Shown here: positions 1 through 64,000 of the stretch, in pieces
Layout of the letters: every line of letters starts with the position of its first letter
How positions within the stretch are numbered: position 1 is the stretch's first letter
Assembly: GCA_024704765.1 (NCBI GenBank)
Contig: JAKMXF010000343.1
Location: 558,001 to 622,000 of the forward strand
Direction of reading: 5' to 3'
Origin: Oopsacas minuta
Taxonomy: Eukaryota > Animalia > Porifera
DNA length: 64,000 bases
The notes under the pieces: generated by a model
What the model saw: only the letters and a program-made list of their open reading frames with translations
Told to the model about the DNA's origin: nothing
The model's database searches: none
Translations under genes and position numbers: made by a program

Positions 1-675
1 TCTGTACAGGGCAGGGACTAAGTAGATTTGTACATTGATTTTAGTTTAGATAAACTTACTGATTGTGTGAGCCCAATAACCTAAACTATTAAAGCATGTA
101 CATTTTGTGTGTAAATCAAAAGTTCTTCTTCAAGCATACACGGATTTTCAGTACAGCCTATATATACTTTTAGCTTTTGTCACTTCAGAATTATTATTTG
201 ATACACCTCAACGATATTTGAGTAAATATCGGTAAAATGATAATAATTACTATTTACAGATTAAAGATGGTATGCATAGGTTCTGCATGACATATAATGC
301 TTGAGGCACAACTTAGTTCATGTATATATTCACGCGTATATTGATTCCCTTGAACCGGACCGCATGGAGCGAGAAGAGATCTTATGGGTGCACAGGGTTC
401 TGGCGAATGCAATGGAGAAATGAGAAATCCACACAGGGATATGACACAAATGGGTTTGCACCTAGCAGGTATGCATATCATAAAAAGATATAAAATATAC
501 GTATGAAGGTTTGTATTGATTATAGAAAAGCTTTTGAAATAATTTCAGATTGTCTGACTAGTCTGTATCTGGTAAAGAGAGAGTCAAAATTGGTGAGCAC
601 AGCCCCGGGAAATTTTGGCTCCCCATAAGCCCTCTCGACGTTCCTGGTGTACTGTACCTTAAGTAATCTAATTAC

Positions 676-978
676 CTGTATTTGGGTCAATGTCGGGTAT
701 TACAGCTGTATAGGTCCTATTCATCCCACCACTCTCTGTAACTTCACAGCTGTATGATCCAGGTTGAGTAGTGTAAACTTGTATAGTACTAATTCCTGTA
801 TTAGGATCAGTTGTAGAAGTGAGATCAGTTCTGATACCAGATAGATCTACATAACTCCACATCACTTCTGGTGTGTTCATATTCTCTGTAATACAGTAGA
901 GAGTAGTGTCTGTTGTTAGAATTGTATTGTCTGATAATGCAGAGTATGATGATGCTATTACTTCTCCGAATACGTCCA
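676..978 (-). CDS. Gene A Ig-like exon
   Basis: 303 nt; LYC...VMWSY...GSYSCEV gives the Ig Cys-Trp-Cys pattern. Confidence 0.85.
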
Positions 979-3900
979 CTAAAGGATAACAAGCAATATA
1001 TATAATATAAACGTCCCACGTACATCAAATATTGGCAATTATTCCTTAAACAAGTCTTACAACTTGGACTACATATTCCAAATTTCTGACTATAGAATTA
1101 TTCAAATTACAAAAACACTTACATTTAGTACCACAGAAGTAGCAAGGCAGTATGTCTGTACATGGTGTATCATTCCAAGTGTCTAAAATATTCGTAGTAT
1201 GTACACATTGTTCAGGAGGTCCACCATTGGGCTGACCAGTATCAAATCTCCTGAAATTATTGACAGTACCATCTGCCCAAGTAAATCTCCCGTTAATGTC
1301 TGTCTCCCTCAATCCTATCCAACATTCTATTGAGCCAGTATTTATGCTAAACAACAAGTTATTCTGTTCACTTGATGATATTGTAACTAGGTCATAACCA
1401 CTTGAAACACATTGTAGTCTAGAATCTTCCCAGTCGAGTGAGCCTGTGAAATAATTGATACATGTCCCATCACTTGATATAGCATCACATCCACTTGTAG
1501 GCACTACAATACAAAGAAAGCATGTGAATGCTAAGTATGAGTCTAATATAGTCCGCAAAGATTCAAAATTACGAACAATGTACTCTACCTGTAGTTGGGT
1601 CAGTGTCGGGTATTACAGCTGTATAGGTTTCATTCATCCCTCCACTCTCTGTAACTTCACAGCTGTAGTATCCAGGCTGAGTAGTGTACACTGTCATAGT
1701 ACTAACTCCTGTATTAGGATCAGTTGTAGAAGTGAGATCAGTTCTGATACCAAATAGATCTACATAACTCCACATCACTTCTGGTGTGTTCATATTCTCT
1801 GTAATACAGTAGAGAGTAGTGTCTGACGTTAGAATTGTATTGTCTGATAATGCAGAGTATGTTGATGCTATTACTTCTCCGAATACGTCCACTAAAGCAT
1901 AACAAGCAATATATATATAATACAAACGTCTCACGTACATCATAATTGGCGAGTATTCCGTAAACAAGTATTACATTTCGGGCTACACATTCCAAATTTC
2001 TGACTATCGAATTATTTAAACAAGCAAGCTACGCTTACTTGCGTTTCGTGGCAAGCGAAGTACTCTAGTAAGCGTGCCCATCGTATTCTGTATATTTACA
2101 TTTGAACACATGCATATCAACCATTTACATTTCTCATAATACAGGGCCGTAGCCACTAAAATAAAGCGGTCAGGTTAACTTGACAAACCTGACTGAGTAG
2201 TCAGGTTAATCTAACCAACCTGATTGATTGGTACCATATTGTGGAAATTCAGTAACTAAAAGTGGTCAGGTTGAAACTTGACCAGTGGCTACGGCCCTGT
2301 AATAGCATTACATTGGCCACAAATTCATCATATTATTAAATCTCAGAGATTGTCTGTCTGTCTGTCCGTTGTCAAGAAAAGGATTTACGGTATGCAATTT
2401 TGAAATTATCGCATCACTATGTACGTATTCATCGTGTTTATCAAGGAAGTAAATAGAATTCAATAAAACTAAATTAAATATATCGAACATGCTGAATCCG
2501 ATTTTCACACTTGAGGATTGATCATAAGTAAATATACTGTTGTTTTTATGATTATAAGTAAACAAATTTGAAAATTGAGGTAGAATCAGACTTTCAACGA
2601 CTATACTGGGGTAATCGAGTATGCTGAGTCTGATTATTGTAAACAACATCAATAGTATTTAATCTCAATTGTTGTTTGTCTGATTGTTTGTCCGTTGAAT
2701 ACCTCGAGGCGGAATGCTCCGAGTTCATCATGAAGCGATGAGCCAAAGGCTCGTTAATCATGAATTCCACATAACATAATTAGGTAAACGTTTATGGAAA
2801 TGATCAATGATTTATCTACATAACTTTCACCGCTTGAGTATTTGAACTACTCAATATAAGCCGTAATATAATTTCTACGTACCGTAATTCAATTCACAAA
2901 CCTAGATACAGGTTTAGGAAATTGGCATTTGAATAATTGATACAATAGAGTCTTCAATGTAGTGGGTTACATAACATAGTTACAGGTTTAACAAATTTGA
3001 ATTTGAAAAATGTTGCGCAATTGGAACCATTGCATCCTAATTGGACTGGGTTAGAGCCTATATCATATGATTACTACAATTGGTAAAGTCTCGAATCTGA
3101 AAGGTCAATACATTTTGACACCTATCTCAGAGAGTTTTTGAGGTAGCACTTAGATCTTATAACTTGTTCCTAGATGTATTCCAATCCACATACGTGCCAA
3201 ATTAGAAGTTTGTAGTTATTACCAGTTCCTCAATCAATTCCGAACAAAAAATAAAAAGAACCATCCACAAATGAATATAAAAACACTTACATTTGGTACC
3301 ACAGAAGTAGCAAGGCAATATGTCTGTACATGGTGTATCATTCCAAGTGTCTAAGAAATTCGTAGTATGTACACATTGTTCAGGAGGTCCACCATTGGGC
3401 TGACCAGTATCAAATCTCCTGAAATTATTGACAGTACCATCTGCCCAAGTAAATCTCGCGTTAATGTCTGTCTCCCTCAATCCTATCCAACATTCTATTG
3501 AGCTAGTATTTATGCTAAACAACAAGTTATTCTGTTCACTTGATGATATTGTAACTAGGTCATAACCACTTGAAACACATTGTAGTCTAGAATCTTCCCA
3601 GTCGAGTGAGCCTGTGAAATAATTGATACATGTCCCATCACTTGAAATAGCATCACATCCACTTGTAGGCACTACAATACAAAGAAAGCATGTGAATGGT
3701 AAGTATGAGTCTAATATAGTCCACAAAGATTAAAAATTACGAACAATGTACTCTACCTGTAGTTGGGTCAGTATCGGGTATTACAGCTGTATAGGTTCTA
3801 TTCATCCCTCCACTCTCTGTAACTTCACAGCTATAGTATCCAGGCTGAGTAGTGTACACTTGTATAGTACTAACTCCTGTATTAGGATCAGTTGTAGAAG

Positions 3901-6900
3901 TGAGATCAGTACTGATACCAAATAGATCTACATAACTCCACATCACTTCTGGTGTGTTCATATTCTCTGTAATACAGTAGAGAGTAGTGTCTGATGTTAG
4001 AATTGTATTGTCGGATAATGGTGAGTATGATGATGCTATTACTTCTCCAAACACATTCACTACAGGACAACATACCAAAATGGTATATCAAACCGCATAT
4101 AAACTTATTAATTACTTACACTTAGTTCCACAGAAGTAGCAATTATATGGATCATCGCAGATGCCATCATTCCAAGTTTCAGTGGGCAGATTCCATGTTT
4201 GTACACAGTTTGCAATTGTTCCGCCATTAGGTTCGTTAACATGAAATTGTCTAAACGTACTATTACTACCATCTACCCAAACAAATGTCCCTTCATTCTC
4301 TATATCATTGAGTCCTATCCAACACTGAAATGAAGGACCACTTATAATACTATATAACAATGAATTCTCCTCAGACGATGACACTGAGGCTAAGTCGTAG
4401 CCTCTTGAAAGACACTGTAGTCTAGATTCTTCCCAGCTAATAATACCAGAACTTGTCCAATATGTGAAACATGTCCCTTCAGTTGATATTGCATCACAGC
4501 CGGTTGTAGGCACTACAATACGTATTTATAATGAGAGGATCAATTTTATTGGTCATATCCTGTATACATACATATATATGATTAAACCTCGTAAAAATAA
4601 GAAAGACTATAGCAAGAACTAATACAGTCAACATAACGTAACTCGAGCCCTCATAGAAATCAAAGTATTATCGCGATAGCGGATAAGGAGCACAAATATT
4701 GGAGGTCCCTGGTGTACGTATTAACGAGAACCTATTGGAAAATGTAATGTAATTTACCTGGATTTGGATTCGCGTCAAATATTACAGCTGTATAAGTTCT
4801 ATTCATCCCTCCATTCTCTGTAACTTCACAGCTGTATGATCCTGGCTGATTAGTGTAAACTTGTATAGTACTAACTCCTGTATTAGGATCAGTTGTAGAA
4901 GTGAGATCAGTACTGATACCAAATAGATCTACATAACTCCACATCACTTCTGGTGTGTTCATATTCTCTGTAACACAGTAGAGAGTAGTGTTTGATGTTA
5001 GAATTGTATTGTCTGATAATGGTGAGTATGATGATGCTATTACTTCTCCAAACACATTCACTACAGGACAACATACCAAAATGGTATATCAAACCGCATA
5101 TAAACTTATTAATTACTTACACTTAGTTCCACAGAAGTAGCAATTATATGGATCATCGCAGATGCCATCATTCCAAGTTTCAGTGGGCAGATTCCATGTT
5201 TGTACACAGTTTGCAATTGTTCCGCCATTAGGTTCGTTAACATGAAATTGTCTAAACGTACTATTACTACCATCTACCCAAACAAATGTCCCTTCGTTCT
5301 CTATATCATTGAGTCCTATCCAACACTGAAATGAAGGACCACTTATAATACTATATAACAATGAATTCTCCTCAGACGATGACACTGAGGCTAAGTCGTA
5401 GCCTCTTGAAAGACACTGTAGTCTAGATTCTTCCCAGCTAATAATACCAGAACTTGTCCAATATGTGAAACATGTCCCTTCAGTTGATATTGCATCACAG
5501 CCGGTTGTAGGCACTACAATACGTATTTATAATGAGAGGATCAATTTTATTGGTCATATCCTGTATACATACATATATATGATTAAACCTCGTAAAAATA
5601 AGAAAGACTATAGCAAGAACTAATACAGTCAACATAACGTAACTCGAGCCCTCATAGAAATCAAAGTATTATCGCGATAGCGGATAAGGAGCACAAATAT
5701 TGGAGGTCCCTGGTGTACGTATTAACGAGAACCTATTGGAAAATGTAATGTAATTTACCTGGATTTGGATTCGCGTCAAATATTACAGCTGTATAAGTTC
5801 TATTCATCCCTCCATTCTCTGTAACTTCACAGCTGTATGATCCTGGCTGATTAGTGTAAACTTGTATAGTACTAACTCCTGTATTAGGATCAGTTGTAGA
5901 AGTGAGATCAGTACTGATACCAAATAGATCTACATAACTCCACATCACTTCTGGTGTGTTCATATTCTCTGTAACACAGTAGAGAGTAGTGTTTGATGTT
6001 AGAATTGTATTGTCTGATAATGGTGAGTATGATGATGCTATTACTTCTCCAAACACATTCACTACAGGACAACATACCAAAATGGTATATCAAACCGCAT
6101 ATAAACTTATTAATTACTTACACTTAGTTCCACAGAAGTAGCAATTATATGGATCATCGCAGATGCCATCATTCCAAGTTTCAGTGGGCAGATTCCATGT
6201 TTGTACACAGTTTGCAATTGTTCCGCCATTAGGTTCGTTAACATGAAATTGTCTAAACGTACTATTACTACCATCTACCCAAACAAATGTCCCTTCATTC
6301 TCTATATCATTGAGTCCTATCCAACACTGAAATGAAGGACCACTTATAATACTATATAACAATGAATTCTCCTCAGACGATGACACTGAGGCTAAGTCGT
6401 AGCCTCTTGAAAGACACTGTAGTCTAGATTCTTCCCAGCTAATAATACCAGAACTTGTCCAATATGTGAAACATGTCCTTTCAGTTGATATTGCATCACA
6501 GCCGGTTGTAGGCACTACAATACGTATTTATAATGAGAGGATCAATTTTATTGGTCATATCCTGTATACATACATATATATGATTAAACCTCATAAAAAT
6601 AAGAAAGACTATAGCGGGAACTAATACAGTCAACATGCCGTAACTCGAGCCCTCATAGAAATCAAAGTATTATCGCGATAGCGGATAAGGAGCACAAATA
6701 TTGGAGGTCCCTGGTGTACGTATTAACGAGAACCTATTGGAAAATGTTATGTAATTTACCTGAATTTGGATTTGCGTCAAATATTACAGCTGTATAAGTT
6801 CTACTCATCCCTCCACTCTCTGTAACTTCACAGCTGTATGATCCTGGCTGATTAGTGTAAACTTGTATAGTGCTAATTCCTGTATTAGGATCAGTTGTAG

Positions 6901-9900
6901 AAGTGAGATCAGTACTGATACCAAATAGATCTACATAACTCCACATCACTTCTGGTGTGTTCATATTCTCTGTAACACAGTAGAGAGTAGTGTTTGATGT
7001 TAGAATTGTATTGTCTGATAATGGTGAGTATGATGATGCTATTACTTCTCCAAACACATTCACTAAAGGATAACATACCAAAGGATAAGTCCACCTGATA
7101 TGATACAACTTTGTTGTAAGCAGCAAGAAGATACAAATATATTTCATGTAATATTATTTCAGGGAAATACAATATATTCCTAATCCCAGTTAACAATCAA
7201 TTTTGTATGTAGTTCATGCTACTAGAGGTCACAAGTCCGAGCAGGAGCCACTCTTGTCAGGTTAAATCGGCCATCAAATTTGAAATAATTTAATCCATTC
7301 CTTTACGTGATAAATATCATGACTGATATTATTATACTGAATGATAGGATCAATACACATATTAATTTTAGAAATATACTAAACCTTGTTGGTTTATGCG
7401 TCATGTTGGGCTGGCTAGTGCCGATAAACTCCGCATGTATGTACTCTACTTACTATACACTGTCCAACAAAAATAAATATATAATATTGTATACAGGGCC
7501 GCTCCCAGGAATCTTTAGTGGGGTGTGAGCAAAGGAAGATTTGGGGCAAAGTCTCCAACAAATTTTTTGATAAATACTGTGAAAAAATTTTCAATACAAA
7601 TGTCGACTTAACCTGAAGATATTATCTATTGAGCTCAAAAGGACGGATTATTTGAAGTATACTTCGAAACGAATAGCGACTGGCTAAAGGGTCGTGACTG
7701 GGGATAATTCCTCCAGTATTAAATCACTAATTTCTCTTCTGAACAATTCAAATATACAAATATAAGCATTTACCTTTAATGCTACAGAAATAGCAACTCA
7801 GAGTATGTCCTATACATTGATGATCATTCCAGCGACTATTCGTTCTAAATTCTACACAGTTATATATCGATCCGGGATCATGGGGCTCATTAGTATCAAA
7901 ATTTCTATACGTACTATCACTGCCATCTACCCAAACAAATGTCCCTTCATTAGCTATATCATTGAGTCCTATCCAACAAGTACTAGTTCCTGTAAGTAGG
8001 CTTAACGACAGTGCATTCTCTTCAGATGATGATATTGTAGCTAGGTCGTAACCGCTCGAAAGACACTGTTGTCTAGAATCTACCCAGTTAATAGGAGAGC
8101 TTTGGAAATACCTGAAACATGTACCTTCATTTGATATTGCACCACATCCACTTGAAGGAACTACAATACAGAGGACATAAGATTGATACCATATCGATAT
8201 CGGTTAAAATTATCCGATACGATACATATCTGTACTATTTTTATGAAAATAGAAAACATATCGAAATATCTGATATATCTAAACTATCGGAAGTATCAGT
8301 AAATTGTCGAATATTGGAAAATATTGGAAATATCAGAAATATACTTTGGGAATTTTGTTCAGTAAGGACCATTTGAACACTATATCAATCTGTCTTGTTT
8401 AAGAAATATACCAATATGTTGTTGTAACGAAATTGAATACGTATTTTACACCATAATCCACATAGAAATTGAGGCAAACATATCTTGTAGCTGTTGCAGA
8501 GGTGAACCTCTTGCCACTGACAAAATTTGAAATATTTCATTTCGAATATTGAATAGGCTCCGTAGTCATTTGGTGCATATCATATATGGAAAGGGAGGTA
8601 TATCAATATTATTCAATGTCGATTGTTGTTTGTTTGTTTGTTTGTCGGTTGTCAAGGAAAGGATATAAGGCATGCAATTTTGAAATTGTCGCATAACTAT
8701 GTATTTTGGTATTGTAAACAACATCAATAGTATTAAATCTCAGTTGTTGTCTGTCCGTTGATATCGATATATATTGTTTTATGAATAGGATTGGTCTAAA
8801 CGGTTACCCAGGGGTAACTAAGTACACTGAATTCGAAATTCGCAATTTCAAGGTTCTAATATGAAAATGTATTGTTGAATATATAGGAAAAAATTAGCAA
8901 AATCTCAAAACGTAGATACTTGCTCTCATCGGCTATAATGGGGGTTGAAATCAAAATCTGATCGAGATAGCCGGATAGGGAGTACGAATATTGGATGTCC
9001 TCTGGTGTACGTATTAACGAAAGTCTATTGTAAAAAGGAATGGAATTTACCTGGATTTGGATTTAAGTCAAATATTACAGCTGTATAGGTCCCAACTACC
9101 CCTCCATCCTCAGTGACTTCACAGCTGTATGATCCAGGCTGAGTAGTGTACACTTGTATAGTACTAACTCCTGTAGTAGGATCAGTTGTAGAAGTGAGAT
9201 CAGTTCTGATACCAGATAGATCTACATAACTCCACATCACTTCTGGTGTGTTCATATTCTCTGTAACACAGTAGAGTGTAGTGTCTGATGTTAGAATTGA
9301 ATTGTCTGATAATGCAGAGTATGTTGAGCCAGTAACTTCTCCAAACACATTCACTAAAGGATAACATACCAAAGGGATAAGTCCACCTGATACGATACAA
9401 CTTTGTTGTATGCAACAAGAAATGTACATACATTTATGTAACAAAATTTCAGGAAAATACAATATTTTCCTAATTCCATGAAACAATGAATGTTGCATGC
9501 AATTCATGCTACTAGAGATCACAAGTCCGAGCCCGAGGCACTTTTGTCAGGATATACCGGCCATCAAATATGAAATAATGTAATTTATTCCTTTACTTAA
9601 TTCATTAGTATCAAGAACTATCTGATTAATAAATTTATTCATTTTAGAAATATACTAAACCTTATTGGTTTTATGCGTTATGTTGGGCTGGCTCGTGCCG
9701 ATAAACTCCCTCTGTTCATCCTCTACTTACAATACACGGTCCAACAAAATTAAATATATAATAATGTATGCAGGGCCGCTTCAAGAAATCTTTAGTGCGG
9801 TGTGCGAGCAAAGGAACATTTAGGGCAAAGTTTCCAACAAATTTTATGACAAATATTGTGGAATAATTTTCGAAATAAATATCGACTTAAACTGAAGATA

Positions 9901-11930
9901 TTATCTATGAACTCAAAAGGACGGATTATTTGAAGTATACTTCGAAACGAATAGCGACTGGCTAAAGGGTCGTGATTGGGGATAATTCCTCCAGTATTAA
10001 ATCACTAATTTCTGTGTTGAGAAATTCAAATATACAAATATAATCATTTACCTTTAATGCTACAGAAATAGCAAGCCAGAGTCTGTCCTATACATTGATG
10101 ATCATTCCAGCGACCACTCGATCTTGTGTGTACACAGCTTTCTGACGATCCACCATTGGGCTCATTAGTATCAAAATTTCTATACGTACTATCACTGCCA
10201 TCTACCCAAACAAATGTCCCCTCATTATCTATATCATTGAGTCCTATCCAACAATCAGTAGTTCCTGTAACTAGGCTTAACCACAGTGCATTCTCTTCAG
10301 ATGATGATATTGTAGCTAGGTCGTAACCGCTCGAAAGACACTGTTGTCTAGAATCTACCCAGTTAATAGGAGAGCTTTGGAAATACCTGAAACATGTACC
10401 TTCATTTGATATTCCACCACATCCACTTGAAGGAACTACAATACAGAGGATATAAGATTGATAACATATCGATATCGGTTAAAATTATCCGATACGATAC
10501 ATATCTGTACGATTTTTATGAAAATAGAAACACATCGAAATATCTGATATATCTAAACTATCGGAAGTATCAGTAAATTGTCGAATATTGGAAAATATTG
10601 GAATATCAGAAATATACTTTGGGAATTTCGTTCAGTAAGGACCATTTGAACACTATATCAATCTGTCTTGTTTAAGAAATATACCAATATGTTGTTGTAA
10701 CTAATTGAATACGTATTTTACACCATAATCCACATAGAAATTGAGGCAATCTTGTAGCCATTGCAGAGGTGAACCTCTTGCCACTGACAAAATTTGAAAT
10801 ATTTCATTTCGAATATTGAATAGGCTCCGTAGTCATTTGGTGCATATCATATATGGAAGGGAGATATATCAATATTATTCAATGTCGATTGTTGTTTGTT
10901 TGTTTGTTTGTCGGTTGTCAAGGAAAGGATATAAGGCATGCAATTTTGAAATTGTCGCATAACTATGTATTTTGGTATTGTAAACAACATCAATAGTATT
11001 AAATCTCAGTTGTTGTTTGTTTGTTTGTTTGTCCGTTGATATCTATTTATATTGTTTTATGAATAGGCTTGCTCTAAACGGTTACCCAGGGGGTAACTAA
11101 GTATACTGAATCCGGGATTCGCATTTTCAAGGTTCTCATATATGAAGTTATAGTTGTTTCTATGAATTTATAAAGGAAATACAAAGTTGAATCCTAAAAT
11201 ATAATTATAGACTTGCTCTTAACGGCTATAGGTGGCTATCAAAGGATGCTGAATTCTAATTTTGCATATTCAAGTTTATCTTAAATTCTTTGTGTTTTTA
11301 TGACTATAAAGTAAACAAATAGTTGAAATATTTATTTATTAATTCAATTTTGCATTTTATACTTTACTAAATTTGAGGCATAAAGTGCCAAGTCACTACC
11401 TGTTCGAAAGCCGCGGAGCGCGAGCAAGCTAAGCTGCTCGTAATTCAGGGCTGTATCAATTCATATTGAGTTGACATAATAAGCTAATTTTCTTGAATGA
11501 ATTGAATGAGTTGAAAGAGTTTACAACACTAATTAGGCCAGGAGGTATTAAAAGTAGGTACATTATCTGTTCTAAGAATTGGAAATCATCTAAGGAAATA
11601 ATGTACAATGTATACATTACTTCAGTCGTAACAGCAATGCATCAGTTATAAAGTTAGAAACTCAATATTTCGAATTTAACACTCGGTTATTAAATGAGTT
11701 GGTAAAATAAACACAGAATTTTGAATGAGATTAATGGGTTGGTGAAAGAAAAGTAAACGAGTTGGAAGACAAATATTGAGGTTTTTGCCAACTCAAAATG
11801 AGTTGATACAGCACTGCCGGGCTCGTATACATAATAATTATCAAATGAACACAATATACTTACCTTGTGAGTAGACTAGCGTGTGCAACTGAAGTGCCAA
11901 TATCGATAAAATGAAATATAGATGCTTCAT
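676..11930 (-). CDS. Receptor gene A (multi-exon): SP-(CTL-Ig)x>=7, 3' end beyond left edge
   Basis: 15 exons with GT-AG ends, all phase 1, no stops found; the intron at 1-675 is the reverse complement of the gene B intron preceding a CTL exon, so the gene continues off-window. Confidence 0.85.
1123..1503 (-). CDS. Gene A C-type lectin exon (QPN class)
   Basis: 381 nt; CWIGL, GQPN, WND, conserved Cys. Confidence 0.9.
1589..1891 (-). CDS. Gene A Ig-like exon
   Basis: 303 nt, AG/GT bounded. Confidence 0.85.
2142..2299. mobile_element. 158-bp MITE (second copy 53403..53560)
   Basis: 16-bp TIR cagggccgtagccact/agtggctacggccctg, internal caggtt repeats. Confidence 0.75.
2334..2756 (+). mobile_element. 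Non-autonomous Helitron-like dispersed repeat (copy at about 53595..54015)
   Basis: aaatctca...(ctgt/gttt)n-ccgttg 5' motif; 3' hairpin gagcc-aaa-ggctc followed by gt; boundaries approximate. Confidence 0.5.
3291..3671 (-). CDS. Gene A C-type lectin exon (QPN class)
   Basis: 381 nt; WIGL/QPN/WND. Confidence 0.9.
3757..4059 (-). CDS. Gene A Ig-like exon
   Basis: 303 nt, AG/GT bounded. Confidence 0.85.
4120..4512 (-). CDS. Gene A C-type lectin exon (EPN class)
   Basis: 393 nt; CWIGL, NEPN, WND. Confidence 0.9.
4758..5060 (-). CDS. Gene A Ig-like exon
   Basis: 303 nt. Confidence 0.85.
5121..5513 (-). CDS. Gene A C-type lectin exon (EPN class)
   Basis: 393 nt, copy of 4120..4512. Confidence 0.9.
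5759..6061 (-). CDS. Gene A Ig-like exon
   Basis: 303 nt. Confidence 0.85.
6122..6514 (-). CDS. Gene A C-type lectin exon (EPN class)
   Basis: 393 nt; one G>R change versus sister copies. Confidence 0.9.
6760..7062 (-). CDS. Gene A Ig-like exon
   Basis: 303 nt. Confidence 0.85.
7774..8160 (-). CDS. Gene A C-type lectin exon (EPH loop; not in ORF track)
   Basis: Hand-translated 387 nt open: VPSSGCGAISNEGTCFRYF...CWIGL...NEPHDPGSIYNCVEFRTNSRWNDHQC. Confidence 0.88.
9051..9353 (-). CDS. Gene A Ig-like exon
   Basis: 303 nt. Confidence 0.85.
10052..10435 (-). CDS. Gene A first C-type lectin exon (EPN loop; not in ORF track)
   Basis: Hand-translated 384 nt open: ...CWIGL...NEPNGGSSESCVHTRSSGRWNDHQC. 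Confidence 0.88.
11446..11816. mobile_element. MITE in intron 1 (copy 58428..58789; one-ended copy from 26020)
   Basis: TIR cagggctgtatcaattcat/atgagttgatacagcactg; no TSD found. Confidence 0.6.
11864..11930 (-). CDS. Gene A signal-peptide exon
   Basis: MKHLYFILSILALQLHTLVYSQ+G then gtaagt donor, phase 1. Confidence 0.85.
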
Positions 11931-11934
11931 ATTA

Positions 11935-12060
11935 TGCGGTTTGAATTGCATCACACACTAAACCATTACTTAAATAGCTGTCCTCCTCCTCCTCCTGAAT
12001 TTGTAATTGGATCCTCTCTTTGTAGAAATCTTTTGCCGTAGGTATTTTTGCTCAATCTCA
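11935..12060 (-). promoter_or_regulatory. Putative core promoter of gene A
   Basis: TATTTAAG about 40 nt upstream of ATG, (GGA)5, CCAAT; homologous to B and C promoters. Confidence 0.5.
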
Positions 12061-13587
12061 ACCTGTTGTACGTTTTGCGTAAGTGATTTATTACAGATGT
12101 ATAAAGCTATGTTAAATCCCTCCTCTGCTAATTAGGATCCTCCTTGATGAGGATGTTTGCTGAAGACATTCACTAAAGCTGTTCACTTTTTTCTGTAAGC
12201 TATTTCCATATTGCTAGTTTCACACAGTATATAAGTAATTAATTACATTACGACTGTTTCAATGATATTTTTGCAGACGGCATTTTTGATTCATTTGGTA
12301 CTGTAATAGGATATACAATAAAATTGAGTTACATGTTTGTGAGTGTGGTAGACAGGTATGCACCAAATCATAAGCTTAATGCTTTACCCAAGACATACTT
12401 CTAAGTTTCCAATGGCTGGTATTTAGACTAACATACAAGTGTTGGATACAGAAAATCGCATCGTGTCATTCTTGTTGGTAAATATGGTGGGCTTTACATT
12501 TGCTATGAATGGACAAGACGGCCAGTTCTGAACTTGGATCTCTGTCTCAAATTGATGAACTTCAAGTACTTTCAAGCAATACTATCCATGTATGCCTGTA
12601 CTTGGTCAGGACTCATAAACTCTTATTCAAAATATACTCACGTTAGTTCTCGAAGTAATACAATATGCCTTATACTTCTATTTTAAAAATATTTATTGCT
12701 TTCCAAAAGTATGGCAAAAGGGCTTTCGAGATATTTCACGAGAATATAATAACCGTCATTTTATTAATAACACTACGTAATTATACCAAAAACTTAGAAT
12801 TGGCGAGAATATTTTAATCAAATTACAAGATATAACTAAAGAGCATGATAATATCAAGCTAATCTACACGGAAATCTAATAAACTGAGAATATCTAAATC
12901 TAAAGCCAACTATCTCAATGAAATCTAATGCACACATTATAATCTACGAATATTAAAATGTAAGAGCCTTTGGCTCGTCGCTTCATGATGATGACGGCGT
13001 ATTGCGCCTCGAGGACTTCAACCGACAAACAAACGGACAAACAACAATTGAGATTTAATAATATTGATGTTGTTTACAATATTCAGACTCAGTATACTCA
13101 ATTACCCCAGTATAGTCATTGAAAGTATGATTCCACCACCTCAATTTTGAAATTTGTTTACTTTATATTCATAAAAACAACAATAAATTGACATATGGGA
13201 AACTTGAAATGCGAATTTCTGGCTCAGCGTACTTAGTTACTCCTGGATAGCCGTTTAGAGGAAGCCTGTGCTCATATTTTGAGATTTGGATAATTTGATT
13301 ACTTTATTTTCATACAAGGGTTGTTCAATAAAATGATACTTTTTTTCATAATTTATACAGTAAACCTATACTTATCATAATTGATTATCAAATGTTTCGA
13401 TAAATTCCCCCTTTAACTTTATACATCGTTTCCATCGTTCTGGTAACTTTTCCAGCCCAGTGGTATAGAATTCTTTAGGGGTCCCTTTTTCCCACTGTTG
13501 TATTTCGTACTCCAGCCGTTTGAAATCCTCAAATCTCTTCCCTCGAAAGGGTCTCTTCGTCTCTCCAAACAGCCAGTAGTCGCTGGG

Positions 13588-14332
13588 CTGAGATGGAACA
13601 TGTCAGCTTTTTCATGACCCGACCCGACCGGTCTGGTTTAAAACTCGACTCGACCCGACCGGCCGGTCGACCGGTCGACTGACAACTTTGACTATACACT
13701 GCCTAGCCAAAAGTATTGGAACACCCTGCCACTTGTGACACAAGTGGCACACGGCGAGAATATATTGAATATTCTGTGGATATAGCAGTAAGTAGAAAAT
13801 CTCTTTTGGTCAAGGTTGATAAATTAATATTTATTAATAATTTTCAATAATTTGTCTATAACTAATGTGGCATTTATATTGGTGTCATGTGCTAATAGTG
13901 GCCCTGGCGTTCGAATACTTTTGGCCAGGCAGTATATAGTGGTTGATTATACACATATATCCCATTTAATGCAGAAATATAGAAAAGATAGAAATATTGA
14001 AATGTTGACTAATAAAGAAATTTTGAAAATATAGAATATGTGAGGAATTTTACGGCCAAAGTCCGTTTAACGTTGCCTCCTTTAGCACAACTAGGCTTTC
14101 AACGGTAGATCCGGACAAATTACTCCTCTTCGAGTCCAGGGTAGCACCACCAATACTGAAATGGCGTTCGCTTTCTACAGAGGAGGCAGGAATTACATAG
14201 ATCTTACGTGCCAGTTGTGACAGACATGGGTAATATGATCACAGTATCAAATTCAGATTTACCATATTCAGAAATTATGACCGGCCGGTCGAGATTTTCG
14301 ACCGGTACCCGACCCGACCGGTTCCATCTCTG
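13588..14332. mobile_element. 745-bp hAT-type MITE
   Basis: 8-bp TSD tcgctggg (13580-87 and 14333-40); TIR ctgagatggaac/gttccatctctg; subterminal gacccgaccgg repeats; empty site in right arm. Confidence 0.88.
13697..13934. mobile_element. Tc1-type MITE nested in the hAT MITE
   Basis: TA flanks; TIR cactgcctagccaaaagtattggaac versus gttcgaatacttttggccaggcagta. Confidence 0.8.
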
Positions 14333-16180
14333 TCGCTGGGAGCCAGGCCTGTACTATACGAGGGATGAGGAAGGCATTCGAATCCTAAGTCGTCAATTGA
14401 AGCCATTGTCTTGAGGCTTACATGGGGCCTTGCGTTGTCATGTTGCAGCAATACGCCACGTGTCAACTTGCCTCTCCTCTCATGTTTAATCGCTTGACGT
14501 AATTCTTTCAATTCATCAACGTAATGCTCACTGTTTATGGTGGTCTTCTCAGGCAACCAGTCGAAGTGTATAATTCCTTCCCTATCCCAAAATATTGTTG
14601 CCATTCTTTTGTCATCTTATCTCTTATTATTTGTGTTCCTATCAAGGTTGAAACCGCTCGAAACGAATATCAGTATCCATGAATAGTAGTCTAACCGAAT
14701 ACTGATATTCGGTTGCAACCTTGGTTTCTATCAATTGAGATTTAGCGATGATAATACTGTATTCCCCTATTCAGAGCATATTTAAACTGGTGATTCATGC
14801 CAGGTCGCGAAGGGAGGCATAAGGGGCAATGCCCCCTGATAAACTGGGGAGTGGTTTCAAAACCTAATATTCTAGGGATCAGAATCTAGTACTAGGTAAG
14901 AATACTTACATATTTATTTATTAGGTTGTTGATACTAAATACTATAGAACTCGTATAAGACGTACGGCCTCGGGAATAAAACTTAGTTCGTCTAAACTAG
15001 CGTACGTCTTATCTGAATTCTACTCTACGAATTTTATCTAGTATTGAGTTTTTATGTCTTGTAGTGAAATGTTCTTTCCTATTAATTTTGTTATTAGGCG
15101 TTATATCTACTATGCCAGGTGTTTAATATAGTCAATACTAATAGCATATCTATGCAATAATGTATTTAGGTTAGTTAAAGGAACAATTTGAACTTCTGTG
15201 TCCTGTGGTTAATAAACTATAGTAAACTCTCGTAAGTTCTTAGAATCCTGGTTTCATTTGTCATTGAAATACTTTATACACCCTAACAACAACAACAACA
15301 ACATTCACAATACTTTGTTGACGCCATCATATTTGGAATCAGTGTATTCCATTACCTCAGAATACTCGTTGAAATCAAGTTTGTGAGACTATTTATGAAT
15401 TTATTTACTGTAAACAGTAAATCCTCGCAAATCCAAACAGCACTGTTCCAATTGTAAATTAATCGTTCGGATTAGTGAAATAATTTGTATAGCGATATGC
15501 ATATGAACAATACTATACCATAGAGAGTGGACATTTTTTCGAAATTTCTACAAACGATGTAAAGGTTGCAGAAATGCGTAATATAGCAATATATATTTAC
15601 CCAAAGTAGAACTACGCCTAGATACAATTAGTTATTTTTGAACATTTTAGAACGTTTTCTAAAGTTATATAAACCTTCGTACCTGTTCGGATTAACGCGG
15701 TTATACTGTATTCATAATAACAACTATAAATTTACGTATGATAAACTTAAAATGAGATATTCGGATTCAGTGTACTTACCTCATTGTAGCTGTTAAGAGC
15801 AAGTCTCTACTTATATTATGAGATTTCAACTAATTGTTTACTTTATACTCATAAAATCAACAACAAATTTACGAATTCAATACAACATTCCATAAATCCT
15901 TTCCTTGACAACTGACAAACAGACAAAAATGACAATTTAATAATATAAATATTCAGATTAATAGAGTTTAGTATAGCTATATATTCATTGAGTAACTAAT
16001 GAATTAGCTTGCTAGACATAGTTTCCAATCATGGGGTATACAGTATTGTATATAACTTGCCTATTGTAAGGATTCAGAACTCTTGTTCTGTTAATTATCC
16101 AAAATCTCTCGTGACAGAATACTTTCCAATAATATATAAACAGTAAATGAAGCATTATTGAATTTCCTATTTATAAAAAT

Positions 16181-17761
16181 ATGCAAAATGAAAATCCACT
16201 TCAATTCAACGCCCTAATCGGTTATCTCTATCATATTAACTTCATTATGGGCACAGGCTTTCTAGGTCTGCCATTCACTTTCTATTACGCAGGCGTGATA
16301 CCTGGTTTCTTAACTTTAACGCTTATTTCTATCACTACCTGTATTACATCATTATGGATGTTGGAGTCTATGGCTAGAACGAATGCATTGCATCATATAC
16401 GAGGCAGTGAAAGTGAGTTTATACAACAAGAATATCTAAATGGGTGCTATTATGAAATCTCAGAAACACGAAAGTTTGAGCTGACAGAAATAGGTGAAGT
16501 ACTATTTGGTCTCCCTGGTAAGATCCTCAATCTCCTAATTCTAACGTTATTTATCGCTATAACTCTCTGGAGTTATTCAGCGGTAGCAGCTACTGCATGG
16601 TCCATAAACATACATATTAACTCATCAATATTTGCTGAATGTAGACAAAATGATTTTTCTTTAACTTTTTTCCCTATGGAAGTACGCTGTGTTAATTTTT
16701 ACAGGATTTGTGTATCAGTATTCAGTATATTGGTGATGTTTCTGTCTTCATTAGAGTTGAATGAACAGAAATACATTCAGGCTACATTCGCGATTTTGAG
16801 ATATATAGCCTTCCTTTCAATCACAATTTTCTCTATCTATATTATCATATATAACGTTTACAACCCAAGCAACCCAATTCCATCTCAACTGCAAAGAGAA
16901 AATTCTAATACAGTAAATTTGTTGTTGAGGTTTGACATTCAAAAGTGGTTGGTTACTCTTCCAGTGATAGCATATGCTCTGAACTTAAATCACGGTATAT
17001 CTCCTTTGTCACATCCTATAGCACCAAAGAATCATCTCAAACCAATGTATATCATGGTTTTCATATCTTTATGGCTTGCATATGCAATTGTAGGATTAAC
17101 TGTATCAGTTGCCTTCTTGCATTTGGTGAATGAAAATGCTTCATTAAATTGGGCATATTTTGTATCTTTTCCGAATAGCATATTCGTGAGGACGATATCA
17201 TACTTTATTTTACTGTTTCCTTCATTAGATGTTCTGTCAATCTATGCCCTACTCGTCACCACAATATCGAACAATATATACTTAGTCGTAATGTGTAGAG
17301 ATACTTCTCAGGGTAGCTTCACAAGGTTGGATAGATTTGGGAAACTTTTGTTCCGGTTGATTATAGCATTTATACCATTAATAGGAAGTTTGTTCGTATC
17401 AAATTTGGTAGCATTACTAAAGATAGCTGGTTTAATTGCGTTAATATTGCAGTTTCTAATCCCTTGTGCTTCTCAAATCCAATCGAAACGTTTATGCAGA
17501 ATTGAACTTGAGAAATTTAGAAATGAATCATCACTCACAGTCACAAACAAAAGTTCACACATAATTGAAACAGATTCAGAGATTCAAAACATCACACACA
17601 AACAAAAAGCAATCACTGGGAAAATAGGAGAATTCTTATTCAATGTAGAAGCTAGAACATCCTTCTCAGGCTGGTATTCAAACAATATTACTATAATATT
17701 TGTCAGTATTGTTGGGGCTCTCTCCTTCTGCTGTGCATCCCTTAATATAGTATATTCATAA
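16181..17761 (+). CDS. Amino-acid transporter family (Aa_trans/AAAP), TMEM104-like, intronless
   Basis: 526 aa with many hydrophobic segments; N-terminal YLYHINFIMGTGFLGLPFTF motif of the Aa_trans family. Confidence 0.8.
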   Translation: MQNENPLQFNALIGYLYHINFIMGTGFLGLPFTFYYAGVIPGFLTLTLISITTCITSLWMLESMARTNALHHIRGSESEFIQQEYLNGCYYEISETRKFELTEIGEVLFGLPGKILNLLILTLFIAITLWSYSAVAATAWSINIHINSSIFAECRQNDFSLTFFPMEVRCVNFYRICVSVFSILVMFLSSLELNEQKYIQATFAILRYIAFLSITIFSIYIIIYNVYNPSNPIPSQLQRENSNTVNLLLRFDIQKWLVTLPVIAYALNLNHGISPLSHPIAPKNHLKPMYIMVFISLWLAYAIVGLTVSVAFLHLVNENASLNWAYFVSFPNSIFVRTISYFILLFPSLDVLSIYALLVTTISNNIYLVVMCRDTSQGSFTRLDRFGKLLFRLIIAFIPLIGSLFVSNLVALLKIAGLIALILQFLIPCASQIQSKRLCRIELEKFRNESSLTVTNKSSHIIETDSEIQNITHKQKAITGKIGEFLFNVEARTSFSGWYSNNITIIFVSIVGALSFCCASLNIVYS

Positions 17762-18439
17762 ATTGTTAGGTTAAGCTACTTTATAATATATACAATAGAT
17801 TGTCCGAATAACGGACACATTGGGCTTTTGTCCGTTATAGAGAATGTCCGCTTCTGAAGATGTTCTTTATTAAAATATAATTACCAATAAACTTCATTTG
17901 ATTGCAGTTTTATACTTATTAATTAATGGATTATGACGATATTTACATGATGATTAACACAATTAGCAAAGTACACATAGATAGATATGCAGCCTGTTAC
18001 AAATTCGAATCTTTAAATATATTCCCTTAACTGACTAATAATGATTTGGCTTGGAATATTTTAATATGACATGATATGAAATGGGAGTAAAGCTTCCCGA
18101 AACTTTACGATTTGCAATTTGAGCAGATTATAGTGTATTGTCATGACTTTGGATACCTCTATGATTCATAATATGTATATTAATTCTGGTGACGGGTGCT
18201 CCCCATCCACGCTATTCTGTACCACTTATATGAACCCAATGTTTACACTAACCAAATGAAAGAAATGTTGAAAACTTTGATACTGGACATTAACAAGGGG
18301 AACGCGGAATATGTTCTACAAGGAATGTAGGTTTATGTCCTACACCAATTCCAGACAATTCCTACACTGTTTACAAATAGAAAGTCTAGCTCTTATTCAA
18401 ACTAAAATATAATTGGAAAAAACCAATAATAAGATTGAA

Positions 18440-19620
18440 ATCTATATAATTAAATCTCAATTGTTGTTTTGTTTGTTTGTTTGTTTGTCCGTTGTCAAGG
18501 AAAGATTTACGGTATGCAATTTTGAAATTGCCTCATAACTATGTATTTATCGTGTTTATCAAGGAAGTAAATAGAATTCAATACAACTTTACTAAATATA
18601 TCTATCTATCTATCCAACATGCTGAATCCGATTTTCACACTTTTAGATTAATCATATGTAAATTTATTGTTGTTTTTATGAATATCATTTCTACAAATTA
18701 GCCAAATCTCCAATATACGCACAGGCTTCTTCTAAACGGCTACCCAGGGGTAACTAAGTACCACCTGCGTAAACTTCCTCAAAACACACAGAGTATCACG
18801 ACACTTTGTTCATTCCCTAGTAATATATTTTTCTGAATAAATGACAAGAAACAGCACCCTGGCCAACCTCCTCCAAGACTTAGCAACTCTGCTTAGGATG
18901 TATTTGACTCTTCCATCTACCTCTTGTGAAGCTGGAAGAAGTTTCCTGTGCTCCGAAGCCTGAAGAACTACATGAGGACGACGATGAGTCAAAACAGACT
19001 GAACCATTTGTGCATATTGTCTGTGTACAAGAACATCGTCGATACACTTGACCAATCATAGCTTGTTGATGAATTCGTAATGAGGAATGAGCAACGCCAG
19101 ACAAGATTTGATCTTGGGATGACAACAGACACTAAAAATAGGAAACCTTACTTGTCTTAATTTTTTGCGAAGAGAAAATTTTTTCGCTCGCCACCTACTA
19201 AATTGAGTTTGTGGTGTTAGTCCGGTTGGAAAATGCCAGATGCCAGACACCTTTGGCAGCATGGTATCACAGCCGCCCTCGTGTCTTAGCACCCGTCGCA
19301 CACCAAGTTTACGTCCCGATACTAAGTACGCTGAATCCGAATTTCGCATTTTCAAGTTTCTCTTATGTAAATTAATTGTTAAATTTATTGTTGTTTTTAT
19401 GACTATAAAATAAACAAATTTCAAAATTGGGGTAGAATCATGCTTTCAAAGATTATCCTGGGTTAATCGAGTATGCTGAGTCCCAATGTGGCATTATTTG
19501 TTTGTTTGTCCGTTGATATGTAAATATATTGTTGTTTTTATGGATATACAGTAAACAAATTAGCAAAATCTCAAAATTGATATAAATACTTGTCCTCATC
19601 GGCTATAAAGGGGGTTGATC
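18440..19620 (+). mobile_element. Composite Helitron-like repeat (mirror at about 40690..41855)
   Basis: Starts a|TCTATATAATTAAATCTCAATTG(TTTG)nTCCG, like Lep1-type Helitron 5' ends; hosts a mini-hAT. Confidence 0.5.
18762..19320 (+). mobile_element. Non-autonomous hAT derivative with C-terminal dimerisation-domain relic (mirror about 40975..41552)
   Basis: LLRMYLTLPSTSCEAGRSF/LKNYMRTTMSQNRLNHLCIL (frameshifted); imperfect TIRs; flanking direct repeat actaagtac. Confidence 0.8.
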
Positions 19621-20886
19621 TTACAAAATAATCGAATAACGTATGTGCTATATACGTATATTTGTGAATTACTTTGTTCGAAATATATCTATATCATAAT
19701 ACACAAAGGGACCGTCAATTTGGAGAATAATAGATACCCCTAGGCAATGCGCCGAGTTCATCGCGAAGCGACGAGCCAAAGGCTCATGCAAATATTTATT
19801 TATAGTTAACTTTGCAGATGAATGTAATTATCTCATGTGTTTCTCAGATTATTCTACAAATCACTACTTAGTCTACTTCAACTACACGTATTATTATGTA
19901 TATATCCCAGACATAGGGTTAATATATACAATGACGTCATTTGAGCTCTTAATGAGCATATTTTAATCTAAAATTACAACCTGTACTTAACCGATCGTTT
20001 AGTATGTTGATGTTTTATGGCACCAAATTGTTACCGATATATTATCACTAATAATCATTTTGTATCTTTCCTCACAACAACACTAATTGTCTCCTAAACA
20101 TTTGAGGAGGATTCTATTTGTATATATAATTGTTTCCTATATATATTACACACTCTCTTACATGTATAGTAACATAGGGTTGGTGAGGCTATGTGTCTAC
20201 CTATAATTCTACTATCTCCAAATAGAGACTAATAGAACAGTGTGTACATGGCCCACCAATCCTGTCATCATTGCACCAAGGGCCCTACCATTCAGGCCTG
20301 GCGGCAAGGATTTTTAAGTGGTCCGGTTAAACCGTAGTACCATTACAAAAGTAGTTCGGTTTAATCTCACTTCCCATAGAAACAGTATTAGCAGCCCCAA
20401 CAATTGACCAACCGGACCGGTAGCGCCGGCCCAGCCAATCTACTCCCGAAACTATGCCGCTGTATAGGAGTAACACACATTATACTTTCTTACATTTAGT
20501 TATTCAGAAACATATGGCAAAGGACTTCACCCCATGCCTGAAATACACCTGGATTAGCTAGACTGGAAGTTACTAGTGCTCAAGTTTTGGCAATCTATGT
20601 TCTCACTAAATAATTGCTTTGGAATTCAAAAACAAATGGGAACAAAGACAATCTGGACAGTTGAAAAGCATTGTAGGGTTCTATTTTTGGGTTCTCCCTA
20701 AATACGAAATTGAAATTCCTATTTCCGTCAAGCACCAGAGTTTTGTATAGCTCGCCCATTTAAAAGTTAGATTCCTGACATCATACACTTATCTATTCGC
20801 TGCACATATTTCAGTATAATATCTAACTTTTTCGCCTCAGAGTGCAATCACTAATGATTTACATATTTATGCATGTCATACAGCAA

Positions 20887-20958
20887 CAAGGCCGTAGACA
20901 ACTTTCAAACCTGAGGGAGGCTTTAGCCCCCAAGTCCACAACTTTGTCTACGGCCTTG
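20887..20958. repeat. 72-bp hairpin mini-element (also 22497..22568 and 39403..39474)
   Basis: 15-bp inverted ends caaggccgtagacaa/ttgtctacggccttg. Confidence 0.7.
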
Positions 20959-23402
20959 AACTATATAATACTAAATACTATGAATTAATGTTTATCCTAG
21001 CATTTGGGATCTCTGGACGAATAGAAATTATGCTAATTCACGAACTAGGACGAAGAGATGATTGATAAGTGGAGGGCGCTCCCTATTCAAGTTAAACTTT
21101 TGATAGAAAACCTTGGTGATAACAGCCCAAGGAACAGAAATAGATATTCGCCTCCCCCTTCCCCTTGAAATTCCTATTCGGGGCTACCCTCATCTTGCTA
21201 CCTGGGTCGAAGTTGATGAATGAGAGCAAAAAATAGTTTTGTTTCGGGCTGTTGTGGAATTTTATCTAAATTGAGGATAAATGCAATTATATAATTAAAG
21301 TTTAGTAATTAAACTTTGCAGATGAATGTACGTATCTTATTTGTAAAACAGATTATTCTACAAATCCCTACTTACTACTTAGTCTACTTCAAATGTAACA
21401 CGTGTATCACTTAACCCGGGGTCCGGTCTTGCTATCGAAGGCCCTGCAATTTTGGCCCACCTTCATTAATATCCATTGCATTTATAAGCGGGAGTGGTGT
21501 ATAATCATACCTCACACCATTGAAACACCTCTAATAGTGGGGAATTCTACTATAAATTTTCTTGAATAATCAATATTTATGCTAAATTTGGAAAATACAC
21601 TTATTTATCGGTATGATTGATTGAAATTTTTGATTTCTCAGAAGAAAATTTTGTACAAATTTTAATATTCAACCAACAAAGGGCAATTATAGTAATCAAA
21701 TATCATTGAAAAACAGTAGTTGGAAGAAGTGGCTAGGCATATGACTAAAAAATCTCTGGTTAAAGGACATTTGAAATTATAAATGGGAGTGGGGGTTATC
21801 AAAAGATTCGCAGCCCGCCTCCCCTATTTATAAAAGTTCTACTGTAAATAGGACCTTCCAGATAAAGCAATACATTTCCTCGATACATATACTATTGAGT
21901 TACCCAAAGGATTAATACACAACCTTATATTCTCTATTTTCTTGTGTTTTATAGAAAGCTCAATTCTTCCCAAAATAATTTTAGTATTTCCAAATGAAGA
22001 TAAGATACGACACCTCTGGTTGGAGGTTATTTACCTATGAACAGATACATGCTAATTCTGATGGAAATCTAAAATTCACATTTTTCATGGATTAGCTATA
22101 AATCGAGGAGGCTTATATATTTGTGCCCTTGTCCGAATGGATCCAATCCAATCTGTAATTCATTTCCAACATCACTATAAATCTAAGTGGTACTTGATAC
22201 GCGGGCGGTGTTGCCAGATAGATTGTTAGAAATTATGCTAAAATATTAATGAATTCTCCGCATTCTCTATCTAAGCTCAAATGTCCAAACCCCTCAACTT
22301 ATTATTTTGGCAAAGCAATAATGTCAACATATTAACCGCTACAAAATTATCAAATGTTATAGTATTACTTATACAATAATAATACCAAATTAATCAGCTC
22401 TACGTCCTAGTTCGTGAATTAGCATAGTTTCTATTCGTCCAGAGATCCCAAATGCTAGGATAAACATTAATTCATAGTATTTAGTATTATATAGTTCAAG
22501 GCCGTAGACAAAGTTGTGGACTTGGGGGCTAAAGCCTCCCTCAGGTTTGAAAGTTGTCCACGGCCTTGTTGCTGTATGGCATGCATAATTATGTAAATCA
22601 TTAATGATTGCACTCTGAGGCGAAAAAGTTAGATATTATACTGAAATATGTGCAGCGAATAGATAAGTGTATGATGGCAGAAATCTAACCTTTAAACGAG
22701 CGAGCGATACAAAACTCTGGCGTCCAGGGGAAATGTGTGCTCCTTCCAGGGACATCGCTAGGAGGGCGCGAAATAACCAAGGTGCCGGACGATAGGCAAG
22801 GTGTTCATAGGTTTACCAGGAGCATGCCCAGTGGCGGATCTATAAATTTCTAAGGTGCTGAACTGTGGCCCAATAAGTCAGGGGATCTTCTTCATCATAA
22901 TCTAATGCAACTCCACCATTGATATAGATATCGTACTCTTGCTGCAAGTCGAGCGTTGGACGCCCAATGAGCACTACAAGTTGGATGTTGTTCCGCATTG
23001 AACCAAAGAACGATATTTTTGAGGTGGTTCTTCTGTTTCTGGCTCGGCAATGAATTCTGAGATTGGAGACGTTGTTCCACTTGTTGGTGGAACAATGTCT
23101 TCGTCACATCTCGGATTTGCTTGTTCAGCTCTTTGTCGACCACAGCAGCCAGTAGAGGTAACTTAACCCTCTCAGTTAACTTCTCCAAGAGTTTGGTATA
23201 GCTCTCATTGGGGCGCTCAAGTGCCCCAATACATTCAACGAAATAGTATTTCATTAGAGAAGGTGATATATTCGACAAATTAAATATTGGTATTTTGGTA
23301 TTTGGTATAAACTATAAATACACGTGTGTATTGGGATCAACCGTTGAAGTTATAAAATTCCTATACGAAGTGTGAGATAGTTATCTAATAAATAAAAGGT
23401 AA

Positions 23403-24560
23403 TTACCTGTTGAAATCCAAATAACACAACTTAGAAGCATCTAACGCATTAATTGACATAATTATTTCAAGATTTGCATTAGAAAAACATTTGTCAAGTT
23501 CTCTAATGATCATTGGAATTACATCTGCTGTAAAAGACTGGCCAGAACTCATGCCCTCGAACTTGACTCCGACACCTTCGGTCGAAAAGAGAATCTTCAT
23601 AGTCAATTTATCTTCCGATCATAGAACACACTAATTTGGAATCTGTTAACAAACATATTCTATAGATATCTCAAGTAGTAATTGTTTTATAGCCAATATT
23701 TCTCCAACAATTCGTGTCCACTTGATTGAATTTTCTTGCATAGCTAAGTTCAAACCTATGCATTATAGATAACACCTCATGTAAAAACACCAAAGAGATT
23801 ACAAAGTTACCAGAATACATCTTGTGATGAAGTCTTGCTGCTGTATCATGTCTATTAGAATGAGATTGCGCAATTTCTTGAAGAGTAAACAACACAACTT
23901 GATTCTTTCAATATGGCATGCACTCCAAAATTTGCAAGATCACCAAACTTCGGTAATTTGTAGTACAGCCATTACTTTTGGTTAGGATATATTCTTTGTG
24001 TATTTTTCCGAACAGCTCTTAATTATTTGATAATTTGAAAATATTTGAAGCAATTTCTATGTATTAATAACAGAACTTACAGATTTGACTTGCTTAAAAT
24101 ATGCAGCTATCACTGAATTTAACGGTGAGCAGCACAGTGTATATAGATCGCTTCATGGTAGATTTCTTGAATTTTTGCAATTACACCGGAATGCTGTCCA
24201 CTCATGACCGCAGCTCCATCTTTACCAAGCGCTAACAATTTTGAAGTTCATCCCATCTCATTTCATGGCAGAATTACCCCTTTTTATATTATTCCGTCTG
24301 TATCTGTTTCAACAAGTCTAGTTAGACTGTAGAATCTCTCCATAATAACCATATTTATATTTCACCTAGGCCACAAAAGCAATCAGACTGCTTGTGTTTC
24401 CCACATTACAGTTTGAAACTTGAAAACACTCACTTAGAATTGAAACTGTTTGTAGCTCAAGAGAGATCAGAGATTCTTGCTGAGATTTTGGGGTATGAAA
24501 TAGGGATATAACTGGAGACGGTTTTTATACCGAGAAGTAATTATTAATTGTATATTGTCC
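23403..24560 (-). pseudogene. Degenerate hAT (ZMYM1/DUF4371-like) transposase
   Basis: DGAAVMSG...IYTHCAAHR; multiple stops; mirror of 37810..38615. Confidence 0.75.
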
Positions 24561-25749
24561 GCCATGAACAGATGTTTTCAATAAAAATAGAATTCAACAA
24601 AACTTCACCAACTATATCGAACGTACTGAATCCGATTTTCACACTTTTGGATTAATCACATGTAAATTTATTGTTGTTTTTATCAATATAAAGTAAACAA
24701 ACTTCAAAATTGAGGTGGTAGAATCATACTTTCAACGACTATACTGGGGTAATTGAGTATGCTGAGTCTGAATATTGTAAACAACATCAATATTATTAAA
24801 TCTCCATAGTTGTTTGTCTGTTTGTTTGTCCGTTGAATACCTCGAGGCGCAATGCGCCGTTTTCATCATGAAGCGACGAGTCAAAGGCTCTTACATTTTA
24901 ATATTCGTAGATTATAATGTGTGCGTTAGATTTCATTGAGATAGTTGGCTTTAGATTTAGATATTCTCAGTTTATTAGATTTCCGTATAGATTAGCATGA
25001 TATTATTCATGCTCTTTAGTTATATCTTGTAATTTATTAAACTAGTCTTGCCAATTCTAAGTTTTTGGTTTAAGTACGTAGTGTCATTAACAAAATGACG
25101 GTTATTATATTCTCGTGAAATAACTGGAAAGCCCTTTTGCCATACTTTTTGGAAAGCAATAAACATTTTTTACATATATGTAAACGGCATATTGTATTGC
25201 TTCGAGAACTAACGTGAGTATATTATCAATAAGAGTTTATGAGTCCTGACCAAGTACAAGTATACAAGGATAGTATTGCTTGAAAGTGTTTGAAGTTCAT
25301 CAATTCGTGGCAGAAATCCAAGTTCAGAATTGGCCGTCTTGCCAATTTATAGCAAATGTAAAGCCCACCATATTTACAAACACGAATAACACGATGCAAT
25401 TTTCTGTATCCAACACCAGCCATTGGAAACTTGGAAATAAATCTTGTGTAAAGCATTAAGCTTATGATTTGGTGCATACCTGTCTACCACAATCACAAGC
25501 ACGTAACTCAATTTAATTGTATATCTTATTTCAGGACCAAATGAATCAAAAATGCCGTCAGCAAAAATATTATTGAAACATTCGTAATGTAATTAATTAG
25601 TTATGTACTGTGTTAGACTAGCAATGTGGAAATAGTTTACAGGAAAATTTAACAGCCTTGGTGAATGTCTTCAACAAACATCCTCATCAAGGAGGATCCT
25701 AAATAGCAGATGAGGGATCCAACTTAACTTTATACATCTGTAATAAAAT

Positions 25750-25900
25750 CACTTACGGCAAAAAGTACAACAGGTTGAGATTGAGCAAATACACTTACGG
25801 CAAAAGATTTCTAAAAGGAGTGGGTCCAATTACAAATTCAGGAGGAGGAGGACGACCACTATATAAGTAATAGTTTAGTGTGTGATGCAGTTCAAACTGA
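25750..25900 (+). promoter_or_regulatory. Putative core promoter of gene B
   Basis: TATATAAG 25860-67, CCAAT 25826-30, (GGA)4, duplicated acttacggcaaaa motif. Confidence 0.55.
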
Positions 25901-25905
25901 GTAAT

Positions 25906-25972
25906 ATGAAGCATCTATATTTCATTTTATCGATATTGGTGCTTCAGTTGCACACGCTAGTCTACTCACAAG
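25906..25972 (+). CDS. Gene B signal-peptide exon
   Basis: MKHLYFILSILVLQLHTLVYSQ+G, gtaagt donor. Confidence 0.85.
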
Positions 25973-28900
25973 GTAAGTATATTGTGTTCATTTGATAATT
26001 ATTATGTATACGAGTCAGGCAGTGCTGTATCAACTCCTTTTGAGTTGGCAAAACCTCAATATTTGTCTTCCAACTCGTTTACTTTTCTTTCACCAACCCA
26101 ATAATCTCATTCCAAATTATGAGTTTATTTTACCAACTCATTGTATAGCCAAGAGTTAATTTCGAAATATTGAGTTTCTAACTTTATAACTGATGCATTG
26201 CTGTTACGACTGAAGCAATGTATACATTGTTACATCATTTCCTTAGATGATTTCCAATTCTTAGGCCAGATAATATACCTACTTTTTATACCTTCTGGCT
26301 TAATTAGTGTTAACTCCGCGGCTTTCGAACATGTGGGGGACTTGGCACTTTGTACCTCAAATTTAGTAAAGTATAAAATTACAAAATTGAATTAATACAT
26401 AAATATTTCAATATTTGTTTACTTTATATTCATAAAAACACCAACTAAATTTGCATATGAGAATCCATATCTACATGATTATCATGTGATTAATCATATT
26501 TTCACAACTTCTGCGTATAATTCAAAATAATGTTAGAAATTTCGTTTTAACTGCTAGTCAGGGGTAATCGAGCATGTACTAATCTCTCATTCAGTGATTA
26601 ATCATATGATCATTCATCTTTTCACAGCTTTTTACACATACTTCAAATTGAGGCTAGAGAATTCTTTTCAAAAGGGAGACAGGGGGTAATTGCAAAATTA
26701 TTTAGAATTTTCTCCATTAGATTGGAGGATAAAATATGAAGTAGAGTAGGGGACTAATAATATGGAATATCCTGAAATATTTCTCAGATCCAAGAGCCAA
26801 AAATCATTCAGGACTGGTGCATTGCAGCATCTACAAGGGGGGTCAGGGAAGGCATACCCCCTGAAAAGAACAAATACACATAACCCTGGTCTGCACTACT
26901 AGTATGTCGGTTGGATCGTCGTTTAACAGTTGTTCTATGGTGTTTTGAAATTCTTACACTGCACTGGAAGGTTATAGTAGCTCACTGGCCCATTGACCCA
27001 TCGGGAAATCTCCCGTTCTCGCCGTAGGCCAGTCCAATCCTGGCTATGACAACAATGATGGTATTTTATCTGAGAAATATTTGCTCTCGCTTTGTAAAAT
27101 ATATGATTGTGCTAGTTTTCTAACAAGTAATACCATCGAGATTTGGAAATGGCTGAATAGCCATCTCCGGTAAACACGTAAAATACACACTCTATGGGTT
27201 GGAATATACGTGTGGGGTGGTAAAATCATAATATTTTCCCTATACTCAGATCCCTAAAGTAAGTAGTTATGCGACATCTCGGAAGTAATCTTTTTCGTTA
27301 ACATCAATTCATTCTTTGGCAATGAACTAACAGACAAACAACATTTGAGATGTATAAATATTGAATTCCCGCTGACGTGTGTTTTGTTCTCTGTACTCTA
27401 GTGCCTACTGACGGTTGTGATGCAATATCAAATGGAACGACATGTTTCAATTATTACACACATGGTGGCATTAATTGGATGGGATCTAGCCAACAGTGCC
27501 AAAATATCGGGTATGACCTAGCTACAGTATCATCTGCTGAAGAGAAGGCATTGATAGTAAGTATACGTACCAACCCAAGTAATAGTTGGATAGGGCTATA
27601 TAGCCCAAGCAGCGATAATACATTTGTTTGGATAGATGGTAGTGATAGTACGTATAGGGATTGGAATCCAGGAGAGCCCAGCGGTGGTACAGACTGCGTT
27701 GAAATGTATGGAACTGGTGATTATTTCTGGAATGATCTAGGTTGTAGTCAGAATTTGAACAGCTATATCTGTAGTAGTAATGGTAAGAATATACGATTAA
27801 TAACATTCAGTTAATTATTCAGTACCTAATTTAATGTGTTTGTTTGTTTCTATATATAATAGTACAAATTTGAACTGAGATATTCAGAACTAATCTAACC
27901 CTCAGTCGTATTACAGGTTAAGTACATTGTGTATATGGTTTGATGTATTCTTTTAGTGGACGTATTCGGAGAAGTAATAGCATCAATATACTCAGCATTA
28001 TCAGACAATACAATTCTAACGTCAAACACTACTCTCTACTGTGTTACAGAGAATATGAACACACCAGAAGTGATGTGGAGTTATGTAGATCCATCTGGTA
28101 TCAGAACTGATCTCAATTCTACAACTGATCCTACTACAGGTGTTAGTACTATACAAGTGTACACTACTCAGCCTGGATCATACAGCTGTGAAGTCACTGA
28201 GGATGGAGGGGTAGTTAGGACCTATACAGCTGTAATATTTGACTCAAATCCAAATCCAGGTAGATTCCATTCCTTTTACAATAGACTTTCGTTAATACGT
28301 ACACCAGAGGACCTCCAATACTCGTACTACCTATCCGGCTATCTTGATCAGATTTTGATTTCAACCCCCATTATAGCCGATGAGAGCAAGTATCTACGTT
28401 TTGAGATTTTGCTAATTTTTTCCAATATATTCAACAATACATTTTCATATTAGAACCTTGAAATTGCGAATTTCGAATTCAGTGTACTTAGTTACCCCCT
28501 GGGTAACCGTTTAGTGCAATCCTATTCATAAAAAAATATACATCGATATCAACGGACAGACAACAATTGAGATTTAATACTATTGATGTTGTTTATAATA
28601 CAAAAATACATAGTTATGCGACAATTTCAAAATTGCATGCCTTATATCCTTTCCTTGACACCCGACGAACAAACAAACAAACAACAATTGAGATTGAATA
28701 ATATTGATATATCTCCCATTCCATATATGATTTGCACCAAATGACTACGGAGCCTATTCAATATTCGAATTGAAATATTTCAAATTTTCTGACTGGCAAG
28801 AGGATCACCTCTGCAACGGCTACAAGATATGGTTGCCTCAATTTATATGTGGATTATGGTGTAAAATACGTATTCCATTTAGTTACAACAGCATATTGGT

Positions 28901-31900
28901 ATATTTCTTAAACAAGACAGATTGATATAGTCTTCAAATGGTCCTTACTGAACAAAATTACCAAAGTATATTTCTGATATTTCCAATATTCGACAATTTA
29001 CTGATATTTCCAATATTTTAGATATATCAGATATTTCGATATGTTTTCTATTTTCATAAAATCGTACAGATATGTATCGTATCGGATAATATTAACCGAT
29101 ATCGATATGTTATCATCTTATGTCCTCTGTATTGTAGTTCCTTCAAGTGGATGTGGTGCAATATCAAATGAAGGTACATGTTTCAGGTATTTCGAGAGCT
29201 CTCTTATTAACTGGGGAGATTCTAGACAACAGTGTCTTTCGAGCGGTTACAACCTAGCTACAATATCATCATCTGAAGAGAATACACTGTTGTTAAGCAT
29301 AGTTACAGGAAGTGGTAATTGTTGGATAGGACTCAATGATATGGCTAATGAAGGGACATTTGTTTGGGTAGATGGCAGTGATAGTACGTATAGAAATTTT
29401 GATAATGGTCAACCCGATCTTGGATCGTTAGAAAACTGTGTAGAATTTAGACCGAATGGTCGCTGGAATGATGCTCAATGTTTGTTACAGATATTTACTT
29501 GCTATTTCTGTAGCATTAAAGGTAAATGATTATATTTGTATATTTGAATTTTTCAGAAGAGAAATTAGTGATTGAATACTGGAGGAATTATCCCCAGTCA
29601 CGACTCTTTAGCCAGTCGCTATTCGTTTCGAAGTATACTTCAAATAATCCGTCCTTTTGAGCTCAATAGATAATATCTTCTGTTTAAGTCGACATTTATT
29701 TCGAAAATTATTCCACAATTATTTATCATAAAATTTGTTGGAAACTTTGCCCTAAATATTCCTTTGCTCGCACACCCCACTAAAGATTCCTTGAAGCGGC
29801 CCTGCATACATTATTATTTATTTAATTTTATTGGACCGTGTATTGTAAGTAGAGGATGAACAGGGGGAGTTTATTGGCATGGGCCAGCCCAACATAACGC
29901 ATGAAACCAACAAGGTTTAGTATATTTCTAAAATGAACAAATTTATTGATCAGATAGTTCTTGATACTAATATCAATGATGATATTAATTACATAAAGGA
30001 ATATATTCAATTATTTCAAATTTGATGGCAGGTATATCCTGACAAAAGTGCCTCGGGCTCGGACTTGTGACCTCTAGTAGCATGAATTACATGCAACATT
30101 CATTGTTGCATGGAATTAGGAATATATTGTATTTCCTGAAATACTGTTACATGAAATATATTTGCATTTTCTTGTTACATACAACAAAGTTGTATCATAT
30201 AAGGTGGACTTATCCCTTTGGTATGCTATCCTTTAGTGAATGTGTTTGGAGAAGTTACAGGTTCAACATACTCTGCATTATCAGACAACACAATTCTAAC
30301 AACAGACACTACACTCTACTGTATTACAGAGAATATGAACACACCAGAAGTGATGTGGAGTTATGTAGATCTATTTGGTATCAGAACTGATCTCACTTCT
30401 ACAACTGATCCTAATACAGGAGTTAGTACTATACAAGCATACATTACTCAGCCTGGATCATACAGCTGTGAAGTTACAGAGAGTGGAGGGATGAATAGGA
30501 CCTATACAGCTGTAATACCCGACACTGACCCAAATACAGGTAATTAGATTACTTATGTTACAGTACACCAGTAACATCGAGAGGGCTTATGGGGAGCCAA
30601 AATTCCCGGGGCGTGCTCACCAATTTCGACTCTCTCTTTACCGGATACAGACTAGTCAATAATTCTCAACATTTGTCAAAAGCGTTTCTATAATCAATAC
30701 AAACCTTCATACGTATATTCTATACTATTTTATGATATGCATGCCTGCTAAGAGCAAACCCATATGTGTCATATCCCTGTATGCAGTTCTCGTTTCTCCT
30801 TTGGATTGGCTAGAACCCTGTACACCCATAGGATCTTTTCTCGCTCCATGCGGTTGGGTTCAAGTGAATCAATATACGCGTGAATATATACATAAACTAA
30901 GTTGTGCCTCAGGCATTATATGTCATGCAGATCCTATGCATGCCATCTTTATTCCGTAAATAGTGAATATTATCATTTTACCGATATTTATTCAAATTTC
31001 GTTGACGCGCATCAAAATATAATTCTGAAGTGACAAAAGCTAAAAGTATACATAGACTGAACTGGAAATCCGTGTGTGCTTGAATAAGAACTTTTGATTT
31101 ACACAACAAAGTGTACATGCTTTGATAGTTTAGGTAATTAGGCTCACACAATTAGTAGGTTTGTCTCAACTAAAATCAATGTACAAATCTACTTAGTCCC
31201 TGCCCTGTACAGAACAACAAAAGTAGTAAAAATCCCCCGTACGTTTGGCAGATAAATAAGCCATACTTGCTATGTGCCAACTATCCCTATTGGCCCCATT
31301 GGATTTGAATTCAAAAGAGATTAATGTAGCGAGATGACAATGACTTCGAAAATTTTAGCGACACTTTTAACCTCTAGTTATGTCAATTCACGTGTGAACC
31401 TCATTATTGTTATAAATATGACGAGGCCTCATAAAACTTAACTTGTGGCCTTATGTGGCTCTCGGTAGCCATGTAATACACTATGTGATTTCCCATTATA
31501 CTTACCATTCACATGCTTTCTTTGTATTGTAGTGCCTACAAGTGGATGTGATGCTATTTCAAGTGATGGGACATGTATCAATTATTTCACAGGCTCACTC
31601 AACTGGGAAGATTCTAGACTACAATGTGTTTCAAGTGGTTACGACCTAGTTACAATATCATCAAGTGAACAGAATAACTTGTTGTTTAGCATAAATACTG
31701 GCTCAATAGAATGTTGGATAGGACTGAGGGAGACAGACATTAACGGGAGATTTACTTGGGCAGATGGTACTGTCAATAACTTCAGGAGATTTGATACTGG
31801 TCAGCCCAATGGTGGACCACCTGAACAATGTGTACATACTACGAATATCTTAGACACTTGGAATGATACACCATGTACAGACATACTGCCTTGCTACTTC

Positions 31901-34501
31901 TGTGGTACCAAATGTAAGTGTTTTTGTAATTTGAATAATTCTATAGTCAGAAATTTGGAATATGTAGCCTGAATTGTGAGACTTGTTTAAGAAATATTTG
32001 CCAATATTTGATGTACGTGAGACGTTTGCATTATATATATTGCTTGTTATCCTTTAGTGGACGTATTCGGAGAAGTAATAGCATCAACATACTCTGCATT
32101 ATCAGACAATACAATTCTAACAACAAACACTACTCTCTACTGTATTACAGAGAATATGAACACACCAGAAGTGATGTGGAGTTATGTAGATCTATCTGGT
32201 ATCAGTACTGATCTCACTTCTACAACTGATCCTAATACAGGAATTAGTACTATACCAGCATACACTACTCAACCTGTATACTACAGCTGTGAAGTTACAG
32301 AGAGTGGAGGGACGAGTAGAACTTATACAGTTGGGTTGTTCTCCCCAAATTTTTATACAGGTAGAATCCGACATACCATAGCAAAGTAGAATAATCTTGT
32401 ATGAATATGTATTTTGTATTTTTTCTCATAGAAGCTGTAGCGAATAGATATTATACTTACACGATTGGGATAGATAATGAAGATATCTATCTTTTCTATT
32501 CACCAGCTGATAACTCAGTACAACTTACTGATATTCACTGGATGATTCAAGGTCTACCAGGAATTTTGGCCAATCCACTTAACATTTACTCTCTGGCGTC
32601 TTATATCGGAGATATGAACGTTATCACCCTGAACTGTTATGATATCGAATCTGGAAATATTTTGGTCAGTGTTGCACTCTTCGTTCAAAGTTAGTTAGAT
32701 CATTAGCCTAATTCAGTGGAACCTCGTAAATACGAACACCAACGGACTGCCAAATTTTGTTCGCCTTTGTATTAGCCGGAGTAATACCAATTGAATATCC
32801 ATTGTAGGTACATAAATTTGTGTAATGTTTGTCCGTTTTATCAGAAAATTAGTATTAACCATGTTCGTATTAACGAGTTTGCACTGTATGTATATTAGAA
32901 TCATCAGTTGTATGATGTTATCTAGTTGTATATAATTATACTCATTAGATCAACCTCTAATTCAACTGGGCAACCAAATAATCACCTCATTTCCTCTTCT
33001 GCCTCCTGATGTTAACAGAGCAGATTTTACTATACTGTCTGAAGATGTAGTTCTGAGTACAAACCTGCAAGGGAGATGGCAGAGACCAAATAGTAATAAT
33101 GACACACTTAGCTATATCACTTTCGATATTTTCCAGCAATCTGACGAAGGACTGTACAGGTTCTATGTTACTAATTGGGAAGGAATAGAGACACTGGCTA
33201 TACAGATATACATTACAGCTGTTGGTAAGATATCTATAGGTTCTAGAATTTAATACAATGCATCATATCTAATCTACTGCGAGTCAAAACGTCTACAAAG
33301 GCCACGGATGGATTTCCTCGACAAAATAATTGGATAAAAGTAATTCCACCACTGCCAATAACACTTTAAACTACACATCACATCAACCCCCGAGCGGTCA
33401 GAATGTCCTAACAATATTGTTCTATTGCAAAAAGCAATCCGCTTTGATTAGTGAAATGCTTTTCTACACTACTATTAGTATAGGAATTAGGAGTACTGGT
33501 ATATTCTTTCGAAATTTGTACAAACAATGAAATAGCCGTCCATATAATAATGTATACGTAAACAGTAGATTTGGATATAATCAGGGCCTTCAGAAGCCCC
33601 ATGGGTAGTGAGACGGCTAATCGGCTATGCTGACTCATAGTAAATAGAACTAGAATTATTTCATGAAAAATGGGGCAGCCAAGGTTACCCAAGCCCTATT
33701 TTGAAGGCCTGGATACAATTAAGTATTTTGGGACATTTTAAAACATTTCTCAAGGGTTGTATTTTGGGAAATGTTCTATTTGGCCCTGTTCGTAACTTCT
33801 GATTAATCAGGGTTACTGTATTCTATTTAACAATTATTTACTTAATTTACTAAATATTTATTTATTTAGAATCTACACAAAGTATCATTAATTTAAGAAC
33901 AGACTCTTCTGGGGAAAGTTCAGTACTCGTATTTTGGGAGTTATCAGAATCTAATGCTAGTTATACTGATGTAATATTCTCAATATATTTGGGATTAGCA
34001 GATTACGAATTTCTCGTTGGTACAACACTATTTCACCATTACGAAATAACTAATCTACAAGGAAATGTAAATTACACAATTCGAGTAGAATTTCAGATTC
34101 CATTCTCAACAGAAAATGTTTCAGCAACTACTTATCACTTCCGCGAACCAATTGCAACTCCAACTAATAACATCACTCAATCTACAAAAAGCAATGTAAT
34201 AATTCCTACGACTAATCCAGTCATCTACGTCATAGTGGTGGGGGTAGTCATTATTATAATTCTACTGCTGCTGATTTTAGTGATTGCGGTAGTTGTTTGC
34301 TTTTTTATGAAGAGGAACTCTTTGAAAAAATCAGTGAAGTCTCAGACTAATCCTCAGCTTTTTGATCTTCCAGCACGCGGGAATGAAACTTATAACCAAG
34401 ATGTGAACGTAAATCTTGCATATTCGCCTGAGAAAAAAGTTGACCTTTCAATAGAAAAACCTCCTTTGGAAGTTTCTTCTCCTAACGACTACTCTACCTG
34501 A
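25906..34501 (+). CDS. Receptor gene B (10 exons): SP-(CTL-Ig)3-Ig-Ig-FN3-TM-tail, 1095 aa
   Basis: Exon lengths 67+381+303+384+303+381+303+258+276+632=3288 nt, in frame, GT-AG throughout. Confidence 0.88.
27402..27782 (+). CDS. Gene B C-type lectin exon (unique EPS class)
   Basis: WIGL, PGEPSGG, FWND. Confidence 0.9.
27957..28259 (+). CDS. Gene B Ig-like exon
   Basis: 303 nt. Confidence 0.85.
29138..29521 (+). CDS. Gene B C-type lectin exon (QPD loop)
   Basis: 384 nt; NGQPDLG, WND. Confidence 0.9.
30237..30539 (+). CDS. Gene B Ig-like exon
   Basis: 303 nt. Confidence 0.85.
30569..31473. mobile_element. About 905-bp TIR-bounded intronic insertion (partial mirror at 1..645)
   Basis: Ends cagtaacatcgagag/ctctcggtagccatg; flanks cagtacac/taatacac; empty site in the 80-nt gene C intron 54932..55011. 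Confidence 0.55.
31533..31913 (+). CDS. Gene B C-type lectin exon (QPN class)
   Basis: 381 nt. Confidence 0.9.
32058..32360 (+). CDS. Gene B Ig-like exon
   Basis: 303 nt, intact (PVYYSCEV). Confidence 0.85.
32432..32689 (+). CDS. Gene B divergent Ig-like exon
   Basis: 258 nt, phase 1-1; IHWMI...LNCYD beta-strand pattern. Confidence 0.65.
32949..33224 (+). CDS. Gene B Ig-like exon (not in ORF track)
   Basis: 276 nt open: GRWQRP...QSDEGLYRFYV (DxGxY motif, no canonical Cys). Confidence 0.75.
33870..34501 (+). CDS. Gene B FN3 + transmembrane + cytoplasmic tail exon
   Basis: VLVFWE...YEITNLQGNVNYTIRV (FN3 pattern), about 29-aa hydrophobic helix, KRNSLKK stop-transfer, TGA. Confidence 0.88.
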
Positions 34502-36089
34502 GAATATTTATCGTAATTATTGTGTGAAAATACTTTACGAACTACATAAGTATATTATTCTTAGATTATAGTGTGTGCATTATATTTCACTGAGATAGCT
34601 AGATGCAGATATTAGATTTCTTAGTGTATTAGATTTGTGAAGATTATCTTGATTTTTCTTGTTTGAGTTATGTATCTTGTTATTTGGTTATATTAGTTCC
34701 CCCTTCGTAGTCATTTTAATTAATTCAATAACTTCACTGATCCGGGCACCATTTCCACGTAATTCGAAATTGATTGGACAATTGTCATCTAATATATATC
34801 CCTTATAATAGAGTTATCTTGAGTTGTAATTTATGTCAAAACACGAAAAAAATAGATTTAATAATTCAAATGCATCTCGATAATTTAGACAAAATATATA
34901 TTTTGGATTTACCATACAGTTATTGTCATTTCTGAAATCGGAGTACCCTTTGATATAATTGAAATTCATAATCCTGAATACAATAACCATATTTTGAAAA
35001 GTGAAATAAATCGAATATTTAATCAATAAAGATTTCGGTATAGCTATATCTAGGTGTCCATAGTAACTGAGGGACTTGTTCTGCGAATTTAGGGATTAAA
35101 TTCCATAAATTTTTGTGGCTTAGCTGGTGAGCCCCTTTTAGTCAGGCCCTTCGCCGTGGGGAGCACAGGGAGCAATGTTGCCCCACCTGTATGGTAAAAA
35201 TCCTTGACCCTGGAACAATGTCCCCTGGCAACTCGTATCCGGTTCAGGCCAAATCCTCCAAACAGGATAATCACACCTAATATAGAATGATCGTCAAATT
35301 GTACTATTTGAGTATTATGATATAGATATATTTAGACACAAGTATATGGCATATATGTTATTGGATTGTTTTGTAAGATCAACTCCCTGTGTTGTTGTTT
35401 AGAGCAAGTCTGTATGTATATTTGAAATTTGGTAAATTTGTTTATTTGTGTTTTGTATTACTAAGTATCCTGAGAGGAGTCACTCTCTAAGCCGGGATGC
35501 CAACCTCTTAAAGCCAAAAAGCGGGAGGCCTTTACCATTTTGGTGGGAGGTTGACCAAAAAAGCGGAGTCTCAAATATGTGCTATTATATTCATTTATCC
35601 ATTTATAATAGAACGATAAAATACCATTATTTATTCTGTTTGGATATCTACAATTATGATACTCCTCTTTATATAGTTTTACCTATTAAATTTCTCCCTC
35701 ATACCTTCATGGTATACGAGTGTGAAGTTAGTAGCGAGCTAACAGCGAGAAATCGAGCACACTTTGAATCGTTATAATTCTGTTACCATGGGGTGTAGAG
35801 AGGTCTCATATGATGAACTAAAGGTAGATTGTTATATTTTGCATTTTCTACTAATTTGTATTTATTAATATATATTCTGATTCAAGATGTTTTAGTGATG
35901 TGAAACCATACTTTTTGCTGTATTACTTTACTTGATTGCAATATCAGTTTAATGAAACTTGCGGGCATCTGCGCAAAGTCTCTGATGATGAATTGATAAT
36001 GATAATAATCATTTCTACCATATTAGGATATCTTGTATTTGAGTGAATTTCTATATTATTATTATCTTATATTTTTGGACTTAATTCAG

Positions 36090-37207
36090 CGTATTTTAAA
36101 TTGCTTCATTGATTTTTCATTTTCCAAAAATCTCAATTATTTGGTTTGGTATGAAGTTACCTAATAACAGATTGTCATTTTGCAAATGTCGTAAACCAAG
36201 TTGTTCACTTCCTTCTTCTTCTTCACATCATATTTCCATATTCATCTATCGTATAATATTGGTCTTAATCAACATAATTATCAGTAGTGCGGAGATGTCG
36301 AGCTATATCCTGTACCAAGACAATCAGGTAATATATACTGAATTTCAATATTCACACACATTGATACGAATCAATATATTATCCTATGTAATTTTGAATC
36401 AGCATATTATAATCGATTTTTTGTCGAACTTTGATCGAAAAATGTCGAATCTTGATCGAAAAACAAGAACTTTGATCGAAAAGTGAGAACTTTGATAGAA
36501 ATGGAGAAATAAAACAAAAAAATCCAACGATCCGCCATTTACAAACTTTTAAAATAATCAATCCAACAAAACTCCATCTATGGTATTGATTCATTTGTGA
36601 CTGCAAATTTCGTCCAGATAATTACGCAGACTTATCACTGCAAACTCACTCAATAGATTCTTCAGACAATCGTGAGTCAAATCAATTTAGTTAACCCAGA
36701 GCGAATGGTTATTTCTCTGCCCATTAGATAAGGCAGTTTCACTACATAGTGAATGGACAAATGTTTTTACCACTAATTTGTCGACTGTTTTCCCATATTG
36801 TGTCCTGATATTTTTGTATAATCGCATCAACCTCAATTGCCCTCGAAGGCAAATGTCATTATTTTGTCGCCTAGGCCAAATGCAAATTTGCAAGTTGTAT
36901 CAATCTAAGAATCACCATAGATTGTCTACCCAATTTTGCAGTTGAAAATCTAACGGTTACAGTTAATGTCATAGGAACACATTCAAGTCAACATTTCAAC
37001 AATGAAACATCCTATAGTAGACAATTATCAGGACAAGCCAGAGAAATAGTTGCAAAAGAGTTACAATATAATTTGCCAAGTAAGTATCATTATGAGCAGT
37101 TTGATAATACTTCTAAATTAACAATTGCGTCACATGGATGTATAAACTACCAAAAATCTGCCGAGGTGATTCGAAAAATTAAGTCTGAACAAGCATCCAA
37201 ATGTAGA
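36090..37207 (+). pseudogene. 5' part of MULE-type transposase relic
   Basis: Mirror of about 47207..48290; truncated at the duplication junction. Confidence 0.6.
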
Positions 37208-37809
37208 ATTACAAGATATAACTAAAGAGCATGAATAATATCAGCTAATATACACAGAAATCTAATAAACTGAGAATATCTAAATCTAAAGCAAACTATC
37301 TCAATAAAATCTAAGGCACACATTATAATTATAATCTACGAATATTAAAATGTACGAGCCTTTGGCTCGTCGCTTCATGATGAACTCGGCGCATTGCGCC
37401 TCGAGGTATTTTACGGACAAACAAACAGACAAACAACAATTGAGATTTAATAATATTGATGTTGTTCACAATATTCAGACTCAGCATACCCGATTACCCC
37501 AGTATAGTCATTGAAAGTATAATTCTACTACCTCAATTTGGAAGTTTGTTTACAGTATATTCATGAACACAACAATAATTTTACATATGAGAAACTTGAA
37601 ATGCGAATTTCTTGCTCAGCGTGCTTAGTTACCCCTGGATAGCCGTTGAGAGGAAGCCTGTGCGTATATTTTGAGATTTGGGTAATTTGTTTACTTTATA
37701 TTCATATATACAACAATAAATTTATATATGATTAATCCAAAAGTGTGAAAATCGGATTAAGTACTTTCGATATATTTAGTGAAGTTTTATTGAATTCTAT
37801 TTTTATTGA

Positions 37810-38615
37810 AAACATCTGTTCATGGTGGACAATATACAATTCATAATTATTTCTCGGTACAAGAACCGTCTCCAGTTATATCTTCATTTCAAGCCCCAAC
37901 ATCTCAGCAAGAATCTCTGATCTCTCTTGAGTTACAAACAGGTTCAATTCTAAATGAGTGTTCTCAAGTTTCAAACTGTAATGTGGGAAACACAAGCAGT
38001 CTGATTGCTTGTGGCCTAGGTGAAATAAAGTATGGTCATTATGGAAAGATTCTACAGTCTAACTAGATTTGTTGAAACAGATACAGACGGAATAATACAA
38101 AAAGGCGTAATTCTGACATGAAATGAGATGGGGTTAACTTCAAAATTGTTAGCCCTTGGTGAAGATGGAGCTGCGGTCATGAGTGGGCAGCATTCGGTGT
38201 AATCGCAAAAATTCAAGAAATATACCCGGAAACGATCTATATACACTGTGCTGTTCACCGTTAAATTTGTGGTAACTGCATATTTTAAGCAAATCAAATC
38301 TGCAAATTCAATTATTAATACATAGAAATCGCTTCAAATATTTTCAATGTATCAAAAAATATAGAGCTATTCGGAAAAATACACAAAGAATATATCCTAA
38401 CCAAAAAGTAATGGTTGCATCGCAAATTACCGAAGTTTGGTGATCTTGCAAATTTTTGGAATGCATACCATATTGAAAAGAATTCAGTCTGTGTTAGTTA
38501 CTCTTAAAGAAATTGAGCAATCTCATTCTACACTACAAGACACAGCAGTAAGACTTCATCACAAGATGTATTCTGGTAACTTTGTAATCTCTTTGGTGTT
38601 TTTAGGTGAGGTGTA
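37810..38615 (+). pseudogene. Degenerate hAT (ZMYM1/DUF4371-like) transposase
   Basis: EDGAAVMSGQH/GVIAKIQEIYPETIYIHCAVHRLNL with frameshifts. Confidence 0.78.
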
Positions 38616-41600
38616 GGTGTATAACTTCATCGGTTGATCCCAATACATACGTTTAGTTATAGTTTATACCAAATACTAAAATACCAATATTTAATTTGTT
38701 GAATATATCACCTTCTCTAATGAATACACTATTGCGTTGAATATATTGGGGCGCTTGAGCGCCCCAATGAGAGCTATACCAAACTCTCGGAGAAGTTAAC
38801 TGAGAGGGTTCAATTACCTCTACTGGCGGCTGTGGTCGACAAAGAGCAGAACGAGCAAATCCGAGATGTGCGGAGACGTTGTTCCACTGTTGGTGGAACA
38901 ACGTCTCCAATCTCAGAATTCATTGCCGAGCCAGAAACAGAAGAACCACCCAAAAATATCGTTCTTTGGTTCTATGCGGAACAACTTCCAACCTGTAATG
39001 CATATTGGGGGTGCAACGCTCGACTTGCAGCAATAGTACGATATGTATATCAATTGTGGAGTTGCATCAGATTATGATGAAGAAGATCCCCTGACTTATT
39101 GGGTCACAGTCCAACACCCTAAAATTATGGATCCACCACTGGGCATGCTCCTGGTAAACCCATGAAACACCTTGCCTATCGTCCGGCCCCCTGGATACTT
39201 CGCGCCCTCCTAGCGATGTCCCTGGAAGGAGCACACATTTCCCCTGGACGCCAGAGTTTTGTATCGCTCGCCCATTTCAAAGTTAGATTCCTGTCATCAT
39301 ACGCTTATCTATTCGTTGCACACATTTCAGTATAATATCTAAATTTTTCGTCTCAGAGTGCAATCACTAATAATATACATATTTATGCATGTCATACAGC
39401 AACAAGGCCGTAGACAACTTTCAAACCTGAGGGAGGCTTTAGCCCCCAAGTCCACAACTTTGTCTACGGCCTTGAACTATATACTATTAAATACTATGAA
39501 TTAATGTTTATCTAGCATTTGGGATCACTGGACGAATAGACATTATGCTAATTCACGAACTAGAACGTAGAGCTGATTATTTTGGTATTATTATTGTATA
39601 AGTAATACTATAACATTTGATCATTTTGTAGCGGTTAACAAGTGGACATTATTGCTCTGCCAAAATAATAAGTTGAGGGGTTTGGACATTTGAAAGCTTA
39701 GATAAAGAATGCGGAGAAATCATTAATATATTAGCATAATTTCTAATAATCTATCTGTAACACCGCCCACGTATCAAGTATCACTTAGATTTATAGTTGT
39801 GTTGGAAATGGATTACAGATTGGATTGGATCCATTCGGACAAGGGCACAAATATATAAGCCTCCTCGATGTGTAGCTAACCCATGAAAAATGTGAATTTT
39901 AGATTTCCATCAGAATTAGCATGTATCTGTTCATAGGTAAATAACCTCCAACCAGAGGTGTCGTATCTTATCTTCATTTGGAAATACTAAAATTATTTTG
40001 GAAAGAATTGAGCTTTCTATAAAACACAAGAAAATAGAGAATATAAGGTTGTGTATTAATCCTTTGGGTAACTCAATAGTTCATGTATCGAGGGAATGTA
40101 TTTGCTTTATCTGGAAGGTCCTATTTACAGTAGAACTTCTATAAATAGGGGAGGTTGGGCCAGCGAATCTTTTGATAACCCCCACTCCCATTTAGAATTT
40201 CAAATGTCCTTTAACCAGAGATTTTTTAGTCATATGTATAGCCACTTCTTCCAACGACTGTTTTTTCAATGATATTTGATTACTATAATTGCTCTTGTTG
40301 GTTGAATATTCAAATTTGTACGAAACTTTTTCTGATAAATCAAAAATTTCAATCAATCAACCGATAAATAAGTGTATTTTCCAAATTTAGCATAAAAATT
40401 GATTATTCAAGAAAGTTTATAGTAGAATTCCCCACCATTAGAGGTGTTTCAATGGTGTAGGCATGATTATACGCCACTCCCGCTTATAAATGCAATGGGT
40501 ATTAATGAAGGTGGGCCAAAATTGCAGAGCCTTCGATAGCAAGACCGGGCCCCGGATTAAGTGATACGCGTGTTACATTTGAAGTAGACTAAGTAGTAAG
40601 TAGGGATTTGTAGAATAATCTGTTTTACAAAGGAGATAAGTATATGGCACATATGTCATTGAATTATTTTGTAAGATCAACCCCCTTTATAGCCGATGAG
40701 AGCAAGTAATTCTATAAATTTTGAGATCTTGCTAATTTGTTCACTTTATATTCATAAAAACAACAATAAATTTATATATCAACGGACAAACAAACAAATA
40801 ATGCCACATTGGGACTCAGCATACTCGATTAACCCAGGATAGTCTTTGAAAGCATGTTCTACCACAATTTTGAAATTTGTATATTTTATATTCATAAAAA
40901 CAATACTAAATTTAACATTAAAATTACATAAGAGAAACTTGAAAATGCGAAATTCGGATTCAGCGTACCTAGCATCTGGCGTAAACTTGGTGTGTGCGGC
41001 GGGTGCTAAGACACGGGGACGGCTGTGGTGCTATGCTGCCAAAGGTGTCTGGCATCCTAGCATTTTCAAACCGGACTAACCCCAGAAACTCAATTAAGTA
41101 GGTGGCGAGCGAAAAAATTTTCTCTTAGCAAAAATTAAGTCAAATAAGGTTTCCTATTTTTAGTGTCGGTTGTCATCCCAAGATTAAATCTTATCTGGCG
41201 TTGCTCATTCCTCATTACGAATTCATCAACAACCTGTGATTGGTCAAGTGTATCGACACTTGACCAATCTCAGCTTGTTGTTCTTGTACGCAGACAATGT
41301 GCACAAATGGTTAAGTTTGTTTTGACTCATCGTCATCCTTATGTAGTTCTTCAGGCTTCGGAGCACAGGAAAACTTCTTTAGGCTTCACAAGAGGTAGAT
41401 GGAAGAGTCAAATACATCCTAAGCAGAGTTGCTAAGTCTTGGAGGAGGTTGGCCAGGGTGCTGTTTCTTGTCATTTATTCAGAAAAATATATTACTAAGG
41501 AATGAACAAAGTGTCGTGGTACTCTGTGTGTTTTGAGGGAGTTTACGCCGGTGGTGCTTAGTTACTCCTGGGTAGCCGTTTAGAGGAAGCCGGTGCGTAT

Positions 41601-42577
41601 ATTTGAGATTGGGCTAATTTGTTTACTTTATATTCATAAAAACAACAATAAATTTACATATGATTAATCCAAAAGTGTGAAAATCGGATTCAGCATGTTG
41701 GATATATTTAGTGAAGTTTTATTGAATTCTATTTACTTCCTTGATAAACACGATAAATACAAAGTTATGAGGCAAATTCAAAAGTGCATACAGTAAATCC
41801 TTTCCTTGACAACGAACAAATAAACAAACAAACAACAATTGAGATTTAATTATATAGATTTCAATCTTATCATTAATTTACCAATTATATTTTAGTTTTA
41901 ATAAGAGCTAGACCGTCTATTTATAAACAGTGTAGGAATTGTCTGAATTGGTGTAGGACATAATCCTACATTCCTTGTAGAACATATTCCACGTTCCCCT
42001 GTTAATGTCCAATATCAAAGTTTTCAACATTTCTTTCATTTTGTTAGTGTAAACATTGGGTTCATATAAGTGGTACAGAATAGCGTGGATGGGGAGCACC
42101 CGTCACCAGAATTAATATACATATTATGAATCATAGAGGTATCCAAAGTCATGACAATACACTATAATCTGCTCAAATTGCAAATCGTAAAGTTTCGGGA
42201 AGCTTTACTCCCATTTCATATCATGTCATATTAAAATATTCCAAGCCAAATCATTATTAGTCAGTTAAGGGAATATATTTAAGGATTCGAATTTGTAACA
42301 GGTTGCATATCTATTTATGTGTACTTGTATGCTGTAGTATTCCTATCTGCACAATGAGTTTATTACCTGCTGATCGTGATAATCATCATGTAAATAACTT
42401 TATAATCCATTAATTAATACATATAAAACTGCAATCAATTGATGTCTATTGTCAAATTATATTTTAATAAAGAACATCTTCGAGAAGCGAACATTTCTCT
42501 ATAACGGACAAAAGCCCAATGTGTCCGTTATTCGGACAACCTATTGTATATACTATAAAGTAGCTTAACCTAACAAT

Positions 42578-44158
42578 TTATGAATATACTATACTAAGGG
42601 ATGCACAGCAGAATGAGAGAGCCCCAACAATACTGACAAATATTATAGTAATATTGTTAGAATACCAGCCTGAGAAGGATGTTCTAGCTTCTACATTGAA
42701 TAAGAATTCTCTTATTTTCCCAGTGATTGCTTTTTGTTTGTGTGTGATGTTTTGAATCTCTGAATCTGTTTCAATTATGTGTGAACTTTTGTTTGTGACT
42801 GTGAGTGATGATTCCTTTCTAAATTTCTCAAGTTCAATTCTGCATAAACGTTTCGATTGGATTTGAGAAGCACAAGGGATTAGAAACTGCAATATTAACG
42901 CAATTAAACCAGCTATCTTTAGTAATGCTACCAAATTTGATACGAACAAACTTCCTATTAATGGTATAAATGCTATAATCAACCGGAACAAAAGTTTCCC
43001 AAATCTATCCAACCTTGTGAAGCTACCCTGAGAAGTATCTCTACACATTACAACTAAGTATATATTGTTCGATATTGTGGTGACGAGTAGGGCATAGATT
43101 GACAGAACATCTAATGAAGGAAACAGTAAAATAAAGTATGATATCGTCCTCACGAATATGCTATTCGGAAAAGATACAAAATATGCCCAATTTAATGAAG
43201 CATTTTCATTCACCAAATGCAAGAAGGCAACTGATACGGTTAATCCTACAATTGCATATGCAAGCCATAAAGATATGAAAACCATGATATACATTGGTTT
43301 GAGATGATTCTTTGGTGTTATAGGATGTGACAAAGGAGATATACCGTGATTTAAGTTCAGAGCATATGCTATCACTGGAAGAGTAACCAACCACTTTTGA
43401 ATGTCAAACCTCAACAACAAATTTACTGTATTAGAATTTTCTCTTTGCAGTTGAGATGGAATTGGGTTGCTTGGGTTGTAAACGTTATATATGATAATAT
43501 AGATAGAGAAAATTGTGATTGAAAGGAAGGCTATATATCTCAAAATCGCGAATGTAGCCTGAATGTATTTCTGTTCATTCAACTCTAATGAAGACAGAAA
43601 CATCACCAATATACTGAATACTGATACACAAATCCTGTAAAAATTAACACAGCGTACTTCCATAGGGAAAAAAGTTATCGAAAAATCATTTTGTCTACAT
43701 TCACCAAATATTGATGAGTTAATATGTATGTTTATGGACCATGCAGTAGCTGCTACCGCTGAATAACTCCAGAGAGTTATAGCGATAAATAACGTTAGAA
43801 TTAGGAGATTGAGGATCTTACCAGGGAGACCAAATAGTACTTCACCTATTTCTGTCAGCTCAAACTTTCGTGTTTCTGAGATTTCATAATAGCACCCATT
43901 TAGATATTCTTGTTGTATAAACTCACTTTCACTGCCTCGTATATGATGCAATGCATTCGTTCTAGCCATAGACTCCAACATCCATAATGATGTAATACAG
44001 GTAGTGATAGAAATAAGCGTTAAAGTTAAGAAACCAGGTATCACGCCTGCGTAATAGAAAGTGAATGGCAGACCTAGAAAGCCTGTGCCCATAATGAAGT
44101 TAATATGATAGAGATAACCGATTAGGGCGTTGAATTGAAGTGGATTTTCATTTTGCAT
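42578..44158 (-). CDS. Aa_trans/TMEM104-like transporter, second copy
   Basis: 526 aa; 6 aa differences from 16181..17761 by inspection. Confidence 0.8.
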   Translation of the reverse strand: MQNENPLQFNALIGYLYHINFIMGTGFLGLPFTFYYAGVIPGFLTLTLISITTCITSLWMLESMARTNALHHIRGSESEFIQQEYLNGCYYEISETRKFELTEIGEVLFGLPGKILNLLILTLFIAITLWSYSAVAATAWSINIHINSSIFGECRQNDFSITFFPMEVRCVNFYRICVSVFSILVMFLSSLELNEQKYIQATFAILRYIAFLSITIFSIYIIIYNVYNPSNPIPSQLQRENSNTVNLLLRFDIQKWLVTLPVIAYALNLNHGISPLSHPITPKNHLKPMYIMVFISLWLAYAIVGLTVSVAFLHLVNENASLNWAYFVSFPNSIFVRTISYFILLFPSLDVLSIYALLVTTISNNIYLVVMCRDTSQGSFTRLDRFGKLLFRLIIAFIPLIGSLFVSNLVALLKIAGLIALILQFLIPCASQIQSKRLCRIELEKFRKESSLTVTNKSSHIIETDSEIQNITHKQKAITGKIREFLFNVEARTSFSGWYSNNITIIFVSIVGALSFCCASLSIVYS

Positions 44159-45745
44159 ATTTTTATAAATAGGAAATTCAATAATGCTTCATTTACTGTT
44201 TATATATTATTGGAAAGTATTCTGTCACGAGAGATTTTGGATAATTAACAGAACAAGAGTTCTGAATCCTTACAATAGGCAAGTTATATACAATACTGTA
44301 TACCCCATGATTGGAAACTATGTCTAGCAAGCTAATTCATTAGTTACTCAATGAATATATAGCTATACTAAACTCTATTAATCTGAATATTTATATTATT
44401 AAATTGTCATTTTTGTCTGTTTGTCAGTTGTCAAGGAAAGGATTTATGGAATGTTGTATTGAATTCGTAAATTTGTTGTTGATTTTATGAGTATAAAGTA
44501 AACAATTAGTTGAAATCTCATAATATAAGTAGAGACTTGCTCTTAACAGCTACAATGAGGTAAGTACACTGAATCCGAATATCTCATTTTAAGTTTATCA
44601 TACGTAAATTTATAGTTGTTATTATGAATACAGTATAACCGCGTTAATCCGAACAGGTACGAAGGTTTATATAACTTTAGAAAACGTTCTAAAATGTTCA
44701 AAAATAACTAATTGTATCTAGGCGTAGTTCTACTTTGGGTAAATATATATTGCTATATTACGCATTTCTGCAACCTTTACATCGTTTGTAGAAATTTCGA
44801 AAAAATGTCCACTCTCTATGGTATAGTATTGTTCATATGCATATCGCTATACAAATTATTTCACTAATCCGAACGATTAATTTACAATTGGAACAGTGCT
44901 GTTTGGATTTGCGAGGATTTACTGTTTACAGTAAATAAATTCATAAATAGTCTCACAAACTTGATTTCAACGAGTATTCTGAGGTAATGGAATACACTGA
45001 TTCCAAATATGATGGCGTCAACAAAGTATTGTGAATGGTGTTGTTGTTGTTGTTGTTGTTGTTGTTAAGATGTATAAGGTATTTCAATAACAAATGAAAC
45101 CAGGATTCTAAGAACTTACGATAGTTTACTATAGTTTATTAACCACAGGACACAGAAGTTCAAATTATTTCTTTAACTAACCTTAATACATTATTGCATA
45201 GATATGCTATTAGTATTGACTATATTAAACACCTGGCATAGTAGATATAACGCCTAATAACAAAATTAATAGGAAAGAACATTTCACTACAAGACATAAA
45301 AACTCAATACTAGATAAAACTCGTAGAGTAGAATTCAGATAAGACGTACCCTAGTTTAGACGAACTAAGTTTTATTCCCGAGGCCGTACGTCTTATACGA
45401 GTTCTATAGTATTTAGTATCAACAACCTAATAAATAAATATGTAAGTATTCTTACCTAGTACTAGATTCTGATCCCTAGAATATTAGGTTTTGAAACCAC
45501 TCCCCAGTTTATCAGGGGCATTGCCCCTTATGCCTCCCTTCGCGACCTGGCATGAATCACCAGTTTAAATATGCTCTGAATAGGGGAATACAGTATTATC
45601 ATCGCTAAATCTCAATTAATAGAAACCAAGGTTGCAACCGAATATCAGTATTCGGTTAGACTACTATTCATGGATACTGATATTCGTTTCGAGCGGTTTC
45701 AACCTTGATAGGAACACAAATAATAAGAGATAAGATGACAAAAGA

Positions 45746-46282
45746 ATGGCAACAATATTTTGGGATAGGGAAGGAATTATACACTTCGACTGGTTGCCTG
45801 AGAAGACCACCATAAACAGTGAGTATTACGTTGATGAATTGAAAGAATTGCGTCAAGCGATTAAACATGAGAGGAGAGGCAAGTTGACACGTGGCGTATT
45901 GCTGCAACATGACAACGCAAGGCCCCATGTAAGCTCCAAGACAATGGCTTCAATTGACGACTTAGGATTCGAATGCCTTCCTCATCCCTCGTATAGTACA
46001 GAACTGGCTCTCAGCGACTACTGGCTGTTTGGAGAGACGAAGAGACCCTTTCGAGGGAAGAGATTTGAGGATTTCAAACGGCTGGAGTACGAAATACAAC
46101 AGTGGGAAAAAGGGACCCCTAAAGAATTCTATACCACTGGGCTGGAAAAGTTACCAGAACGATGGAAACGATGTATAAAGTTAAAGGGGGAATTTATTGA
46201 AACATTTGATAATCAATTATGATAAGTATAGGTTTACTATATAAATTATGAAAAAAAGTATCATTTTATTGAACAACCCTTG
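45746..46282 (+). mobile_element. 5'-truncated mariner (D34D) transposase relic
   Basis: HDNARPH...ALSD with 34 residues between the two Asp; terminus ttattgaacaacccttg-TA. Confidence 0.9.
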
Positions 46283-46489
46283 TATGAAAATAAAGTAATC
46301 AAATTATCCAAATCTCAAAATATGAGCACAGGCTTCCTCTAAACGGCTATCCAGGAGTAACTAAGTACGCTGAGCCAGAAATTCGCATTTTAAGTTCCCC
46401 ATATGTAAATTTATTGTTGTTTTTACGAAAATAAAGTAAACAAATTTCAAAATTGAGGTGGTAGAATCATACTTTCAACGACTATACTG

Positions 46490-48290
46490 GGTGCAAAACA
46501 GGAAATGCATAAAGCTGTGTAAAGTTCACTCATGTATTCCAGAGTTGTTGAACTTGTTAGCCTAGCCATTATAAACATTATAATTTGTTTAGTCCTTCTG
46601 GATGGCTTTAGAGAACTTTTCTTTTCTAGTTTGTAACTAAAACTGTACATTATGTGAGCTGAGCAAGTGTGGAGTATCGAGCTGGTAGAAATTAGTTTCC
46701 GAGTCACTATGATGAATTTTTTGCCAGCAGTTGGTCAGGTAAATTTCTAAACTTTGAAAATTTGAATGCATTACAAGTACTGTGCAACATTGGCAAGCTA
46801 AAGTCTACTTCTATGTGAGTAGGAGTAATATCCTTGATTAGAACTTTTTTTACATTATAACGCCATTTTTGCAAAAATGTGTGATTTCGATATTGGTCTG
46901 ATCGCTACTGATGATTTCACCAAGCGGAATTGGACTGACTAGGATGTTTAATTGTTAGAACGTAGTATAAAGATTTTTTCTGACATTTATCTAATTTACA
47001 AATAACTGATCCAGTGGCATCTAGATGCAATGTAAATTTTTCAAAAGGAATCGTTTTTTGGATAAGTATTTGTTCTTCCGTGTGCATGTGGATTACAAAA
47101 GGATTCCTAGACAATGTTTGAATATACACATTCAAGACAGTTCCTTTAATGGCACTATCGTACGTCTTTGAGTAATTATAACATCATTGAACATCTCGTC
47201 ACTAATTCTACATTTGGATGCTTGTTCAAACTTAATTTTTCGAATCACCTCGGCAGATTTTAGGTAGTTCATATTTCCATGTAACGCAATTGTTAATTTG
47301 GAAGTATTATCAAACTGCTCATAATGATACTTACTTGGCAAATTATATTGTAACTCTTTTGCAATTAATTCTCTGGCTTGTCCTGATAATTGTCTACTAT
47401 AGGATGTTCCATTGTTGAATGTTGACTTGAATGTGTTCCTATGACATTAACTGTAACCGTTAAATTTTCAACTGCAAAATTGGGTAGACAATTTATGGCG
47501 ATTCTTAGGTTGATACAACTTGCAAATTTGCATTTGGCCTCGGCGACAAAATAATGACATTTCTTTCGAGGGGAATTGAGGTTGATGCGATGATACAATA
47601 ATATTAGGACACAATATGGGAAAAACAGTCGACAAATTAGTGGTAAAAACATTTGTCCATTCACTATGTAGTGAAACTGCCTTATCTAATGGGCAGAGAA
47701 GTAACCATTCGCTCTGGGTTAAACTAAATTGATTTGACTCACGATTGTCTGAAGAATCTATTGAGTGAGTTTGCAGTGATAAGTCTGCGTAATTATCTGG
47801 ACGAAATTTGCAGTCACAAATCAATCAATACCATAGATGGAGTTTTGTTGAATTGATCATTATAAAAGTTTGTAAAATGGCGGATCGTTGGATTTTTTGT
47901 TTTATTTTCTCCATTTCTATCAAAGTTCTCACTTTTGGAACAAAGTTCACGTTTTTGATCAAGATTCGACAAAAAATCGATTAAACTAAACAGATTCAAA
48001 ATTACATAGGATAATATATAAATTTGTATCAATTCGCGTGAATATTGAAATTCAGTATATATTACCTGATTGTCTTGGTCCAGGATATAGCTGGACATCT
48101 CCACACTGACTGATAATAATGTTGATTAAGACCAATATTATACGACAGATGAATATGGAAATATGATGTGAAAAAGAAGGGAGAGAACAACTTGGTTTAC
48201 AACATTTGCAAAATGACAATCGGTTATTAGGTATCTTCATACCAAACCAAATAATTAAGATTTTTGGAAAATGAAAAATCAATGAAGAAA
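46490..48290 (-). pseudogene. Mutator (MULE)-superfamily transposase relic, possibly NOF/FB-like
   Basis: Frameshifted pieces LHLDATGSV, IEVDFSLPM, LHTCSAH match the MULE D...D...CxxH order. Confidence 0.72.
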
Positions 48291-49882
48291 TTTAAAATCC
48301 GCTGAATTAAGTCCAAAAAAAAGATAATAATATAGAAAATCGCCCAAATACTAGATATATAGTATGGTAGAAATGATTATCATCATTATCAATTCATCAG
48401 AAACTTTAACACAGATGGCGCAATTTTCAGAAAACTGATATTGCAATCAAGTAAAATAATACAGCAAAAAGTATGGTTTTACACTACGAACAATATCTTG
48501 AATCAGAATAAATATTAATAAAAACAAATTTGTAGAAAATGCAAAATACAACAATCCACCTTTAGTTCATCATATGGGACCTCTCTACACCCTATGGTAA
48601 CAGAATTATAACGATTCAAATTGTGCTCGATTCTGGCTGTTAGCTCGCTGCTAACTTACACTCGTATACCATGAGAGTATGAGGGAGAAATTTAATAGGT
48701 AAACTATATGAAGAGGAGTATCATAATCGTAGATATCCAAACAGAAAAAAATAACAGTATTTTATAGTTCTATTATAAATGAATAGAATAATATAATAGC
48801 ACATATTTTGAGACTCCCGCTTTTTTGGTCAACCTCCCGCAAAAATGGTAAAGGCCTCCCGCTTTATGGTTTAGAGAGGTTGGCATCCCGGCTTAGAGAG
48901 TGACTCCTCTAAGGATACTCAGTAATACAAAACACAAATAAACAAATTTACCAATGCCAAAATATACATACAGACTTGCTCTAAACGGCAACACAGGGAG
49001 TTGATCTTACAAAATAATTCAATAACAAATATGCCATATACTTATGTCTAAATATATCTATATTATAATACTCAAATAGTACAATTTTACGATCATTCTA
49101 TGTCAGGTGTGATTATCCTGCTTGGAGGATTGGGCCTGAACCGGATACGAGTTGCCAGGGGGCATTGTTCCAGGACCAAGGATTTTACCATGGAGGTGGG
49201 GGACATTGCTCCCTGTGCCCCCAACGGCGAAGTCCCTGGCTAAGAGGGGCTTACCAGCTAAGCCATCAAAAATTTGCGGAATTTAACCCCAAATTCGCGA
49301 AAACAAGTCCCTCAGTTACTCTAGACACCTAGATATAGCTATACCGAAATCTTTATTGATTAAATATTCGATGTATTTCACTTTTCAAAATATGTTTATT
49401 GTATTCAGGATTATGAATATCAAATATATCAAAGAGTGTACTCCGATTCAGAAATATCAATAACTACATGGGAAATCCACAATGTGTATTTTGCCTAAAA
49501 TATCGAGCATTTGAATTATCAAATCTATGTTTTACGTGTTTTGACATAAATTACAACTCAAGACAACTCTATTATTAAGGGATATATATTAGATGACAAT
49601 TGTCCAATCAATTTCAAATTATGTGGAAATGGTGCCTGGACCAGGGAAGTTATTGAATTAATTAAAATGACTACGAAGGGGGAACGAATTTAATCAAATA
49701 ACAAGATACATAACTCAAACAAGAAAAATCAAGATAATCTTCACAAATCTAATACACTAAGAAAATCTAATATCTGCATCTATCTATCTCAGTGAAATCT
49801 AATGCACACACTATAATCTAAGAATAGTATACTTATGTTTAGTTCGTAAAGTATTTTCACACAATAATTACGATAAATATTC

Positions 49883-50514
49883 TCAGGTAGAGTAGTCGTT
49901 AGGAGAAGAAGCTTCCAAAGGAGGTTTTTCTATTGAAAGGTCAACTTTTTTCTCAGGCGAATATGCAAGATTTATGTTCACATCTTGGTTATAAGTTTCA
50001 TTCCCGCGTGCTGGAAGATCAAAAAGCTGAGGATTAGTCTGAGACTTCACTGATTTTTTCAAAGAGTTCCTCTTCATAAAAAAGCAAACAACTACTGCAA
50101 TCACTAAAATCAGCAGCAGTAGAATTATAATAATGACTACCCCCACCACTATGACGTAAAAGACTGGATTAGTCGTAGGAATTATTACATTGCTGTCTGT
50201 AGATTGAGTGATGTTATTAGTTGGAGTTGCGATTGGTTCGCGGAAGTGATAAGTAGTTGCTGAAACATTTTCTGTTGAGAATGGGATCTGAAATTCTACT
50301 CGAATTGTGTAATTTACATTTCCTTGTAGATTAGTTATTTCGTAATGGTGAAATAGTGTTGTACCAACGAGAAATTCATAATCTTCTAATCCCAAATATA
50401 TTGAGAATATTACATCAGTATAACTAGCATTAGATTCTGATAACTCCCAAAATACGAGTACTGAACTTTCCCCGGAAGATTCTGCTCTTAAATTAATGAT
50501 ACTTTGTGTAGATT
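49883..50514 (-). CDS. Gene C FN3+TM+tail exon
   Basis: 632 nt, homologous to 33870..34501. Confidence 0.85.
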
Positions 50515-53500
50515 CTAAATAAATAAATAATTGTAAAATAGAATACAGTAGACCCTCATTAATCAGAAGTTACGAACAGGGCCGAATAGAACATTTCCCA
50601 AAACACAACCTGTGGGAAATGTGTTAAAATGTCCCAAAATACTTAATTGTATACAGGTCTTCAAAATAGGGCTTGGGTAACCTTGGCTGCCCTATTTTTC
50701 ATGAAACAATTCTAGTTCGATTTACCATGAGTCAGCATAGCCGATAGCCGTCTCACTAGCCATGGGCTTCTGAAGGCCCTGATTATATCCAAATCTACTG
50801 AGTACGTGTACTCCTAATTCCTATACTAATAGTAATGTAGAAAAGTATTTCACTAATCAAAGCAGATTGCTTTTTGCACTAGAACAATATTGTTCGCACA
50901 TTCTGACCGCTCGGTGGTTGATGTGATGTGGAGTTTAGAGTGTTATTGGCAATGGTGGAATGACTTTTATCCAATTATTTTGTCGAGGAAATCCATCCGT
51001 GGCCTTTGTAGACGTTTTGACTCGCAGTAGATTAGATATGATGTATTGTATTAAATTCTAGAACCTATAGATATCTTACCAACAGCTGTAATGTATATCT
51101 GTATAGCCAGTGTCTCTATTCCTTCCCAATTAGTAACATAGAACCTGTACAGTCCTTCGTCAGATTGCTGGAAAATATCGAAAGTGATATAGCTCTGTGT
51201 GTCATTATCACTGTTTGGTCTCCGCCATCTCCCTACCAGGTTTGTACTCAGAACTACATCCTCAGACAGTATAGTAAAATCTGCTCTGTTGACATCAGGA
51301 GGCAGAAGAGGGAAAGCGGTGATTATTTGGTTGCCCAGTTGAATTAGAGGTTGACCTAATGAGCATAATTATACAATTAGACAATATCATACAACTGATG
51401 ATTCTAATATACATACAGTGCAAACTCGATAATACAAATATGGTGAATACGAGATTCGGCTAAGACAGACAAATTATTACACAAATTAATGTACCTACAA
51501 TGGATATTCAAATGGTATTACTCCGGCTAATACAAAGGCGAACAGGATTTGACAGTCCGTTGGTGTTCGTATTTACGAGGTTCCACTGAATTAGGCTAAT
51601 GATCTAACTAACTTTGAACGGAGAGTGCAACACTGACCAAAATATTTCCAGATTCGATATCATAACAGTTCAGGGTGATAACGTTCATATCTCCGATATA
51701 AGACGCCAGAGAGTAAATGTTAAGTGGATTGGCCAAAATTCCTGGTAGACCTTGAATCATCCAGTGAATATCAGTAAGTTGTACTGAGTTATCAGCTGGT
51801 GAATAGAAAAGATAGATATCTTCATTATCTATCCCAATCGTGTAATTGTAATAGCTATTCGCTACAGCTTCTATGAGAAAAATACAAAATCATATTCATA
51901 CAAGATTATTCTACTTTGCTATGGTATGTCGGAGTCTACCTGTATAAAAATTTGGGGAGAATAACCCAACTGTATAAGTTCTACTCGTCCCTCCACTCTC
52001 TGTAACTTCACAGCTGTATTATCCAGGTTGAGTAGTGTACACTTGTATAGTACTAATTCCTGTATTAGGATCAGTTGTAGAAGTGAGATCAGTTCTGATA
52101 CCAGATAGATCTACATAACTCCACATCACTTCTGGTGTGTTCATATTCTCTGTAATACAGTAGAGTGTAGTGTCTGTTGTTAGAATTGTGTTGTCTGATA
52201 ATGCAGAGTAAGTTGATGCTATTACTTCTCCGAATACGTCCACTAGAGGATAACAAGCAATATATATAATACAAACGTCTCACGTACATCAAATATTGGC
52301 AATTATTCCTTAAGCAAGTCTTACAATTTGGGCTACATATTCCAGAATTCTGACTATAGAATTATTCAAATTTCAATAACACTTACATTTGGTACCACAG
52401 AAGTAGCAAGGCAGTGTGTCTGTACATGGTGTATCATTCCAAGTGTCTAAGATATTCGTAGTATGTACACACTGTTCAGGAGGTCCACCATTGGGCTGAC
52501 CAGTATCAAATCTCCTGAAATTATTGACAGTACCATCTGCCCAAGTAAATCTCCCGTTAATGTCTGTCTCTCTCAGTCCTATCCAACATTCTATCGAGCT
52601 AGTATTTATGCTAAACAACAAGTTATTCTGTTCACTTGATGATATTGTAACTAGGTCGTAGCCACTTGAAACACATTGTAGTCTAGAATCTTCCCAGTCG
52701 AGTGAGCCTGTGAAATAATTGATACATGTCCCATCACTTGATATAGCATCACATCCACTTGTAGGCACTACAATACAAAGAAAGTATGTGAATGGTAAGT
52801 ATGAGTATAATGTAGTCCGCAAGGATTCAAAATTGCGAACAATGTACTTTACCTGTAGTTGGGTCAGTATCGGGTATTACAGCTGTATAGGTTCTATTCA
52901 TCCCTCCACTCTCTGTAACTTCACAGCTGTAGTATCCAGGCTGAGTAGTGTACACTGTTATAGTACTAACTCCTGTATTAGGATCAGTTGTAGAAGTGAG
53001 ATCAGTTCTGATACCAGATAGATCTACATAACTCCACATCACTTCTGGTGTGTTCATATTCTCTGTAATACAGTAGAGAGTAGTGTCTGTTGTTAGAATT
53101 GTATTGTCTGATAATGCAGAGTATGTTGATGCTATTACTTCTCCGAATACGTCCACTAAAGGATAACAAGCAATATATATAATATAAACGTCTCACGTAC
53201 ATCAAAATTGGCCAATATTCGTAAACAAGCATTACATTTCGGGCTACACATTCCAAATTTCTGACTATAGAATTATTTGAACAAGCAAGCTACGCCTACT
53301 TGCGTTACGCGGAAAGCGAAGTACGCTAGTAAGCGTGCCCACTGTATTCAGTATATTTGCATTTGAACATATGCATATCAACCATTTACATTTCTCAAAA
53401 TACAGGGCAGTAGCCACTAAAATAAAGCGGTCAGGTTAACTTGACAAACCTGACTGAGTGGTCAGGTTAATCCAACCAACCTGATTGATTGGTACCATAT

Positions 53501-56500
53501 TGTGGAAATTCAGTAACTAAAAGTGGTCAGGTTGAAACTTGACCAGTGGCTACGGCCCTGTAATAGCATTACATTGGCCACAAATTCATCAGATTATTAA
53601 ACCTCAGAGATTGTCTGTCTGTCTGTCCGTTGTCAAGAAAAGGATTTACGGTATGCAATTTTGAAATTATCGCATCACTATGTATGTATTCATCGTGTTT
53701 ATCAAGGAAGTAAATAGAATTCAATAAAACTAAATTAAATATATCGAACATGCTGAATCCGATTTTCACACTTGAGGATTAATCATATGTAAATATACTG
53801 TTGTTTTTATGAATATAAGTAAACAAATTTGAAAATTGAGGTAGAATCAGACTTTCAACGACTATACTGGGGTAATCGAGTGTGCTGAGTCAGATTATTG
53901 TAAACAACATTAATAGTACTTAATCTCAATTGTTATTTGTCTGTTTGTTTGTTCGTTGAATACCTCGAGGCGGAATGTGCCAAGTTCATCATGAAGCGAT
54001 GAGCCAAAGGCTCGTTAATCATGAATTCCACATAATATACTTAGGTACAGTTTATGGAAATGATCAATAAGTTATCTACATGACTTTCACCGCTTGTGTA
54101 TTTGAACTACTCAATATAAGCCGTAATATAATTTCTACGTACCGTAATTCAATTCACAAACCTAGATACAGGTTTAAGAAATTGGCATTTGAATAATTGA
54201 TACAATAGAGTCCTCAATGTAGTGGCTTACATAACATAGTTACAGGTTTAACAAATTTGAATTTGAAAAATGTTGCGCAATTGGAACCATTTGCATCCTA
54301 ATTGGACTGGGTTAGAGCCTATATCATATGATTACTACAATTGGTAAATTCTCGAATCTGAAAGGTCAATACATTTTGACACCTATCTCAGAGAGTTTTT
54401 GAGGTAGCACTTAGATCTTATAACTTGTTCCTAGATGTATTCCATTCCACACACGTGCCAAATTCGAAGTTTGTAGTCATTACCAGATCCTTAATCAATT
54501 CCGAACAAAATATAAAAAAACCATCCACAAATGAATATAAAAACACTTACATTTGGTACCACAGAAGTAGCAAGGCAGTATGTCTGTACATGGTGTATCA
54601 TTCCAAGTGTCTAGAATATTCGTAGTATGTACACACTGTTCAGGAGGTCCACCATTGGGCTGACCGGTATCAAATCTCCTGAAGTTATTGACAGTACCAT
54701 CTGCCCAAGTAAATCTCCCGTTAATGTCTGTCTCCCTCAGTCCTATCCAACATTCTATTGAGCTAGTATTTATGCTAAACAACAAGTTATTCTGTTTACT
54801 TGATGATATTGTAACTAGGTCGTAACCACTTGAAACACATTGTAGTCTAGAATCTTCCCAGTTGAGTGAGCCTGTGAAATAATTGATACATGTCCCATCA
54901 CTTGATATAGCATCACATCCACTTGTAGGCACTACAATACAAAGAAAGCATGTGAATGGGAAGCATAATGAGAAATCATAAAGTGTACTGTATCACCAGT
55001 AATCTAATTACCTGTATTTGGGTCAGTATCAGGTATTACAGCTGTATAGGTTCTATTCATCCCTCCACTCTCTGTAACTTCACAGCTGTATGATCCTGGC
55101 TGATTAGTGTAAACTTGTATAGTACTAACTCCTGTATTAGGATCAGTTGTAGAAGTGAGATCAGTACTGATACCAAATAGATTTACATAACTCCACATCA
55201 CTTCTGGTGTGTTCATATTCTCGGTAACACAGTAGAGAGTAGTGTTTGATGTTAGAATTGTATTGTCTGATAATGGTGAGTATGTTGATGCTATTACTTC
55301 TCCAAACACATTCACTACAGGATAACATATCAAAATGGTATATCAAACTGCATGTAAACTTATTAATTACTTACACTTAGTTCCACAGAAGTAGCAATAA
55401 TATGGATCATCACAGATGCCATCATTCCAACTTTCAGCGGCCAGATCCCATGTTTGTACACAGTTTGCAATTGTTCCGCCATTAGGTTCGTTAACATGAA
55501 ATTGTCTAAACGTGCTATTACTACCATCTACCCAAACAAATGTCCCTTCATTCTCTATATCATTGAGTCCTATCCAACACTGAAATGAAGGACCACTTAT
55601 AATACTATATAACAATGAATTCTCCTCAGACGATGACACTGAAGCTAAGTCGTAGCCTCTTGAAAGACACTGTAGTCTAGATTCTTCCCAGCTAATAATA
55701 CCAGAACTTGTCCAATATGTGAAACATGTCCCTTCAGTTGATATTGGATCACAGCCGGTTGTAGGCACTACAATACGTATTTATAATGAGAGGATCAATT
55801 TTATTGGTCATATCCTGTATACGTACATATATATGGTAAATCTCATAAAATACGAAGAAAGACAATGGCAATAACTAATACTGTCAACATGCCGCAACTC
55901 GAGTCCTCATAGAAATCAAAATATTATCGCGATAACGGATAAGGAGCACAAATATTGGAGGTTCCTGGTGTACGTATCAGCGAGAGTCTATTGGAAAATG
56001 TAATGTAATTTACCTGGATTTGGATTTGCGTCAAATATTACAGCTGTATAAGTTCTATTCATCCCTCCACTCTCTGTAACTTCACAGCTGTATGATCCTG
56101 GCTGATTAGTGTAAACTTGTATAGTACTAACTCCTGTATTAGGATCAGTTGTAGAAGTGAGATCAGTACTGATACCAAATAGATTTACATAACTCCACAT
56201 CACTTCTGGTGTGTTCATATTCTCGGTAACACAGTAGAGAGTAGTGTTTGATGTTAGAATTGTATTGTCTGATAATGGTGAGTATGTTGATGCTATTACT
56301 TCTCCAAACACATTCACTACAGAATAACATATCAAAGGATAAGTCCACCTGATATGATACAACTTTGTTGTAAGCAGCAAGAAGATACAAATATATTTCA
56401 TGTAATATTATTTCAGGAAAATACAATATATTCCTAATTCCAGTCAACAATGAATTTTGTATGTAATTCATGCTACTAGAGGTCACAAGTCCCAGCAGGA

Positions 56501-58903
56501 GACACTCTTGTCAGGTTAAATCGGCCATCAAATTTGAAATAATTTAATCCATTCCTTTACGTGATAAATATCATCACTGATATAGTGATATTATTATACT
56601 GAATGATGGGATCAATACATATATGAATTTTAGAAATATGCTAAACCTTGTTGGTTTATGCGTCATGTTGGGCTGGGTCGTGTCGATAAACTCCGCATGT
56701 ATGTACTCTACTACTATACACTGTCCAACAAAAATAAATATATAATATTGTATGTAGGGCCGCTCCCAGGACTCTTTAGTGGGGTGTGAGCAAAGGAAGA
56801 TTTGGGACAAAGTCTCCAACAAATTTTTGAAATACTGTGAAAAAATTTTCAATATAAATGTCGACTTAAACTGATGATGTCATCTATTGAGCTCAAAAGT
56901 ATGGATTATTTGAAGTATAATTCGAAACGAATAGCGACTGGCTAAAAGGTCGTGGCTAGGGATAATTCCTTCAGTATTAAATCACTAATTTCTTTTCTGA
57001 GAAATTCAAATATACAAATATGATCATTTACCTTTAATGCCACAGAAATAGCAAGTAGATATCTGTGTCATACATTGAGCATCATTCCATTGACCATTCG
57101 ACCATATAATTTCTATACAGTGTTCCGTCGATCCACCATTATTGGGCTCACCATTACCAAAATTTCTATACGTACTATCACTTCCATCTACCCAAACAAA
57201 TGTTCCTTCATTATCTATATCATTGAGTCCTATCCAACAATGAGTAGTTCCTGTATTTAGGCCTAACGCCAGTGTATTCTCTGCAGATGATGATATTGTA
57301 GCTAGGTCATAACCGATCGAAAGACACTGTTGTCTAGAATCTACCCAGGAAATTTGAGAGCCTCGGAAATACCTGAAACACGTACCTTCATTTGATATTG
57401 CATCACATCCACTTGAAGGAACTACAATATAGAGGACATAAGATTGATAACATATCGATATCGGCTAAAATTATCCGATGCGATACATATCTGTACGATT
57501 ATATGAAAATAGAAAACATATCGATATATCTGATATATCTAAAATATCGGAAGTATCAGTAAATTATCGAATATTTGTAAATATTGCAAATATCAGAAAT
57601 ATACTTTGGTAATTTCGTTCAGTAAGGATCATTTGAAGACTATATCAATCTGTCTTGTTTAAGAAATATACCAATATGTTGTTGTAACGAAATTGAATAC
57701 GTATTTTACACCATAATCCACATAGAAATTGAGGCAAACATATCTTGTAGCTGTTGCAGAGGTGAATCTCTTGCCAGTGAGAAAATTTGAAATATTTCAA
57801 TTCGAATATTGAATAGGCTCCGTAGTCATTTGGTGCATATCATATATGGAAAGGGAGGTATATCAATATTATTCAATCTCAATTGTTGTTTGTTTGTTTG
57901 TTTGTCGGTTGTCAAGGAAAGGATATAAGGTATGCCATTTTGAAATTGTCGCATAACTATGTATTTTGGTATTGTAAACAACATCAATAGTATTAAATCT
58001 CAATTGTTGTCTGTCCGTTGATATCGATATATATTGTTTTATGAATAGGATTGCTCTAAACGGTTACCCAGGGGGTAACTAAGTATACTGAATCCGTGAT
58101 TCGCATTTTCAAGGTTCTCATATATGAAGTTATAGTTGTTTCTATGAATTTATAAAGGAAATACAAAGTTGAATCTTAAAATATAATTATAGACTTGCTC
58201 TTAACGGCTATAGATGGGTATCAAAGGATGCTGGATTCTAATTTTGCATATTCAAGTTTATCTTAAATTCTTTGTGTTTTTATGACTATAAAGTAAACAA
58301 ATAGTTGAAATATTTATTTATTAATTCAATTTTGCATTTTATACTTTACTAAATTTGAGGCATAAAGTGCCAAGTCACTACCTGTTCGAAAGCCGCGGAG
58401 CGCGAGCAAGCTAAGCTGCTCGTAATTCAGGGCTGTATCAATTCATATTGAGTTGGCAAAATAAACGAATTTTCTTGAATGAATTGAAAGAGTTTACAAC
58501 ACTAATTAAGCCAGAAGGTATAAAAAGTAGGTACATTATATGTTCTAAGAATTGGAAATCATCTAAGGAAATGATGTAACAATGTAGACATTGCTTCAGT
58601 CGTAACAGCAATGCATCAGTTATAAAGTTAGAAACTCAATATTTCGAATTTAACTCTTGGTTATAAAATGAATTGGGAAAATAAACTCATAATTTGGAAT
58701 GAGATTATTGGGTTGGTGAAAGAAAAGTAAACGAGTTGAAAGACAAATATTGAGGTTTTGCCAACTCAAAATGAGTTGATACAGCACTGCCTGACTCGTA
58801 TACATAATAATTATCAAATGAACACAATATACTTACCTTGTGAGTAGACTAGCGTGTGCAACTGAAGCACCAATATCGATAAAATGAAATATAGATGCTT
58901 CAT
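49883..58903 (-). CDS. Receptor gene C (12 exons): SP-(CTL-Ig)4-Ig-Ig-FN3-TM, premature TAA in exon 9
   Basis: Exons sum to 3990 nt in frame; TAA at 52019-52021. Confidence 0.8.
51080..51355 (-). CDS. Gene C Ig-like exon (DEGLY)
   Basis: 276 nt open. Confidence 0.75.
51613..51870 (-). CDS. Gene C divergent Ig-like exon
   Basis: 258 nt open. Confidence 0.65.
51940..52242 (-). CDS. Gene C Ig-like exon with in-frame stop
   Basis: CAA CCT GGA TAA TAC AGC TGT; splice sites intact. Confidence 0.8.
52387..52767 (-). CDS. Gene C C-type lectin exon (QPN)
   Basis: 381 nt. Confidence 0.9.
52853..53155 (-). CDS. Gene C Ig-like exon
   Basis: 303 nt. Confidence 0.85.
54551..54931 (-). CDS. Gene C C-type lectin exon (QPN)
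   Basis: 381 nt. Confidence 0.9.
55012..55314 (-). CDS. Gene C Ig-like exon
   Basis: 303 nt. Confidence 0.85.
55375..55767 (-). CDS. Gene C C-type lectin exon (EPN)
   Basis: 393 nt; WDLAAESWND. Confidence 0.9.
56014..56316 (-). CDS. Gene C Ig-like exon
   Basis: 303 nt. Confidence 0.85.
57032..57421 (-). CDS. Gene C first C-type lectin exon (EPNN loop; not in ORF track)
   Basis: Hand-translated 390 nt open: ...CWIGL...GEPNNGGSTEHCIEIIWSNGQWNDAQC. Confidence 0.88.
58837..58903 (-). CDS. Gene C signal-peptide exon
   Basis: MKHLYFILSILVLQLHTLVYSQ+G, gtaagt. Confidence 0.85.
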
Positions 58904-58909
58904 ATTACC

Positions 58910-59060
58910 CGGTATTAATTGCATCACACACTAAACCATTACTTATATAGCGGTCCTCCTCCTCCTGAATTTGTAACTAGACCCTCTCTTTTTGAAATCT
59001 TTTGCCGTAGGTATTTTTGCTCAATCTCAACCTGCTGTACTTTTTGCAGTAAGTAATTTA
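58910..59060 (-). promoter_or_regulatory. Putative core promoter of gene C
   Basis: TATATAAG and (GGA)4 retained; CCAAT changed to CTAGT. Confidence 0.5.
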
Positions 59061-59934
59061 TTACAGATGTATAAAGTTAAGTTAAATCCCTCATCTGCTA
59101 ATTAGGATCCTCCTTGATGAGGATGTTTGCCGAAGACATTCACTAAAGCTGTTCAATATGTCTGTAAGCTATTTCCACATTGCTAGTCTAACACAGTACA
59201 TAACTAATTAGTTACATTACGAATGTTTCAATAATATTTTTGCTGACGGCATTTTTGATTCATTTGGTCCTGAAATAAGATATACAATTAAATTGAGTTA
59301 CATGTTTGTGAGTGTGGTAGACAGGTATGCACCAAATCATAAGCTTAATGCTTTACCCAAGACTTATTTTCAAGTTTCCAATGGCTGGTATTTAGTCTAA
59401 CATACAAGTGATGGATACAGAAAATTGCATCGTGTTATTCGTGTTTGTAAATATGGTGGGCTTTACATTTACTATGAATGGACAAGACGGTCAATTCTGA
59501 ACTTGGATTTCTGTCACGAATTGATGAACTTCAAGCACTTTCAAGCAATACTATCCTTGTATACTTGTACTTGGTCAGGACTCATAAACTCTTATTCATA
59601 ATATACTCACGTTGGTTCTCGAAGTAATACAATATGCCGTTTACATATATGTAAAAAATGTTTATTGCTTTCCAAAAAGTATGGCAAAAGGGCTTTCCAG
59701 TTATTTCACGAGAATATAATAACCGTCATTTTGTTAATGACACTACGTAATTATACCAAAACTTAGAATGGTGAGACTAGTTTAATCAAATTACAAGATA
59801 TAACTAATGAGCATGAATAATATCAAGCTAATCTACACGGAAATCTAATAAACTGAGGCTATCTAAATCTAAGGCTAACTATCTCAATGAAATCTAACGG
59901 ACACATTATAATCTACGAATATTAAAATGTAAGA

Positions 59935-60225
59935 GGCTTTGGCTCGTCGCTTCATGATGATGACGGCGTATTGCGCCTCGAGGTATTCAACGGACAAACA
60001 AACAGACAAACAACTACTGAGATTCTATAATATTGATGTTGTTTACAATAATCAGACTCAGCATACTCAATTACCCCAGTATAGTCGTTGAAAGTATGAT
60101 TCTACCACCTCAATTTTGAAATTTGTTTACTTTATATTCATAAGAACAACAATAAATTTACATATGAGAAACTTGAAATGCGAATTTCTGGCTCAGCGTA
60201 CTTAATTACCCTTGGATAGCCGTTT
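59935..60225 (-). mobile_element. Helitron-like repeat truncated at the copy D junction (homologues about 12961..13310, 24580..24891, 37365..37800)
   Basis: gagcc-aaa-ggctc-type hairpin end (gaggctttggctc in this copy), (aaac)n; sequence breaks at gccgttt. Confidence 0.55.
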
Positions 60226-63200
60226 TGGAATATGTAACCTAAATTTTAAGACTTGTTTAAGGAATAATTGCCAATATTTGATGTACGTGAGACGTTTGTA
60301 TTATATATATTGCTTGTTATCCTTTAGTGGACGTATTCGGAGAAGTAATAGCATCAACTTACTCTGCATTATCAGACAATACAATTCTAACATCAGACAC
60401 TACTCTCTACTGTATTACAAAGAATATGAACACACCAGAAGTGATGTGGAGTTATGTAGATCTATCTGGAATCAGAACTGATCTCACTTCTACAACTGAT
60501 CCTAATACAGGAATTAGTACTATACAAGTGTACACTACTCAACCTGGATAATACAGCTGTGAAGTTACAGAGAGTGGAGGGACGAGTAGAACTTATACAG
60601 TTGGGTTATTCTCGCCAAATTTTTATACAGGTAGACTCCGACATACCATAGCAAAGTATAATAATCTTGTATGAATATGATTTTGTATTTTTCTCATAGA
60701 AGCTGTAGCGAATAGCTATTACAATTACACGATTGGGATAGATAATGAAGATATCTATCTTTTCTATTCACCAGCTGATAACTCAGTACAACTTACTGAT
60801 ATTCACTGGATGATTCAAGGTCTACCAGGAATTTTGGCCAATCCACTTAACATTTACTCTCTGGCGTCTTATATCGGAGATATGAACGTTATCACCCTGA
60901 ACTGTTATGATATCGAATCTGGAAATATTTTGGTCAGTGTTGCACTCTCCGTTCAAAGTTAGTTAGATCATTAGCCTAATTCAGTGGAACCTCGTAAATA
61001 CGAACACCAACGGACTGTCAAATCCTGTTCGCCTTTGTATTAGCCGGAGTAATACCATTTGAATATCCATTGTAGGTACATTAATTTGTGTAATAATTTG
61101 TCTGTCTTAGCCGAATCTCGTATTCACCATATTTGTATTATCGAGTTTGCACTGTATGTATATTAGAATCATCAGTTGTATGATATTGTCTAATTGTATA
61201 ATTATGCTCATTAGGTCAACCTCTAATTCAACTGGGCAACCAAATAATCACCGCTTTCCCTCTTCTGCCTCCTGATGTCAACAGAGCAGATTTTACTATA
61301 CTGTCTGAGGATGTAGTTCTGAGTACAAACCTGGTAGGGAGATGGCGGAGACCAAACAGTGATAATGACACACAGAGCTATATCACTTTCGATATTTTCC
61401 AGCAATCTGACGAAGGACTGTACAGGTTCTATGTTACTAATTGGGAAGGAATAGAGACACTGGCTATACAGATATACATTACAGCTGTTGGTAAGATATC
61501 TATAGGTTCTAGAATTTAATACAATACATCATATCTAATCTACTGCGAGTCAAAACGTCTACAAAGGCCACGGATGGATTTCCTCGACAAAATAATTGGA
61601 TAAAAGTCATTCCACCATTGCCAATAACACTCTAAACTCCACATCACATCAACCCCGAGCGGTCAGAATGTGCGAACAATATTGTTCTAGTGCAAAAAGC
61701 AATCTGCTTTGATTAGTGAAATACTTTTCTACATTACTATTAGTATAGGAATTAGGAGTACACGTACTCAGTAGATTTGGATATAATCAGGGCCTTCAGA
61801 AGCCCATGGCTAGTGAGACGGCTATCGGCTATGCTGACTCATGGTAAATCGAACTAGAATTGTTTCATGAAAAATAGGGCAGCCAAGGTTACCCAAGCCC
61901 TATTTTGAAGACCTGTATACAATTAAGTATTTTGGGACATTTTAACACATTTCCCACAGGTTGTGTTTTGGGAAATGTTCTATTCGGCCCTGTTCGTAAC
62001 TTCTGATTAATGAGGGTCTACTGTATTCTATTTTACAATTATTTATTTATTTAGAATCTACACAAAGTATCATTAATTTAAGAGCAGAATCTTCCGGGGA
62101 AAGTTCAGTACTCGTATTTTGGGAGTTATCAGAATCTAATGCTAGTTATACTGATGTAATATTCTCAATATATTTGGGATTAGAAGATTATGAATTTCTC
62201 GTTGGTACAACACTATTTCACCATTACGAAATAACTAATCTACAAGGAAATGTAAATTACACAATTCGAGTAGAATTTCAGATCCCATTCTCAACAGAAA
62301 ATGTTTCAGCAACTACTTATCACTTCCGCGAACCAATCGCAACTCCAACTAATAACATCACTCAATCTACAGACAGCAATGTAATAATTCCTACGACTAA
62401 TCCAGTCTTTTACGTCATAGTGGTGGGGGTAGTCATTATTATAATTCTACTGCTGCTGATTTTAGTGATTGCAGTAGTTGTTTGCTTTTTTATGAAGAGG
62501 AACTCTTTGAAAAAATCAGTGAAGTCTCAGACTAATCCTCAGCTTTTTGATCTTCCAGCACGCGGGAATGAAACTTATAACCAAGATGTGAACATAAATC
62601 TTGCATATTCGCCTGAGAAAAAAGTTGACCTTTCAATAGAAAAACCTCCTTTGGAAGCTTCTTCTCCTAACGACTACTCTACCTGAGAATATTTATCGTA
62701 ATTATTGTGTGAAAATACTTTACGAACTAAACATAAGTATACTATTCTTAGATTATAGTGTGTGCATTAGATTTCACTGAGATAGATAGATGCAGATATT
62801 AGATTTTCTTAGTGTATTAGATTTGTGAAGATTATCTTGATTTTTCTTGTTTGAGTTATGTATCTTGTTATTTGATTAAATTCGTTCCCCCTTCGTAGTC
62901 ATTTTAATTAATTCAATAACTTCCCTGGTCCAGGCACCATTTCCACATAATTTGAAATTGATTGGACAATTGTCATCTAATATATATCCCTTAATAATAG
63001 AGTTGTCTTGAGTTGTAATTTATGTCAAAACACGTAAAACATAGATTTGATAATTCAAATGCTCGATATTTTAGGCAAAATACACATTGTGGATTTCCCA
63101 TGTAGTTATTGATATTTCTGAATCGGAGTACACTCTTTGATATATTTGATATTCATAATCCTGAATACAATAAACATATTTTGAAAAGTGAAATACATCG

Positions 63201-64000
63201 AATATTTAATCAATAAAGATTTCGGTATAGCTATATCTAGGTGTCTAGAGTAACTGAGGGACTTGTTTTCGCGAATTTGGGGTTAAATTCCGCAAATTTT
63301 TGATGGCTTAGCTGGTAAGCCCCTCTTAGCCAGGGACTTCGCCGTTGGGGGCACAGGGAGCAATGTCCCCCACCTCCATGGTAAAATCCTTGGTCCTGGA
63401 ACAATGCCCCCTGGCAACTCGTATCCGGTTCAGGCCCAATCCTCCAAGCAGGATAATCACACCTGACATAGAATGATCGTAAAATTGTACTATTTGAGTA
63501 TTATAATATAGATATATTTAGACATAAGTATATGGCATATTTGTTATTGAATTATTTTGTAAGATCAACTCCCTGTGTTGCCGTTTAGAGCAAGTCTGTA
63601 TGTATATTTTGGCATTGGTAAATTTGTTTATTTGTGTTTTGTATTACTGAGTATCCTTAGAGGAGTCACTCTCTAAGCCGGGATGCCAACCTCTCTAAAC
63701 CATAAAGCGGGAGGCCTTTACCATTTTTGCGGGAGGTTGACCAAAAACGCGGGAGTCTCAAAATATGTGCTATTATATTATTCTATTCATTTATAATAGA
63801 ACTATAAAATACTGTTATTTTTTTCTGTTTGGATATCTACGATTATGATACTCCTCTTCATATAGTTTACCTATTAAATTTCTCCCTCATACTCTCATGG
63901 TATACGAGTGTAAGTTAGCAGCGAGCTAACAGCCAGAATCGAGCACAATTTGAATCGTTATAATTCTGTTACCATAGGGTGTAGAGAGGTCCCATATGAT
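60223..64000. repeat. Near-identical inverted duplicate of about 48567..52345
   Basis: The last 40 nt match the reverse complement at about 48567; identical 170-aa ORFs at 49883 and 62174. Confidence 0.95.
60328..62686 (+). pseudogene. Copy D: 5'-truncated receptor (Ig*-Ig-Ig-FN3-TM)
   Basis: Exons 60328..60630 (TAA 60549-51), 60700..60957, 61215..61490, 62055..62686; no upstream signal-peptide or CTL exon on the + strand. Confidence 0.8.

Follow-up and report, generated by a model that had tools for sequence, protein, structure and literature searches.

A sponge locus of paralogous genes with alternating lectin and immunoglobulin exons that may encode multivalent glycan receptors

The window studied here, a 64,000-nucleotide stretch of contig JAKMXF010000343.1 of the glass sponge Oopsacas minuta, carries three neighbouring paralogous genes (A, B, and C) and a truncated copy (D), raising the question of whether C-type lectin (CTL) and immunoglobulin (Ig) exons are joined here into real receptors and what such receptors might do. 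Mapping the window by tblastn and splice sites, we found that CTL and Ig exons alternate strictly in all three genes. The encoded plan runs from a signal peptide through n CTL-Ig pairs and two more Ig-like domains to one FN3-like domain, one membrane span, and a 63-residue tail; n is 3 in B, 4 in C, and at least 7 in A, which the window edge truncates. Downstream of the pairs, B and C continue with exons X and Y and a last exon encoding the FN3-like domain, membrane span, and tail. This SP-(CTL-Ig)n-Ig-Ig-FN3-TM architecture had been proposed in the first-pass annotation, and the exon mapping, splice sites, and reading frames bear it out: the shared signal and membrane-proximal exons, the differing numbers and classes of pairs, and the one truncated copy (D, a duplicate of the 3' end of C) were all found.

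CTL exons are 381-393 nt long, Ig exons 303 nt, X 258 nt, and Y 276 nt; all these lengths are divisible by three, and every such exon has AG/GT borders and phase 1-1. In the whole window, 41 exons have intact splice sites and preserved phase. The spliced frames of A (at least 1633 aa) and B (1095 aa) are open, and that of C (1329 aa) contains one stop. All three genes share a signal exon (MKHLYFILSIL[AV]LQLHTLVYSQ, then gt, phase 1), with about 1.4 kb separating it from the first CTL exon downstream. Gene B is the complete copy, and its features are as follows.

25885..34501, plus strand: gene B, complete, 10 exons
25906..25972, plus strand: predicted signal-peptide exon (MKHLYFILSILVLQLHTLVYSQ), phase-1 donor
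27402..27782, plus strand: CTL1, class delta, sugar-site motif EPS...WND
27957..28259, plus strand: Ig1, whose end (FDSNPNP) is spliced to CTL2 in an RNA contig
29138..29521, plus strand: CTL2, class alpha, QPD...WND (galactose type)
30237..30539, plus strand: Ig2; RNA joints 29521|30237 and 30539|31533
31533..31913, plus strand: CTL3, class gamma, sugar-site motif QPN...WND
32058..32360, plus strand: Ig3; RNA joints 31913|32058 and 32360|32432
32432..32689, plus strand: exon X, Ig-like, lacking the first core cysteine
32949..33224, plus strand: exon Y, Ig-like, lacking cysteines
33870..34501, plus strand: last exon, with the FN3-like domain, a Thr/Asn-rich linker, the membrane span, and the 63-aa tail

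Translation of gene B gives 1095 aa when begun at the ATG at 25906 and 1102 aa when begun at that at 25885; the automatic GenBank model (1102 aa) agrees with the latter start. The signal exon resembles the N-terminus of the O. minuta paralogue P0101. Evidence for splicing comes from sequencing run X4, which behaves as RNA because its coverage drops to nearly zero in the long introns. X4 contigs contain GT..AG joints at every gene B intron from CTL2 through the last exon, and one further contig joins Ig1, CTL2, and Ig2; a 602-nt contig spans the gene-specific CTL2 with zero mismatches. RNA support covers Ig1 to the last exon, the signal-CTL1 and CTL1-Ig1 splices being predicted. Gene B is transcribed and spliced over this span; the alternating lectin-Ig layout is real and at least one gene is transcribed.

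Gene A has the same layout and runs off the left edge of the window; its automatic GenBank model is 2209 aa long and starts at window position 11951.

676..11951, minus strand: gene A, with seven CTL-Ig pairs between 10435 and 676
11864-11930, minus strand: signal exon, with an upstream ATG at 11951
10052-10435, minus strand: CTL-alpha, then Ig 9051-9353
7774-8160, minus strand: CTL-alpha, then Ig 6760-7062
6122-6514, minus strand: CTL-beta, then Ig 5759-6061
5121-5513, minus strand: CTL-beta, then Ig 4758-5060
4120-4512, minus strand: CTL-beta, then Ig 3757-4059
3291-3671, minus strand: CTL-gamma, then Ig 1589-1891
1123-1503, minus strand: CTL-gamma, then Ig 676-978
4100..7100, minus strand: tandem triplication, three near-identical 1001-bp units

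Within each 1001-bp unit, a 60-nt intron separates a CTL-beta exon from an Ig exon, and a 245-nt intron follows; the 1001-nt start-to-start spacing occurs three times at 96-100% identity, and dS between the three CTL-beta exons is 0-0.012. The copy number of units this similar may be an assembly error.

The 3' end of gene C and copy D lie in the two arms of an inverted repeat, and both carry the same stop.

49883..58924, minus strand: gene C, 12 exons
58837-58903, minus strand: signal exon, with an upstream ATG at 58924
57032-57421, minus strand: CTL-alpha, then Ig 56014-56316
55375-55767, minus strand: CTL-beta, then Ig 55012-55314
54551-54931, minus strand: CTL-gamma, then Ig 52853-53155
52387-52767, minus strand: CTL-gamma, then Ig 51940-52242 (contains the stop)
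52019..52021, minus strand: in-frame stop in the fourth (last) Ig exon, directly before the conserved Y-S-C
51613-51870, minus strand: X; then Y 51080-51355 and last exon 49883-50514
60328..62686, plus strand: copy D, a truncated inverted copy of the 3' end of C
60328-60630, plus strand: D Ig (stop as in C, at 60549-60551); then X 60700-60957
61215-61490, plus strand: D Y; then last exon 62055-62686
48569..52347 and 60223-64000: left and right arms of the inverted repeat, the right arm touching the window edge

The stop is codon 915 of the spliced frame of C, and the automatic GenBank model of this gene (1318 aa) ends at 49883; given the premature stop, C may be a pseudogene. Copy D has neither a signal exon nor a CTL exon. 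It is 99.7% identical to the 3' end of C. The repeat arms differ by 13 mismatches and one indel in 3775 nt, and 12 of the 13 mismatches fall within the 430 nt adjoining the breakpoint, the differences stopping near the Ig exon's 3' boundary.

The CTL exons, which the first-pass annotation had assigned to an unspecified number of classes, resolve into four (alpha, beta, gamma, and delta) with EPN, QPD, QPN, EPS, and EPH sugar-site motifs. Five CTL exons scanned against Pfam Lectin_C gave E-values of about 1e-14 to 1e-17, and B CTL2 matches the CRDs of DEC-205, PLA2R, Endo180, MRC1, DC-SIGN, and CD23. Classes alpha and gamma have WIGL and WND, cysteines of the long form, and, two positions ahead of the third of these, an acidic residue; class beta, A2, and delta copies lack the acidic residue or have EPH or EPS, and therefore may not bind calcium or sugar. 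In class alpha, the distal CTL, dN/dS is 1.2-4.0 in all six pairs, with a bootstrap fraction of 0.036 having dN-dS at or below zero. The ratio is about 1.7 in the EPN...WND (binding-loop) half (dN 0.29, dS 0.17; bootstrap for this half alone, 0.078) versus 1.3 in the N-terminal half (dN 0.08, dS 0.06); this test is suggestive only, because it uses four sequences between which conversion also takes place. Class gamma has dN/dS of 0.04-0.2 and is, like the Ig and stalk exons, under purifying selection.

The Ig exons score weakly against Pfam (E about 5e-3), yet the Cys...Trp...Y-x-Cys pattern is present. Pfam gave no match for B exons X and Y, and the last ectodomain module matched fn3 at E 0.01, below threshold. 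An AF2 model of the Ig-X-Y-FN3 stalk of a 565-aa paralogue (pLDDT 80) has four beta-sandwiches whose best fold matches are Robo2, NCAM2 Ig-FN3, PTP-delta Ig-Fn, and turtle/borderless; in this model X and Y are Ig-like sandwiches and the last module is FN3-like. In gene B the membrane span is at residues 1006-1032. The 63-aa tail has NETY and N[LIM]AY motifs (NLAY in B) that several paralogues retain, although motifs this short could arise by chance; a search of the tail found no ITAM or ITIM consensus.

How the arrays came to differ is suggested by the Ig exons themselves. Their 5' third tracks the class of the preceding CTL and their 3' third tracks the next element (p 0.0005 each), a mosaic signal present at silent sites too, and across all copies the middle third shows 96-99% identity. 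Because the mosaics surround an almost invariant core, we suggest that recombination within Ig exons shuffles the CTL cassettes. The moving unit would be a CTL exon together with the intron on each side and the half of each neighbouring Ig exon that faces it; unequal crossing-over and gene conversion would use the near-invariant middle of the Ig exon as their homology tract, and the family would diversify as shuffling altered the number and order of lectin heads. Besides the mosaic, we count for shuffling the intron lengths characteristic of each CTL class, the 1001-bp triplication, and the C/D differences at the breakpoint. The mosaic could come partly from co-adapted domain linkers instead of recombination, despite the silent-site signal.

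The family extends beyond the window. Alternating CTL-Ig arrays occur at other O. minuta loci, the identical five modules are found elsewhere in this genome in other orders, some with tyrosine-phosphatase domains, and the sponge has true receptor phosphatases carrying the same Ig-X-Y modules. The family is lineage-specific: outside the sponge, similarity is confined to the CTL domains, and an Ig profile search found O. minuta multi-domain proteins only, with no cnidarian relative. The earlier statement that no such receptor had been described holds for the literature searched, where we found no published description of an alternating CTL-Ig receptor; GenBank, however, already holds automatic models of all three genes, and the array recurs at those other loci. 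The idea of an expanding, variable family for putative glycan recognition fits four observations: sugar motifs differ, the distal class has dN/dS above 1, a unit has been triplicated, and the Ig exons are mosaic. The innate immune, symbiont, or allorecognition role named with that idea is conjectural.

The locus encodes paralogous multi-lectin type I membrane proteins, and we consider it reasonably probable that they act as multivalent glycan receptors and were diversified by cassette shuffling, the receptor role being the most likely function we infer. The proteins would be calcium-dependent receptors at the sponge surface, with CTL classes (EPN, QPD, QPN, EPS, and EPH sites) giving several sugar specificities per chain and Ig spacers keeping the lectin heads apart, beads-on-a-string fashion. 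NxxY-type tail motifs might couple binding to uptake or signalling, and the most probable ligands would be bacterial glycans or those of other foreign particles, which this filter-feeder must capture or sort. Alternatively, the lectin heads might recognise glycans on the sponge's own surface, or the Ig chain might act homophilically, holding syncytial tissue and cells together as do IgCAMs and, by proposal, the aggregation-factor C-type lectin of Aphrocallistes vastus. In structure the stalk best matches cell-adhesion molecules and type IIa receptor phosphatases, paralogues sharing ectodomain modules bear phosphatase domains in a layout typical of cell-contact signalling, and the QPD site of B CTL2 is of the galactose type. 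Conservation would be expected of a self-adhesion molecule, but the distal CTL class has dN/dS above 1 and the paralogues vary in head number and sugar motifs; the A. vastus lectin, compared by description, has a single CTL and a mass of about 22 kDa. Adhesion or aggregation is a possible role, though a rather unlikely one.

Clustered paralogues, recent duplications, cassette structure, and dN/dS above 1 in the distal domain would also suit polymorphic lectin-Ig arrays that tell own tissue from another individual's, as in Hydractinia Alr. The Ig/Ig/FN3-like/TM stalk and tyrosine motifs point the same way, and Alr proteins too have Ig domains without the core disulfide and an Fn3-like stalk (PMC9546547). 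Yet Alr proteins have no CTL and no detectable sequence relation to the sponge genes, the Ig profile gave no cnidarian proteins, and the tail has no ITAM or ITIM consensus. Known sponge allorecognition candidates, the aggregation factors, are a different family, and we regard an allorecognition role as improbable. Least credible is that the locus is mostly non-functional, a decaying or mis-assembled repeat whose genes are annotation artefacts, in spite of the in-frame stop in C and D, the loss of the 5' end of D, its near-perfect inverted match touching the window edge, and the ease with which the 1001-bp units could be miscounted: the intact splice sites and long open frames of A and B, RNA contigs that splice B as modelled, purifying selection on class gamma, Ig, and stalk exons, and the clustering of the 13 C/D differences at one end, unlike a fold-back artefact, all argue against it.

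The A. vastus lectin, the only characterised hexactinellid lectin, is a calcium-dependent, galactose-binding C-type lectin proposed to be membrane-seated and to mediate aggregation (PMC4557014). By its description (a single CTL, about 22 kDa calculated mass, and a hydrophobic N-terminus) it is set apart from the sponge proteins of the window in having no Ig, stalk, or C-terminal membrane span.

The molluscan CREPs are secreted and small, each having a single CTL and one or two Ig domains. Together with crustacean Ig-CTL lectins, they join IgSF and C-type lectin domains in one immune-linked invertebrate protein (PMC5433772, PMC4944128), and Procambarus PcLec3 has one Ig and one CTL domain in 252 residues (PMC4944128). 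Unlike the sponge genes, CREPs and PcLec3 have no repeated alternation, stalk, or membrane span. Hydractinia Alr proteins are clustered, single-pass paralogues with unusual Ig domains (some without the core disulfide), an Fn3-like membrane-proximal domain, and tail tyrosine motifs (PMC9546547). The resemblance to Alr noted earlier stands for this generic Ig/Fn3-like/TM layout and goes no further: Alr proteins have an N-terminal V-set domain instead of CTLs and no detectable sequence relation. IgCAMs and type IIa receptor tyrosine phosphatases (NCAM, Robo, DCC, and PTP-delta/LAR) have, as in the sponge stalk, an Ig-like chain and then an FN3-like domain ahead of the membrane, but the window genes have lectin heads, a short tail, and no catalytic domain.

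The mannose receptor family (MRC1, PLA2R1, DEC-205/LY75, and Endo180/MRC2) shares with the sponge genes a type I topology, many CTLs per chain, and tyrosine-based motifs in a short tail; its CRDs are the best solved-structure sequence matches to B CTL2, and the automatic GenBank names of O. minuta paralogues derive from it. The sponge proteins differ in having no N-terminal cysteine-rich (ricin B) or FNII domain. Whereas the CTLs of the mannose receptor family are contiguous, those of the sponge proteins are separated by Ig domains and stand on an Ig-Ig-FN3 stalk beside the membrane.

The three receptor genes of the window are paralogues built on one plan: a signal peptide, a run of paired C-type lectin (CTL) and immunoglobulin (Ig) domains, two Ig-like stalk domains encoded by exons X and Y, and a last exon that carries an FN3-like module. 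The window has a G+C content of 35% and a typically eukaryotic exon-intron structure. A tblastn search of it with one gene's open frames returned 14 CTL and 15 Ig blocks in strict alternation, together with exon X and the last exon, each present three times. Exon borders were set by local alignment plus a search for AG/GT sites and reading frame, which also located three Y exons. The CTL (381-393 nt), Ig (303 nt), X (258 nt) and Y (276 nt) exons all have AG/GT borders, lengths divisible by three and phase 1 introns. About 1.4 kb 5' of the first CTL exon in A, B and C lies a signal exon (MKHLYFILSIL[AV]LQLHTLVYSQ) with a phase-1 donor. In the spliced gene models it joins CTL1 in phase, with nothing between. 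The alternating CTL-Ig exons described in the first-pass annotation are therefore borne out, with clean splice borders and frames in all three genes.

Receptor genes and the partial copy in the window.
Gene A, minus strand, cut at the left edge: spliced frame open for at least 1633 aa, seven CTL-Ig pairs; GenBank automatic model of 2209 aa, start at 11951
Gene B, plus strand, complete: spliced frame of 1095 aa, three CTL-Ig pairs; GenBank automatic model of 1102 aa, start at 25885, equal to the spliced model plus seven residues
Gene C, minus strand: spliced frame of 1329 aa, four CTL-Ig pairs, last Ig exon interrupted by an in-frame stop (52019-52021); GenBank automatic model of 1318 aa, end at 49883, 18 residues shorter than the straight model
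Copy D, 60328-62686, plus strand, truncated inverted duplicate of the 3' end of gene C: the stop-bearing Ig exon (stop as in C), X, Y and the last exon, nothing else

The GenBank automatic models agree with our spliced models of A, B and C; the C model is probably shorter because it steps around the in-frame stop. The entries for the three genes were located in the gene tables around the transporter genes, a word-based protein search with the O. minuta relative P0002 having listed none of them. Gene A probably carries at least one further pair beyond the window edge, a class gamma CTL with its Ig: positions 1-675, left of its last visible Ig exon, are 88-93% identical to 30540-31110, in the gene B intron between Ig2 and CTL3.

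A single sample supplied four public read runs. In three, coverage does not differ between introns and exons, as expected of DNA; in run X4 it falls to near zero in long introns, so this run behaves as RNA. Contigs from X4 contain GT..AG joints of gene B at 29521/30237, 30539/31533, 31913/32058, 32360/32432, 32689/32949 and 33224/33870. One contig of 602 nt runs from the end of Ig1 through CTL2 to Ig2 and includes the gene-specific CTL2 exon without a mismatch. These joints show that gene B is transcribed, with splicing as modelled all the way from Ig1 to the last exon. For gene C, X4 contains 0.40 of the words sampled from its gene-specific first CTL exon, a weak sign of transcription.

Between the inverted-repeat arms formed by the 3' end of C and copy D there are 13 base differences and one indel over 3775 nt. 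Twelve of the base differences fall within 430 nt adjoining the breakpoint. We considered whether D is solely a fold-back artefact of assembly and rejected this, since differences clustered at one end argue against a simple fold-back.

Other duplicated elements lie between and around the receptor genes.

Further features of the window.
16181-17761, plus strand, and 42578-44158, minus strand: two intronless 526-aa ORFs for Aa_trans amino-acid transporters, one in each arm (15285-17844, 42495-45054) of an inverted repeat of 99% identity; the Pfam match covers residues 12-445 of the long ORF, whereas GenBank annotation is limited to the last 341 residues of each, so that an exact look-up of the 526-aa sequence gave no hit
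14275-14604, minus strand, and 45746-46222, plus strand: mariner-type transposase remnants (Pfam Transposase_1) in duplicated intergenic segments, GenBank genes of 109 and 158 aa
37240-37539, between gene B and the second transporter copy: 75% identical to a conserved region upstream of A and C (12848-13147 and 59817-60116)
36109-36486, plus strand; 47814-48282, minus strand; 18810-19424, minus strand; 40846-41435, plus strand: repeated ORF-bearing elements flanking the receptor genes in inverted orientation

The segment at 37240-37539 may be a relic of the 5' end of a further gene, and the ORF-bearing repeats are likely to be old transposon fragments that take part in segmental duplications.

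The lectin heads are readily recognized. Five CTL exons scanned against Pfam scored 54-64 bits for Lectin_C (cut-off 22.6), and CTL2 of gene B matches solved carbohydrate-recognition domains (CRDs), including those of DEC-205, PLA2R, Endo180, the mannose receptor, DC-SIGN and CD23, with E down to 1e-35. The translations hold the four core cysteines, the long-form N-terminal pair and the WIGL motif (GC...TCF, QQC, CWIGL, NC/SC, WND..C, CYFC). By these sequence features, the CTL exons are members of the C-type lectin-like domain (CTLD) superfamily. They fall into four classes with 42-56% identity between classes, and the class order from distal to proximal is identical in all genes.

CTL classes (exons numbered from the signal-peptide end), sugar-site triplets, flanking introns and pairwise dN/dS.
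Class alpha: A1, A2, B2, C1; EPN in A1 and C1, EPH in A2, QPD in B2; introns of about 880 nt before and 700-715 nt after; dN/dS 1.2-4.0 in all six pairs
Class beta: A3-A5, C2; EPN; introns of 245 nt before and 60 nt after; dN/dS 0-0.6
Class gamma: A6, A7, B3, C3, C4; QPN; introns of 80-85 nt before and 144 or about 1397 nt after; dN/dS 0.04-0.2
Class delta: B1; EPS
Ig exons, for comparison: dN/dS about 0.45

Among CTLDs, an EPN triplet is associated with mannose-type and a QPD triplet with galactose-type sugars. We took three features as the mark of a calcium-dependent sugar-binding CRD: the triplet EPN or QPD, an acidic residue preceding the third cysteine, and WND, the last of which is kept in every class. 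The putative site is complete in A1, B2 and C1 of class alpha, and in class gamma with QPN. A2 has EPH and no Glu, class beta has EPN with Ala at the Glu position, and class delta has EPS, so that in these the site is incomplete. Copies lacking the acidic residue may not bind calcium. The window proteins are probably multivalent glycan receptors.

The Ig exons that accompany the lectins score weakly in Pfam, below threshold, and keep Cys28, Trp40 and Tyr75-x-Cys77 invariant. Pfam recognizes neither exon X nor exon Y, and its fn3 match to the last ectodomain module stays below threshold (E 0.01, 16.5 bits, cut-off 25). The identity of X, Y and the FN3-like module comes from structure prediction for a paralogue and from its fold matches. 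AF2 was run on the Ig-X-Y-FN3 stretch of P0004 (565 aa), an O. minuta paralogue sharing 66-76% identity with the window exons, from a 31-row alignment that includes the window's own exons. The model (mean pLDDT 80) has four beta-sandwich domains. Its best full-length fold matches are Robo2, NCAM2 Ig-FN3, PTP-delta Ig-Fn, neurofascin, contactin, borderless/turtle and protogenin. The first domain (pLDDT 83-92) aligns with Ig chains, and by its core pattern and fold the CTL-associated exon belongs to the immunoglobulin superfamily. In the fold search with the whole stretch, the last module is a predicted beta-sandwich lying where Ig-FN3 proteins carry FN3. The model thus supports the stalk first read from sequence as Ig-Ig-FN3-like-TM. 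Exon X of other paralogues has a Cys...Trp...Cys pattern, of which the window genes replace the first cysteine with Tyr.

Beyond the FN3-like module, the last exon codes for a membrane span of 27 residues and a tail of 63. A tail motif NETY is common to the window genes, P0004, the relatives P0001/P0101 and, as NAIY, P0176; a second, N[LIM]AY, is found in the window genes, P0004 and P0176, and occurs in P0064 too. Both could conceivably be NxxY-type sorting or phosphotyrosine sites, an assignment we make with low confidence.

Selection appears to differ among the lectin classes, with class alpha standing above one in every pair. Both rates are highest in its half from EPN to WND (dN 0.29, dS 0.17, dN/dS about 1.7), compared with dN 0.08, dS 0.06 and dN/dS 1.3 in the N-terminal half. 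A codon bootstrap over the whole domain put dN-dS at zero or below in 3.6% of replicates; over the loop half the figure was 7.8%. These values, from four sequences that also recombine, are suggestive of diversifying selection on candidate ligand-contacting domains.

The Ig exons differ much less from one another: their mean dS is 0.18, as compared to 0.6-1.2 between CTL classes. Each exon is also a mosaic. The 5' third tracks the class of the preceding CTL (identity 0.956 within versus 0.906 between groups, permutation p 0.0005), the 3' third tracks the following element (0.954 versus 0.802, p 0.0005), and in the middle third all copies share 96-97% identity. Co-adaptation of neighbouring domains at the protein level might produce such a pattern; because the mosaic persists at codons for the same residue, it is not only that. 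Intron lengths are specific to the CTL class, gene A contains three nearly identical 1001-bp beta-Ig units, and the differences between C and D, which adjoin the breakpoint, cease near the Ig exon's 3' end. We infer that each exchange would move a CTL exon together with its two flanking introns, the 3' part of the Ig exon before it and the 5' part of the Ig exon after it, and that unequal crossing-over and conversion would use the Ig core as their homology tract. Cassette shuffling of this kind would be a mode of diversification, and the exon design would ease change in domain number and order. A bolder version, which we consider improbable, is that the invariant Ig core serves as a built-in linker for germline recombination by which lectin cassettes would be duplicated, deleted and reordered, so that individuals of this syncytial sponge would differ in their lectin arrays for the recognition of self and non-self tissue or the choice of symbionts. 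If true, it would be a lectin-based counterpart of polymorphic recognition systems (Alr, FREPs) in an animal lineage that was among the first to branch off.

A profile of the Ig exon found 100 proteins among 1.84 billion representatives. All strong multi-domain matches (P0001-P0004, P0064) are from O. minuta; the other multi-domain matches checked were weak (E 1e-5 or worse) and are Ig proteins of other animals. We assigned architectures to the relatives with home-made profiles of five modules, and SRCR and phosphatase domains with Pfam.

Architectures of O. minuta relatives (F, the FN3-like module).
P0101, P0176: (CTL-Ig)3-4 then (X-Y-Ig)n
P0177: (CTL-Ig)4, then domains unmatched by the five-module profiles
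P0002, P0102: SRCR-CTL-CTL-..., SRCR by Pfam for P0002
P0004: CTL-Ig-X-Y-F
P0003 and the receptor phosphatase P0064: (Ig-X-Y)n-F
P0180, P0184, P0225: (CTL-CTL-Ig-X-Y)n plus phosphatase domains (Pfam)

P0064, P0180, P0184 and P0225, on other O. minuta contigs, are receptor-type tyrosine phosphatases with ectodomains of Ig, X and Y modules, and CTL in three. By domain content, P0180, P0184 and P0225 amount to lectin-headed receptor phosphatases in a sponge. That sister genes join the same ectodomain modules to tyrosine phosphatases points to a signalling route.

A locus in ENA assembly ERZ25072730 (G+C 36%; contig ctg83236_294x_l, L002:10001-18400) has exons in the order CTL, Ig, Y, Ig, X, Y, FN3/TM and, at about 50-60% protein identity to the window exons, is probably from another glass sponge. 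Outside sponges, similarity is confined to the CTL domains of mannose-receptor-like proteins. A search of the ESM Atlas with a (CTL-Ig)3 segment gave no close look-alike (best score 0.84, clusters with CTL only or Ig only), and a word-based protein search with one CTL exon returned single-exon ORFs of ENA assemblies only, with no Aphrocallistes lectin.

To our knowledge, little is known of how glass sponges recognize microbes, food or foreign tissue, and the locus offers a concrete, testable receptor family. Members of the mannose receptor family have N-terminal ricin-B-type cysteine-rich and FNII domains followed by eight to ten contiguous CTLDs. In contrast, the signal exon of the window genes splices straight to CTL1, an Ig domain follows every CTL, and Pfam scans of the window exons and paralogues gave no Ricin_B_lectin or fn2 match; judged by sequence, these genes lie outside that family. 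The family shows that a sponge has multi-lectin membrane receptors that resemble the vertebrate mannose receptor in layout and are made of different building blocks. Molluscan CREPs are secreted, with one or more N-terminal IgSF domains and one C-terminal CTL, whereas the window proteins have a membrane span and from three to at least seven alternating CTL-Ig pairs. Sponge aggregation factors carry Calx-beta and Wreath domains; Pfam scans of the window exons gave no match to Calx-beta (Wreath is not a Pfam domain). Hydractinia Alr proteins begin with a V-set domain and have no lectin domain, unlike the window proteins with their N-terminal CTL, and no cnidarian relatives were among the Ig-profile matches checked. 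The Alr paper never mentions C-type lectins (PMC9546547), and the one hexactinellid lectin so far characterised, that of A. vastus, has a single domain and has been proposed as an aggregation factor (PMC4557014). Lectins go unmentioned in the genome papers of O. minuta and A. vastus, and literature searches combining hexactinellid or Oopsacas with C-type lectin and immunoglobulin yielded no description of a lectin-Ig receptor family. The architecture is already in public annotation, where O. minuta proteins have automatic names such as 'Macrophage mannose receptor 1', 'Low affinity immunoglobulin epsilon Fc receptor' and 'Lactose-binding lectin l-2-like'; a published description was not found in the literature searched. 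CREPs, crustacean Ig-CTL lectins (PMC5433772, PMC4944128) and Hydractinia Alr (PMC9546547) share elements of the layout, and none has an alternating array on such a stalk; the architecture of the window genes represents a new variation within the multi-lectin receptors and Ig-lectin fusions.

Follow-up and report, generated by a model that had tools for sequence, protein, structure and literature searches.

A 64-kb stretch of DNA from Oopsacas minuta, referred to as the window throughout, raises the question of why four paralogous lectin-domain (CTLD) exons that are nearly identical in their framework and flanking introns carry very different sugar-binding loops. The initial annotation of this stretch attributed the difference to diversifying selection or patch conversion at the ligand site. 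Our analysis re-derived the coordinates of the four exons, the close similarity of framework and introns, the loop strings as quoted there, and the exon lengths with their frame-preserving indels (all three exon indels are 3 nt). The exons belong to three paralogous genes, of which A and C lie on the minus strand and B is inverted (plus strand):

7774-8160, minus strand: exon A1, second lectin domain of gene A; 387 nt, phase 1-1, loop at 7829-7897, motif EPH
10052-10435, minus strand: exon A2, first lectin domain of gene A, after the signal peptide; 384 nt, loop at 10107-10172, canonical EPN, E and WND
29138-29521, plus strand: exon B, second lectin domain of gene B; 384 nt, loop at 29401-29466, motif QPD
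57032-57421, minus strand: exon C, first lectin domain of gene C; 390 nt, loop at 57087-57158, motif EPN

The exon at 29138 is thus on the strand opposite to the other three, a point on which the initial annotation was silent.

All four exons have AG/GT borders and phase 1-1 and score 61-67 bits with Pfam Lectin_C (PF00059), for which the cut-off is 22.6. Seven CTLD exons scanned with this profile scored 55-67 bits against the same cut-off, and all 14 CTLD exons of the window fit the family. Eight Cys and the CWIGL motif are shared without exception by A1, A2, B and C, WND is kept, there are no stops and the splice sites are intact. A2 is modelled as a canonical CTLD fold with two helices, beta1-beta5 and a long loop region; the AF2 model has a pLDDT of 92.5 and matched CD23 and Endo180 CRD2 in Foldseek (TM 0.8, rmsd 1.4-1.7 A). 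Five ligands make up Ca2+ site 2, supplied by EPN/QPD, by the Glu preceding the loop Cys and by the N and D in WND. A2 and C (both with EPN) and B (with QPD) have the full set, exon B showing a coordinated EPN-to-QPD switch. In A1 two of the five are altered: the motif reads EPH, and Tyr replaces the Glu that stands two residues ahead of the loop Cys. With these two residues gone it is possible that A1 has lost function.

Genes A, B and C are predicted to encode type I membrane receptors assembled from one-domain, phase 1-1 exons. Per receptor, a signal peptide is followed by alternating CTLD and Ig-like domains, more Ig-like domains, an FN3-like stretch, a TM segment and a short tail. The variable exons form the first or second, membrane-distal CTLD of each receptor. 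The signal-peptide exon with its phase-1 donor is conserved in 3/3 genes, and no signalling motif was recognised in the three receptors. The features outside the variable exons are:

11864-11951, minus strand: predicted signal-peptide exon of gene A, ATG at 11951 or 11930, phase-1 donor AAG/GTAAGT
25885-25972, plus strand: predicted signal-peptide exon of gene B
58837-58924, minus strand: predicted signal-peptide exon of gene C
27402-27782, plus strand: CTLD exon S, first lectin domain of gene B, with an EPS motif and without two of the eight Cys
4120-4512, 5121-5513 and 6122-6514, minus strand: EPN-class CTLD exons
4758-5060 and 5759-6061, minus strand: Ig-like exons between these EPN-class CTLDs
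55375-55767, minus strand: EPN-class CTLD of gene C
1123-1503 and 3291-3671, minus strand: QPN-class CTLD exons of gene A, with an Ig-like exon (1589-1891) between
31533-31913 (plus strand), 52387-52767 (minus strand) and 54551-54931 (minus strand): other QPN-class CTLD exons
6760-7062, minus strand: Ig-like exon, 303 nt, phase 1-1
676, 1589, 3757, 4758, 5759, 9051, 27957, 30237, 32058, 51940, 52853, 55012, 56014 and 60328: starts of other Ig-like exons
32432-34501, plus strand: predicted 3' exons of gene B, with splice sites by prediction only
about 32432-32689 and 32949-33224, plus strand: two extra beta-rich exons of gene B (predicted)
about 33870-34501, plus strand: predicted last exon of gene B, with FN3-like stretch, TM segment and a tail of ~65 residues with three Tyr
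49886-50569, minus strand: last exon of gene C (FN3-like, TM, tail), homologous to the last exon of gene B

The EPN-class CTLD and Ig-like exons at 4120-6514 form a 1001-bp tandem repeat. Sixteen Ig-like exons were counted in the window, among which C28, W40 and a Y-x-C77 motif are invariant. The Pfam Ig_3 score is 20 bits, below the cut-off of 30, and an AF2 model of an Ig-like exon is all-beta (pLDDT 87). All top Foldseek matches of this model were Ig V/I-type domains, but with E about 1e-3 and TM about 0.5.

Averaged over the pairs of the four variable exons, identity in 30-nt windows lies at 90-98% over the greater part of both flanking intron and exon. Only in 120 nt that start with the loop and end a few codons after WND does it fall, to 73-80%, and at the exon end it has recovered to 95%. 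In each of the six pairs the 63-66 nt loop is more divergent (19-32%) than the introns (4.7-9.3%), with odds ratios of 2.9-9.4 and p from 3e-3 to 1.5e-11, and introns plus exon framework differ by 3-11% per pair. This sliding-window comparison of exon and intron had been proposed in the initial annotation, and loop divergence proved clearly higher than, rather than level with, intronic divergence. Non-synonymous changes in the loop reach 0.63 per site compared with 0.133 per intron site (OR 10.9, p 2e-15). Two smaller variable patches reported after FRYF and before CWIGL were both recovered, and it also holds that the EPN-class exons at 4120 and 55375 differ mainly next to WND: four of their six differing residues, all non-synonymous, lie in the six codons before WND (window-corrected p about 0.007).

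We consider diversifying selection on the ligand face, over a background of gene conversion, to be the best reading, with a probability of roughly 60%. Unequal crossing-over and gene conversion would hold cassettes and introns 90-97% alike, while in the membrane-distal lectin domain replacements around the Ca2+/sugar site have built up several times faster than the neutral background. The fast residues belong to the EPN/QPD-to-WND stretch, to the hairpin ahead of WND, to the part that follows WND and to two framework patches, with selected sites placed by secondary structure only, and the fold-determining core is conserved. Most probably, diversifying selection would give each copy a distinct ligand specificity (EPN, QPD, non-canonical EPH/Tyr), to which short-patch exchange among copies would add diversity. 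What the analysis shows is the anatomy, the pattern of divergence, the replacement excess, the constraint on the core and the contrast to the sister exons; we infer selection as the cause, a different glycan specificity of the copies, and a recognition role in immunity, towards symbionts or in self/non-self discrimination.

A rather unlikely alternative, though the likeliest of the rivals, is that unconstrained loops of the distal domain have drifted neutrally since an old duplication, with conversion resetting framework and introns and divergence itself blocking tracts that cross the loop, so that selection for diversity is unneeded. Synonymous change in loop plus tail is ~2.4 times the core rate (about 0.31-0.35 per site versus 0.11), which fits neutral drift and could mean that the DNA of this stretch is older, not faster-evolving, and the tail consists of two deep lineages with omega 0.6-1. 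The conversion that such drift requires is probably active in the flanks, as conversion or crossover, because flank topologies switch in blocks among the four copies. Across the family in other species, too, these loop positions vary most and are conserved least, and they appear generally tolerant of change. Moreover, omega was not significantly above 1 for the loop alone (ML 2.5, p 0.13; counts p 0.16; four sequences, ~14 synonymous sites), nor was the single-ratio omega for the whole exon (1.44, p 0.25; about 1.3-1.44 across estimates).

Against neutral drift stands an excess of replacements. The variable regions hold 70 non-synonymous changes at 120.2 sites and 8 synonymous changes at 35.8 sites (ratio 2.6, binomial p 0.003; omega about 2-2.6), in a count biased toward non-synonymous change by region borders that were set with the amino-acid variation already known, and their synonymous rate is not significantly higher than the intron rate (p 0.14). 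The front patches carry 23.5 non-synonymous versus 1.5 synonymous changes (p 0.007), with zero synonymous changes before CWIGL, and the loops of A1 and A2 differ with dN 0.366 and dS 0.051 (omega about 7). The core of A1, A2, B and C is under purifying selection, with 0.044 non-synonymous changes per site, below the intron rate of 0.133 (p 2e-4). Further arguments against drift are that in 6/6 pairs both edges of the divergent block fall within the exon and that the loops of the sister QPN class, our internal control for the selection tests, are fully constrained (1 non-synonymous and 5 synonymous changes). The difference in the proportion of non-synonymous to synonymous change between the A-class and QPN-class exons has a p of 1.6e-6.

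The codon-site dN/dS analysis advocated in the initial annotation was run as M1a/M2a in our own implementation on the four sequences A1, A2, B and C. The whole exon gave an LRT of 30-35 and an omega-0 class of 35-47% of codons, loop plus tail alone an LRT of 9-12, and the front alone 14.6-16.3. In parametric bootstraps the observed LRT was reached in 0/100 null replicates for loop plus tail and in 0/100 for the front. A mosaic-topology null reached it in 0/64 runs, and again in 0/64 when 4-fold block rate heterogeneity was added, which speaks against neutral drift; once mosaic blocks of 4-10 codons were given rates that differ 16-fold, the null reached it in 23/100 runs, as strongly heterogeneous neutral rates would allow. 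The site-model signal is robust to topology and partitioning. As controls from the same genes, QPN exons gave omega 0.1 and LRT 0, and Ig-like exons omega 0.3-0.7 and LRT 0-4.8. The original proposal therefore stands in part: the loop divergence above that of introns, the non-synonymous excess and the site models support selection, and mosaic patches and block switches fit conversion, whereas omega of the loop alone and the 16-fold null do not distinguish selection from its absence.

The loop differences could also stem mostly from short conversion tracts whose donors are distant members of the family at other places in the genome, a process comparable to the conversion seen in MHC genes or with chicken Ig pseudogenes. 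Selection would not necessarily be involved in this explanation, which we find improbable. Such imported patches would agree with the alternation of the three possible groupings of the four copies over 10-20 nt stretches inside the ~70-nt loop, and with a Logan contig whose framework matches A1 and A2 and which carries an unlike loop from exactly the first loop base. A 14-15 nt string around EPNGG, common to A2 and all QPN exons, points in the same direction, but it is the only donor for loop patches found in the window and is more simply the ancestral state. Import is also at odds with the codons of the conserved loop residues, which are the same in A1, A2 and B and different in other CTLD classes, and with the low number of synonymous differences, of which distant donors should bring many. 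A word-based protein search with exon A1 as query returned only relatives of at most 60% identity, all from ENA assemblies, and no extra copies from the same species. Variation in 90% clusters of relatives was scattered, such clusters excluding by construction copies with very different loops.

Read evidence came from four runs of one sample, one of which (X4) is RNA-like. That A1, A2, B and C are out of use and degenerating is very improbable, since the purifying selection on the core and its omega-0 codons, the absence of stops, the intact splice sites, the retention of 8/8 Cys and WIGL/WND, exon indels that are in frame in 3/3 cases versus 4/31 intron gaps (13%) in multiples of three, and the strong, non-uniform clustering of changes together oppose the hints of decay, which are zero RNA-like contigs on A1 and almost zero on A2 in that run, a whole-exon omega of about 1.3-1.4, the two Ca2+ ligands lost in A1 and an in-frame stop in a downstream Ig-like exon of gene C.

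Vertebrate NK and myeloid CTL-like receptors (Ly49/KLR, CD209/DC-SIGN) are encoded in rapidly evolving clusters, as type II proteins whose only CTLD is C-terminal. As in these, we find tandem paralogues in which the CTLD ligand face varies while the fold is kept, putative germline-encoded recognition diversity, and gene conversion with unequal crossing-over within the cluster; in contrast, the receptors described here would be type I, their several CTLDs would alternate with Ig-like domains, and variation is confined to the distal CTLD. The best sequence matches among solved structures belong to the mannose receptor family (MRC1, Endo180/MRC2, DEC-205, PLA2R, FcRY), whose members have an N-terminal ricin-type Cys-rich and an FNII domain, followed by 8-10 contiguous CTLDs. 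Shared with this family are the type I topology and many CTLDs of which only some keep the sugar site. We do not assign the receptors to it: ricin-type and FNII domains are absent ahead of the first CTLD, the signal-peptide exon adjoining a CTLD exon directly, and the CTLDs are split by Ig-like domains, with one exon per domain in tandem cassettes. Variable proteins of diversity-generating retroelements (DGRs; Mtd, TvpA) likewise use the CTL fold as a scaffold that tolerates massive ligand-site variation, produced there by a reverse transcriptase and a template repeat in adenine-specific mutagenesis, whereas variation here is between fixed germline copies; DGR-like mutagenesis was dropped as a candidate, neither a template repeat nor a reverse transcriptase being present at the locus. 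The likeness to antibody CDRs drawn in the initial annotation holds as germline paralogue diversity only, with no sign of somatic variation.

Among invertebrates, Biomphalaria FREPs and CREPs and the expanded bivalve CTLD repertoires are diversified families with a proposed innate recognition specificity, CREPs and FREPs being secreted proteins in which a single lectin domain at the C-terminus follows one or two IgSF domains (PMC10875847, PMC10140915). The combination of IgSF and lectin domains in an expanded, diversified family is common to these and the present receptors, which differ in being membrane receptors with alternating arrays and in a diversity among germline paralogues that is concentrated in one domain. 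According to a review, the Aphrocallistes vastus lectin (AvL) is the only lectin described from a glass sponge, a 34-kDa single-CRD, Ca2+-dependent C-type lectin that binds galactose and has a proposed role in cell recognition and aggregation (PMC4557014, citing Gundacker et al. 2001), and the same review describes no multi-domain Ig/CTLD receptor. AvL shares with our receptors that it is a hexactinellid C-type lectin, and its single-CRD description sets it apart from their multi-domain structure. Our literature search found no description of this receptor architecture or of such loop diversification in sponges.

If selection does drive the loops apart, the locus would offer a compact, testable case of a lectin receptor family generating recognition diversity: a scaffold held uniform by gene conversion, on which selection changes nothing but the ligand face of the outermost domain. 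For sponges, whose non-self recognition molecules are poorly known, the implication would be receptors able to tell apart the glycans of microbes, food, symbionts or conspecifics. Much more speculatively, an early-branching animal might here possess a germline repertoire of cassette-built receptors, with CDR-like hypervariable loops on the outermost lectin domain kept different by selection while conversion homogenises the rest, as a lectin-based non-self, symbiont or allorecognition system. The four domains in any case supply natural variants of a single scaffold (EPN, QPD, EPH/Tyr) for studies that relate structure to specificity. Regarding transcription, contigs of the RNA-like run connect CTLD with Ig over a 60-nt GT..AG intron between 6122 and 6061, and connect Ig with CTLD at 6514, confirming CTLD-Ig-CTLD splicing of the EPN cassettes. 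Because every exon is in phase 1-1, skipping or shuffling of cassettes could diversify the receptors further.

The window contains 14 exons for C-type lectin domains (CTLDs), as revealed by six-frame scanning. Four of these, termed A1, A2, B and C, are near-identical except in their sugar-binding loops. Each has an AG acceptor, a GT donor and phase 1-1, with two codon-completing bases at the start and one extra base at the end.

7774-8160, minus strand: exon A1, 387 nt
10052-10435, minus strand: exon A2, 384 nt
29138-29521, plus strand: exon B, 384 nt
57032-57421, minus strand: exon C, 390 nt

Re-extraction of the four exons reproduced exactly the lengths and loop sequences reported in the initial annotation. 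In searches and folding run on single exons, all four gave Pfam Lectin_C matches well over threshold, and the AlphaFold model of A2 (pLDDT 92.5) superposes with CD23 and Endo180 CRD2 (TM 0.8); the encoded domains are bona fide CTLDs. Exon B shows a coordinated switch from EPN to QPD, a change known to shift CTLDs from mannose-type to galactose-type preference. Two Ca2+ ligands are lost in A1, which suggests, judging from its sequence, that the sugar site of this domain is altered or lost. A further exon with an EPS motif, termed S (27402-27782, plus strand), is without the Cys before WIGL and without the first Cys of the CYFC motif, both of which are kept in every other CTLD exon; their joint loss in S suggests that the two may pair as a disulfide.

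The four exons belong to three paralogous genes (A, B and C), each beginning with a predicted signal-peptide exon that is conserved in all three and has a phase-1 donor.

11864-11951, minus strand: predicted signal-peptide exon of gene A
25885-25972, plus strand: predicted signal-peptide exon of gene B
58837-58924, minus strand: predicted signal-peptide exon of gene C

Downstream, CTLD exons alternate with 303-nt phase 1-1 exons (n=16), which are all-beta and Ig-like in the folding model; every top fold match is to an Ig V/I domain, though these matches are weak, and the Pfam Ig_3 score is under threshold. The domain order is A2-Ig-A1-Ig-(EPN-Ig)x3-QPN-Ig-QPN-Ig in gene A, continuing past the window edge, S-Ig-B-Ig-QPN-Ig and onward in gene B, and C-Ig-EPN-Ig-QPN-Ig-QPN-Ig and onward in gene C, where EPN and QPN denote other CTLD exon classes. 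The lectin domain encoded by A1, A2, B or C is therefore membrane-distal, being the first or the second in order. The 3′ part of gene B holds two more beta-rich exons and then a last exon with a predicted FN3-like stretch, transmembrane segment and short tail. CTLD and Ig-like ORFs alternate likewise on a contig of a relative with 50-60% protein identity.

The four exons were aligned together with 900 nt of flank at either end. Mean identity between pairs was 90-98% over most intron and most exon sequence, fell to 73-80% across the 120 nt that encode the loop and the stretch following WND, and was again 95% by the exon end. Per pair, the loop differs by 19-32%, as against 4.7-9.3% for the introns and 3-11% for the exon framework, so that the loop is clearly more divergent than the introns, as the initial annotation had proposed. 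All three exon indels are 3 nt long, whereas of 31 intron gaps only 4 have a length divisible by three. Along the flanks, parsimony-informative sites change from block to block in how they group the four copies, with three groupings represented; homogenisation or exchange has therefore affected the 1.2 kb around the exon. Groupings of the copies also alternate within the loop, for which reason short-patch exchange among copies probably adds to loop diversity.

The anatomy is firmly established, and so is the divergence pattern. The latter is most likely due to diversifying selection, which acts on the ligand face of the distal lectin domain while concerted evolution goes on in the background. 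The loop contains about 32.5 non-synonymous changes at 51.7 sites and 4.5 synonymous changes at 14.3 sites. When the three variable regions named in the initial annotation were pooled with the segment after WND, we counted 70 non-synonymous changes at 120.2 sites and 8 synonymous changes at 35.8 sites (ratio 2.6, binomial p 0.003), with a synonymous rate not significantly over the intron rate of 0.133 changes per site. In the loop of the tandem pair A1/A2, dN was 0.366 versus a dS of 0.051. The EPN-class contrast between 4120 and 55375 was also borne out, with four of six replacements within the six codons before WND and zero silent changes there.

In the main rival explanation, the loops are unconstrained, have escaped conversion and drift neutrally. 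The ratios of replacement to silent change and the control exons make this the less likely reading, though with four sequences still a plausible one. QPN-class exons of the same genes, with the same duplication history, show one non-synonymous and five synonymous loop changes (overall omega about 0.1), and omega in the Ig-like exons is 0.3-0.7. Pseudo-exons are unlikely, since the exon core is constrained (0.044 non-synonymous changes per site, significantly under the intron rate), indels are in frame and motifs are intact. In the QPN-class exons (1123, 3291, 31533, 52387 and 54551) the loop protein is conserved, yet its codons have 5 synonymous changes at 15 sites, a rate about 2.4-fold that in the remaining exon sequence; chance may explain this, or this stretch may mutate faster or be older.

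Codon models were fitted with our own GY94-type code. One-ratio omega was not significantly above 1 for either the exon (1.44) or the loop (2.5). Comparison of M1a with M2a gave an LRT of 30-35 whichever of the three topologies was used, and placed about 24% of codons in a class with omega of about 10; with separate branch lengths it was 9-12 for loop plus tail (the segment after WND), 14.6-16.3 for the front (the exon part with the two smaller variable patches) and 0 for the QPN class. Ig-like exons of the same cassettes gave 0-4.8. Codons whose posterior exceeds 0.8 map to the ends of beta1 and alpha2, the alpha2-beta2 loop, the stretch from EPN to the loop Cys, the beta3-beta4 hairpin and after WND. 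The observed LRT was attained by none of 100 parametric bootstrap replicates under M1a in each partition, and by none of 64 under a mosaic-topology null, either alone or with 4-fold block rate heterogeneity added. However, 23 of 100 replicates attained it under 16-fold heterogeneity among blocks of 4-10 codons, and the site-model test is therefore not proof. Loop divergence above that of the introns, the replacement excess and the alternating groupings partly support the original proposal of diversifying selection or patch conversion at the ligand site.

Only four sequencing runs, from one sample, hold this stretch. Coverage in the RNA-like run X4 is confined to exons, and some of its contigs splice the CTLD exon end at 6122 to the Ig exon start at 6061 across a 60-nt GT..AG intron; others splice an Ig exon end at 5759, whose counterpart within the 1001-bp repeat is 6760, to the CTLD exon start at 6514. 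This confirms the predicted splice sites and the CTLD-Ig-CTLD order for the EPN cassettes. X4 gave zero contigs on A1 and almost zero on A2, and DNA-type contigs showed no variant letters within the A1 and A2 loops. One Logan contig follows A1 and A2 through their framework and departs from both at precisely the first loop base (7897 in A1, 10172 in A2); its next 249 letters are unlike them, and one reading frame of the first 30 includes an EPN motif. This contig probably stems from at least one more A-type copy with another loop, or from a frameshifted copy, in the same individual.

The evolutionary pattern resembles that of vertebrate NK/myeloid CTLD clusters and of diversified invertebrate lectins. 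Our literature search found no description of this CTLD/Ig-like receptor architecture, nor of loop diversification in sponges. Membership in the mannose-receptor family was rejected, as ricin and FNII domains are absent and Ig-like domains separate the CTLDs.

Segmental duplications, both direct and inverted, are abundant at the locus. One EPN-class CTLD exon and one Ig-like exon make up a 1001-bp unit that occurs three times in tandem at 3745-7082 with 97-98% identity, so that the cassette array is still growing by unequal crossing-over. An inverted repeat of at least 3.8 kb (48569-52347 versus 64000-60223, 99.6% identical) spans the 3′ half of gene C and reaches the edge of the window; it stems either from a very recent duplication or from fold-back in the assembly. 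The Ig-like exons at 51940-52242 (minus strand) and 60328-60630 (plus strand) share an identical in-frame stop (TAC to TAA, giving QPG*YSC), and gene C and a partial copy, D, are either pseudogenes or obliged to skip the stop-bearing phase 1-1 exon. A second inverted duplication (14332-24701 versus 46018-37686) is 90-95% identical and holds the following features.

16151-17758, plus strand, and 42581-44188, minus strand: intronless 536-aa ORF with a Pfam Aa_trans match, one in each arm
14278-14616 and 45734-46219: mariner-type transposase remnants

On the relative's contig described above (L001; 385-1519 and 19242-20438), two ORFs with TRAF-type zinc fingers and one for a reverse transcriptase lie beside the lectin/Ig cassettes.
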